64,000 bases of DNA from Adineta vaga (lineage: Eukaryota; Animalia; Rotifera). The translations under genes were made by a program, and so were the position numbers. The notes under the pieces are model-generated. The model was not told the origin of the DNA. It worked only from the letters and a program-made list of their open reading frames with translations, and ran no database searches. Every line of letters begins with the position of its first letter. Position 1 is the stretch's first letter. The stretch is taken from NCBI GenBank assembly GCA_021613535.1, contig CP075496.1, positions 372,001 to 436,000 of the forward strand. Reading direction: 5' to 3'. Below are positions 1-64,000 of this stretch, one piece after another.

Positions 1-386
1 ATATTTTACAATATGATTTCAAGTATAGGACCTGTATTTAATGAATCCTTTGTTCTGACCTGACCTGACCTGACCTAATTAATTGCAATAATATTCTTAC
101 TCATTAATATATATTATTTTAGAATATCATTAGAACTCTAAACTTATTATTTTAATATTATAGATTCTCACAATGGAATCATAACAGAGATCTAAAAATA
201 GACTTTTTAATAGTGCGAATCATTCAATCGAGGATCAAGGTGATCTAGATGAGGAGTACTTGTGTTTTCTGATATTCGATAAAATACTATGATTAAAAGT
301 GATGCATATATTTTTCAATTTAGCATAAAATAGTTATTTCAAAAATCAAAATACGATTTTTCTTAGATTTTGCATTGAAGTTCGAT

Positions 387-803
387 TTAAATAAATTTGT
401 ATTTTAACCATCTAATTATAAAGTAAACAATCATTATGTAGAATAATACGATTAAGATAGCAAACCAACAAGCTGTTTTCTTCTTTTTCGTCGTCGTATT
501 TATTTGTTCTCGAGCTTTTTCTCTACATTCTTCTAAAATATTCTTTGGTATTAATTTGATTGATAATAAAATTAATAATGGAACAAGAATAAGATCATCT
601 AAATAGCCAAGAATGGGAATAAAATCTGGTATTAAATCGATTGGACTTAACAAGTATCCAAGTGTTATTATGATTGATAGTTTAGCATACCATGGTGTTT
701 GTTGATGTCGATAAACATAAGTTAATGTATAACTTTCAAGTTTTATTATTTGTACTTTTGCCTTCAAATTTTCAATTAATGATTTATACTTTCCACGATA
801 CAT
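387..803 (-). CDS. YkvA/DUF1232-family small membrane protein, bacterial type, intronless
   Basis: Signature TPWYAK...YLLSPIDLIPDFIPILGYLDDLILVP plus a hydrophobic C-terminus. Confidence 0.85.
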   Translation of the reverse strand: MYRGKYKSLIENLKAKVQIIKLESYTLTYVYRHQQTPWYAKLSIIITLGYLLSPIDLIPDFIPILGYLDDLILVPLLILLSIKLIPKNILEECREKAREQINTTTKKKKTACWFAILIVLFYIMIVYFIIRWLKYKFI

Positions 804-1112
804 CGATAGTTAGTCTCTACCTTCTTGTTTCATTACTTTCTTGTGTACGTATTAACGAAATAAAAAACACATGTCGTTTTTAAACAGGGAAAAAATATGA
901 TCATTCCACATATCTACTCCACTAGTTTAGTATAGATCATAGATCAAGAGAAAAAAAATGTCAAATCATCTCGTTCAGCCAATGAAGAGATGATTGAAAG
1001 AGATGGCGTTAGGCGATGAATGTAAAGAAATGTGTTGTTTGCAATAGGAAAACATCGTACCTGGTATTTCTTGAATTGATAAATGAAGGTTTGTAAATAC
1101 AATAAATAGAGA

Positions 1113-1168
1113 CTATCTTCAGATTGGGTGTGGGTGTCGTTATTCTCTTCACCCACACCCAAATAATC
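1113..1168. repeat. Telomere-like palindromic boundary element, site A
   Basis: ctatcttcaga-TTGGGTGTGGGTG-tcgttattctctt-CACCCACACCCAA; perfect 13-bp stem. Confidence 0.85.
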
Positions 1169-1571
1169 GTTTAACTCAACTTGAAGGTTTAACAAAAGTT
1201 TATTCCTTATCACTTTATAAAAATTAATTCATTGAAATTCCAATTCTGACAACAACTGAAGCAATTCGTCGACTTGATATGAATTACAATCCAGTAAACA
1301 CATTTCTTATGCTCTATTTTTCAAGAATATAACAGAAATCAGAATTTCTCAATCGAAAATCCCCGTTATTCCTTCACACATAGGTCTACTTGAAAAACTC
1401 TCATTTTTGGATTTATCTCATATACAAATAACTCGTGTACCAAGAAGTCTCTTGAATTTACCTTATCTTCAATATTTGGCTGTTCAAAATAATCCAATTT
1501 CTAAAGAAGAAGTTGATTCATTTAAAACAGATTTAATCAATCGACAATCAAAGATTAATTTACTCATCTAA
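1162..1571 (+). pseudogene. 5'-truncated leucine-rich-repeat gene fragment (not in ORF track)
   Basis: Manual translation: NNRLTQLEGLTKVYSLSLYKN*FIEIPILTTTEAIRRLDMNYNP, frameshift, then FKNITEIRISQSKIPVIPSHIGLLEKLSFLDLSHIQITRVPRSLLNLPYLQYLAVQNNPI...LLI*. One in-frame stop and one frameshift. Confidence 0.75.
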
Positions 1572-1690
1572 TTTATTTTTTATTTTTTTATTCATTTTAT
1601 AATGAGAATATCAATAAAAGTTCATTGATTAAACGTCTGTTTCTAAATCTGAAAAGATTAACACTACAGAGACAAATTACAAAATGAATA

Positions 1691-1753
1691 GAGTGTGGAT
1701 GTCATTATTCTCTTTGTCCATACCGCCACCACCCACACCCACACCCTCAACAT
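1691..1753. repeat. Telomere-like palindromic boundary element, site B
   Basis: gagtgtggatgtcattattctcttt...acccacacccacaccctcaacat; loop nearly identical to site A. Confidence 0.8.
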
Positions 1754-1862
1754 TTTTTCAAATAATGTATTATTACTTTGATATTGTTGTTTATTTACTT
1801 ATTATTTCATGTTATGGCTTGACAAAATAAAACAAGTAACGCTCATCCTTTGGATTCGCCGA

Positions 1863-3228
1863 CCCTATTCTGAAAGAATGATAAGAGCGCCCATTAAAGC
1901 CCTCAAGCTGGGCCTAGACTTGACCGGATCCCGGTCCAAGCAAACTTTTTACATAAAAGCTTTTCAAAAGTGCTCTTCATCTTTTCACCATTTCAAAGTA
2001 TCATTAAATCATTTATCAAAAGAGAAAAGCAAAAAAAAGTACTGTTTGTAAATATTTATGGATCTGACCGCTTGATACTTCTTAAAAATGCATTACCCGT
2101 ATTTATTTGCCTTTCTAGAAGGCTCATAAACAAACGTCTAATCGCCAACGCGCGCAGTCTATTTTCTATATTCCTTTCAATCGTATGAGTATAGTGTGAG
2201 AGATTCGCTCATCATAGTAGATCAATGCACAACCAAAGACTTAGAAAATTTGCATGATCGCGTCGTTTCTAGTGTAGATTTCATTCTCTTTTTCATTTTC
2301 TAAGGAAACAGAACTTTGTCGGTTCCGTTTTCGTAGATCATCAAGTAAGTGACTTCGAAGAAACGTACAAAGCACATGAAAGTCATTCAAATCCATATTC
2401 TGAAGTATCGCTCTCTAAGTCCACGCCTAGTCATTCGTCGGCCTCCCTCCGCCACTGTAAAAAATAAACGTAGAATACAGAACCCTTCAAAAGGGTTTAT
2501 TAGTTACTAATGCCCTATCATAAACCCTTTCATCAACCTTTCCAGCTAATCAACCCTATGAAGGGTATTTTATACGTTGCACTTTCTTGCACTTTTAGGG
2601 TATATGAGTACTGATTAAATCATCAAGGGTTTATGAACCCGATAAACCCTTTGTAAATCCGTTCAATAATGTACCCTTCTGAAGTAAATGACGAATAGAA
2701 AACGCTTTTCTGTATCAAAGTGCAACGTATAAAATACCCTTCATAGGATTGATTAGCTGGAAGGGTTTTGTATTCTACGTTTATTTTTACAGTGCGGTTG
2801 GCCACTTACGACTAGCCGTTAACATGAACGCCTTCATTGTTTCGTCTACTTTTGATTCACTTGCAAAACGAATAACTGAATTTCCTTTGGTCTTCTCTGC
2901 AAAAGGCACTGACGTTGTATTACTATAAAGGATTCGAGTTCCTCGACCTCGATTACCTTTTGCTAATCGATTTCTTATAATCATTCTTAAGTTTTCATTG
3001 ATTGATAGATTGCTGAAATCTGATTGGATTAAAGCATCCATCCTCTCTAATGCTGCAATCCTATTGGTTAAAACCGGCATTTCAAATAACCCTTAATGGT
3101 CGAAACCCCGATCCAAAATAACCTCGCTGAATCAAGCTATCAAGTCAAGAAGTGTGATTGGCTTGGACAAACAAACAAACTTTAACGATTTTTAACGAGC
3201 CTATAACCCTTTCTTTCAGAAAAGGGAA
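1863..3228. mobile_element. Non-autonomous repeat element, same family as 30575-31128
   Basis: 2010-2210 aligns with 30575-30805. Both copies contain gattcgag(t/a)tcctcgac and end in ataaccc(c/t)tttctttcagaaaagggaa. ccctattctgaaagaa at 1863 is an imperfect inverse of the right end. Confidence 0.55.
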
Positions 3229-4550
3229 TGAACAAACGACTAGAAATTATCGACTTTGTTAGTAATGCAGCATCTGCACCACAAAACGAACAACTATCAT
3301 GTATGCTAACCAGAGCTCCGCGGGACAACTAAAAACTCGTCCCGTTCCGCTTCATTTTAAGCTTTCTTCTTCAATCTAGATAATTTATTTTAACACTTAA
3401 GTATTTTAAAGTACCACGGCCATAACAAAAAATGTATTTTTATCACAAAAAATTCCGTGCTCCATAAGAAGTATAAGTTTGAATACTGCTCATCGAGTTA
3501 CTGATCTGACAAAAAGCATGTTGTTGAGATTTTCGGGATTGGTTGAAGATCGACGCTCGCTCATAACGAGCCCACCACTACTAAACTCACGTTCAACTGA
3601 CGTTGTTGTTGCAGGAATGCAATGAATCATTCGTGCCAATTTGGATAATAACGGTAAATTGTTGTGGTTTGCCTTCCAGAATATTAAAGGATTGTCGACG
3701 AGCAGCTCAGAATCTATAAAGATTGATAAGTATTTGTCAACTTCATCATATTCTGATTCTTCATATTCTTGACCAAATCTTTTTTTCTTAAGAGGTGGCT
3801 CACCTTTTTCATTTCGTTGAATTAACCGCTCTGATTCTCGATTATGCAACAAACGTTTTAGTTTTTCGAGTTCAGCTACTTCTTTCAACTGTCTTCGCAC
3901 ATAACTTTTGCAAGAATCAATTTGAGCAGTGGAATATTTGCGAAGATATCTGTATCTTGGATGAAGAAATGCTGCTGCAAAATGGATGGGCTCCAAGATA
4001 AACATAGACTCCAATAGTTCAAGTAAACGAAGACGAAAGAATCGAATGCCTGAAAGCAAAAAATTGTTTAGTTTCAGTTTTTATACAAGTATTCATTCAG
4101 TATATTAACACTAAACTTACCATTCGTCTCCTCGGATTCTATATCATATTCATTATCATCGCCTTCTCTTCTTTTCCTTGAGAAACTGTCATAATCATCG
4201 TTTTCTCTGTTGAAATAGACTATATTTTCGAACGAACTTAATACTTTACGTAAAGTCATAACACAAATAAGAATTAAATACAAAGATGATTCATTTCCTT
4301 TTTGTACGATGGTTATAATATGCTTGAATGGACGTAATAAATAGATAAGACGTTTAATAATTAATTGATCAATTAAAAATGGTTTTTTCTTCTCCTGTAA
4401 AATCTTTTTTGTTTCTTTAAAAGATAGTAGCTGCCTAATTCGACTTATAATATAAATGGATTTTCATTAATATATATCTATACATCTATAAACAGATATA
4501 GATATAGATATATACATACCTCACCCATGTTAGTTTACGAATATAGGAAT

Positions 4551-4600
4551 AGGGTGGGTGTTAGTATTACATCTATCTAACACCCACACCCTCAAAATGG
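4551..4600. repeat. Telomere-like palindromic boundary element, site C
   Basis: aGGGTGGGTGTTAG-tattacatctat-CTAACACCCACACCCTCAAAATGG. Confidence 0.85.
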
Positions 4601-5168
4601 TATTAGCGGTCAAATCAATGGTAAGATTATTGACTGAATTAGTAACAAATGTATCAATTATTTTCTTATCTGAATTAGATTTTGAGTTGGCGATTGGTTT
4701 CTTTATGATTTTTATGCTAGAAATACAATTATACGTTGATGTGATGTTGGTTTGGTTAACAGTTGAATTTTGTTGGTTAAGAGACGTATTATCGTTAGAT
4801 TGATTAATAGGATTGAATGTTGATTTATGTTTAGACATTGCATTAATAAATGAATTAATCTTTGAATTACAATATCCACTTGAAGAGATATTTGGTAAAT
4901 TAATAATTGAATTATAAATACGTTTATTGACACGATTATTTGTTGGGTTACTGCTTGGTCGTTTGTTCAATTGATTGGTTAAATTAATGAAAGATTTATT
5001 ATTTGAGATTATCTTAGTTGAATCAATATTGGTATTTTTTGTCAAGGTTTTGTTAAATATGTTTGTTCAGTATCTGATTGGAAATATGACGAAACTTATT
5101 GCAAGTTGATCTGATTTTATTTGCATATTGCAATTGAATAGGTGTTAAATTATATTTTATTTCTTCTT

Positions 5169-5452
5169 TTTTCAAGACCAGATGTAAATGATCCATGAAC
5201 GCAGAAACAAAGAAAGGAAAGAAACTGTCATCTGGCATCTATTTCAACCAGAAAATTTGATAGATACCGCCAACAAGAATGAAATTACATTTCTAATCGT
5301 TAGTATGATATTAAATTCATCGAAGTGGTATCGGTAGTGTTTCTGATTGGATTAGATGGCAGATGACAATTTTTTCCTTTCTTTGTTTCTGTATTCATGA
5401 ATCATTTAACATCTGGTCTTGAAAATGAAGGGTTATCCTTCGAAACGTCGGC
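5169..5452. repeat. ~100-bp inverted repeat followed by a degenerate hammerhead-like motif; possible Penelope-like pLTR remnant
   Basis: 5169-5268 is an imperfect inverse of 5327-5426, followed by cttgaaaat-gaagg-gttat-ccttc-gaaacgtcgg. Confidence 0.5.
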
Positions 5453-6969
5453 AGGATCTTGTCTAAAAGATTTTCTTATTTTCTTGTAAATTATTTAATT
5501 TACTAAATAAATTATTACTTAATTAAATCATGTATTGATTTTTTTTAATTAATACTTGAATATTATTTAGATAATGAAATTAAAAGCCGCTGTAATCAGT
5601 ATCAAATTTATACTCAAATTGTTACCCATAAAGAAGTGTAATTCCAAAACAATTAAAGTAAGAAGAGAAAACAAAACTTACCACAATGATACTTTCAGCA
5701 CTTTTATCTTCTTCTACAAATGGAGAGCAACAAAGATCATACGATCGATATTCAAATTGATCATTAACGAATGTTGCAGCAACTACAAGATAAGAAACTT
5801 GATGGATAGGATCGCTCCATAAATCAGGACAAAATGTAACAGCATCACTCTCAAGACGTTCAATTAGTTATTTAGTAATACGAACACGATGTTGATCGGC
5901 AAGTTTAGCTATATGTGCAGCGGTTACATCAGCACCTCTAAACGCTTGATCAACATCAATATAACCACGACGAGCACATTAAAGAAAAGATTAAGCAGAA
6001 AATATTAGAATTTTAAGATCAAATACTTACCGATTGAAATACATTCTTGGATTAATCGCCGAAGACCTTGATCTTCAAGAACTGAAAATGCACGAATACT
6101 TTGACAAACCCATTCTGCTTGCAAATCCTTTATCTTCATAATTTCAGGTGCTTTTAAAATCGGTGATTGTGCTGCATAAAACGTGGTTAAACATCGTTGC
6201 GCCGAAGATGTTCCATTTGGTGCTAATCTTTTATTTCTGTCTTTTGAAACTTCGCAATCGTGTTGATTGGGTAATCTAGTACTGTTTGATACAAATGAAT
6301 ACGTTGAAAAACAGTTGCGATATGAAACAAATCCACCAATTCGTTCTGCATCACCATTATCATTGATAACAGAAGGAAATCCAAACAAATTCCAACGATT
6401 AGAAGTGCGTTTGCCTATATTTTCATTAATAATATATTCATTAGGTTTTGTTTTGAGCATGGATTGAATTTCAGCACAAGTGGCTTTATGCCAATTACCA
6501 GGAGAAGAGGGTGATGAATTAACCGATGTCACATGTGAATCACGAGGTTTCGCGTTTCTAACGCGCGATATGCAAACCGGTGACAATGACAAAATTTCAG
6601 GAGAAGACATAATGTTGTTTGTTTAATTGAATTACAAGTGTTACTTTGTGAAAATCAAAATACATTAAATAGACAGACAATGAAAAACGAAAAGTGTGAG
6701 TCGTGGGGCTGAGTCGCCGCCGGTTTTTGGGAAAAAATTACGGCCGCGGCCACCGCCGTGATAAAAATTTAAACATTCGACTTTCCAACATTTTCAGTAC
6801 TCTAAACTAACTTTTAGATTTCTCCTGACTTAATTGTATGAATCCTCGTCGCCGAAAAACATTTTTGCCTTGCAAGGTGCAGCAAAAGTGAGGGTAAGGA
6901 GAACAAATTCTTTCGGCAAAGACGAACACAACCGTCCTTGTGTTTGTTACTCTTGAACTTCCACAATAT

Positions 6970-7630
6970 CAGGTATGCATATATCATACAGTGAATATTA
7001 TTTATTAAACTATCCAATTATCCAATCAAAGAATCAAACGTTGCAACGTCAATCAGTAATCAAAGGTATGCACATTGATGCAGTAAATATTATTTATTAA
7101 ACTATCCAATTATCCGATCAAAGAATCAAACGTTGCAACGTCAATCAGTAATCAAAGGTATGCACATTGATGCAGTGAATATTATTTATTAAATAATCAA
7201 ATTATCCGATCAAAGAATCTAACGTTGCAACGTCAATCAGTAATGAAAGGTATGGACATTTATGCAGTGAATATCATTCATAAAGTAATGAAATTATCCG
7301 ATCAAGGAATCTAACGTTGCAACGTCAACCAATATTAAAAGATAGGGAAATACTATGCAGTGAGTATTATTTATTAAATAATCGAATTATGTGATCAAGA
7401 AATATAACGTTGCAACGTCAACCAATATTAAAAGATAGGGAGATACTGTGCAGTGAGTATTATTTATTAAATAATCGAATTATGTGATCAAGAAATATAA
7501 CGTTGCAACGTCAACCAATATTAAAAGATAGGGAAATACTATGCAGTGAGTATTATTTATTAAATAATCGAATTATGTGATCAAGAAATATAACGTTGCA
7601 ACGTCAGTCAGTAGTAAAAAGTATGCACTT
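6970..7630. repeat. Minisatellite, 7 units of 92-93 bp
   Basis: Core aacgttgcaacgtc starts at 7037, 7129, 7221, 7313, 7406, 7499, 7592. Confidence 0.95.
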
Positions 7631-8669
7631 TCATATTTTAGATAAGCAAATACAAAAACGAAAATTTGATCTTGGTAAGATGATGCAAAAAGAAACTGAA
7701 CAAAGCTGCGCTGATATCATTCTTTGTTAGTTTAATTCTGCTAGTGTTTGACAAATTGAAGGTACATGATACTTGTAGGATTTAAAGTAAGATTAACTGA
7801 AGGGTAGTACTACGCAGAATACTTCTTTGTTGAAAAAAAAAAGCAAGATTAATTTTTTTGCCCCGAAGGACCCACCACACTCTCTTCTCTCTAAATACGT
7901 ATAGATTTTTTCCAAAAACGACTGCATGAGTTTATATAGACGTATCGGAAAGATTTCTGACACTACCACCGTTTTTGTTGCAGTTTTCATATTTTTAGTG
8001 AGGTTTTGGATTGTGAAAAAAAAGGATTACGTTTTTAATGACCAGCGTGGAAGTAAAGACACTTTCATCATATCTGCGACTTATGTGTACAGATTTCGAA
8101 GATCAATAGCATTTTCTCAGAACATCATTTTTGAATATTAGAATTGGGATAATGTTCACTCTACTCAAAATGCATCCAATATTTTGGGCTCGGAAGATTC
8201 AAGTAAAGAAAAATGTTTCTCCGAACGGTCGTAGTATACTTAATCTTCAGGTCAGAAACACAAAATTCAGTAGCCCCGAGCGATAGTTTCAGTACTAATT
8301 TGAGGTAGTGATCATTAAAATATTTATAAAATATGCATGAATGAGCAACTGCAAATTCAGTTCGGAACATACTGAGACAGAGTTACCGTTTATTCAAAAC
8401 AAATTCAATCCTTGTAGAAAGGTTCCGCCTGAAGTTAGCACAGTGTCTCAAAACTCGATAGATTGGTACGGACACGGATTTGACAGGAAAAAACACGCTA
8501 AAACTTTTATCACAAGAGTTTTGCGGCGAACTATTTATCACTGAACATTTTTTAATGCCTCTCAAAGCTTTCACAGAAAACAGTATAGTTTTAGGTTTCA
8601 GTAAACTTCAGGTAATCGAACCAAAGGCGGTATCAGGGTCGTGCTGAACATAACATATATAATAAGCTA

Positions 8670-9148
8670 CACACTACAAAAATTGGTGCTCTACTGAACT
8701 TCTAAAAAGGGTTCCGTCCTTACAAAAAAGACTGCAAATACGTCCACGGTTTCGAAGACGGAATAAAAAATTCTACAAAACCATTAAAGGATCGTACCGT
8801 GTACCGAGAGAAAGAATCTTTTGCTACGAAACCTGTTTTTGACTTCAGGAAACCAGAAAAAGGTTTCGGAGGAAAATACGAAGGCTACAGCTTCAGATAA
8901 AAACCTAATGGTTCCTTACTAAACCTCAGTGTTCTTGTGGAGATAAATGCGAAACCTTTTTTTGGTGTCTTGAACTCAAAAACAGGTTTCGTAGCAAGAG
9001 ATTCTTTCTCTTGGCACACGGTACGATCCTTTAATGGTTTTGTAGAATTTTTTATTGCGTTTTCGAAACCGTGGACGTATTTGCAGTCTTTTTTGTAAGG
9101 ACGGAACCCTTTTTAGAAGTTCAGTAGAGCACCAATTTTTGTAGTGTG
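8670..9148. mobile_element. MITE with ~190-bp terminal inverted repeats, CACTA/EnSpm-like ends, TA on both flanks
   Basis: ta|CACACTACAAAAATTGGTGCTCTACTGAACTTC...GAAGTTCAGTAGAGCACCAATTTTTGTAGTGTG|ta. Confidence 0.9.
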
Positions 9149-9403
9149 TAAAGTATAGCCATACATCATGATGCTGGTTAAGGCTACTTTGAAGTTCTTC
9201 ATAAATGTGGAAAAATGAAACTCCTGGAAGCCAATATTATGCATTTAATTAATACAACGCTCGCGATTGGAGAAAGCACTAGTCGGCCGAAATGAGAACC
9301 ACCATTAGAATCATGAAAGTTTTATTTTTGAAAGCAAAACTCCGGAGAAGAAAATTTCGAAAAAAAAATTTAAACAGAAAAGGGTCTTTGATCACTTTCG
9401 AAT

Positions 9404-9470
9404 ATGGATGGTATTTGTGACTTCAGAGTAAAATGCACATCCGTTCATCACCCACACCCACCCTTACGCA
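9404..9470. repeat. Boundary element site D (right arm clear, left arm decayed)
   Basis: cacccacacccaccctt at 9449-9465, about 480 bp upstream of the NRPS-PKS start. Confidence 0.55.
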
Positions 9471-9943
9471 TATACGGATGAAAAAGTATTTTTTCAGTTT
9501 AAGTAATACAGTGATACGTATATTCAGCGAGAAGGATGCAAGAACTAAGTACTCTAATACTCATCTCCTACTTCACTGTACTTGATTCGTCCTTAATGAC
9601 ATTTCATCTGTGCCTCTATTTGCATTCTAATACTATTTAGTTTGCACTCTTATCCTCGGAGAACGGGTGAATATATGAAATATATCATCCTATTGCATTC
9701 TGTCCACGCAGTCTATCAATACTTATGTGACGCTTAACTATATATCAGTTGTATTCGGTTTTTACTCCCATCCATGTTCTGCTGCACTCTAAAATGTTTC
9801 TGAAGTAAAATGACTGTCACTTTTCCTCTTTTGTGAACATCCCTTCCTTTACTGTAGTAGAAAGGAACTTATTTGTGAAGAAAACCCGTAGGGCACATGA
9901 TATAAAGAATTTAGATGTTTGCAGATTAAAATAAAAGTGATTT

Positions 9944-12900
9944 ATGGATTCATTATCAAAGAACGTGATCGACTTATTCTTTCAAGTAGCATGTACCTGT
10001 CCACAAAAGGTAGCGCTTGAGCTCGACGATCAAATTTGGACGTATGGCGAGCTGTTATCGAATGTGACTTGTGTCGCTAGTCATCTTAAAATAGAAATGG
10101 GCCAGATTATCTTCCAATACGTGGAACGAAGTTTTGAGATGATATGCGGTGTTTTGAGTATTATGTGTAGTGGTGGTGTATACTGTGCACTAAATCCTGA
10201 GGAACCTGCTATGCGCACTTGTTCGTTAATTGATGAAATCAAAGGTCGATTTGTTCTGACACATCAGACCACACGTAACAGATTTCTAGAAGTAAATTAT
10301 CAGCAAACTGAAACTATGAATCTCACAGAGATTCTGTCTATGAATACTCGGGAAGATATCTTTGAGAAAGGTAATTTTTTTCATAAATAAATAAGCTAAC
10401 ACATGCACATTTCATTGAATAAATAGAGCTCAATATTGCAAGTGAAAATCCATGCTTTATTATTTGTACCTCTGATATTACCGGTAAACGAAAAGCTGTC
10501 CTGCATACTTACGGAAGCCTCTTTGCAAATCTACTAGTTCGGATTAATTGGGAAAATAAATATGGTGACAAAGTTCTTCAACTAGCTGAATCATCACGGA
10601 TCGTTCACTTGATGGAAATCTTCTTAGCGTTGACATCAAAATCAGCAGGTACACTTGTGCTTTTGCAACCCGGCAATAACTTGAATATGGATCGTCTTTA
10701 TACGACTTTCAAAGAAAAACAAATCACCGTTGTTTGGACAGCCTCATCGATGCTTGAATTAATGATTGACAATATAGAATTGACTAATAAAGAAGACAAC
10801 GATACGCTGAAAACTGTTCGCCTTCTTTGTATGGAAGGAGAGCCTCCTAAAGCGCATTATCTGATCAAAGTGAATTTATTTATGCCACGAGTACGTATAT
10901 TCATAATATACGGATTAAGTGAAGGTATGACTGTCACTGGCTATTATTTTGAACGTGATAAAAATGGATTCACTGATATTTCAAACACTTTGCCAATCGG
11001 TCGTGCACAACCGGGTTATGAATGCTTACTTATCAATAGTGATAATCATCAAATTATTTCTCCATTATGCATAGATGTTATCGGTGAAATACACGTTGGA
11101 GGTAATAGTTTAGATTAGAAAAATAAGAAAATGTTTCATAATTTTTTTTTTGAAAATTCATAGGTCCTGGTCTTTTCCAGTGTTATTACAATAATCCTGA
11201 GTTGACTAGTAGAACACAAGTAACAATTGATAATAAGCGTTTTTTTAGAACGGGCGATTTGGGTCAATATAACGCAAGAGGAGAGCTTGTACATATGGGT
11301 CGTATCGACACCCAGATTAAAATCTATGGAAAAAGAGTGGAAGCAGCTGAAATTGAAATGACAATTTTGGATTGGTCACCAAACGATATTTCTGCTTGTC
11401 TGATCGTCAAGTTTTCTGAAAATGACAAAGATTCAGTTGTTGCCTACATAATATCCGATAATTCACAGCTTAATACTGAATCATTACGAAAGCATTGTAG
11501 CGAGCGGCTCCCTCAATATATGGTACCATCTTATTTTATTATTCTAAAAAGCTTTCCATTAAATGGAAACGAAAAAATAGACAGAAGTCAACTACCATCA
11601 CCATTGATATTCAGTCATATGCCATTTCAACGAATTCAAAATGATGAAGAGCAAATACATCCTTTGCAGTGTCCTTTATTTGTTCAAAATACTATTTCGC
11701 GTCCTACCAACTACTTTTCTTCAAGTGGTATTACTAATCATGCAGAACCACTAAATCAGCCGTCGTCTCCATCTTCTCAGTCTTCTACACCACAGTCGGT
11801 TGTTGCTCATGATTCTACTATTCCTGCTCGATGGGCAGCATGCGTATCGCAATTTCATTCACAGTCTGCTTTACTCTTCAAACAACAATCATTCACCTAT
11901 GCACAATTAGATGATGCATCAAAACGAATTGCAAATCATCTTCAAAAACACTCTGAAATACCGCTTGGACTTGGAATTCGCATTGGTATAGTACTACAGC
12001 GTCGTCCACTTTATATAGCAACATTGTTAGCATGCTTGAAATGTGAATGTATTTTTATACCTATTGATCCATCCTTTCCTCCTGCACGTGTTGCCGACAT
12101 GCTCATGTATATACGACCTCATGTTCTGATAGTGGATGACTATAATATAAAACATCGTATTAAAATTAGTCTCGCTAAAGCTATTGATTCAGCAAGAACA
12201 ACCAAAGTACCCAGTACACATGATACTGAGAACGCTGAGATGAAACCAGAACAAGAAGGTGAGCAAGATGCTGACGAAACAACAATCACAGTCGATGGTG
12301 ATAGACCACAAGTGATTGTAATGGAAGATTGGCAAAATATTGATGCTTTGTTCGATCTGAAAGATGATACAACACAAAATAATTATCACAATGAAGAAGT
12401 TGTATTACAACCTGTTATATCACTATCAGAATCACGACGTTTGAAACTTAGAGAGCGTTCTCCTTCATCTTCGTGTCGTTCTGAAATTTCTTCAACTTCT
12501 ATCACTAACAACGACAGTGTCATTTCCTCTGCCCCTGTTTTTTCTTCTTCTTCTCTTGCTTACTTATTATGTACTTCGGGTACTACAGGTGGTATTAAAG
12601 CTGTACGTCTTTCTCATGGCCATGTAACACGTTATGCCTATGCGTATCATTCGACACTTGGTCTACGTGCCGGTGATATCTTTGCGCTGTCAGCTTCATT
12701 TTCTTTTATTGGACATATGAAACAATTATGGGCATCATTATTGAATGGTTTAACAGTAGCATTGCTTGTAGAGGAAGAACAAGCATCGACACTTGCTTTA
12801 GTTCGTGCTTTGCAACGTTATAAAGTCACTGTGTTAGACTTGGTGCCACCTCGTCTCAAAGAATTAGTGCATGATTGGGCCTTATTACCAAAAGATTCTG

Positions 12901-15900
12901 TCAATTCATTGCGCATGTTAATTTTAAGTGGAGATGCCTTACCCACACAATTAGTACGTCAATTTAAGCAAGCTTTAGCACGTCCTGTTCAGCTGTGGAA
13001 TTGTTATGGTCAAACTGAAAGTTGTGGAACAACAATAGCGTATCATGTGCAAGATGAAGATTTAAATCTCGATACACCTTCTTTTTCCGGAGATCATCTA
13101 CGATCACCCGGTGCTGCCAATTTCTCAACTTCTTCCGCTATTCTACAACGGGCACTTGTCCCTATTGGTTATCCGCTACCTGGTACGACTTTATATATTA
13201 TAGATCCGAATAATACTACACCTACTATCACTCCAGAAGGTGAACCAGGTGAATTAGCGATTGCGGGTGCCCAAGTTTCATTTGGTTATTGGAATTCCGA
13301 GAAAAATAGACATTGTCATGATGCTGAAACACGTGCCTTCGTGGTGGATCCATTCGGTACACTCATGTCCTTCACAGGAAAACTATTACGTACCAATGAT
13401 TTATGTACACGTACACCAGATGGTTGTATCACTTTATTGGGACGAAAGGATAATATTTTAAAAATACGTGGTATACGTGTACATCCATCCGATATCGAAA
13501 ATGCACTCTTACAACATCGTTACGTAAGTGAAGCAGTTGTATCGATGTTATCGTTAGATTTAGGACAAAATACAGATGAAGTTTTGGTGGCTCATATTAC
13601 ATTACAACCTCAAATATCTTTTTCTGAACATGACACATCCAATACTTATTCTGTAGCTGATAAACGTTTAGAAGATGATTTACGTATGCATTGTAAAAAT
13701 TTGTTACCAACAGCATTAGTACCTTCGTTTTTTATTATCCATCATAATTTCAAACTTCCCAGAACAACCACAGGAAAATTAGATCGCAAACTCAACTCTT
13801 ATATGCTTGAAGCGAGTACTTTAGCTCAGTTTTCAGATAGAAATAAACTGTCAAGCGCAAATGCAACTCGTTTTGGTCCAAACTCACCATCACCTATGTC
13901 GTCATCCTTACGTATTGCGTCTCTGCTATCACGTGATACAGCGGATATAGGTTCATCATCTATGATTAAACAAGATAGGCAATCATTCAATGCATATTCT
14001 GGTACCAATGACTTGCAATCACCATATGCACGTACAACATCTTCACAACTTGTTACTGATTCAACTTTATCACCACTCCCATCTTCACCGGAAATAACAA
14101 TCTCTCATACTATGACTTCACTTACAGCTTCCACAACTTCTTTGATTGACTCTCCACGTACACTTTTGCTTGTTTTTGGTCCAATGGAGGCTCCTACTTT
14201 TACCTTACCACTTTGTATTTTAACATCTGCTGATTCAGATCATCTTCCTTTACGTATTGATCCAGTTCTTATAAACCAACTTAAACTCAATTTGCCCTCC
14301 GCACCATCATCACCAACATCTTCTTCTTCACCGATTACACTCGAACGTGTAGCTGCCCTTGTTTCGGATCGTTTTTTTAAACATTTAAATGTCTCGGAAG
14401 ATACACTTGCCTTTGTTTTTGACGAATATAGTGAAGAGCAATTTCAGCTATCCGCGAGTTCAGTGGATTTTTTCAGTTGTGGAGGTCATAGTTTATTAGC
14501 AAGTGGTTTGAATTTACGTATTTATGCGGATATCGGTGTAACAGTGACAGTTAAGGATATTTTTGAATGTTCAACATTAGAAAAAATTGTAGCGAAAACA
14601 TGGGAATATGTCAAAGAAGAAAATGGCGAACTAGAAACCACTACCACTATTCCTGCAACGAATACAACCTCAACAACAACAACGACTAATAGCGATACAA
14701 AAAAAAATTCGTCCGTAGCTTCATCGTCGTCGTCTTATCGTCCACCGTTGATTTCGATTTCTCGTTCTTCATCTTCCGCATTTCCTCTTTCCAATACGCA
14801 ATTACGTATGTATTTTGCAGAGCGTATGCAATCCAATTCTTCTTCAGGTTTGCTCAATACAATACGTGTCTTTCGACTTTCATCGACTTCGATCACGGCG
14901 ATATTGAGAATTAAAGCTTTACGTTTAGCTGTTAAATTACTGTTAGAACGACATGAAATTTTACGTGTTTCATTTCAAACCGATTCTTCGACAGGATCGA
15001 TTGTTCAAGTTCCGCTAGTCTGTCCATTACCTGACGATCTTATCGAACACGTTGTACAGAATGCTGATTTCAGTGGTTATGACTATGAAAACGCCATGAT
15101 GCAAACAGAGTATGCTATTGATTCGATGTTAGTGACACCATTCGACTTATCGACTGCTCCGTTGATACGAATACGTGTATGGAAATTACCACCTAGATCA
15201 TCGTCGACTGGCAGGATGCCCTCCTATATTTTAGCAACTTGTATTCATCATATGATTACCGATGGTTGGTCTTCCACCTTATTTTTTCAAGAACTTTCTA
15301 CTTTTTATCGTTCGATCCTCTCAAAAAATGAACCATCTGCCCTCTCATCGGTTCCGTATCAATTCGCCGATTATGTATCTTGGCAGAATTCTTTCTTGTC
15401 ATCTTCTCTGCTAGCTGTAAAACAATTAAATTTTTGGACACAAGAACTAGCAAATTTGTCCCCATTAAAATTACCTACCGATTTTCCACGTCCAGAAATC
15501 CCTACGTATAATGGTTCTGTTCATCGATTTGTGCTACCAGGCTCATTAGTGGCTTCCCTACATACTCTTGCAACACAGGAGCGTAGTTCCTTATTTTCAC
15601 TCTTAATGTCAACTTTTCAGCTCATGCTATCACGATTTGCATCGGGTCAAACTGATATATGTTGTGGAACCATCTTAGCGAATCGACCAGTAAAAGGTAC
15701 AGAACGTATGTTAGGTTGTTTTATTAATACGGTACCTATCCGTACACAAGTCAATCCATTGCTAACATTTCCACAACTTTTAAGAACGGTTTCCAAAAGT
15801 GTATTACAGGCGTTAGATAAACAAGATGTTCCCTTTGAAAAAATTGTAGACGCCATACAGAAAAACGAACCCGAGACTCGAGATCTGTCTCGTCATCCAT

Positions 15901-18900
15901 TGTTTCAAGTGCTGTTAGTATTACAAAATCGTGCATATACCGATTCGTCAATGTTGAATCTGACAGGCATGAAAGAAGAAGAAATTGAAACGCCAGTGAA
16001 ACATGCAAAACTAGACTTAAGTGTCGTTGTGGATTATATATTACAACCTATGCGAACTGAGAAAGATAGAGAAGAAGAAGAACAACAAGAACAAGAAGAT
16101 GCAGATATGTTCTCTGCATCTTTCAACAATTGTGATGTACTACCGAATAGGAGACCTTCTATTTTAAAAGGACGACGTGGTAGTGTTATGCCTTTGTTGT
16201 CTTCTTCATCGTCTTTCGCAACTTTATCAGGTCGCCGATTTTCAGTAGATTTTATTCATCCAAAAGAAGATCGTAAAGAAACAGTAGCACCTTCTATTTT
16301 ATCATCGGCTTCTTTGTCTAGAAAACCTTCCATAATCCCAGGAGCTTCTTGGTCTAGAAAACCCTCCATGATTCCAGGAGCTTCTTGGTCTAGAAAACCC
16401 TCCATGATCCCAGGAGCTTCTTGGTCTAGAAAACCTTCCATGATCCCAGGAGCTTCTTCGTCTAGAAAATCTTCCATAATTCCAGGAGAAAAAGGTCTCA
16501 TGGTATCGATGGAATATAATTCTATGCTATGGCGTCCAACGACGATTGTTCGTATGGCAGAATGTTGGCTCGCCTTATTGCAAGAAATTTTACGTGTATC
16601 ATCGACTACCGAAATTGGGGCACTTCGAATGCTACCATCTTCAGAATATCAAGCCGTAGTGTATGATTTTAATCATATACAAAAACCATATCCTGCATTA
16701 TCGACATGGACACAATTGTTTGAACAGCAAGCTGCTACATATCCTCAAAATGTTGCCGTATTTCACGGTTCACAAACTCTAACATATCAACAATTGGATG
16801 CACTCTCCAATCGATTAGCACATGCATTACGTGCATATTTTACTGCTAAACGCGGTGTTTCACTGCCAATAGATTCAGTGGTGGGCGTGTGTATTGTACC
16901 ATCTTTATTGTCAATTGTATGTATTGTTGCAGTATTTAAAGCTGGCTGTGCTTATTTAGCACTCGATCCATCGCATCCAGCCTCACGCCGTCAACAAATG
17001 TTAATTATATCCGATGCCAAACTTCTATTATGTATTGGTGAACAAGGAATCGATAGTATACCAGCATCAACGAATAGTATTTTAGCCATGTCATTTGAAT
17101 CTGCTGCCATTTCTACTGTTGAAAAACAGTTTTTTTCGTATTCTTCTTTTCCATTACATTTTCCATTACATTCTTGTCCTCATCCGCGTTCCTTGGCATA
17201 TGTGGTATTTACATCTGGTTCCACTGGTGAACCAAAAGGTGTCTGTGTCGAACATCGTGCACTGTGTAATATTGTTTCTAATCCAGTTTTGCAAAGTGTG
17301 AATGCATCGATGCGTTTATTAAATGTGCTTGGGATGACATTCGATGTGGCCATCATGGAATGGGCTCTAACATTAGCACATGGTGGCGCATTTTGTATTT
17401 TAGAAAATGCGAATGGTAATACACGTGCTTTATTGGGAAAAGCGTTTGCAGAAGCCGTACAGCAATTTCAAATAACCCATCTTTATTGCACACCGGCTAC
17501 TCTAGCTACTGTACCACAAGATGTAGAAACACTACAAATGTTACGATCACTGATTGTATGTTCTGTGGGTGGCGAAGCATGTCCCGAATGGCTTGTGAGA
17601 AAATGGGAAAATCAAATCCCACAACTGACAAATGGATATGGACCAACAGAAACTGCGATTGCTTGTACATATTTTAATTTCGATGGGAAACAATCTCATA
17701 TACATCCAATTTCTACAATTGGTTATCCTTTGCCTAACTATCAACTGTATATATTGGACGCATGTTTACAGCCAGTACCAATTGGTGTAATTGGTGAGCT
17801 TTATGTTAGTGGTGCTGGTGTAGCACGTGGTTATATAGGAAAGCCTGAAATGACAGCACAAAGATTTGTTCCATGTCCATTTGATAATGCAACAGATGAA
17901 GAAGGTCGTATGTATAAAACGGGTGACCTAGCGAAATGGCAAGAAGACGGTACAATTTTATATATAGGACGTAGTGATAATCAAGTTAAAGTGCGTGGTG
18001 TACGTATTGAATTAGAAGAAGTCGGAATTGTTGTAGAAAAAATAGAAGGTATAAAGCATGCCGTTGTTCTATTTTTACCCTCTACGACCCGTCCAGACGC
18101 GAAAGCTGACGCATTACATGCATTTTGTATGGTTCATACCGATTCAACACTCACTGCACGTGATATTGAATTATCTGTCAAAGCACGTTTACCGTCTGCC
18201 TTTATGCCATCCTCGTTTCGTATTATAGAATTACCGTTTACAAATATTGGTAAAATTGATAAAATTGCAGTGAAAAAAATGTATATGAGAGAATTAGCAG
18301 AACGAGAAGAAAAAATAAAGCAACAGCAACTACAAAGAGAAGAAGAGCAAAAACCAGAAGAGAAAAAATCAGAAACAGGTGCTCATTCACTAGTTACAGC
18401 AACACCTATCGCAACTGCTCCTATTGTTTCGACTCCTTTCACTAATGTTACTGCATCACCTGCTACTCTCGCATTCTCTGCATCTACCGCTTCGTTTTCT
18501 TTACTTTCGTCTTGGCGTCGGCTTTTGTCGCATCCAGATTTGGGCACATCCGACAATTTCTTTGAGTTTGGTGGCAATTCAATTTTAGCCGTGCAAGCTT
18601 ATGATGCTTTACCAACTGAATGGAAAACCGGTGCCATTTCATTGAAACTACATGATTTATTTACATATACTAGTGTTCAATCCATTGTGAAACTTGTGGA
18701 AAAACGTATGGGTGTATCATCAACAGCAGCGCCTGTTGTAGTGACTACTGTAACTTCAGCGAACGGACCAGCTTTATTTGTACCTATATCTGCCGTCTCC
18801 ACTTCTACACCCGCTGTCGAAGTCAAACCCGCACCACCAGCATCATTAGCACAGTCTCAAGCTGAGTTTGCTTCGAATTTGATTGTGGCCCCTCCTTCAT

Positions 18901-21900
18901 CTTTTGTTGCACCTTCGTCTCGTGATATTGCGATTATCGGCATGTCGGGTATTTTTCCATCGGCACGCTCTGTGGATGAACTTTGGTCACTCATACTGTC
19001 GGGTCGTAGCGGTTTTGCATTATTTTCATCGGCTGAACTACTAGATGCTGGTATTCCTTTAGAATTGCAATCACAACCTCATTTTGTCCCGACAATGGGA
19101 TGGATGGGTTCAGTCAATTTGCACGGTTTTGATGCCTCTTTCTTCAAATATAGCTTCAGTGACGCAGCACTCATAGATCCACAACAACGTATTTTCTTAC
19201 AAACTGTTTGGCAAGCTGTGGAAGATGCGGGTTATGCACCAGATACTCTTGCACAAAAATTTGTCACAGGCATTTTCGCAGGTGTCGGTGTCAATACTCA
19301 TATAGGAGATGGACAAGTTTCAACGAATCCTGCAGATTTTGTGAAAATGCAGGCACAAAGATTAGGTAATGCTGTCGATTTCTTATGTTCTCGTGTTGCT
19401 TATAAACTTGGTTTGACCGGGCCTGCAATTACCGTTCAAACAGCGTGTTCTTCATCGTTGGTTGCTGTACATACCGCGTGCCAGAGCTTAATTTCAGGTG
19501 ATTGTGATATGGCATTAGCTGGTGGTGTCTCATTTGGTACTTTGCATCCAACAGGTTATTTTTATAAAGAAGGCACTATTTTGTCTCGAGATGGTAAAAT
19601 TCGTCCTTTTGATGCGAATGCATCTGGTACAGTACGTGGACAAGGTTGTGGTGTTGTCTTACTCAAACCTCTTGCTGCAGCATTAGGTGATCGTGATCAT
19701 ATTTATGGGGTTATACGTGGTTCTGCGGTAAATAACGATGGCTCAGATAAAGTTTCGTTTACTGCACCTTCCGTACAAGGACAAATACGTTGTATTAAAC
19801 GTGCATTCCAACATGCACAAGTCGAACCTGAATCGATTGGCTATATGGAATGTCACGCTACTGGTACCGTTGTTGGTGATCCCATTGAATTTTCTGCTCT
19901 GGAATGTGCTTATCGTTCCTTGTCCAAACCAGACCCTCCAAGCCAATACTGTGCGTTGGGCGCTTTAAAATCTTCCACTGGTCACTTAGACGCAGCTTCC
20001 GGTATTGCAGGTTTTATGAAAGCATGCCTCATAATTCATCATGCTACGATCCCGCCATTAGTCTGTCATGAAACGCTACATCCAGATATTAATTTAGAAG
20101 AAAGTCCATTTTTTATTCCGACACAAACGAAAGCATGGTCTTCTCACAGTGTACGACGTGCTGGTGTATCGAGTTTTGGTATTGGTGGTACGAACGTACA
20201 TGTCATTTTAGAACAAGCACCATCTTCTTCAACACAAATCGAAAAAGTTGTGGACAACAAACTTCCATATCTTTTTTCTCTCAGTGCATCATCGCCAAGT
20301 GCTTTATTGGCATTGTTATGTTCGTTCCAATCGAAATTTTGTTGGTTTATTTCTAATGGCATGCATCCACGTTTATCAGATATCGCATATACTCTACATA
20401 CAGGACGCTCCACAACATTCCATCGTTCTACATGTCGTACATCATTTGTCGCCTCTACTTTACAACAAGGTCTAAGAGTGATGGAAGAACACATGAAAAT
20501 GTGGAATGCAAAAGAACAAGAACAGCAACAATTGCAGGAAGAAAGAGAAACGTCACCGCAAATATCTAGTTTTCCAAATATGTCGATTTTATCCTCTCCA
20601 TCGACGCCTTCTCTCATTTTCTTATTTCCCGGTCAAGGTGTACAATATATAAATATGACACTCGCACTTGCCTCACAATTTCCATTGTTTCGTATGCATT
20701 TAGACAGTCTAATCTCTCATGTTGCCACGTATTATACGGGAAAATACGGTTTACCTGTAGATCTAACAGCACAGACGCTGTTTAGTAATCCACAACTTTC
20801 TTCCATATCCGCATCACATTCTGCTAACCCATGTATGTTCATACAATTATCGTTATTTTTAGTCGAAATTGCTTTGTCACGTACGTTTGGTTCACTCGGT
20901 GTTCAACCGTCGATTTGCATTGGCCATTCATTAGGTCAATATGCTGCCTGTGTATGTGCGGGTATGTTTTCATTTGAGCAAGGGTGTGAGCTCATAGTGG
21001 AACGTGCACGTTGGATGGATGAATTGTGGAGAGAGCAACAAAAAACCGATGAAAAAGGTGCGATGTTGTACGTACGTACATCTTCTTTGAAGATGAAAGA
21101 ATTATTAATCGCATTTCATTCGTTCCCAACAGCTTTCTCAACTTCTTTATCTATCTCAGTGGCAGCTGTAAATTCTCCTAACCATTGTACTGTATCGGGT
21201 TTAGCAACACATATAGCGGAATTACATGCTTATTTAACTGCACAACAAGTGAAATGTGGTCGATTAGATGTACCCTTAGCATTTCATTCACCACAGATTA
21301 ATCCTGCCTTGACACATTTTGAAATGACGTTACAAAAAATATGTCCCATGGCGCAAGAATCATCTGTTCCTGTCATATGTAATTTGACCGGTACTCCTCT
21401 CACTATTTCCAATGCACGTAATCCACACTATTGGTTACGTCATAGTCGTGAAGCGGTACAATTTCAAAAAGGTGTGGAAACAATTGTAAGGGACAAGTTA
21501 GCACAATGGGACAAAATGAAACAAAGTGTGAGCGTGATATGGCTCGAAATGGGTATAGGAAGAACACTATTAACATTTGCTAAACAAGATTTTCAGCGTA
21601 TACAACAAGAAATTATTGCCAAAACAGTAGAGAACGAGGAAAAACAACAAAAATCAACTGAAAAATCCACGGATTCCACAGCTTTTCCATGGAATGGTAT
21701 TTTACTATTGCGTTCACCATCTCAATCAGATTCTTTCTCTGTTTTGCAAGAATCAATGAATGAACCCTATTCGTTTTTATCTGCCATTGGTGAGATGTGG
21801 AATGCCAATGTAAAAATTGACTGGGAGGAATTTTATGCATCTTATTCCCAAAATGCTCAATCTCTACCATCGCGTATTTCCCTACCTACTTATCCATTTC

Positions 21901-23453
21901 GTGCGGATCAACGTGTTTTTATAAGAGAACCGCCTCAATCTGCCGGTATCAATAGTAGTATAACAGGTTGTTCATGCTCATTTCCCGTTGCTTCTGCATC
22001 ATCGAGTTCCACATCACTTATGCCCCATGTACGTTTATCAGTATCACCCTTACCATCGCTACTACCACCTTCTCCACCCTCTTCTGCGAGCTCCACAACT
22101 TCGTTTCTTGTGTCGATCTTATCGGATTTATTTGCGGAACAATTAGGTACACGCACAGAAGCTCATTCGGATTTTTTTGATATGGGCGGAGACTCGTTCT
22201 CTGCCGTACAATTATTAAATGCGCTTAAAAATCGACTTCCGCAACTTGTAGATGCACCACTCAGTTCCTCAACATTGTTATCTCATTCCACACCATATAA
22301 ATTAGCATTATTATTACAAAATAAGCATGGTATTCAACTTCCCGCAAGTTTTGAAAATGGTTTGATTATGCCGACATCTATGAATACATCACGTGATTCG
22401 ATATCTTCGATGAATGATATACATAGTGGTCAGGTACATCGTACCTCATCGATATCATACTCGATTTCAGAAGATGATAGTAGTATCATGTTATCTCCTA
22501 CATCTGATACATCACGTTGTGCGACTGATTCGATAGGTTCGTTTCATTTATCAGATTCACTTTTCAAATCTCTTCCTTCTGCGATGGCTCTGAATATAGA
22601 TTGTATGGTGACGTTAAAAACTGCATTCTTTTCTCCTTCGTCGCTTCTTCTCCTCATTCATCCTATTGGTGGTGAAATTTATAATTATCGTTCGTTTTCA
22701 CACTTTCTACCATCCGAAATGCGTGATCATATTACGGTATGTGCATTTCGTGCTTGTTCTTTAGATGGGACGAATCAACCATTTTCATCGATTCCAGAAC
22801 AAGCTAAATCTTATCTGTCTCATTTATACGCGTATCTTGAAAAACATAAACCAAATTGGCCGGGGTATATTTTTATTGGTGGGCATTCCTATGGTGGTAC
22901 AGTCGCTTATGAAATGTGTGTTCAACATAGTCAATTTCCTCCTCCTACTTTACCTTTTTTCTCGTTTTCACATCTATTTCTTGTTGATTCGCCTCATGCT
23001 GGCTGCATAAGTTCGTCCGAATCTCTTTCCGATGCAGCTGGTGTCATAGCATATATAGCAGGTGATCGTTTAAAACTTAGTGCAACCGAACTAAGACAAC
23101 ATGTGGAAACTAGTGGAATGGATATTTTATCCTTCGTCAAATCTTTAGATCCACAACTCGAGACTATGAATGAATCCGTGATCAAAACATGGATTGCACA
23201 TGAACGTGCATTACGTACTTATGTTCCATCTGAGAAGAGGCTATGGAATGGACCGATCTTATACGTAAAACCATCTCGTGCATACAAACAATGCTCATTG
23301 ACATGGAATGAAGCATGGGACAAATATGTATCCGAAGGACAAATGACCGTCTTGCAAGTGGAAGGTGACCATTTGAGCATGATGAAACCTCCTTATGTCA
23401 AACAAGTTGTGGAAACTATTGTGGAAAAGATGTTAAAAACATATATTTCTTAG
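9944..23453 (+). CDS. Hybrid NRPS-PKS, ~4463 aa; exons 9944-10370, 10427-11101, 11164-23453; domains A-A-T-C-A-T-KS-AT-ACP-TE
   Basis: Two phase-1 GT-AG introns join three ORFs in frame (13392 nt). Motifs: A1 TSDITGKRK/FRTGD; A2 TSGTTGGIK/PRTTTGKLDRK; T DFFSCGGHSL; C HHMITDGWS; A3 FTSGSTGEPKG/YGPTE/YKTGD; T NFFEFGGNSI; KS TACSSS/HATGT/GHLDAASG; AT GHSLG/AFHS; ACP DFFDMGGDSF; TE GHSYGG...GDH. Confidence 0.95.
16315..16487 (+). repeat. Coding 36-bp tandem repeat, ~5 x SRKPS(I/M)IPGAS(W/S)
   Basis: tctagaaaacc(t/c)tccat(a/g)at(c/t)ccaggagcttct repeated in frame. Confidence 0.95.
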
Positions 23454-23750
23454 AAAAATTGGCTGTTTTAATTTTTGTTCGTTTAGTATGGATTGTATGA
23501 AAATTCATGCTTGGACTGTTACAATACATTTTTATATAAGCCAATTTTTTTTAAATCAAGTTAACAAGAATTTTTGAAGTGCGCTGACGAGGAAAGAGAC
23601 ATCATTTTTTGTATTTTTAATTCGAAAGAAAATAAATAACAAGAAAAAAAAGGCAATGTATAATTGTTTTCAAAAGACAAAAAATAATATCGAGTTGATG
23701 ACTAATGCGAGATCTTTCGAATTTTTCTTCTTCAAGCGATTTTTTGTTTG

Positions 23751-23852
23751 TTGAGAAGGGTGTGGATGTCCATGACTCATATATAAAGCTAACAGAGGAT
23801 TAGGACGTGGCTGACATATAGATATCCATACCCACACCCACCCTTCAAGATA
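23751..23852. repeat. Telomere-like palindromic boundary element, site E
   Basis: ttgagaagggtgtggatgtc...atatccatacccacacccacccttcaagata. Confidence 0.8.
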
Positions 23853-24519
23853 TTCTTCTTCTTTGCAAATGTAATGCTTTAAGAATATATAGAAGAATAA
23901 ACAATAATCTTCAAATTTATATATTATGTCAATCATGAAAACAAGATAAAAAAAGGAGAAAACAGATTACAACGAGTTAAACAACAAGTAGAGAAATAAC
24001 AGCAAAATAAGCCGAAGGTATGGTGATACTAAAGTAAATCATCACAACACCGAGAATAATTATAGTAAATGAAATAGAGAAGAGAGAACGTTCAAAGTGA
24101 TACAAGACGGAGCAGTTCTTTCAAAAGTGTTTTTAAATTGATAATAATAATTGAATCGTCGACAAGCAGTTCTGATAATATTGCCTTTCTCGAATGAAAA
24201 TTTACACATTAAGATATGTTATGTATTGGATTAGAAAGAAAAATCAACTAAAACAATACAGGTAATATTTTCTGTGTTATTCGTTTTACCCTTAACTTAA
24301 TATGAGGATATGAGCGCTAATAAGAATGGAGTCTCCTCTTCATCTACATCCTTACTCACATTTTCATCGAACAAATACAACTCATTTAATGCTAGAGTCT
24401 ACTGTACAGACGAATACCATAACTAGGTGTATAGATTTCTTTAATTTAGTTGAAGAAATAATTCAAACTTACCAACAAATATATTTCAACTGCTAGAGTA
24501 AATTCGACATTTCTATATT

Positions 24520-24906
24520 TTAGACAGCTGTATTAGTTTGTGATTGTTGTCCTCTTGACGCTCTAGCCACAGTAGCCAATCTTTCCTCATGATTCCGTGC
24601 ATTTCCTTGTAACTTTCGAAAACACATCAATACTAATTGTTTGACTTCGTTTCGAAATGCTTTGGAGGTGAAAGTGTAAACAAAAAATGTCGTACTATAA
24701 TTTAAGTACACCAGAAATGATTGCACAAAAAAATTAACAAACGCCTCGATTTGTTTTCGTTCGGTAGATTTACTCGCTGCCATGCTCGCAGTCGCTTGAT
24801 TATAAATTTGCACTATTGGAAACGGGAGCGTGCAGAGAACGTAGACTAATACTTCTACCAGTACAAGTCTAATTAATGAACTATCTCGTTTATTCAAACG
24901 ATTATT

Positions 24907-24957
<51 letters not shown>

Positions 24958-25578
24958 GCCAATTGGTTGAACCCGTGTGCGTAGTTTACGTAGATTATTC
25001 ATGAGCAGGATGCCCATGACAATCATTAGAAGAAGAGGTAACAAGCTACCAAAAATTGTGCCATAAATGACGAATACTTGTCCAAAGACTCCATACACAC
25101 CACATCGTCCATTCTCGATACTTTCCCAAATGAGAAGCTGACTCGAAAGTACACTCCAAACGGCTAGCATAACAACAACCCCACGATATGCAATTTGTGG
25201 TCGACTCAAAGCTCGAATAGAGGCGTTGGCACTAGATACAGCATAACGATCAGCACATCTTAGTACGAGTATATAACGAAAGCACTGGGCGCAAGTCTGA
25301 AGAAAAAAGCCACGAATACGACAAAATGCTAAGGAATTGTTTACCAAATCATAACGATCGAGTGCCACCAGAGTTGGAACTATACTCCAGTTAGCACCCA
25401 TCAAACAAAAAAACGACGAAGCTATCAGATATATTCCACAAGAATTTGTTCGAAACTTTTTGTGCAGATAAATTGCAAGCATGCACAAATTTCCCACATT
25501 ACCAAAAGCAAGAACTACGGGAAGTACATAACGAGTAATAGCTGTCTGAACAAGAACAAGCGTAGAGCCTGTCGACAT
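24520..25578 (-). CDS. Rhodopsin-like 7TM GPCR, intronless, poly-Asn tract in intracellular loop 3
   Basis: GNVGN in TM1, CADRYA at the DRY position, seven hydrophobic segments, FFVYTFTSKAFR; (AAC)n at ~24902-24957. Confidence 0.9.
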
Positions 25579-25744
25579 GATTTTGAACTAATAGATATAT
25601 AAACAAATAATATGAATTGTGTTAGATCGAAGAAAGTAATTCCGATAATGTTTCAGCAGAACTAGTCGAAGCAACGTTGATGAAAAGAAAAAGTGATAGG
25701 ATTGTAAGTCGAAAGGAACGTTTATATACTATACATAAGAAGAT

Positions 25745-27237
25745 ATGTATGACGTCTGAAAAAGTAACTTCATCACTTCCGATATTAATCAAATGAGAGC
25801 ATGTATATGTTCATATCAAACTAATAGAGGAAGCGATAGGGTTACTTTTTAAAAAATCATGCACTTTTTCTGAAACGCAATTCATAAATTATTTTCTCAT
25901 CTTACAAATTTTTGTTTTTGAATATCAGTAACATACGTGAGTATATGCACGGAAAAAAAAGAAGTGCAGAAAAAAGTAAACCCTCTGAACCATTTTCTGA
26001 TCGTTAAATCAGTGTATCGACGATTTTACCGGTATTTCGCAAGTTTTTGGATGATTTTTATCGATTTTGAACAGTTTTTGATCACTGCAATTCTCTGGGT
26101 CTGTTACTTAGATGTTCCGAATATGTTTGATAAATGAAAATATAGTGTAGTAAGGTTTGTAATGTTTTGCGTTTCAGAAACAAGAAAAAAACAAATGGAT
26201 TTCGTAATTTGCGTGATTTCTAACGATTTCAGATGATAGAAGAGAAATCAACTTTGAGGTGGAAAAAACAGCGCTGTCGGGCGGTGTAATTACTGGAGAT
26301 CACCAAACTGAAAATATAATACGGAAACCAAGAATAATCATAAAAAATAGCACGAATCAGATGAAACTTTGGAAGGGATATGCCAGATATAATGATTTCC
26401 CTTTATTTCTGTAACTTCGACTGATTCCTACGTGGTTTCTGGTTGCAAATGAATTTCTTCCTCAGGATCTGTTTACAATAGTATAATTGATTTCAAAGAT
26501 TAACTGCTCTCTCTACCATATACTGTTTAATACTGCAATAATAATTTCTTTCAATGTACCATGACTATTTATATTCACCAACATTTCAGTATTACTCTTT
26601 TATTCGATAAACATATGATCATAGTCATTATTCAGTTTGATTTCGCTTGATAAATTATACCGTAATAAGTTCCAAATGTAAATTGCGATCATTTCTTGAC
26701 AACTGATCACTTCGGGTCTGATTAGAAACAGTCGGCTATGGGAATTGGATCCGATCGGCTGCGAATTTATGTATCTTGTCGAAAATTGTCGGATGCGATT
26801 GCTGGATACCAAGTGAAATTAATAGATTGCATCGGAATCCGTTGAGAAGTGGCCAACCGGATCCGATGTACACGTTTTGACCTGGAGTGTTTAATTGTAT
26901 GCGACGATAGACTCTCTATTTGAAGATTTATTATTCTGTACCTATTCTTTTAGTAATAGGCATTGACGTATATTACTAATAACCGGAAATGAGAAATCCT
27001 AAGATTAAAGGACAAATTATGACTTGCATTTGAGAAATTGTGTATGACGTCTTAAAAAGTAACTTCATCACTTCCGATATCAATCAAATGAGGATATATA
27101 TATATATGTTCATATCTAATTGATAGAGGAAGCGATAGGATTACTTTTTTAAGACATCGTATACTTTTTCTTAAACACAACTCATAAATTGTTCTTTGAT
27201 CTTATAATTTCTCATTTTCGATTATTAGTAATATACA
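25745..27237 (+). repeat. ~190-bp diverged direct duplication (25745-25935 and 27040-27237) upstream of the GPCR
   Basis: Both copies read gtatgacgtct..aaaagtaacttcatcacttccgatat.aatcaaatgag...tagaggaagcgatagg. Confidence 0.8.
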
Positions 27238-27389
27238 TATGTTAGAATGTGTTTGTCGATGCTGCCCTGTTCGTTTATTTCTAACTATATCTTCAAACGT
27301 ATATATGTGAACAACGTACCATTAAACTAATGCTCCTTTATAATAAGTAACCGATACAATTTTCATTGAACACAAATACAATCTTTACA

Positions 27390-27850
27390 TCTACCATATT
27401 TAGGTACCCACCTCGCTTCATCATCACCCAAATCATACGATTTATCACCACATACGTACAGAGCTCAAACATTCGAACGCTGATTGATGATAAAGACGAT
27501 TTCGATAGAGTTCGCCAACAAATTCTGCATAAACCAACTATTACAGAATATCAACTTGCCTCCAGATTAACCAAAATCCAGAATACTCCACATGACTATT
27601 CTTCTCCAAATCTCGTATTCAAAAACAAAACATCTAAACATTTGAAAATAGGACAGCTAAATCATCATCCATTATACTCTTGATCGATCTCTACTATCGC
27701 ACAAACAAGCCGTGCATCGACTCTGGAATGACACATTTCGTCGGACACCAGTTATTCATACACGACTGAGCATTGGCAATCGCAACAATCCCAACATGAA
27801 GCAGTAGCTTATCCGTTTTGATACAATCAAACGACAGGGAAATAACACAA
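27390..27850 (+). mobile_element. Decayed 3' fragment of a Penelope-like/Athena-type reverse transcriptase
   Basis: YPPRFI...FDRVRQQILHKPTITEYQ, then after a frameshift IIHYT...VHRLWNDTFRRTPVIHTRLSIGNRNNPN. Resembles C-termini of bdelloid PLE RTs; recognised from memory, not searched. Confidence 0.55.
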
Positions 27851-28437
27851 CAGAAAAGACACAAACGATTGAAAACACTTCTCACAAACACGGACAGTTT
27901 TTGTATAAAACTACCGATAATTTCTTGAAATAAACGTTCTTCTCATCTAACATTAAAATGCACTTCGAAAATATTAAATACAAGAAAACAAAGTATACTG
28001 TTTTTCATCGTAAAACCATCCGACATTGTCATTCTCCGAGATTTCTTATGGTTATTCTAGCTCATCTGTGATTTTCGAATCATTTGGATAATCTTAGGAT
28101 ATAAACTATCTGATGAATCCCTTTAGCAAAGACGAAATCGCGATCGTAGATGGATGGAAGTTAGCAGCATATTCGAATATTTCCTACTGACATTCGCTTA
28201 GGTATTTGGAATATATGCGAAATGTTTCCGTATGAATTACAGCATAGTATTTTCATTGCTGTAATCTTTTGTAAATGAAGATTTTATACAACTGTAAGTT
28301 ATGGAAATCCTTGAAAATCAGTTTCAATGTAAATTCGTACGTTTAAATAATTGTAGATGCCATATGTTCTATACTTTTCATGTGGCAGATTAGAAAAGTA
28401 GAATTTTTGCCGAAATAGACTATTTAAAAGATCATAT

Positions 28438-29238
28438 CTCATGTCACCTGAATCGGCTCAATATCGACGATTTACCGCGATTTACCATGCCGATAGCTTG
28501 TGAGATCTATCGCGTGTAAAGCAGCCCAAAATAGCGATTTTTCTCGATTTTTTTGGCGATTTTTGCACAAATCGCGATCCAAATGCGATTTTTCGCTTAT
28601 TATTTCGAGTAACTTATTCAAGCTACTATCCTCGTATTTTAATATATTTTTGTTAGTCCTCAATTGTTGTAAATTCGTAGAAGTCATTTTGAGCACTAGA
28701 AAAACATGTTTCTTCTCCATAGAACGATTATTCTTTTTGACATACAATTAAAAACCAAATAAAAGGGACGGAAATAAACATCAAAACATCGAAGTGCTTA
28801 TAAAAGTATACATATAATTACTTAATAACGAGAAATAAATAAGCGAACAACAAGAGTTTAACTAGAAAAATGAACCACAGAAGTCAATTTAAAAATCAAC
28901 TAAATTACTTGTTTAGCTCATCTTTACCATCTGGTTGCTCATTATATTCGTTATCTGGAAGTTCATCGATCATAACACGAGAACTTTCAGAGGTTCGTTT
29001 CCCGACCCAGAGTCCACTGTATATTTTCAATTTGATTTTCTTCACGTAAAAAATAATTCACTAAACGTATCATTGGTCGATTGGTATTCAGTGAAAATAT
29101 TAAAAATCGTCGCTCAATCGCGATATATCACTTCTGATTAGAAAATCGCTCACGCTTCAGTGAAACCGCGATTAATCGTTAACATTTTCGAAAACCACGA
29201 TTAATCGACCAAACCTGCCCGATTTCGAAGACATGGGG
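28438..29238. mobile_element. Degenerate MITE-like element with atcgcg/cgattt sub-repeats at both ends
   Basis: Imperfect inverted ends catgtc...aatcgg / ccgatt...gacatg, with CpG-rich sub-repeats in opposite orientation. Confidence 0.35.
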
Positions 29239-30574
29239 TAGGTATAATTGAGATGCCATCAACATGTAGATTGTCGTTAGTGATATTATGTGTTCAAATG
29301 AATGAGTTTAATCAAAAACACAGAGAGATGCGAACAGACTTGTTTAAATGAATAACAAACGATCAGATAGAATACAGAGAAAATAAAAGATATCGACATA
29401 TATAAATCGGGCAGAGTGAAGAAAGAAAAAAATATATAGACATCATATGTAATACAAGAAAAGTTGGTATATATCATTGAATTAAGAGAGAATAAGATTC
29501 ATCATATATCCCATTGAAAATATTATTCCTCAATTTGTTTCACCTCAAAAACGTGTTGATTATAATTGCAAAATGTATAGTGCCAATTCGACGAGCATTC
29601 GACCATCATGATAATGACACATCCCAAACGATTTGTATCATCGAAATGATAATAAGTACCACCTTGTGCTTTGATAATTGCGGTGAAGTGTTCATTTGTG
29701 TTGGTGATACCGGCAGAGAGATTAGAGCTAAATATTATGCAAAATGAATGAGATCTGCAAATGTTGTAAACTTACGTATATTCACCAATATAAAGAGGGT
29801 CTGATAATTCTGTCATAGATGCAGAAATTTTCCCAACATCAACAATAACAAACGATGCTTTGTGTATAAATTTTACTTTGTCTACTATTCGAGTAGCTTC
29901 ACATTTATAATGCTTTCTAAAATTCAATACTGTTCATATGAAAATGGGTAAGATTGGCACTTACTCCATACGAGTTACATTTGTCTCTACATCCACAACC
30001 GGAAATTTGTCGTCAACTGAATATTCTGCTGGATATTTTCGAATTTTAAAACGACCGTGATCTATTCGATATTGATGTTCTCGTTTGCTGGCAAAATTTG
30101 GTATGAAATTCATGAATTCACGATTGACTCTCCTACATTGAGAATAATACAAATTATAAACTATATATGATGAATCAATGAAAAGAATTCAATCAGTATG
30201 TAAACAGTCGACTGATGAGACAAAATTGTTTGATAAAGAATTAAATTATGAAACATTGAAATGTGCGACTAATTCGACATATCCTATTTATCTATTCTAA
30301 TATACCTAATATTATCGCTGGTAATACACTAGTTTCTAAATTCTAAATCAAAATTAACTATGAATTTCTATCCACTAAAATACATTCTTCAATGTTTCAG
30401 AAATAGACGAAATCGAGAATTATTCAGCTTTAGCTCAACATTTGCTTCTTGTCTCTTTTCTGTATGTGTGCTACTTGCATAATGATAGCAATTATTAGAA
30501 CAATCCAACGTTTACTGTTTCGATTTCAATAAACGAAATGAGAAAAAAATTCATTCTGTGTATTATTAAATCAC

Positions 30575-31128
30575 TTATTGAAAGAGAAGAGCAAAAACAA
30601 TTGCTGTTTGTAAATATTCATGGATTTGATCGCTTGATACTTCTCAAAAATGCATGACCCATACTTATTTTCCTTCGTATAAGGCTCTTAAACAAACGTC
30701 TAATCGCTGGTTGGCCTGCCCCGGTCGGTCACTCGCGACTAGTCGCTAACATGCATGGCCTTTTCTCTATTTTCCTTTCAATCATGTGAGTGTAATGCAA
30801 GATATTAGCTAATTAATTAATAAGTAATCAAGTAGAACCGACGTCAGATTCGAGATCCTCGACCCCGATAACTCTTCGGTCAACAGCTTATTTAACAGTA
30901 TAGTAATTTATAATTAGCTAATCAATTAATTCTAATTTTCAAAAACTAACACCAGATTCAAGATCCTCGACTTCGATTACCCCAGGTTAACTTTTTTTCG
31001 TTACCTAGATCATTTTCTAGCATTTTACTGAATGCTGAATTCTGATTGGATGGGCCGGACAGAGAAACTTTTTGCATTTCGAGCCGATGATTTTAACGCT
31101 ATATAACCCTTTCTTTCAGAAAAGGGAA
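30575..31128. mobile_element. Shorter copy of the 1863-3228 repeat family
   Basis: Shared 5' block, two agattc(g/a)agatcctcgac repeats, and a terminal hairpin cccttttct-ttc-agaaaaggg. Confidence 0.6.
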
Positions 31129-31486
31129 AAATAATTAATTATTATCAATGACAGAACGGGAAACATGTGAACCTGTTTTTTTTATTTCGATTTGCATTTT
31201 AATACGAATTATAGCAGCGCTACATCTATAGCTTCTGTGATGAGAGTGTAGATGTCGATGTTGCTTTTCTTTACCCCACTCACAGGAACCTATCCATCGA
31301 TCTTCTTATTAAATTTGATTGAAATACTTTCTTCTTCTACATTATATAAAACAAACAAATGAATTATTTTGGCCTCTTTTTCGAGTCAAGTCAGTCTTTT
31401 CATTACGTTGTTTAAAATTGTATTTGTTTAAAGAGAAATGTTATTGAGAAGAGATTGTTTCTTTCATTCGTGAACAATCTGGTAAA

Positions 31487-33316
31487 ATGGCAAGACGAAG
31501 CAAATCGAGTACTGCTTCAGTTTCACATGTACGCCGCCCTCATTCCCGTACTAATAAAGTAAGCTTGTCGTTTTTATGGTTCATCTTAAGAAATTTTATT
31601 TTAGTACGAAAAAGCTTCAGCAAACAAAACTATTCATTTAAACATTCGAGCACTGACAACTGTCTCTTCTATAAGCTCCCATGATAATGATCACGGTCAA
31701 CAAAAACAAAGTAAATCTAACAAAGGATCCACACTTTCCCGGTCTATTACTGACATCGATCAATTTCATCATTCGGTTTCACGTGTAATAAAATCCGGTC
31801 TGAATTCTTCCGACAAACTGTCGTCATCAGAGTCGTCACAAATAACTCCTTCTCAGGTTATATCTACAAACTTTTCCCCTCAGTGTGACACAACGATTTT
31901 TTTTTAGAATGAACGTGTTATTGGCCGAAGCGAAGTAAACCATTATTTCTTGTCTATTTTTCTAACATTCATTTTTTAGATTAAGAAAAACGAATGGACA
32001 AATGGAAAAGGGATGATCGACGATTTTCATCGGGAAAAGACAAAGAATAAGAAAATAAAGTTTGTAGAAAACTATTTCACTTTCGATTTATTTAGCTAAT
32101 CTTAGATGTACACCTCGGTACGTCATGGCAAGCTTAATTGGAACTTCAATTATTCTGTTAATCATAGTTGGGATTCTTCTTCTGTTCTTGATTAAACCTA
32201 AATCAACAAAAACAGTGCCAGGTAACATTTTTTTGTTATCTGATTACAAGTTTCGTGGTCTATATTGATATAGGTTATATACCTGAACTGCGATGGAACT
32301 CGACTGGTATTACAGTGGCTGGTACCAGTGGCATGCCAGGTAATGCAAGTCACCAATTGAATGATCCCGGTGATATCATACTAGATTATGAAAATAACCT
32401 TTACATTGCTGATCGAAAAAATAATCGAATCCAAAAATATTTGTTCGGTAGCCAAAATGGAACGACAGTCACTGGCAGTGGAATATATAATCATTCTCAG
32501 TATCAGCTCTCGAATCCTGCACGTGTGATAATGGATTCTAATCGAAATCTATATATATCAGATACATCGTATCATCGAATTCAGTTTTGGCCGAACAATG
32601 CTAATTACACAATGACAACGGCTGGCATTACAAGTAAGAGAAAAATAATAATTGATCTTTTTCAGGACCACTTCATAAGACATATACTGGTTCTTGTTTG
32701 ATATAGAAAATTTTCTCCAATTCTTCTCTTAGATATGTTCGGAAACTCAAGCAATCAACTGAATTATCCCATTGGCATTGCACTTCATCCAACATCAGGT
32801 GAACTTTATATATCAGATCAATTTAATCATCGAATTATGTCACACACGTTTGGTACTAATTTCAGCACTTTGCTTTTCGGTGGCAATGGAGGAGGAACAA
32901 ATAATACAAAGTTATATTATCCTTACGGTCTACATCTGGATTTATTTTCAAACAGTCTCATCATTGCTAATACTTACGCTAATAATATCGTTCGATATGT
33001 ATTTGGTGCAAATACGTGGACACTTGTTGCAGGGAATGTCAGTGGTTTGGCAGGTAGCACTTCGACACATTTGAATAGTCCCTATGAAGCGATACTGGAT
33101 CCTATGGGTAATCTCTACGTAGCTGATAGAAACAATCATCGCATTCAATTTTTTAAAGCTGGTCAATCAGATGGTGTCACTATCGCAGGTACAGGCGCTA
33201 ATGGTATTAGTGCCACGACACTGACATCGCCCAGATCTTTGAGACTTGATAGCCAACTTAACTTGTATGTGGCAGATACAGGCAATCATCGAATACAAAA
33301 GTTTTTACGTTATTAG
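31487..33316 (+). CDS. Type II membrane NHL-repeat protein, ~7 exons
   Basis: In-frame GT-AG exons ~31487-31558, 31605-31856, 31908-31934, 31980-32059, 32107-32221 (TM ASLIGTSIILLIIVGILLLFLI), 32274-32633, 32733-33316. Repeated LYIADRKNNRIQK / LYVADTGNHRIQK. Confidence 0.85.
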
Positions 33317-33408
33317 CTAATTTCCATAACTATCGTTTTCATTGCTTTGCTTTTTACATTTTTCTAATAGAATTTCGTTTGAAAATTTTCTTATTACCAA
33401 CTTTACAG

Positions 33409-33505
33409 TGAAGGTGTGGATGGGGGTATAATGTAGGTGAGGGTGTGAGGGCGAAAGTAGTATATTTGCATCCTCATCTCACGCTCACCCACACCCACAC
33501 CCTAT
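33409..33505. repeat. Telomere-like palindromic boundary element, site G
   Basis: tgaaggtgtggatggggg...gtgagggtgtgagggcg...cctcatctcacgctcacccacacccacaccctatt. Confidence 0.8.
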
Positions 33506-35119
33506 TTAACTAGTTTCCTAGATTTTTCTAGTTATCACAAGTTATTGTCTATTCTCTTCTATCGATATATTCAGATTTTCGATGATAATGAAAAAGGTGA
33601 ATTTAATTATGAAGCAAAATTTTCTTCATAATATGATTACTTTATTTCTTTACATCTTTCCCTCGATTCCAATTTCCAAATAGTTTTGTCTATAAGAACA
33701 TTTTCGTCTCTCTCGTTCTTCTTCTACATTGTGGACACCATGTTTTCTACTAATTAAGAAAAAATGTCCTCAACGTTAAAAATATGTTCTTATCAATGAT
33801 CCTATAGACAAATTGAAAATTTTAACATAATATATATCTCATTTATTTATCATTATATAGAAATAAAAGCAGAAGAAATACTTGTGTTTATTTGGCCTTA
33901 AAAGAAATAATTACATATATTTGACAATTCAAGTCTAATGTGAACATATAAGAGATAAACATATGCTACAATAAAATCATGAATTCATTGTTTTCTTCTT
34001 GTACAATAAGTTAGGTAATACTTGGAGTATCGCAAAAGTAATAACATTATTTTCTTTTTATTTAATAAAACATTTCTTCTTGCGTCTTTCTATAGAATAT
34101 ACATACTTATGATGACTAGTAATGATTTTAATCGATCGACGTAATAAGAATTGCTATCCTTCTTGATTCGAAAATGATTTTCTTTCACGTATGAGAACAT
34201 CAAATTAAAGTTTTTTATTAGCTTATGTTCCTAAAAATATTATGTGCGTTAATATATTACTTTTTCAGATCTGGAAATGTTCTTCTTTGCATCAAAGCAT
34301 TACTGTTTAGATGTATGCTCATTTTTTTAATCAAAAAGCTTCTTTTTCATTTTGTGATGGTATGAAGTTACAGTTGATAAAATCTGTCTATCATATGTAT
34401 TCTCATTAGAAAATGACTTCTCATATAGTTTTTCGATGTTTACAAAAGTTTTTTACATTCATCAGTCTATTTTCTTTGAAGAGTAGATCGCACTTTTTTA
34501 ACGAAGTTTGATGTTTTATCATCTACCTGTTTTGTATTCGTCAAGACTTTTTGCCGTAAATATTAAAAAAAAATTTCGATATACACTCATAAAATAGTGT
34601 TCTTCACCAATATTATTATTTTTTTAAATGTTTACAGCTATTACAGGTAAGTGTTTTGGATACGTCTTTTGTGTATTTTATATTGATATAGGAGAAAAGA
34701 ATTGTTTTTGCTATGATATTCTCAAAAACATATCCTAATATGTGATTTAGTATCAGGTAAACTTTAAAACAGATTGTGTTCTACTCTTCTACGTATATTG
34801 GAAGGTGACTCTATGGTCTTTTCAAATTCCTTTTGAATGATAAGTCAGGGCTCGAAATGGACTTATTTAGGTCCGGAGGTTGTTTCTGTTTACAACGATC
34901 TTGTCAATAGAATCAAAAGATTTCTTCACTACAATCATCTTCGTGTTTGAGAAAATGACTGGTTTTATTCCATGTTACAGCCACATTCTAGACATTGAGA
35001 TGATGTTCATGAGAGGAGATAGGTTAATTTGCCGAAATCGAAAATAAATTTCACAGTGAAAGTGACACAACAATTTTGAGATCATCCTCTCATCAGAAAG
35101 TGATATATTTTTCTTGTCA

Positions 35120-35178
35120 ATAGGGTGTGGGTGTGGGTATATCTTCTTCACTCATATCTACACCCATCCTCAAGATGG
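35120..35178. repeat. Telomere-like palindromic boundary element, site H
   Basis: atagggtgtgggtgtgggtatatcttcttcactcatatctacacccatcctcaagatgg. Confidence 0.85.
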
Positions 35179-35835
35179 ATTTTTTAAAATTAAATGATAT
35201 ACTTCTCGCTCTATGTTTGAATTTAATTTCAGATTACTATATTTAATAGCACACACGTACCATTAATAATTAAAAACAGATCTATTCACGAAGCAACCAA
35301 ATTAAAGTGTTTATTATACGACTCAATATATTTATTCTCATCATATCAAACAACTGGTTGAATAACTAGTATGTATTCTCTCTTTCTTTTTCTCCTTCTT
35401 AAGTTTAATATTTGCAACAATAATTATCAAAACTGTCTTTTTTACATAGACTTCTATTGTATTGAACTATAATAAATGATGAGGAACTGTAGGTTTTGCT
35501 CTATTCAATATCTCTTTGTGATCTAATCAAACTTTTTCGGATTGACTGTACTACAACAGAAGTTGTAAATAATACCGATACTGTTGGCAAGAAATAGAGC
35601 GAGTTCAAACATATTCCCGTAACGTATAGTTGATGAACATCAGTTTTTATCAAATGTAGATCATTAAGAAATTTTCCTTCAATACGAATGTTTCTTCTGA
35701 TTTTGAAACGTGAAAATAAAGTACTCTTGTTTTTACCCTTTTTATATTTATACTTTTTTGTAGAAATCTTGTATACTGTCTGTTAAAACTATCAGTCTTC
35801 ATTGTAAAGTTTAATTTGATTTCATCTCATTTCTA

Positions 35836-38589
35836 GTGTCAGATTTTCTACGACATATTCGTCAATGGTTAAGAAAATTCACAGAATTTATTCAAACTCT
35901 TAATCTTTTCAAATCTGTTCCACCATCAATCAATGAACATGACCTTCGAAATGAACGAATATCAACAAGATTATTTATTATTATATTATTTCTCTCGTTA
36001 ACAATTCTTCTCTTATATAATTCATTAATCAATATTACACAAACGATGAATGTAAAAACACCTAATTTTCAAGAATATTCAAATCTTTATTTAACATATT
36101 CAGAATCTTTAACTTGTTCATGTACAAAAATATCGATTAACTATGAAGAATTTCTTCATATTGATTATACATTGCATCAAGTGTGTAATAGTATATTTAT
36201 TACGCAAAAATGGATTGATTATCTCCGTTCTTCTATGTATTATGATTTTGACCTTTACTGGAGTGATGATTTTCGAGCATTGAACGTATTTTTTCAGTTG
36301 ATTCATAGAACAATCTCAAATAGTTTAAGTGAATTCTATTCACATAAATTTGTTAGTGCAATTGTTGCATCTTCGGATGTATTTCAATCACAAACTCAAA
36401 TATTAATTGATCAATTTATCTCATCAACAGAAAAAAACTTTCTTCTATCTCTCTCAATGATACGAGGTACCACACAAGGTAATGCTTTATATACTGCACA
36501 ACAAACAAATTATAATTTGTTGGGACAATCTGATAATTACGAAGTATATGTGTATCCACGTGTGTATTATGGTTGTAGTTGTGATATTTTAAGTACATGT
36601 GGTAAAGAAATACTTTTATATGCCTATTCAGAAAATGAAACAGAAACTAGTGTACCAAATTTATATATCGGATGTTATATGATTGAATCTCTTCTTCGAT
36701 CTAATCTTATACCTTTTTATAACCAAACATATATAAGAGAGCTTGAGTCATATTTTATATATGCTTTACCGATAAATGTAACAGCTCTTGATTCATCATT
36801 ACCAAGTAGATACTTTGTCAATTCAACTATACAACAAATTCTTAATGAATTAATGATAGAACAATGGAATACATCAATTACATATGAAAAATATTATAAT
36901 CAATGTCAACCATCACAATGTATTTATACTTACTCAACCAAGAATAATATTATCTATATTATTACTACATTATTTGGATTGATTGGCGGTTTAATAACTG
37001 TTTTGAAAATAATCATACCTAGTTTGGTCAAGTTTATAAGACGAAAAAAAGAGTTTCAACGGCACCACACGGTAAGATGTTTAAAATGAGATTATACTGT
37101 GTTATATATTTCAGTAGAATTTGTTTTTCATTGATCTTTCTTTTCCAACGAGAACAAAGTAGCATTATGCAATGTGAATTAGAAAAGAAATCACTTAATG
37201 TACTTTTTATGATAAACATATTCAACGACTATATAATATAGATTATGTCTTAAACTTATTCTGATTACATATATATCATAGTAATAGACTTTTCTTTTTT
37301 TCTTAGTAAACACGACGAATAGACCAAATGTTAGTCTACTTTCAAAATCAAAAATGTATTTCACAACATTAAATTTTTTTCAATCTGTTCCACCATCAAT
37401 CAATGAACATGATCTTCGAAATGAACGAATATCAACAAGATTATTTATTATTATCTTATTTCTTTCATTAACAATTCTTCTCTTATATAATTCATTAATC
37501 AATATTACACAAACTATTAATATAAAAACATCTAATTTTCAAGAATATTCAAATCTTTATTTAACATATTCAGAATCTTTAACATGTTCATGTACAAAAA
37601 TATCGATTAACTATGAAGAATTTCTTCGTATTGATTATACATTACATCAAGTGTGTAATAGTATATTTATTACACAAGATTGGATTGATTATCTTGATAA
37701 TAATCGTTTATATGAATATATATTTCTTGGTGATTTTCGAAGTACAGGTTCGTCAACATTTCAAGCATTGAATACACTTTGTTACATTGTTAATCGAACA
37801 ATTTCTAATAGTTTACATGAATTCTATTCAGATGAATATATTAGTGCAGTTGTTACATCTTCGGATGTATTTCAATCACAAACTCAAACATTAATTGATC
37901 AATTTATTTCATCATCGACAAGTAATTTTCTTCTTTTCTTCGATGTTATACGTAGTACAACTCAAGTCAATCGTTTAATGCCAGCATCTCAAACAAATTT
38001 CTATTTCTTTTATTTTTCGTCGACGGGATATATATTCACAACTCCATGGCAATACGGCACCTGTTACTGCGATGATTCAGCAACATGTGCAATGAATTAT
38101 CCCATCTACAACTATTACGGTAACGACACATTATTTGATGTACCAGAATTCTATCTTGGATGTTATGTTATTGAAGGACTTCTTCAGTCTACTCTCGAAT
38201 GTTTTTATAATCAAACATGTCTAAATCAAATACAATCATATATAACATATACTTCATCAATGAATATAACAGCTCTTGATTCATCATTACCGAGTAGATA
38301 CTTTGTCAATTCAACTATACAACAAATTCTTAATGAATTAATGATCGAACAATGGAATACAACCATTACATATGAAAAATATTATAATCAATGTCAACCA
38401 TCTCAGTGTACTTATGTTCATCAAAAAAAGAATAGTGTAATTTACATTGTTACTACATTACTTGGGTTAGTTGGTGGTTTAGTAACAGTTTTAAAATTTG
38501 TCTTACCACGATTAATAAAATTCCTATCATGGATTATTTCAAAACGGCAACCAAGAATAATTTCGCAAATGTCAACTATCCAGACTTAA
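35836..38589 (+). CDS. Uncharacterised membrane protein with two tandem ~410-aa TM-(Cys-containing ectodomain)-TM units; 5' exon unresolved
   Basis: ORFs 35836-37089 and 37354-38589 are paralogous (ERISTRLFII, LTCSCTKISINY, YEKYYNQCQPSQC). Candidate intron 37072-37306; acceptor at 35836. Confidence 0.7.
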
Positions 38590-39336
38590 TTATTAATTTA
38601 TGACTATATGTACTTCAATTCAGTTACAAAAATAATGTATAAGATAAGAATTTAGCTAATTTGAAAACCTTTGTTTGCATTTGTTTCTAATTCCTACAAA
38701 GAAAAAGATTCATATCCAGAGAAAGAGAAAGTTTAGATCTTCGAAATGATAGAAGGGAAAATGTTTCATTATAATTAACTTCGATAGAACTTGAATTTGT
38801 CCATCACAATATAGTGACCTATAATCATTCTCGATTCAAATGTTATCTGAATTCTAGAGAAGTATCATTAAAGTTGAGCTTCGAAAATGTCTTAGTAATC
38901 AATCTGTCTTTGGATTTATTGACCTAGAGAGTTCGACATGTATTTACACTGAAAAAGAAAGGTTCTGTAGATTCCAATAAACTTTCAAAACCAATTTTAT
39001 GTATAATGTTATGACTTCGTTCATCATTTTTATAGTTTCTAAAGTCAATTTTACGAGTAAAACATTGGTTCATGGCGAACTGAAAGTTTTAAAATTATTT
39101 AAATTGTTTCTCATTTATATTATTTCTGTAATGAATTGTATATTTTCAAAATATGTGTCATTATATTCGAAGAATTATTTGTTGTTTCGTTTCGTTAAGT
39201 GTTGTGTTAAGTAATATTTATCAAATAAATGTCCGTCATTTTGTTGTGGTTTAGTAAAACGTTTTACAAAAATATCATTTATACAAAGAAAAAGAAACTA
39301 TAATAATGAAGTTCAATGAATGATTCATGACATCGC

Positions 39337-39551
39337 CTATTTTGAGAGGATGGATAGGTGTGGATTACAGTGCTCTTTTTATTTACGAATTCTTCGATTG
39401 TGAATGCGCAACAAACGTATTTCTCAACTAGTTCACAATAGTTTCGTATTTAAACTGAATAAAAAGACGTCAACAAAAGTTCATCGGGTGGGTGAGGGTA
39501 AATGCTGTATTTGTGAGTATGCTCGTTTAACTCACCCACATCCTCAAGATG
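39337..39551. repeat. Boundary element site I (39486-39551) plus upstream half-site (39337-39364)
   Basis: gggtgggtgagggtaaa...tttaactcacccacatcctcaagatg; half-site ctattttgagaggatggataggtgtgg. Confidence 0.8.
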
Positions 39552-39787
39552 AGAACAGCCATGTCCATATTTTTGTACTCTTCAATGACGTTTTCCGTCC
39601 TTCTGACTTTATGGTTGATTACATTTTGTCCAATGAAATGTTTTTTTTCGTGGTAACTCTACATCAATAAAGGTTTGACGGTGTGTTATTTGAAGAAAAG
39701 AAAAAAAACCCGACGAAGTACATAAAACATATTCATTCTTGTTAGCATTGAGTGAAATATCAAAAGTGTGAAAGAAAGAACAAAGAT

Positions 39788-40828
39788 ATGGCTTCTTCAA
39801 CAGAAAAAATTGGTACTTTAAAAGCACAATGTGATGAATTAACAGAAATAGCTACAAAATTAAACACAACTATTAATGATGCAATAACAACAGCGTCGAA
39901 TGAATTGAAAGTAATTCTTAATAAAGTAAACGAAACAATTGACGATATAATGTCAACAGTTACAAATGATACAAATGAATGGAAACAATTGAAAATTAAT
40001 CTTGAAACAACAAAAGTTCAAGGTAAAATTATACTTGATGTTGGTGGAAAAGAATTTCCAGTAAGTACGACAACATTAAGAACGGAAGAAAATACATTTT
40101 TTACAACACTTCTTTCCGAACAATGGGAAATTGAAAAAGATAAAGACGGAAGAATTTTTATTGATCGTGATGGAAAACTTTTTGAAGAAATTTTAAAATA
40201 TATGAGAAATCCTACAAGATATGTGTTAGTGGATGAGAAAATTAGATACGATTTAATGGTCGAAGCAGAATTCTATCGATTAGATCAATTATTTTCATTA
40301 ATAAGTTATTTTTCAAAATCTTCTCTTTTAAATTTTGAACAACAAATAAAATTAAATGAATTTTATGGAAAAAGAGATCAAATTTGGAATTTAATTTATA
40401 AAGCAACCAATGATGGATTTGAAGCAACAACATTTCATAATCTTTGCAATAATCAAGGACCAACAATGACAATTATTAAATCTACAGATGGATTTTTATT
40501 TGGTGGATATATTTCACAACATTGGACTTCTGCTGGAACTTATACAAATGCACCAAATTCATTTTTATTTTTTCTTAAAAATGCAAATGGAAATTCACCA
40601 ACAAAATTTATTTATAATAACAATGGAAATGCTTTTTACAATAATGCAAGTTATGGTCCAACTTTTGGTAGTGGTCATGATTTATATATTGTCAATTTAA
40701 GTAATACAAATAAAAGTACATGTAGTTTAGGTGCAAGTTATCCGAATTCATTAAATCTCGGTGCTAATACATTTACTGGTTCAAATCAATTTCTTGTTGC
40801 TGAAATTGAAGTTTTTAAATTATCTTAA
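39788..40828 (+). CDS. Coiled-coil + BTB/POZ (KCTD type) + TLDc protein, intronless
   Basis: IILDVGGKEF...IFIDRDGKLFEEILKYMR (BTB); LIYKATNDGFEATTFHNLCNNQGPT...FGGY...GPTFGSGHDL...EIEVF (TLDc). Confidence 0.92.
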   Translation: MASSTEKIGTLKAQCDELTEIATKLNTTINDAITTASNELKVILNKVNETIDDIMSTVTNDTNEWKQLKINLETTKVQGKIILDVGGKEFPVSTTTLRTEENTFFTTLLSEQWEIEKDKDGRIFIDRDGKLFEEILKYMRNPTRYVLVDEKIRYDLMVEAEFYRLDQLFSLISYFSKSSLLNFEQQIKLNEFYGKRDQIWNLIYKATNDGFEATTFHNLCNNQGPTMTIIKSTDGFLFGGYISQHWTSAGTYTNAPNSFLFFLKNANGNSPTKFIYNNNGNAFYNNASYGPTFGSGHDLYIVNLSNTNKSTCSLGASYPNSLNLGANTFTGSNQFLVAEIEVFKLS

Positions 40829-41665
40829 ATAAAAATCTTTTTCTATAAAATCAATAAAACATCAGATTGAAATCCGAATGTTTTGTATACTTCAAAAAGT
40901 CAAACTGACAACAGATTGATTTTCATCAATGTATTTAAAACATTTCATCTTAGCGCACTCTAAGGAATCATCGCTAAAGTCCTGCAGATACCCTCGTTTT
41001 GTCATATAAGTGTTTTTATGGCTTATAAGTTGTACAAATCAACAAACATTTGTAATTCACACATAAATAAGTGTGTTTCAAAAATTTTATTGATAATGAC
41101 CAGTTATGTATTCAATCATCAATATTTATTTGAATTGATACTATATATATGATTGATTGTATATTAGACAAATAGGAATAATGAGGATTAAGAATTCTTT
41201 TTATTAAGACACAAAAACGAAAAAAAAACTATCGAAAGCGAAAAAGTTCGATCTCTGTTTTTGAATCAATTGATGAAGTTAAAATGATTGAAAAGAGCAA
41301 AATCACGTGTTATTAAGAATGCATTAATTTCTTTTTATAATATAAGATACTATCTAAGGTGAAAAATATTGTTTCGTTCTCGTTTATTTTTCTTGATCGA
41401 AATTGACTAAATTAGTCACCTTTGATTTTATATTCTTCTGCATTAACACAATCATGCTTACATACTTTTTTATTTAACGAAGAAAATTTTACATGTTTTT
41501 TCCGTTTTGAAGCATAAAAATGATCGAAAAATATCATTTAATTTTAGATTGTAATTCAATTTTTATTATAAAATAATACATGGATGAACAGCATAATTTA
41601 CAAGGCATACAAAGATTTACCACTTTCCGATTAGTAATCTGTTCTTTTCTTTCTTTCTAATATAG

Positions 41666-43497
41666 ATCCTTCTATTAATGCAACTTCTCCTGTTAACCTC
41701 ATCAATTATCGAGATAAGATTGATCAAACTTTTTCTTTCTTGATTACTGGAAAAATTCAAGGATCTGTTTTTGGTACCAATATTTATACAGATGATTCGA
41801 GTATTGCTACTGCAGCTGTACATGCTGGTGTACTTTCAGTTGACGAAACCAAGACACTTTTTGTTAAAATTTTACCTGGACAACTTAACTATCAAGGTTC
41901 TACACAAAATGAAGTGACATCATCTTCATACGGAGTATGGATGGGAAGTTATATGTTTACGAATGCTTCTTTGACAACTATAACAAACCTTGTGAACTAT
42001 CGACATAAACTAAATGAAATAATTTCCATTTCTGTAACAGGATTAATAGGAGGTTCCGTGTATGGCACTAATATTTATACAGATGATTCAAATGTTGGCA
42101 CTGCAGCTGTACATGCAGGTGTTCTTTCAATTGGAGAAACAAAAACAGTTGAAGTGAGAATTTTACCTGGACAATCAAGTTATAAAGGTTCAACACAGAA
42201 TGGAGTAATATCGTCTTCGTATGGTCTGTGGTTAGGGAGTTATGTCTTCATTCAAAATATTATCAGTTCTATAACAGATTCGATGAATCTCACTCGTTTT
42301 CGAGATAAAGTTGGACAATCTTTGTATTTCTTAGTCACTGGAAATACTGGAGGGCCTGTTTACGGTACTGATATTTATACAGATGATTCAAATATCAATG
42401 CTGCTGCAGTACATGCTGGTGTCGTCAAACATGGAGAAACCAAATCAGTTATTGTGAATATTTTACCTGGCCAATCGAATTATCAAGGTTCAACAAAAAA
42501 TGGACTCACTTCTTCTTCATATGGTCAATGGCCAGTAAGCTTTAGATTTGTTAATAATATTACTACGTCTATATCAACTATTGCAAATCTTACAGATTAC
42601 CGTAATAAAGTAAATCAAACATTATCTGTATCAGTGACCGGATCGCTAGGAGGTATTATTTACGGTACAAAGATTTATACTGATGATTCCATTGTTAATA
42701 CTGCTGCTATTCATGCTGGTATTGTCAATGTTGGTGAAACAAAAACGGTTGATATAAAGATTTTATCAGGTCAAACCAGTTATCTAGGTTCAACACAGAA
42801 CGGAGTGACATCATCTTCATATGGAGCATGGGGCGGAAGTTATATGTTTACGACCAATACTATCAATTGTATTATGGCTCCAATCGATCTTATCCATTTT
42901 CGAGAGAAAACAAATCAATTGCTTTCTTTCGTAGTCACCGGAAAGAATGAAGGTTCAATTTTTGGAACAAATATTTATACAGATGATTCAAATTTAGCTG
43001 TTGCTGCAGTGCATAGTGGTATGGTAACATTTAATGAAACTAAAGTTATTATCGTACAAATTTTACCTGGACAATCATCTTATCATGGTACCGTACAAAA
43101 TAGTATAAGTTCAACATCGCATGGTCATTGGATGGGAAGTTATTCAATTGTTAGTAGTATTCCTACGTTTAAAATGGCTTTATCCAATCTTGCTAATTAT
43201 CGAGATAAAATTAATCAAATTTTATCTTTTACAGTTATCGGTGTAATAGGAGGATTAGTATGGGGTACTGACATTTATTCAGATGATTCAAATATTGCTG
43301 CTGCAGCTGTACATGCAGGTGTTGTTAAGAACAATGAAATGAAGACAATCAATGTGAAAATTCTGTCGGGACAAATGAGCTATGAGGGTAGTATTCGAAA
43401 TGGTATAACTTCTCTTTCATATGGTTCATGGTCAGGAAGTTTTGTGTTTATTGACAATACGATTGCTGATCAGATGACTTCAATCAAATCGAATTGA
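41666..43497 (+). CDS. Protein with six tandem LCCL domains; 5' exon unresolved
   Basis: Six copies of G.(V/I)(F/Y/W)GT.IY(T/S)DDS...AA(V/I)H(A/S)G...V.ILPGQ..Y.GS.QNG..S.SYG.W; splice acceptor at 41665. Confidence 0.88.
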
Positions 43498-43553
43498 TTC
43501 TGAAAATAAGATGAAAGAAAAATCTTTTTAATAAAAGATCTTCCTGATCAAAA

Positions 43554-43599
43554 CTATCTTCAGGGTGTGAGTATATTTCCTTCACTCACCATCAAGATA
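43554..43599. repeat. Telomere-like palindromic boundary element, site J
   Basis: cTATCTTcAgggtGTGAGT-atatttccttc-ACTCACcaTcAAGATA. Confidence 0.8.
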
Positions 43600-44077
43600 A
43601 TAGAGGAATTTCTCTCTATCTCTCTCTCTCTCTTTGGAAATAAAGTTAAGTTCATCTTATAAAAAGAGCTGACAATCTAAAATTAAAAAACTAATTGAAT
43701 GAATATCATCAATGGGTACTATCATCTGTTTACATGTAAAAAATTGATATGGTCTCCAATTTCCATTGTATTTTGTTTCGTCTCTTATTTCACGATCTGA
43801 AATCTATAAATATGCTGTCTGTCGTCCTATGTAGAAATCGATTACTGATTCAATACAGAAGATAAATCATCATCAATCTTCTGTTCCAATTAAAGAGATG
43901 TGCGGCGCGTTTGGTACGATGTCAATCGTATTGTTACTTATCTTCTTAATTGTAGCATTGTTATTTGAGTCTTTGTTGTCTATTTTGTATTTCGCATTCA
44001 TTTGAATATACTCTTTTGTTCGATAATTTGTAGGTACAAAAAAAAAATAAGAAGAAGAGTGAACAAAATCAAATTGT

Positions 44078-45829
44078 ATGACGATGTCTGAAGAATTGGA
44101 AGAGTATCAAATGAAAGCATCGTTTGAGCCAACAACGGATGATACTGCCAATCATTTTCCATTATTACTTGATTCAATAATGGAAAATACAAAATCATTT
44201 CGTATTGGTGGATATGTTGTGTTCAAAAAATTGGCTGCTTACTCACTAGGTCTAGGCATTCTAGTTGCTGTTAGTGTCCTAGTCGTTGTTCAACGCTTAC
44301 CTACTCAAAGTTCAAAGCCGATTGTTGACACATATACAGGTAGAGTATAATCACAAGCGGAGATATATAAATATCAGTGAACACGTACAGAGAACAACTG
44401 TGGTCATGAATTCGAATAGAAAAAGATGCAGACAAAGTTAACAATCAATCAGTTCACTATAAGTCTTCTATCTTATGAACAAAAAACGAAAAGAGGTTAT
44501 TCTTTTAGTAAATATGTTCTATTACCACTAGGAAGTAAAACAATATGTTTCATAGATTTTTTCAAGCTACACTCGATGAAGTCCTTCTCTCACGAAACAG
44601 AATGAAGAAATGGCTATTTTATTGTTCTTTTAGAACGGAATGAAGTTTCTACAAGTTCTATTCCTCAAAATTTGTTCGCTAAACAATCATTGACTGTTCA
44701 AGATCAATTAATGAATATACCAGCTAATATTCAGAAAAATGCCATTATACCAGTTGATTCACAAGTTGAAAACGTTCCGATAATCGAACCGGATGTTCCA
44801 ACATTCATTCAGCTAAACAAAACTAAACCATATGTTCCAGACCATACGACATCTCTTCCGACTATAGCAGAAGGTCCTAGTTTGTCTACTGTTGAATTTC
44901 CAACTGTTTATCATCCACAACAAGAAGCTTTTGTTACAATACCAATTATCGAAGATCCATACAATATAAGCAATTACGGTACATATAGAGTAACAATATA
45001 TTCTGAAGATTCGCAACATGTTATTGCTGAGACATTATTAAATGTTGTTCCACGAATAGAACTATGTCTTCCAAAGCAATTTATTATCCGTGATTCCGTT
45101 AATAATTTCATAAAGGATGGAATTGTTACATTAAAGTCTGCGGATGAACATGAAGTCGTTTTTACAGGTAGAACAGATCAAAATGGTTCGGTTGATTTAC
45201 CAGACATTCTTACCGATGGTGTTTATGAAGTTGAAATTTATTCTCCAAATAATTCTAAATTACAACGTCTCGAATTTATCATGGTCGCTTTTCAGAATCG
45301 TCGACAGGCAAAAGCTAATTCATTTATTGGACGAATTGATCTCAAACCGAATGAAATCGAAATTATACTCAAATGGGATGCAGAACCTAGAGATTTAGAT
45401 TCACATCTATATGCATCTGATGGAAAACATATCTATTTCTCTAATAAAAACGAGAATAATATGTCATTAGATTATGACATAACAAGTGGTTATGGGCCTG
45501 AAACCGTTCGATTTACTGTTAAATCGAATTTAAAATATATTTATGCAGTACATCTGTATGCAGGAACATCGACACTATCGAAGTCAAAAGCTGAACTTAT
45601 GTTCTGTTTCAATACAAACCATACACATTTATATCGAGCAGGAAAACAAGATAAATTACTCAATGGTGAAAAACACAGAATTCCACAGATTGTACGTCCT
45701 CAAGCTAAATTTTGGATTGTATTTCTGCTCGATGGTTCGATCAATGAGATCAAATTTTTTGAAAATGCCTTCGAAGATCATAATGATTATGGATCAAATA
45801 CAGTTCGCACGCAATATTTCCCAGAATAA
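44078..45829 (+). CDS. Membrane-anchored protein with C-terminal YfaP/DUF2135-like domain; exons 44078-44339, 44634-45829
   Basis: A phase-1 intron joins the ORFs. TM YSLGLGILVAVSVLVVV; IILKWDAEPRDLDSHL...SLDYDITSGYGPETV. Confidence 0.72.
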
Positions 45830-46250
45830 TGTATTATGCATGAAACACTAATTCATCGCACCTATTTTCTTTAATGAATGTTTTTCACATGTATTATTTG
45901 TAATTTTCTTCTTTAAATTTGATTCTGCAATATAATATTCGTTCAAGTACTCTTTTCAAAAGTGTACGACAGGACCGGTCGGATTCCATAACTGTTTTCT
46001 ATCCCATTGTTCGGTCTAATTTTCAAACATTACTCAATACGTATTCGAAACATTGAATTTCGATGATATTTCCGTGTTTTAATTACGAGCCCTTGAATAC
46101 AAATAATATCCTATTGTTATTCCGTCAAAAACAACTTCAAATACCATAGCTGCTGAAACGTCAGTAGCATTGGCATCGAGAGTAAATAGAGTAGTGTCAT
46201 ATATTGAAGGTTTTTTTTATTACCTTAGCATATATAAAATAAAATCCAGT

Positions 46251-46303
46251 CATCTTGAGGGTGTGAGTAGAGAATTAATATTTACACCCACACCCTCAAA
46301 AAT
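46251..46303. repeat. Telomere-like palindromic boundary element, site K
   Basis: CATCTTGAGGGTGTGAGTA-gagaattaatattt-ACACCCACACCCTCAAAAAT. Confidence 0.9.
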
Positions 46304-46900
46304 ATTTTATTTATATAAATGATCCATTAGGAAATAATTTCTTATCAAATGAATTATTTTCAAATTGTACAAAATCATGGTTTGGTTCTCAATGTCAATA
46401 TTCATTTAATGATGAATATGAACAATCATTCTCTAATATTATTGAATATCATGGACTCCAATTTATGGATTTAACTCGTTATAATCATTTAAAATGTGAT
46501 CGTAATGGAAAAGATTTTTCTTGTGGTGATGGACAATGTGTAAAACAATTTGATCAATGTAAAAATGGTCGAAATTATGTATTAAAAGAATCACTTTCAA
46601 CAAATGATACTCTTTCATATGATTGTTGTTTATATCTCGTTTGTTTTAGTTTAGTCATAGAATATTATAATAAAACGTTATGTACTTATCTATTTTATTA
46701 AAACTTGATTCACGTAATTCTCAACTTTCAATGTGCGAATCATTAGTTGAATTTCTCGTCAAATATACTTTACTTGGTCATATACGATTTTTATATCAAC
46801 ATGATCAATCACTTTGTCATTTTTTATCATCAAGTTTTCAACACAAGAATTTCAGTCCAAAAATGTATCGTTTGTGGGAACCACGTCAGAGACTACATAC
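46304..46900 (+). pseudogene. Internal fragment of an LDLa/EGF-GPCR paralogue
   Basis: SNELFSNCTKSWFGSQCQYSF resembles GKEIFYNCTLPWFGPLCQYQF of the 52404-57146 gene; also FSCGDGQCVKQFDQCKNGR. Has stops and no 5' end. Confidence 0.65.
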
Positions 46901-47178
46901 GAGATACTAGCAATGCTACTTTCGTGTAGTGGTGAATCTTTTTTAGTTCATGTATTAAGATATTTCATTAAAAACTCTCATAAATCAATTATTTTCGTTT
47001 AATATTATCTTAAGGCATGGCTCATCTATTGAGTAAACATATGTGTTCACATAGATATTTACACAAACTCGAATACATGAAATAAAATACTTCGTATGCA
47101 AAAAAAGCTTTGATGAATGAGAATTTGAAACTGTTTATAATAAGACTTATTCGACTTGATGAAATTCGATTAGTAGAG

Positions 47179-47237
47179 AGAGTGGGTGTGGGTTTGGTAT
47201 CTTTATTGATAAATCCCACCTCCGTCCCACACCCTCA
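47179..47237. repeat. Telomere-like palindromic boundary element, site L
   Basis: agagtgggtgtgggtttggtatctttattgataaatcccacctccgtcccacaccctca. Confidence 0.8.
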
Positions 47238-47365
47238 TTTTTATATCGAATGAAAAGAAATAAACAATTTGAAATTAACTCTGCGAATAAAAGAATTGAA
47301 TATTTAATATTTTTAAAAACTAACAAAATCTGATAATAAATTGTATTTACAATAAAAAAGTTGAA

Positions 47366-48681
47366 TTAACAAATTAAATTTGTTCGATTAACATAATCTT
47401 CAATTCGATAATTAAATAATTGAAAATCTTCTTTATAAAGACGTTTAAGTTGACAAATAAGTTGATCAGGTAATGATGAATATAATTGTTGATAATCTCG
47501 TGTCTTATGACCTGATGCTCCACGTCTTTTTTGAATATTCCAATCAGAAACATTAAGACGTTTAAGTAAAACATTAAAATCTTCATCGAATGTTTCATAT
47601 TTTCCAATAAAATTATATTGAAATTTACAAACTTGACAAACAGTTGAATAAGGTTGCCAATGTGTATCCATATTAAATATTCCAAACGCTGTTTCAGTTC
47701 CTGTAAGAATATATTGAACAAAATGTTCAAATGAAGGAATTATATCTAAACATGGATCAAGATTTCGTTGTGAATATTGAATTAAATTATATTTTGAATA
47801 TCGACGACAAATTGTTTTTCTTATATTATCATAATGAGGTTCAGATTGAATTCGATCTTTTTCCAATGTACCAATTCTTTCTTTATATGCTGATGCTAAA
47901 CGTTCAAATGGATGACGAACAAATACAACACGAGTAAATGGTGGAGAAGAAATTTCAGATAAATTTGTTAAACTTGTAAAATGAACTTTGGGAAAAATAT
48001 TTTTTATATTAAATCTCCATGGATTTAAAAATATTGATGGAGAATTTTCATTTAAACTTTCAAAACGAAGAATATGAAGATATTTTTCAATTAACGATAA
48101 TAATGAATTTGATGATTCTTGACTTTTATCATCAAAAGATATTCCATTCTAAAAAAGAAAAAAAAAGAAAAAGTTTTTCGAAATTTAGTTTTTTTTACTT
48201 TTTTCAATTCTTCGAGTAATATTGGAATATTAATATATTTTTGAGTTTCTATTTGATCAATAGAAAGATTTCGAATTGTATCACGTACATAAACATAAAT
48301 CATTAATGAAACAAGAGTTTTTGATGCAATTTTTGGAATTGCACAATACATTAATGATTGAGATTGAATTGGAAAAAGTGCAGAATGAAGCCAAGGATAA
48401 GAACGAATTAAATGATTTGGTGAACATTTTGTTAAATCATATTTCATTGGATTTGTTTGATTACATTGATTATCAAGAATTTTTGAACGAATTTCTTTTG
48501 GATTTTCAGGTAAATTGATTTCAATTTGAATAATTGGAATTGATTCTGAATGAAATGTTCTTATTGAACATGTTTGATGAAATTCAATTATAATTAAAGA
48601 ACTTAAAAAGATTATTCCAAATAAATAATATTGTTTATATTTTTGAATATTTCTATGAGAATTTACGAATTGAACAAACAT
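47366..48681 (-). CDS. Carbohydrate sulfotransferase (Sulfotransfer_2, CHST11-like); exons 48681-48199, 48148-47366
   Basis: N-terminal TM, PAPS motifs YCAIPKIASKT and VFVRHPFERLASAY, HWQPYSTVCQVC, LYKEDFQLFNY; phase-0 intron. Confidence 0.9.
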
Positions 48682-49183
48682 TTTCTAAAACTAAACAAAA
48701 ATATAATCGGTTGAAAAGAACGTTTTTACGTTTTCTTACTGTAATTTAATGTAAAACAGGGTTGTCTTTCTCGTTCTGTTCGCTATTTCTGTATGCACTG
48801 CGACATATTTATAGTGATTCATCAAGAGGTTTGTCACGGAAAAAGTACATTGAGAAAAAGGTTGAACGAGAAAAGGACATTCAAAAATAGAGTTAAATAA
48901 ATAAGGAAACTTCGGATTTTATACGTGAGTTATGTGTACTGCAAAAAGTGTATAAGGTAGAAGATATAGGAAAATATCAGTATTTTTCTAATAACTCAAC
49001 AATGGCTCGTCCAACCAGGCTCATCTTCGAATTCGATTGAGATATTGAATAAACGGCCAGACATACTGGCCGATTTTAATAGTGTATTCACTTTTTGAGT
49101 ACACTATAAATATATCCAATTGTACAAGATTTAGAATTCAGCAATAATATAATCTGTACATTTGTTTTTTCAAACTTATTTGT

Positions 49184-50226
49184 TCAATGACACATTTCAT
49201 CTTTACAATATATCCATTTGCATTTTTGACATTCCAGTAGAGTGACATGTTCTTCTAAACAAATTCTACAGCATTTCTTTTCTCCACAATGATGTTCACA
49301 TGTATGAATATGCGAAATAAGACCATTGCAACGATTTTTACATGCCCTATTTCGATAAATCCAGTGTGTAACAGGTAATATAGGCTCTGGCAAAATTGGC
49401 GATGGCAAACAACTCTTACTGTTTGATTCATCTAGAATTTTAAAAAATAAGAATTGCTAATATATAAAGTATGACAACTGTATTCATACTGACTGTGTAC
49501 ATTACTAAAATGAAACTTAGTTGTTCCTTGAAGAGTTGTATTCAGTTTTCTAGGTGTACCATCTGGAAAAATCATATATGAAAATTTCGGATCTGCTGTT
49601 TAATTAGTAAGATCATTATGCATTCGGTATATTATAATGAGCATTTGTCAAACATTTTGCATATGGTTCATTTGCTGTTTCTTTTGACAAAAAGCAGAAT
49701 GCGAGCGTAGTAAAAAGATTTTGTTGATTATAGTTGAGAAAATTTTCTATATCTTCATTATAAAGAGTTGCTTTCCAAACTTCTCTATTAATCTTAGGTA
49801 ATTTATCTACAATCCACTTTCAAGTAATTTCTGATGGATTATTTGATTTCATTCGAGATTGTACATACTGATAAACATTATATACGTTTTTAACTTTTGT
49901 AAAAAGATAAACAGCATCTGATTCATCTTTAGTCAAATTATGTTCAGATGGATAATGACATCTAGTTTTATAGCTTCTTTTATTTGTTCGTATAAATGTG
50001 GAATAATTTCATCAAAACATTCAAGAGCTTCTTCTAAAAGTAATAGTTTCTCCTGTTGATAGCCTTCGATCAATTTCGTATCATCATTTGTACTGAGTCC
50101 CAATTCTTTTAATATTTGCTTGAAAGCCGTTTGTGAATGAGATGTATCTGTTTGTATCATAGTGTCGACTTGTGTTGGTTGACAACATGGACAGCATGAA
50201 CAAAATTTTTTACAACACGAACCCAT
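49184..50226 (-). pseudogene. Decayed ADP-ribosyltransferase-family gene with Cys-rich termini
   Basis: IEGYQQEKLLLLEEALE...IPHLYEQIKEA, frameshift, CHYPSEHNLTKDESDAVYLFT. Resembles the N-terminus of bdelloid NAD:arginine ARTs; downstream stops. Confidence 0.5.
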
Positions 50227-50693
50227 CTTATGAAAAAAGTCGAACTAATGCTTATTAATCAAATTCAATAATGTAAAATGTATGATGGTGGATTTCCTCA
50301 CGGAATAAAATGTATCCTCTTCTGTTGTTTATCGAACGTTTTAGAATCGAAGAAAAAAATGTCTAGCCAATGTTCTGCTGTCAAAATACAACACTTGTTG
50401 GCGAAACGATTTTATTTCGTAGAATAATCTTTCATTCGTTTACATTTGTCTTCTATGAATCGAATTCTTTAAAAACAATTCTTAATTTACCGTCCTCTAT
50501 GTATTGATTTTCTCTCCAAAAATATTTTCAATCAGTTACTCTTATTATAACTACTGTTTTAAAATAAACAAAAATCCATTTTGATCGATTATTTTCTTTC
50601 GTAAAAAATGAATAAGAAGCCAACAAAAACGCATCCATCAGTTTCTAAACCGAAATCAAATCAACTTATTGTTTCAACAATAAAAAACCAAAT

Positions 50694-50980
50694 GTGCGTT
50701 CTAAGACCATTATTAATATTAAGACTCATTCTTATGAATATTCACATAACTCACAAGAATTTAGTCTCATTTGGTTAGATGACAAAATCACTCCTGACAA
50801 TGTTGATAACTATCGTCGGATTAAAAAATTTCAATCTATCACCCAGAAAATCGATATATTCAATAGTTTTAATGTGTGTATGAAATTTGTCAAAAATATC
50901 CAAAACGAAAATATTATCTTTATTGTTGCTGGTCATTTTGCTCAAAAAGCTTTGGATATAATTCACACATTCGAAACCAT
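50694..50980 (+). pseudogene. N-terminal fragment of a bdelloid ART/TPR-type protein, truncated at site M
   Basis: FSLIWLDDKI...IDIFNSFNVCMKFVKNIQNENIIFIVAGHFAQKALDIIH, then runs directly into element-derived TILRVWVWVR*. Confidence 0.6.
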
Positions 50981-51047
50981 CTTGAGGGTGTGGGTGTGGG
51001 TACGGTAGAACTCAATAAAGATATTTCACGCCCACCCTTCCTAGATA
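50977..51047. repeat. Telomere-like palindromic boundary element, site M
   Basis: CCATCTTGAGGGTGTGGGTGTGGG-tacggtagaactcaataaagatattt-cacgcccacccttcctagata. Confidence 0.9.
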
Positions 51048-51149
51048 CTAATATAATAACTAATGTAAGCATATGAGTAGAGTTTTATTGGATTGAGATA
51101 AGCAAAGAAAAGTATAATGCATGAAGAACTAGATTATTAATTGTTGGGT

Positions 51150-52121
51150 TTATTGAAATGCTTTGGCGTTCTCTTTTAGCCATTCTTCTAGTGTACGTAA
51201 TGGTCGACCAATAATGATGGCGATTTGTGGAGTAGGTGTTTGACAAATATCACCCATGGAATATTGTGTGAGTTCATAAGCAAACGAATGGGACATGTTG
51301 TGATTAGTTAGTGCTTTGTAGAAGTCTTCCATCGATTGTTGTTCATAAGTAATAGATCTGCCAAGAACTTTGGAGAAGACAGCTGCTCGTTGTTCATTGC
51401 TCAAACAATCCGCACCCAACTCGTAAACGTTACGATCGTGTTTCTCCACAGATTCACTTAAAACAGCCACGGCGCAATCAGCGACGTCTATAAACGTAGA
51501 AAAGAAAAATTAAGGACATAATTATTGTCACTACTTACCTCTAGTGTCAATCCAAGTCGCTTTCGACGAAGATGAACCACATGAGACAATTTTGTTTGCA
51601 TGTTTGATCTGATGAATATCGATCCAAAGATGATTGGACATGAAACCTCCCGGACGAAGAATAACCAATGAACGCTGATCAGGATTATCATCAGCCAGTG
51701 CCCATAGCTTTTCTTCAGCTGCTGTATGTGCATATCCAATAATACCTACCATACCAGTCAAGCTGACTGACACTGAAGACAGATCGACGATTTGGCGAAC
51801 ACCTTGTTCAAATGCAATCCTGCCGAAAGTGTATTTATTTTGAATCAGCGTTGTTGGTTTGGTCAGAAAGTCAGCAACGAGAAGAAAGAGACGAGTATGT
51901 CCTTGGATTGCTTTTGTGTAGGCATCAATGGTAGTATAATCACCGACAGCGATGGTGAGGTGACCAGTTTTTAGTTCATCTTTGAATAGTTCTTTGGTTT
52001 TCTTTTCATCTCGGACATATGCTGTTGTTTGAATTCCTTTTTTGACAAGGCCACGAACGACGTCGGCACCAATATTTCCACTTGCTCCTATGACAAACAC
52101 GCTTTCTTTACTTGCAGACAT
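51150..52121 (-). CDS. NmrA-like NAD(P)H-binding protein (atypical SDR); exons 52121-51539, 51487-51150
   Basis: VFVIGASGNIG Rossmann motif, AHTAAEEKL, ILRPGGFMSN, WIDTR|DVA across a phase-1 intron, IIGRPLRTLEEWLKEN. Confidence 0.9.
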
Positions 52122-52315
52122 GTTATTCGTGAGAATGAATATGAACTGACTTTTTTTTTCGCTTTTTATAGACAAGAGAACGCACCTGGATGGAGGGAGA
52201 GAGAGAGAGGGGAATAAACACTACGCACGCAACTAAAGTACGATAGAGTACACACTGAAAAAGAAATTAGCGTAAAAATTGATTGCATGTAACAACCAGC
52301 CGGCAACGTGGTCAC

Positions 52316-52370
52316 TACACGAGGGTGTAGGTGTGAGTATATCTTGTCTATCATACGTAGATTACAAGAA
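52316..52370. repeat. Boundary element site N (right arm decayed)
   Basis: gagggtgtaggtgtgagtatatcttgtctatcatacgtagattacaaga; loop resembles sites H and J. Confidence 0.6.
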
Positions 52371-52403
52371 AATTGTGACAACGAAGAAAGCATAGCTATG
52401 GTT

Positions 52404-55400
52404 TTATGAATTTAGTTTTAAACGTCGTTGTATTTTCGTTCGATAACGATTTATCTTTGTATGAAACTCGTTTTTATAGAATTTTGATGGAATGATAAAT
52501 AGAAGAGATGTTACTATTGTTGGAATGAATGAAATAAAATATGCTGTAAGAAATAACCATGATTCATTTGTTGAACTCATACATTTAGTTATAAATGAAA
52601 TGATTAAACGTGGTATTGCAAGAATAACTAAAACAAATGGACCAATAACTAAACGTTTATGATGAGAAATTTGTTTTTGTAAAAGTTTTTTAAATGTTTG
52701 TTGATGTTGAATACGAAATTTTCGTCGAGAATTATTAGTAATAATAATAATACTAGAAATAAGATTACATAAAAATGGTCCAATAAAATGTAAAATATTT
52801 ATAATATAATTATAAGTTTGTAATTGTGATGAATATGTGACAATACACCAAATTCGTTTATCATCATCATCTTGTTTTTCAAAAATCAAACGTCGATACA
52901 TTGGATCATGAATGTTAGTAACAATGATTAGAATTAAAAGAATTAAAATTATTTTTTTTGCCATTTGTTTACTTTTTTTCCTTTGAAAACGTGAACCTTT
53001 TATTGTTGTTATTGTTCTTTCTATTGCAACACATGCATATAACCATTGATTCATATAGAAACAAATTCGAAGTAGAATTTCAATTGAATAACATTGTATT
53101 GACAAAAATAACCAATTTTTAATAATTAATGTTTGTGTTAATATAAGAATACTTAATTTTAAACTTAATACAAATATAACTAATAAAGTTGTTACCGATG
53201 AGCCTAATAGATAAATTCCACAACCAACTGTACATACAGCTTTTGTCCAAAATGTAATTATTCCAATAATTCCATCTATTAATCCTACAAGAACAAAAAT
53301 ACTCATTAAAACAATACTTATTTGAACAATCGATGATTGATAACGAAATGAAAGTTGAGGAGAAATATGATAACTTAGAATATCATCAAGTGAAAGACCA
53401 AATCCATTAGTACTAAATTGACAACGACTACCATAAAAACATCGAGGACATAAACATATAATTCTTCTTGAACAATCTAATGTATCTTGAAAACATTGTC
53501 CATTATTTTCACAATGATTTTGACCAGAACAATCAAATTTCATTGAATGATTAAATTGAAAACAATTGACTAAATATTGATTATTTGTATGAATATAACA
53601 TAAACATAATTGAAGTTCATCATGAAAACATTTGAGACGAGTTTGATTTGTTTGACATAGTTTATGATAAGATTTAATACGTTGAAGAAGATGAAGTGCA
53701 GAAAATTGTTTATTTGAAATTTTATTTATATGTGGACAATGATCAAATGAACTGATTTTTTTATAAAATTTAATTGATCGAGTATAAGTTTTATTAATTG
53801 AAATTAAATAATAATTTTGACGAGTTAATTCAATGAAAATAAGATGATATGGTTGTGACCAATATAAAATAATTGAATCTTGTTGAATAAGTATTGTTTT
53901 AAACGTAGTTGTACATCTTGGTTTGTTTTCTTGATAAATTTCAATAAAATGAACAAATATCGATTGAGGAATACGAATATCTTTTTCAAATGAAAGAATT
54001 ATTTCATTTTCAGCAATTTCACATTGATTTCCACGAAAACCTCGAGGACAAAGACACGAAGGTTTTTGTGTCGACATAAGAAAATCATCAGGTGGAATAC
54101 ATTGACCACCATTTTGACAAGTTGAATTTACTTTATTTTGACAAATTGTATTGAAAAGAAGACATCGTGGACCAAATCGATGCAAAGGACAAATACATAT
54201 CGATTGATTATGAGCATTTATACCAATACTTAATGAATCTAAAGAACATTGAATAGAATATGGAATAGTACAATGTCTTCCAGCCCATCCTGGAATACAT
54301 TGACAAAAACTAACATCAAAATTGTTCATATATTGAATACATTTACCATGTTTACAATAGAAATTAGAACAATATTTTACTTCGATATAAATTCGTGGTA
54401 TATCGATTAAAAATGATAAACGATGTACAGGTAAAAATGAAAATTGAATTGGTAGAATAAAACTTCCTCGATAATTTAATGAACTTTTTTCATATATATC
54501 AATATGTATAGTATAATGATAGGTAGGATTTTTTGGTTGAGTTCCATATAATAAATAGAATTCAAATTTATTATTACAATCACGCATTGATAAATATGTC
54601 ATCTGTTCATAGGATTGTATAATTCGTTGATTATTATTATCATCACCAATTAACATAACAACAATGACAAATGCTGTTTGCCAAGTATCTAATGTTCCAC
54701 GTATTCTCAAAGTAAGACTTATACGTTGATTTTGATATTGACATTGTGAACCATAGTAACTTGGTGGACAAAGACATGTTGATGTACTTAAATTGTTTCT
54801 TCTATCTAACCAAACACGTAGATCAAGACCACGATGACAATGAGATATTTGTGTATATCGAGGAATTTGAATGATTTCTGGAGAAAACAAAGTTAGATTG
54901 TTCGTCTGATCTACAGGATAACTTTCGAAATCATGAATATTATTCAAGACAAATTCTCTTTCAAATAAAAATTGATTAATTTCTAAATTATTATGTATAA
55001 CTTGTATCATATTTGAATGTTTTGATGTAGAACCTCCGGATGGTCTTTGTAGCAATCCCAATGGAGCAATATCCTTTTTTTCACAAAATATTTCATCATG
55101 TTCATTAATACAATTCTTAACTGTATTACAAATAAACATTGGCGATATACATACTTCTAAACGACCCGTTTCACAATAGAAAGATTTTCCTCTAGTGGAA
55201 AATTCTCTTTCAGTACATAGTTTTGGTTCATCTAAAGCACCTACACAATCAATATTTCCATCGTTAACTTTTTCCAAAGGTAGACACATAATTTGTTTCG
55301 TATAAACTGATACACAGACATGTTCCTTGGAAGAACAATTTCTCGAAAATAAAACATCACAACCAACTTCATCATCACCCTTTGGACAATGCCATCTACC

Positions 55401-57146
55401 ATCACAACGTGTATAAGCATTATTACATGGCCATTGATCACATTCAGTTTCATCAGTTTTGTTCTGTCCGTCAATGTTAATTGAATCCAAATCTATCTTT
55501 GTATCACAAATTTTTTTGAATATAATTGATTTCTTCTCTTCAACTTGTCTTACATAATCAAGTTCACATTTATTTTCATACCTTGTACCACATCCACATT
55601 TATCAACTTTAATTATTGATAAAGGAACACATGTGTTAGAAATCGGACACTTAAAACGATTGCGACAAAAATATTCTGTTAGGAGAACATTTTCCGGGAT
55701 ATTTTGCTCTTCGTCATCAAATTTTGGACAATCCCTAATACGATCTGCTAAACGATGTATAGAAATACATTTCGATGAATTCTGACATCGATAGGTATTT
55801 GATCTATTACACATTTTATAGGTTAAATTTTTAAATGGATTATACTCCAATATTCCTATATCAATATAATCATATAGTGCAGTTGTTTGTGGATATCCAG
55901 GAATAACTGATGTAATCAATGCAACATATACGTAGCAGGTAACATTATTCAAAGATATTGTGAAATCATTAGGAGAATAATCATCAAGAGAACGATTACT
56001 ACACATATGTGTGAATGATCCTCCAGCGTTGATGAAATATGTTGATGGATTGTTTATATAGGTATGATAGACAGTACCGTATAAAATTGGAATAGATGGT
56101 ATATAAATAATATTTGGACATATTTGTTCAATAATTTTGAGACATTGATCATTTTGACAAATATTTTCACAATTAAAATCAGGTATTCTTATAAGACATT
56201 TCATTGCTGACCAACAATCATCAGTTGTACTGTTATCCTTAATTGAAAATAATAACTTTATTAGAAATGCCACTCGTGGTTGTACACATGATGTCATAAA
56301 TAATGGATCGGTACATCTTCTTTCTTCACATTCAATTGTTGGCTGATGAGAAGAACAAAAATGCATATTTCTTATACTCTTTTCTTCATATCTGAGTGCA
56401 TCAAGACAATGAACATCAATAAATCCATTAGCATCAAAAAGCATCGGAATACATTGTCCATCTGGACATCGATATTCGTTTTCTTTACATTCATTGATTT
56501 CAAGTTGCCAACAAAGTTTTTCATCAATTGCTTCATTGAGACAATGAACATGTCCATCACAAATTTCAGTCCAATCTAAACATCCTAAATAAGTTGTATG
56601 TTGACATGATAAATGTTCATAACATGTTAAATTATTCGGTTTATAAGGATTATTATCATAGAAATCACGAATAATATGTTCTAGAGATGTGTGATTTGGA
56701 TGATGATAATCGAATTGATATTGACATAATGGACCAAACCAAGGTAATGTACAATTATAGAAGATTTCTTTTCCTAAGAAATGACTATTTGTTATCGATA
56801 ATTGATTTAAGTAGAATTGATAACGTTCAATAATATCTATTGGTGCCGACCAGTAATATAATTGTTCACTTGTAATATTTTGTTCTTTAAGTTCAGCAAA
56901 AGTGTAATTTGAAAGAAGATTATCTGTTTTGATCGTAAATTGAGTTGATGATTCACCCATACAAAACGAAGTAATTGGACGACTTTGAGGCGTTTTTAAT
57001 TCAATTTCAGTAATTCTCAAACAACTATGTTGTAATCCATTAAGATTTCCATTCGATTCACTGATCATCGAATCTGTGAAATAAAGATTGATTTGTGGTG
57101 TTGCACAAACACAATAAAACATTACAATAGAAAATAATCGTTGCAT
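52404..57146 (-). CDS. Large intronless receptor: signal peptide, LDL-receptor class A and EGF repeats, C-terminal rhodopsin-like 7TM
   Basis: CDGHVHCLNEAIDE, CDGRWHCPKGDDEVGC, CLCPPSYYGSQCQ, CQNGGQC, then 7 TM segments with CVAIER. Confidence 0.9.
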   Translation of the reverse strand: MQRLFSIVMFYCVCATPQINLYFTDSMISESNGNLNGLQHSCLRITEIELKTPQSRPITSFCMGESSTQFTIKTDNLLSNYTFAELKEQNITSEQLYYWSAPIDIIERYQFYLNQLSITNSHFLGKEIFYNCTLPWFGPLCQYQFDYHHPNHTSLEHIIRDFYDNNPYKPNNLTCYEHLSCQHTTYLGCLDWTEICDGHVHCLNEAIDEKLCWQLEINECKENEYRCPDGQCIPMLFDANGFIDVHCLDALRYEEKSIRNMHFCSSHQPTIECEERRCTDPLFMTSCVQPRVAFLIKLLFSIKDNSTTDDCWSAMKCLIRIPDFNCENICQNDQCLKIIEQICPNIIYIPSIPILYGTVYHTYINNPSTYFINAGGSFTHMCSNRSLDDYSPNDFTISLNNVTCYVYVALITSVIPGYPQTTALYDYIDIGILEYNPFKNLTYKMCNRSNTYRCQNSSKCISIHRLADRIRDCPKFDDEEQNIPENVLLTEYFCRNRFKCPISNTCVPLSIIKVDKCGCGTRYENKCELDYVRQVEEKKSIIFKKICDTKIDLDSINIDGQNKTDETECDQWPCNNAYTRCDGRWHCPKGDDEVGCDVLFSRNCSSKEHVCVSVYTKQIMCLPLEKVNDGNIDCVGALDEPKLCTEREFSTRGKSFYCETGRLEVCISPMFICNTVKNCINEHDEIFCEKKDIAPLGLLQRPSGGSTSKHSNMIQVIHNNLEINQFLFEREFVLNNIHDFESYPVDQTNNLTLFSPEIIQIPRYTQISHCHRGLDLRVWLDRRNNLSTSTCLCPPSYYGSQCQYQNQRISLTLRIRGTLDTWQTAFVIVVMLIGDDNNNQRIIQSYEQMTYLSMRDCNNKFEFYLLYGTQPKNPTYHYTIHIDIYEKSSLNYRGSFILPIQFSFLPVHRLSFLIDIPRIYIEVKYCSNFYCKHGKCIQYMNNFDVSFCQCIPGWAGRHCTIPYSIQCSLDSLSIGINAHNQSICICPLHRFGPRCLLFNTICQNKVNSTCQNGGQCIPPDDFLMSTQKPSCLCPRGFRGNQCEIAENEIILSFEKDIRIPQSIFVHFIEIYQENKPRCTTTFKTILIQQDSIILYWSQPYHLIFIELTRQNYYLISINKTYTRSIKFYKKISSFDHCPHINKISNKQFSALHLLQRIKSYHKLCQTNQTRLKCFHDELQLCLCYIHTNNQYLVNCFQFNHSMKFDCSGQNHCENNGQCFQDTLDCSRRIICLCPRCFYGSRCQFSTNGFGLSLDDILSYHISPQLSFRYQSSIVQISIVLMSIFVLVGLIDGIIGIITFWTKAVCTVGCGIYLLGSSVTTLLVIFVLSLKLSILILTQTLIIKNWLFLSIQCYSIEILLRICFYMNQWLYACVAIERTITTIKGSRFQRKKSKQMAKKIILILLILIIVTNIHDPMYRRLIFEKQDDDDKRIWCIVTYSSQLQTYNYIINILHFIGPFLCNLISSIIIITNNSRRKFRIQHQQTFKKLLQKQISHHKRLVIGPFVLVILAIPRLIISFITKCMSSTNESWLFLTAYFISFIPTIVTSLLFIIPSKFYKNEFHTKINRYRTKIQRRLKLNS

Positions 57147-58149
57147 TTCAAAGAGTTTTTTGTGTTTATGCACAGTAAGCTTCTGTGAAAGCTGACGATA
57201 AATCTACAATAAATTTATTTAGTTCCATCTGTTGACGTTAATTAAAATAACGGAAAAGGAAATCAGTAGGCAGAGAATTTCATCTCACTGAATATCAAAA
57301 AATAAAATATATTCTCTAACACATATATCTATAAAGTATTAAATAAAATGTTTTTATATTAGAACAGCAAAAACGCGACGTTTAGTATTTGATTTTTGTG
57401 AAAAACTATTGCCACACTTATCTTTTTCTTCGTGATAAATAGATATTTAATATTAATGAAAATATTCATAGGGTGTATAGATATTAATATCAACGGTGTA
57501 AGATGAATTTTCGCCATGATACTATTAAAATTTTTAATTGATTTCAATGAAAGAACGAATACGATAAAAATGGATACAGACGAAACGAATGGTATGAAAT
57601 AACTATGCTTTGACACAAGCTGATAACGACGAAATGATTCATCGAGGTATTGACAAAATAACTATAGTAACTGGACTGATTTTTTATCGTTGAATTCTTG
57701 CCAATGATGTTCACGGTATGTTAAATGTGATTATAATCAAGCTGGTTTGTGATGAGTACCACGAAACTTTATAAATGTAGCCGTATAAAAATTGGCAAAG
57801 AAAGGATCGAGAGAATGAAAATGCAAAATAATTGTATTATATGTATAAATTAAAATAGTTTACGGAATGACACACCAAAAATGTTGATTATCTTTATCTT
57901 GGAATAGATGTCGATACATAGGTTCGCATGAATCATAGAAATCCTAATTAACAATGGTAAGAAGAAAAACATTCATTGTGTAATACGTTTACTAGAACGT
58001 TTATTAAAACGAATTCATACTTATACAGTGATAAATCGTCCAAGAGCGGCACAAGCAGCAAAGGTGAAGGTGAGTTTGTTTGAAACTTAAATTGAAGAGT
58101 TTCAATTAAACTTTCAGTTAACTCTTTCACTGCTCCGATTTGCTCTTGA

Positions 58150-58257
58150 ATGATGAAAGAGGTATCGGGAAATTCGAAAGATCATACGATCAATCCTATC
58201 GATTGCTACCGGCATTTTATCACTAATGAGATTATTAGTCACTTGGTTCGTGAAACC
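58150..58257 (+). pseudogene. Short piggyBac-like transposase fragment truncated at site O
   Basis: NPIDCYRHFITNEIISHLVRET resembles the PGBD motif P.D.F..F.T.EII..IV.ETN.YA and is cut after ET. Confidence 0.5.
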
Positions 58258-58303
58258 ATCTTGAGGATAGGTGTATTCTTCTATCCTATACCCACACCCA
58301 CCC
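58256..58303. repeat. Telomere-like palindromic boundary element, site O
   Basis: CCATCTTGAGGATAGGTGTA-ttcttc-TATCCTATACCCACACCCACCC. Confidence 0.85.
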
Positions 58304-58862
58304 TTTTAATTTTTTTTCTTAATAAATTTAATTCCTGTTTGTATGAATTATCATTCTTTTTTTTCAATCAATCATAAGAGAAATATGTTTATTCATTATA
58401 CAGTCGAATCATTAAAAAAAATAGAATTGTTTTTCTATAACATAGAAATTAATGAAAGTTATTTAACGGTAAACTGCAAAATTTTGACGATATGTGATCT
58501 TTGTTATACGTCGCTTTGAAGAAAATGTAATTATAAAGGATTATCTTCAGTTTGAATAATACGTTCTCAATCTAAAGAAAAAGAAAAGAAGCTATGTTAT
58601 CATTCTGGAAGCTTCTTTAATTTGTATGCAAAGTCTTTAACTGTGATAATTTAAAATAGTTTCTCTGGAATCTTTTGTTCATACATGATTTAATTTGATA
58701 AATGAGTTTCTTTAGTAAGGTGTTAATCATCATTCTATAGGAGAATGCTTTTTTTTCTTTATATCTTATTATTAATTATAATTGTTTCGCTTGACTATCT
58801 GACTCTATTTATTCACTGAACATTCTTTTTCAGATATATAAATAAAAGTTGAAAAGGTTTTT

Positions 58863-59462
58863 ATGACTGAGGACATATTAATACTTTTGTGGGTCATTCT
58901 TGGTGTAATAGGATTTTTTGGTAATTGTCTTACAATATTATTTTCTTCGTATCGATCGAAAATCTATTGGAAATTTATATTGGGAGGTTCACTCATTGAT
59001 TTTCTCAATATTTCATTACTTTTAATTTCATTATTGTGTAACTATATTTGGTACAGATTCGAATATCATTTTTATATTCGGTATGCATTTCAAGTGACTT
59101 TCATAGTTCTACCATATATATGTAATAATTGTGTATTAATGGCTTATATTTATGAATTGGTACTTACTAGTAATCCTGAATCACTCCTAGGGAAGCTAAA
59201 AGAATGGCAAACGGTGCGGTGGACAATTTTTTTCATTTTGTATTGTATAGCGCCTGTTGCGTGTATTATACTTGTCTTGATACTTTATGATCCTACGGCT
59301 GAAAGTACAATAATAGAAATCTTATTTTCATTATTGTTTGGTGTTCTTCCATTTGCACTTACGGCCCTAGTAGTTTCACTCTCTTATCGAAATATTTACC
59401 GAAGACGCCAAAGAGCTGTAAATATATCACTGTTATTCACAATTTATACAAACAGCATGTGA
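58863..59462 (+). CDS. Partial GPCR-like multi-TM ORF (about 5 TM), possibly the 5' part of the Kelch gene
   Basis: GVIGFFGNCLTIL (TM1-like), LFGVLPFALTAL (TM5-like), ends at RRRQRA|gt. Confidence 0.55.
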   Translation: MTEDILILLWVILGVIGFFGNCLTILFSSYRSKIYWKFILGGSLIDFLNISLLLISLLCNYIWYRFEYHFYIRYAFQVTFIVLPYICNNCVLMAYIYELVLTSNPESLLGKLKEWQTVRWTIFFILYCIAPVACIILVLILYDPTAESTIIEILFSLLFGVLPFALTALVVSLSYRNIYRRRQRAVNISLLFTIYTNSM

Positions 59463-60103
59463 TTTCTGAACAATTTTATAATATAAATATTTTTGTTCTT
59501 CTCTCACAATAAATAGCGTCATTCTATGAAAATATTAAATACAATTTGTTTTGTATTAACAAATAGCAACAAATGCCACCACTACAACCAATATAATTCC
59601 AACTATAACTGCAGTTACAGACACAACAACAGCAACAACAACAACTACAATCTCACTACAACTACTGCTCAGCCAAGAAGTAAGCTATTAAGATTTGAAA
59701 TTCATCGTTTGACTTTCATTAAAATTCAATGAGATTAAGAAAAGTCTAAAAGAAAATGTATAAATAGATTTATTGTTAATTTGAAAAGATCAATGACGTC
59801 AGTTTATTATATAAATCGAAGGTTCTGAATATTTCTTTTTCTTCTTCTTCTTTGTCTATAAAATTTAATTTGAAATTAATCCTTTTCGAACAGATCATTT
59901 TAGAAGTAAATACTCAAAAGAAAACAATAACTGTTTGAATGAGTAAAATGAAAAGAAACAAATCATGAACATTTGTACGCTTTTAGATTATTATTATTTT
60001 CACTGCGAAATTTATACAGTAAAAAATTAGAATATGAATCCTATCTGTCACATTCTCGCATCCTCTTTTGAAACATTATAATAATGTAGTTGTTTCTATT
60101 TAG

Positions 60104-61107
60104 AATGGTATCTAACCGGTAATCTTGGTATATATGTAGCAGAACATGCAGCATCCATATTAATAGATGGAACAATTATGACTACTGGCGGATATACTGA
60201 TAAAGGTGTAACGAATAGCGTTTATCTATATAATGTATCAACGAAAACGTGGAATAATACAAATAATATGAAACAATCACGATATGAACATACAGCATCT
60301 ACCTTACTAAATGGGAGAGTCTTAGTTACTGGTGGAAGGCTTTCAAGTTATGATCATGATAGTGATATCCTGGATACTGCTGAATTGTATGATCCAATAA
60401 CCAAAAAATGGTCATTGATTGATAGTATGAATTATAAGCGATATAATCACAGAGAAACTCTTTTAACAAATGGAAAAGTATTAATTACTGGTGGAGCTAG
60501 TAAAAGTTATGATTCAGCTATTCTGAATACTACAGAATTATATGATCCATCAATAGACATTTGGGTCGCCACAGGTAGTATGAAAAGTGCACGAAGGAAC
60601 CACGCAGCATGTCTTTTAAAAAATGGAAAGGTATTGGTGGCTGGCGGTTCTCGAGCTAGTGCTGAATTATATGATCCAGCAACAGGACAATGGACACTAA
60701 CGGGTAGCATGCAGTCTTCAAGAGAATATCATACAATGTCTTTGTTACCAGATGGACAAGTACTAGTTACGGGTGGTAATTATCAATATAGTCTAAATAG
60801 TGCTGAATTATACGATCCAGTAACAGGAAATTGGTCCTATACTGACAGTATGCATTATGCCCGAACGAAACATACAGCAACTATATTACAGAATGGAAAT
60901 GTATTAGTTGCAGGTGGATATAATACGACTGCTACAAATAGAGTTGAGATTTATGATTCATCGACAAGAAAATGGACAACAATTTATGAAAGAATGAATG
61001 GTGAACGATACTCACATACAGCATCCTTACTACCAAATGGAGAAGTGTTAGTTGTTGGTGGTCAAAATTCTAATAATCAGTATTGGAATTCTGCAGAATT
61101 CTATTAA
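60104..61107 (+). CDS. Kelch-repeat beta-propeller, last exon (Thr-rich exon at ~59566-59679 upstream)
   Basis: Acceptor at 60103; ~7 repeats of R..HTA.LL.NG.VLV.GG...AELYDP..G.W. Confidence 0.9.
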
Positions 61108-61188
61108 TTATTAAAAATAAATAAAGAGTTTGAACGACTTTAAAATCATAATTTTCTAGTACCGACAGAGGTATTCGACGATGTCAAA

Positions 61189-61240
61189 GATGTGCGTGGG
61201 TGTGGATACAATATCGAGCTAACACCCACACCCACACCCT
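61189..61240. repeat. Telomere-like palindromic boundary element, site P
   Basis: gatgtgcgtgggtgtgg-atacaatatcgagctaa-cacccacacccacaccct. Confidence 0.85.
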
Positions 61241-62694
61241 TCTTTTTTCCAATATTTATTACGATTAGTTCGGTGATAAGTTAATTTATATAAAAGAGAA
61301 TAATGGATAATATTTACTTCACAGAATGTAACGATCACACTAAGTTTGAAGAGTTTAATTTGTTTTTGACATCATTCTTATGCACACTGTTTTCGTACAA
61401 TTTGTATCAAATATTTTCAAACGTAATAGAAAATATGGAGAGGCGTTTGTTTTTCTTATCAGGTTAGAAAACTTCAAATTAATTAGCAAACTCAGACATG
61501 ATAAATCTAATAACAAAATTGTCATTACCAAATGAAAAACTGGATCTTATGCGATATTATTGTTCTGACAAGTTGTCACAAATTCAAATAGAAATCTAAA
61601 TAGACGACTTTTTGAATTACAAATAAAAACCAACACCCTTCCACAGATGATGTCCACGGAAAAATATTCAAGTAAATACCACTGTTTACACAAATAACGA
61701 TCTTTGCATTATATGTAAGGAAAATATATCATTACTCTAATATATTTAGTCTTAATTTGTGACTATGTAATTCTTATCATGATGAGATATGATAATAATA
61801 GGTCTTTTTTTTTATTAAGCCTTATTAAATTCTGTCTATATTTACATTTGTTGTTCGTTTTATATTATAAATATAAAATAAATTAAAATAAAAAAGTTAA
61901 TCTGGTAAGTCGAATTGTAGAGAAAACATGAAACCAAATCCAAATAGCAAAGTATTAATCAAATGTCCTGCACATGATCATTAGTAATAATATGTTCGTC
62001 ATCTGTTAGTAAAATTTCAAACAGAAATCTATTCTTTCAATTGATAAAATTGGGATTATTATATCAAATAGTAAAGTCTCACATATGTTTTGATGTATTA
62101 TATATTTGCATATAGACTTTATATTTCAAAAAGTTCAACTTTTCAGTGCCAGATGATACCGTGGTTCATCATCTACAGATTCTAATACATCTATATAATA
62201 AATCCCTAGTAAATCTTTATAGCTCAATAGAACTAATGAATTGCAATTAAAGGATAATTAGTTCAAATTTAGCCAGAAGAAAATAAATTCTATATAAATA
62301 TTAATAGTAGCAATAAATGAGTTGACCACGGGATTGAATCGTCGAATATATGGAGAATGAAGAATAGTTGAATAGGTGTTAAACTAATAATAGACAATCA
62401 AAATGATAAATTCATTAATAACTACGATTTCTGGCGGTGCGGCAACGTTTGATTAGCACGATTCATAATTATCCACCAAAATTTAAAATTATAAATTTTT
62501 AATTACTCCAGTGTCTGTCAAAAACTTCTTTCATGTGCATGCATCAAAAATTTTTGTATGTTTTTAAGAGTCAAATTTATTTGGGATATAAAAGAAGTAG
62601 TAGGATTTTAGAGTATTTTTAAAAGGACAAATTACAACGAATAAAAGTAATGCGCAGTACAATACATACAAAATATGAAAAAACAATTGTCAAC

Positions 62695-63687
62695 TTAATC
62701 TTGTGTTCGAGTACGCCGTTGTTGAATGTTTTTTCTGAATAGTTTGATAAGTTCTTGACGAAAATACTTACTAGACATTGTGTAAATGTAAAATGAAAAG
62801 ATCTTGTCTACTAAACTGAACCAGACAGCGACATTTAGTAGAAGCGCTTCGACCGATATGCGAACATCATTCTTTACTATTGATAGAGGAATGAGCGCAT
62901 ACAATTTCATGACAAAAAGTGGTATCGAACAAACAAGATATACAATAACTTGCGTAAAGAGCAATCGAATATTAGCTTGATTATTTTTTCGATTTTTCAT
63001 TGAGTTGTTAGCCATCGTCACTGATGTTTTCACGACTGCTGAAGCCAGTACTTTTGGTTCAAGACTTCGAACTTGGCGAATGTGTATCAGCGTACCAATA
63101 CCAAATATGAGCATAAACATAGGTGGGCCAACAGATTGAAAAACAAAGTAATTAGCTATATCTGCCGAACCACATTCACTGTTTTGTTGATAGCATGGTA
63201 CAGGTTTAGTAAACTGGTTGATCTCATAGCAATAAAGTGTTGGCACATAGACACAGGGTACAATGGTAATTACGATGATCATGATACGACGAGTCATTTT
63301 CATATTGCTGTACGAGCGCAGTCTGACATCGCGAGACGACGAAAAGAATCGATCAACACAACAACCTACCATTAACCAACTTGAGATAACAATGGATATA
63401 TAGTAGAGATAAACGTGCATTTTGCATAAGATTGATGAAGTATACACTAACATAAGATTAAAACCCAGAAATGTACGCAATACAAGATAAGGATAAATGG
63501 TCACCAGATTGGAAATAGAAGCAACTAGCAGCAAAGGAATACTCGGTGAAAGTGTCCACATGGCACGTCGTCTGAACAAGATGATGTTCAATACGTTACC
63601 TATAGTGCCAAGAATGATAAAGATGACACCTACGGAAATTAGGAGCTTGTTTCTAATATCATTGATTAACAACGATGTGGCAGACAT
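62695..63687 (-). CDS. Rhodopsin-like 7TM GPCR, intronless; same family as 24520-25578
   Basis: GTIGNVLN, CCVDRF, FYIYTMSSKYFR; first ATG at 63687. Confidence 0.9.
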   Translation of the reverse strand: MSATSLLINDIRNKLLISVGVIFIILGTIGNVLNIILFRRRAMWTLSPSIPLLLVASISNLVTIYPYLVLRTFLGFNLMLVYTSSILCKMHVYLYYISIVISSWLMVGCCVDRFFSSSRDVRLRSYSNMKMTRRIMIIVITIVPCVYVPTLYCYEINQFTKPVPCYQQNSECGSADIANYFVFQSVGPPMFMLIFGIGTLIHIRQVRSLEPKVLASAVVKTSVTMANNSMKNRKNNQANIRLLFTQVIVYLVCSIPLFVMKLYALIPLSIVKNDVRISVEALLLNVAVWFSLVDKIFSFYIYTMSSKYFRQELIKLFRKNIQQRRTRTQD

Positions 63688-64000
63688 TCTTAATATAGCG
63701 ATGTCTTTGTAAAAATCAACAAGTATATAATGAAGTTTAGAGAAAAACAAGTGAGAATAATTGTAATTGTATGCGTGCTTAATTGTTTCTGCTTTTTGTT
63801 GTAAAGATTAAGTAGCTCTCTTTTTTTATCTCAAGCTATGTTTCTCACAAACAGAAAAAGAAGAGTAGCGACGAATGTAAATTTATTCCAAGAGAGGTAA
63901 TGAGAAAAATGGTAAAAGTGACTACTGTAGATAAATAATGGTTTTGTGTTGGTTAGTAATCATCTCGTGAGTGTTCTCTCTTTGTCTTTTCTCTATTTTC

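Follow-up and report, generated by a model that had tools for sequence, protein, structure and literature searches.

What are the telomere-like palindromes that separate neighbouring genes in a 64,000-nt stretch of the Adineta vaga genome (the window, meaning the whole stretch analysed), and how did they come to lie there? Bdelloid rotifers carry the highest known load of foreign genes among animals and have very fluid chromosome ends, and the joining of segments at these ends is not understood at the sequence level. A sequence-only reading of the window had listed 15 imperfect palindromes and proposed that they are integron-like sites at which genes are joined and shuffled. Telomere-type sequence was found at all 15 coordinates. 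Thirteen are head-to-head pairs, in which a G-rich arm of the type GGGTGTGGG is followed after 10-60 nt by a C-rich arm of the type CCCACACCC, while at 9404 and 52316 the supposed palindrome comes down to one recognisable arm. The sites are listed here by window position, and none is assigned to a strand:

1113..1168, no strand: head-to-head hairpin with a left degenerate clamp, CTATCTTCA; MFE -24.6, z -7.2; matches the strict genome pattern given below
1691..1755, no strand: hairpin; G arm weak, C arm strong and accompanied by TCAACAT; its loop family is common with 1113
4551..4603, no strand: hairpin of loop family 'GTTAG..CTAAC'; right arm with 1 mismatch to the 20-mer given below; the 3' end of a ~200-nt repeated unit (~4471-4600) that is also found at L061:5580-5752
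9404..9465, no strand: single C-rich arm (9449-9462) with the NRPS-PKS gene downstream; the G arm is not convincing
23751..23853, no strand: long-loop hairpin, ~300 nt past the NRPS-PKS stop codon (23453)
33409..33502, no strand: hairpin, ~90 nt past the stop of the NHL-repeat gene (33316); MFE -41.5, z -5.2
35120..35178, no strand: hairpin of loop family 'GTGAAGAAGATATAC', reversed; right clamp TCAAGATGG intact
39486..39551, no strand: hairpin with the BTB-TLDc gene downstream; right arm with 2 mismatches to the 20-mer
43554..43603, no strand: hairpin, 57 nt past the LCCL gene stop; inside contigs from RNA-like runs
46251..46303, no strand: hairpin, ~260 nt past the end of the I4U23_017247 transcript; the contig of one run departs from the reference at 46302
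47179..47237, no strand: hairpin, ~30 nt past the poly(A) site at which the minus-strand sulfotransferase gene ends (47268, placed by the T10 loose end of a contig)
50977..51050, no strand: hairpin; left 20-mer perfect, right arm degenerate; the end of the NmrA-like gene block is ~13 nt away
52316..52345, no strand: single G-rich arm at the large GPCR-like gene, just past its 3' end (ORF end 52404)
58256..58307, no strand: hairpin between divergent genes; left clamp CCATCTTGA intact, G arm degenerate
61189..61245, no strand: hairpin, 82 nt past the Kelch gene stop (61107)

Predicted hairpin energies of the 13 paired sites are 2 to 7 SD lower than those of mononucleotide shuffles. Within the window a 19-mer allowed up to 3 mismatches was matched 6 times, with 0.01 matches expected. 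Genome-wide, the strict pattern GGGTGTGGGT-N5-35-ACCCACACCC has 621 matches per strand, compared with 3 for the reversed (C-then-G) pattern, and the exact 20-mer CCATCTTGAGGGTGTGGGTG occurs 89 times in the genome against 0 occurrences of a control. These three comparisons exclude chance. The same polarity was evident across 264 kb, where 35 sites have the G arm before the C arm and 3 have the opposite order. Because this polarity is nearly exclusive, each segment between sites resembles a linear molecule with correctly oriented telomere tails. Extrapolated from the window and a 200-kb sample, the genome likely holds a few thousand copies.

The telomere-like character ascribed to the arms was borne out at the left end of contig C4, which is a (CCCACA)n array with CCCTCA variants. 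Both units of this terminal array are contained in the hairpin arms, and the repeat of the arms is thus that of the terminal array, as healed ends would have it. Enrichment near chromosome ends, likewise expected of healed ends and suggested earlier as a check, was also found: 73 of the 89 20-mer arms (82%) lie within 3 Mb of a contig end, a zone that makes up 36% of the genome (p 4e-19). Sites are rare in the chromosome cores, where genes are packed just as tightly.

Conserved outer ends and a variable loop had been described for the palindromes, and both descriptions need correcting. The 9-nt outer clamp, allowing up to 2 mismatches, was found on 17% of arms in an unselected sample against a background of 0.13%, and TGA stands immediately 5' of the tract in 33% of unselected arms. 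The clamp CCATCTTGA is restricted to a subset of arms, and no template was identified for the 9-nt clamp on this 17%. The loops, for their part, form a set of copied, recurrent families. A 17-mer loop core is present in 24 exact copies, each in a hairpin context, and the families have a fixed junction with one arm and a variable junction with the other. The two arms of a site are independent of each other. At loci picked for one perfect 20-mer arm the opposite arm had a median of 7 mismatches out of 20, arm quality was uncorrelated in 35 unselected pairs (Spearman rho 0.07, p 0.70), and a site's own arms folded no better than chimeric arms swapped between sites (MFE -28.1 vs -27.7, p 0.61), with no covariation or compensatory change between the arms of a site. 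Arm length ranges from ~10 to 600 nt, is usually only 10-25 nt, and is asymmetric in places, such as at L011, where a G tract of ~600 nt lies opposite a C tract of ~140 nt. Many copies are badly decayed. The reported lack of target-site duplications was confirmed in 14 of the 16 copies with both clamps intact; among these 16, an 8-mer direct repeat resembling ATTTTTTC was noted at two loci. Solo tails are also present, followed by the antisense 3' ends of small repeats or retroelements, and solo G tracts elsewhere adjoin elements that by eye are of the Athena/Terminon kind.

The genes of the window are of the types previously named (NRPS-PKS, NHL, LCCL, NmrA and receptors, here GPCRs), together with Kelch, BTB-TLDc, a sulfotransferase, DUF1232 and a hAT transposase fragment. 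As had been stated, they occupy both strands and retain introns, for example at the GT..AG joint 44337/44632, and an intron was found in gene I4U23_017247, which also has a separate transcript end and, upstream, a 400-nt region kept in A. ricciae. With rough gene models, at least one site was found in ~12 of the ~15 intergenic intervals of the window, which agrees with the observation that one copy separates most neighbouring genes. The further statement that no copy lies inside an intact exon is largely upheld, only 3 of 61 sites in 264 kb being inside ORFs of at least 150 codons, with the qualification that hairpin 43554-43603 is probably within a 3' UTR, since contigs from RNA-like runs include it (for the window these runs are contigs whose RNA label is only a guess). 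Across the 264 kb, sites lie at a median of 507 nt from 3' neighbours and 959 nt from 5' neighbours, and their shares among the intergenic classes follow background proportions, divergent gene pairs included. A Pfam scan of 20 of the window's 24 ORFs of at least 110 aa (the large NRPS-PKS ORF was left out) gave no recombinase, and a hAT dimerisation fragment was the only mobile-element match. No HUH gene was present among the long ORFs of the window and no reverse-transcriptase ORF among those scanned, so the search proposed for a linked recombinase or HUH nuclease came back empty there. Hammerheads gave no Rfam match in the window, even with E up to 10, and none was seen by eye at the hairpins.

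Three recent duplications start or stop exactly at a hairpin. L010 and L046 have no resemblance up to the G arm and 99.6% identity from there on; between L016:9639 and its 94% copy, only the hairpin and the right flank are shared; and the L006 duplicate (95-97% identity) ends at 7017, within a G arm, and has a 561-nt extra segment that starts at the hairpin edge 4770. Small repeats also have the tracts as boundaries. The comparison with sister species that had been suggested gave concordant results. A block conserved in A. ricciae starts at the right edge of hairpin 43554, and an NmrA-like block conserved with an Adineta-like environmental contig ends ~13 nt from hairpin 50977, so that both blocks stop within ~15 nt of a hairpin, past which the neighbouring genes differ. 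At hairpin 43554, A. ricciae has kept the variant clamp CTATCTTCA and unrelated sequence replaces the arms; this clamp without arms could be a target site or the result of later loss. A palindrome considered as a possible 'empty' target proved to be ordinary coding sequence. Compared with its paralogues, the window contains another intervening segment, and this one bears a hairpin. Older paralogues (70-78% identity) mostly do not have the hairpin at the matching place, which makes hairpin presence unstable and its history unreadable. Only ~10 recent duplication boundaries were examined, and this sample is biased because most loci were picked for carrying the 20-mer; within it, sites are located at rearrangement and synteny breakpoints, as healed ends should be. 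The sequence-only reading was to be abandoned if copies were spread evenly, if orthologous empty sites pointed to simple insertion, or if breakpoints were not enriched at the sites, and the duplication ends, cross-species block ends and end enrichment go against such outcomes. These results support the view that the sites act as seams, with segments of roughly gene size moving independently on either side. To that extent the proposal of gene-shuffling joining sites stands, separately from the integron analogy as its mechanism, which is not supported.

The explanation that we tentatively favour is that the sites are quite possibly scars of telomere-capped ends that were joined via a short copied bridge and that later offered homology for break-induced copying. 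A free DNA end would receive a short telomere-type tail, its G strand running 5' to 3' towards the end, and this tail would be one arm. Such tails would often begin with TGA-GGGTGT and in a subset with the longer start CCATCTTGA, and the capping may be the work of telomerase or of an Athena-type reverse transcriptase. Two capped ends would then be joined head to head. Because two G-rich tails are unable to pair, we infer a joint across a short templated bridge consisting of the 'loop' and the inner arm; simple end joining would be insufficient in view of the recurrent loop families. The bridge might be copied off an existing hairpin via strand invasion, or its template might be a small RNA of retroelement type that has a C-rich 3' tail; the copying would convert one G tail into a C tail able to pair with the other end. 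We also infer re-use of the arms, in that an existing arm would be homology for newly capped broken ends, which could invade and copy onward as in break-induced replication and thereby duplicate or relocate the adjoining gene-sized segment. As selection would spare only intergenic joints, genes would end up with joints between them. A solo tail followed by an antisense retroelement 3' end corresponds to the published attachment of Athena/Terminon elements to G overhangs (PMC3846280, PMC5072296), and in A. vaga lines telomeric repeats and Athena fragments have been found at deletion breakpoints, along with one break-induced homologous repair (PMC13564844). The explanation draws on the observed polarity, arm independence, lack of target-site duplications, loop families, subtelomeric enrichment and breakpoints at the sites; capping, bridge and re-use are proposed steps. 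Counting against it are the 9-nt clamp for which no template was identified, the clamp kept without arms in A. ricciae, and the older paralogues that mostly have no hairpin.

Somewhat unlikely, in our estimation, is that each site is a small non-autonomous element (a foldback MITE or 'hairpin SINE') copied whole from masters. It would enter intact intergenic DNA through an unknown enzyme, or through an endonuclease-free reverse transcriptase that acts at nicks or breaks, and the clustering of breakpoints at copies would merely reflect the fragility of palindromes and the dispersed homology that they offer. Such an element would suit the conserved loop cores at many unrelated loci, the number of perfect 20-mer arms, the loop family that is the 3' end of a ~200-nt repeated unit, the 8-nt direct repeat at two loci and the segment by which the window differs from its paralogues. 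However, a target-site duplication of fixed length is missing from most intact copies, the two arms of one copy are unequal in quality and age where terminal inverted repeats should have been born together, and arm lengths are far from uniform. Nor was a longer coding element with the same ends seen at the 89 20-mer positions or in the 264 kb; plus and minus 20-mers a few kb apart belong to separate hairpins, and the two cross-species comparisons yielded no collinear empty site. It is distinctly unlikely that the sites are selected cis-elements, that is, paired sites for a telomere-repeat-binding protein that act as insulator, heterochromatin boundary or roadblock terminator, although they do lie just past gene 3' ends (one 30 nt past a poly(A) site, several 57-93 nt past stop codons), nearer to 3' than to 5' neighbours, and at about one per intergenic interval in the window. 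A need to keep promoters intact would by itself produce a 3' bias, every intergenic class is represented at its background proportion, and the sites are often absent from paralogues and orthologues, lack compensatory change between arms, are in many cases badly decayed, and are rare in equally gene-dense chromosome cores.

That the palindromes are attC-type sites, at which a dedicated site-specific recombinase excises and inserts gene cassettes, is highly improbable. Like integron attC sites they are imperfect palindromes with conserved outer parts between gene units, one between most genes, and rearrangement boundaries fall on them. However, the scanned ORFs of the window include neither an integrase nor a HUH gene, and where an integron would have co-oriented, promoterless cassettes, the genes here face both ways and have promoters, introns and poly(A) sites of their own. 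The arms consist of telomere repeats whose length is arbitrary and whose quality varies independently; they show no structural covariation and pair no better than swapped arms, and duplicates have the whole hairpin in common and differ at its outer edge, with no fixed internal crossover point. Taken together, the loop families, the clamp on 17% of arms, the independence of the arms and the lack of target-site duplications and of a recombinase make both an integron and an ordinary inverted-repeat transposon a misfit.

Descriptions of bdelloid interstitial repeats and of Athena/Terminon elements are reportedly to be found in Gladyshev and Arkhipova 2007 and Arkhipova et al. 2017. According to published work (PMC3846280, PMC2861651, PMC5072296, PMC8494291), bdelloid subtelomeres contain (TGTGGG)n interstitial repeats with Athena/Terminon additions, short tracts between genes are read as healed ends, and the model is one of head-to-tail chains with all repeats in one orientation. 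The joined ends proposed here resemble these subtelomeres in the (TGTGGG)n motif, in the subtelomeric, transposon- and foreign-gene-rich setting and in G tracts followed by antisense retroelement 3' ends. Unlike the chains, the tracts here stand head to head across 10-60 nt, their loops form families and a subset has the 9-nt clamp; the polarity of 621 to 3 is not that of a head-to-tail arrangement, and a hammerhead-adjacent C-rich tail with a reverse-transcriptase ORF was not found in the window (ORFs scanned, Rfam). No description of the paired head-to-head form was found in the literature searched, two key papers being outside that search. In telomere fusion junctions, too, a G-strand array passes directly into a C-strand array, and each arm has a length and a degree of decay of its own. 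One such head-to-head junction is the human 2q13 ancestral fusion site. Fusion junctions are, however, known as one copy, whereas the sites here likely number in the thousands (extrapolated from samples), usually with arms of 10-25 nt, a copied spacer and gene-scale spacing. Bacterial REP/BIME sequences are high-copy short intergenic palindromes, often just after gene 3' ends and without target-site duplications, all of which applies to the present sites as well. The present sites differ in their eukaryotic host, in arms made of the host's own telomere repeat and in their near-confinement to chromosome ends, and a RAYT-type HUH transposase was not seen. Ciliate TBE/Tel-1 transposons bear telomere repeats with the C strand outermost on the element, and ciliates have breakage and elimination motifs with de novo telomere addition. 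The likeness is in telomere repeats that bound DNA segments and in telomeres added on both sides of internal breaks, yet here the segments that look capped are those between sites. Programmed elimination is not known to occur in bdelloids.

A broader version of the joined-end explanation, which we regard as unlikely, is that telomere-capped linear fragments of gene size are the material from which bdelloid chromosome ends are assembled and reshuffled. Any free end, own or foreign, would receive a short templated telomere tail, capped ends would be stitched head to head via a copied bridge, and the hairpins would be re-used for break-induced copying. The outcome would be a gene-cassette system that works with telomeres and without a recombinase, and it would account for the installation of foreign genes. 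Head-to-head tail joints at gene boundaries would record past break, cap and join events at single-gene resolution. If the breakpoint association holds genome-wide, the joints would be a direct marker with which to date and map rearrangements, and they would provide a testable mechanism for gene shuffling without meiosis-type exchange as well as a concrete hypothesis for the installation of foreign DNA. A use of telomere addition for internal repair would, moreover, be unusual.

Telomere-type sequence is present at all 15 window positions proposed as palindromic sites in the sequence-only reading, so the sites are real. Thirteen of them are hairpins, head-to-head pairs in which a G-rich arm is followed after 10–60 nt by a C-rich arm, while sites 9404 and 52316 (named by their start in the window) have one arm only. 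The predicted stem-loops of the 13 paired sites are 2–7 standard deviations more stable than shuffles. Across the assembly, a strict two-arm pattern has 621 matches per strand versus 3 for the reversed pattern of opposite polarity. The exact 20-mer of a perfect arm, CCATCTTGAGGGTGTGGGTG, has 89 copies spread over all six contigs, with a control giving 0. Subtelomeric enrichment was confirmed, with 73 of the 89 exact copies located within 3 Mb of a contig end, a zone that makes up 36% of the genome (p = 4e-19). Because the strict pattern recovers only one of the 15 window sites, and because 26 pairs were found in a further 200 kb of subtelomeric DNA, the true number of sites in the genome, extrapolated from these samples, is probably a few thousand. 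The window is C4:372001–436000 in the six-contig, 100.8-Mb assembly, and the chromosome end 0.37 Mb away has a (CCCACA)n array, interspersed with CCCTCA variants, at its tip. When the contig ends (L071–L082) were read, a telomeric array terminated only the left end of C4, the remaining 11 stopping in unique or coding sequence.

The arms and loops were analyzed separately. Arms can be as short as about 10 nt or as long as about 600 nt, and locus L011 pairs a tract of roughly 600 nt with one of about 140 nt. At 40 loci selected because one arm is perfect, the opposite arm has a median of 7 mismatches in 20 (best 2), and arm quality in 35 unselected pairs is uncorrelated (rho 0.07); the two arms of one site are independent. 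In a folding test the arms of a site paired no better with each other than with arms swapped between sites, and selection for structure was rejected. These arm tests contradict three readings of the sites: inverted repeats of equal age, snap-back synthesis and selection for structure. The loops are not free; families of them recur at unrelated loci. In one family, a 17-nt core was found in 24 exact copies, each with a G tract before it, and here the C-arm junction is fixed and the G-arm junction variable. The 9-nt outer clamp CCATCTTGA is a minority feature that flanks only 17% of 99 unselected arms (0.13% in background), and a bare TGA precedes the tract in 33% of the unselected sample. The reported lack of target-site duplications was upheld in 16 copies with both clamps intact, the exception being a ATTTTTTC-like 8-mer at two loci. 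As a candidate empty palindromic target, CATCTTGATCAAGATG (up to one mismatch) was found 31-fold above control, but its copies lie inside open reading frames of core genes and therefore reflect a coding-sequence effect unrelated to hairpins; short-spacer intermediates were nearly absent.

The window carries ordinary and foreign-type genes on both strands, among them NRPS-PKS, GPCR, NHL, BTB-TLDc, LCCL, sulfotransferase, NmrA-like, Kelch and DUF1232 genes and a hAT transposase remnant. Within 264 kb, intergenic regions of the tandem, convergent and divergent type carry hairpins in the same proportions as background, and long ORFs contain just 3 of 61 sites. Sites in the same 264 kb are closer to the 3' than to the 5' ends of neighbouring genes; a 3'-end-specific role was rejected, as the counts by intergenic class equal background. 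Contigs of four sequencing runs were aligned to 41500–47499 and are RNA-like by their size and skipped introns, the RNA label being only a guess. They define a GT..AG intron at 44338–44631 in the gene whose product, encoded at 44011–45829, is identical to I4U23_017247 of A. vaga. One transcript end falls at about 45988, 260 nt short of hairpin 46251, and a poly(A) tail at 47268, on the minus-strand sulfotransferase gene, ends 30 nt short of hairpin 47179–47237. Hairpin 43554–43603 is contained in such contigs, and one contig crosses hairpin 46251 and departs from the reference at 46302. Contigs of two runs also skip 300 nt with AT..AC ends inside the LCCL gene (42972–43273), which would be a minor-class intron or else a deletion allele.

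Within A. vaga, edges of recent duplications were found at the arms. To the right, starting with the G arm, loci L010 and L046 (24 kb apart) share 99.6% identity, and left of this arm they are unrelated. At L016:9639–9833 a 94% copy shares the hairpin and right flank and not the left flank. Locus L006 has a 95–97% copy on another chromosome, the right end of which (7017) falls within a G arm; this copy lacks a 561-nt segment that starts, in L006, at the outer edge of hairpin 4719–4772. Overall, in a sample biased by the choice of loci mostly for carrying the 20-mer, about 4 of about 10 recent-duplication boundaries lie at features making up about 4% of the sequence. Small repeats, too, have telomere-type tracts at their borders. 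In paralogues of 70–78% identity the hairpin is usually missing, and conservation at older paralogues, where it is mostly absent or decayed, was set aside as uninformative.

Other repeats were noted in the window. The hAT remnant block at 3337–4424 (Dimer_Tnp_hAT at 3490–4059, minus strand) and a block at 5647–6655 match C5:16.87 Mb and C3:19.84 Mb at 79–84%; where the window has an intervening 1.2 kb, hairpin 4551 included, both copies have 547 nt of unrelated sequence. Two neighbouring ORFs, each about 415 aa long and without a Pfam match (35906–36478 and 37377–37966), are tandem duplicates, 85% identical over about 590 nt, with no hairpin between them. A dispersed repeat of about 1.1 kb (1820–2962; dozens of copies, 76–91% identity) is broken at 2452–2794 by a nested element whose inverted arms measure 51 nt (2535–2585 and 2717–2767). 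A 155-nt repeat at 48894–49048 has copies on several chromosomes at 88–90% identity, and a large inverted repeat at 8668–9150, with 201-nt arms 96% complementary and 81 nt apart, has a 78% copy on C3.

Two blocks conserved across species were compared with the hairpins. In A. ricciae, the orthologue of I4U23_017247 matches the window over 43597–45988, including 400 nt upstream, and its conserved block thus begins at the right edge of hairpin 43554–43603. For the NmrA-like gene, the alignment with an Adineta-like environmental contig covers 51063–52180, ending 13 nt from hairpin 50977–51050. Neighbouring genes differ in both cases, and at the opposite ends of the blocks the hairpin is 136–260 nt farther out. 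At the position of hairpin 43554, A. ricciae has kept a variant clamp, CTATCTTCA, and not the arms. Samples of 20 kb contained few or no hairpins in A. ricciae and Rotaria and one in A. steineri. This scarcity, the paralogues of 70–78% identity without a hairpin and the A. ricciae clamp without arms count against simple inheritance. In A. ricciae (L069) the orthologue lies within a tandem duplication of about 4.4 kb (7677–12056 and 15810–20110, 92–96% identity) whose boundary is not at a telomere-type site. A metagenome scan with an 18-mer gave 49 matches, 46 of them chance matches in G+C-rich bacterial sequence and three in rotifer-like contigs.

About one-fifth of the perfect 20-mers are solo tails, one arm alone, and the antisense 3' end of a small repeat often lies directly beyond. 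One such repeat is SINE-like, discrete and about 180 nt long; its ends are fixed, it terminates in CACCCACACCC, and it is found at L061:5752–5931 (C1:556751–556930) and at least 40 other loci. In its clamp-bearing copies the terminal bases can pair into a 9-bp stem (CCATCTTTGA / TCAAGATGG) around the C-rich run. Solo tails also adjoin elements with a hammerhead-like CTGATGAG...GAAACGCGTC motif, recognized by eye and without an Rfam match. G tracts followed by antisense sequence, whose sense reading resembles a minimal hammerhead (CTGATGAG ... GAAAC GCGTC) beside a C-rich tail, as for Terminons, are located at:

L014:4052–4130, G tract then antisense hammerhead-like sequence, no Rfam match
L171:1841–2050, the same arrangement, no Rfam match
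L171:4802–4860, the same arrangement, no Rfam match

Rfam searches returned no hammerhead for either the 180-nt repeat or the Athena-like ends; the window has no Rfam match, whether at the gathering threshold or with E relaxed to 10, and no tRNAs. The arrangement at the solo tails, a G tail and then an antisense 3' end, is the one published for the attachment of Athena/Terminon elements to G overhangs (PMC3846280, PMC5072296).

The best fit, which we hold tentatively, is that a hairpin is the scar left where two DNA ends, each capped on its own, were joined head to head. Because the loops recur as families, such a joint would require a copied bridge, whether DNA templated by another hairpin or a small RNA that has a C-rich tail. 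That duplication boundaries fall at arms suggests that arms may serve again later, when capped broken ends engage in break-induced copying. For A. vaga, experimental work has reported both capping and break-induced repair (PMC13564844). That the sites are instead a mobile hairpin element which does no more than draw breakpoints is rather unlikely, and a selected cis-element is more doubtful still. The integron-like system of gene-cassette sites originally proposed is highly improbable: every feature tested came out against it, and no recombinase was found among the single exons and ORFs searched in the window.

Short telomeric tracts in bdelloid subtelomeres, enriched near transposons and NRPS/PKS genes, were already known (PMC7943196, PMC11258130, PMC2861651, PMC8494291). 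The literature searched, which excluded the 2007 Athena and 2017 Terminon papers, gives no account of the paired head-to-head form, the loop families, the clamp or the coincidence with duplication and synteny boundaries. Two origins of the clamp were rejected: as the usual beginning of true telomeres, since the sole contig end with a terminal array has a different junction, and as the terminus of the 180-nt repeat, since most copies end at CACCCACACCC without it. In a rotifer-like contig from a moss metagenome (L154; Ga0116226_10256679, 36% G+C), unique sequence is followed by CCATCTTGA and then by a telomeric array up to the contig end, and this may be a real neotelomere beginning with the clamp. 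If telomerase RNA or an Athena-family 3' end carried 5'-CACCCACACCC-UCAAGAUGG-3', the clamp would be templated.
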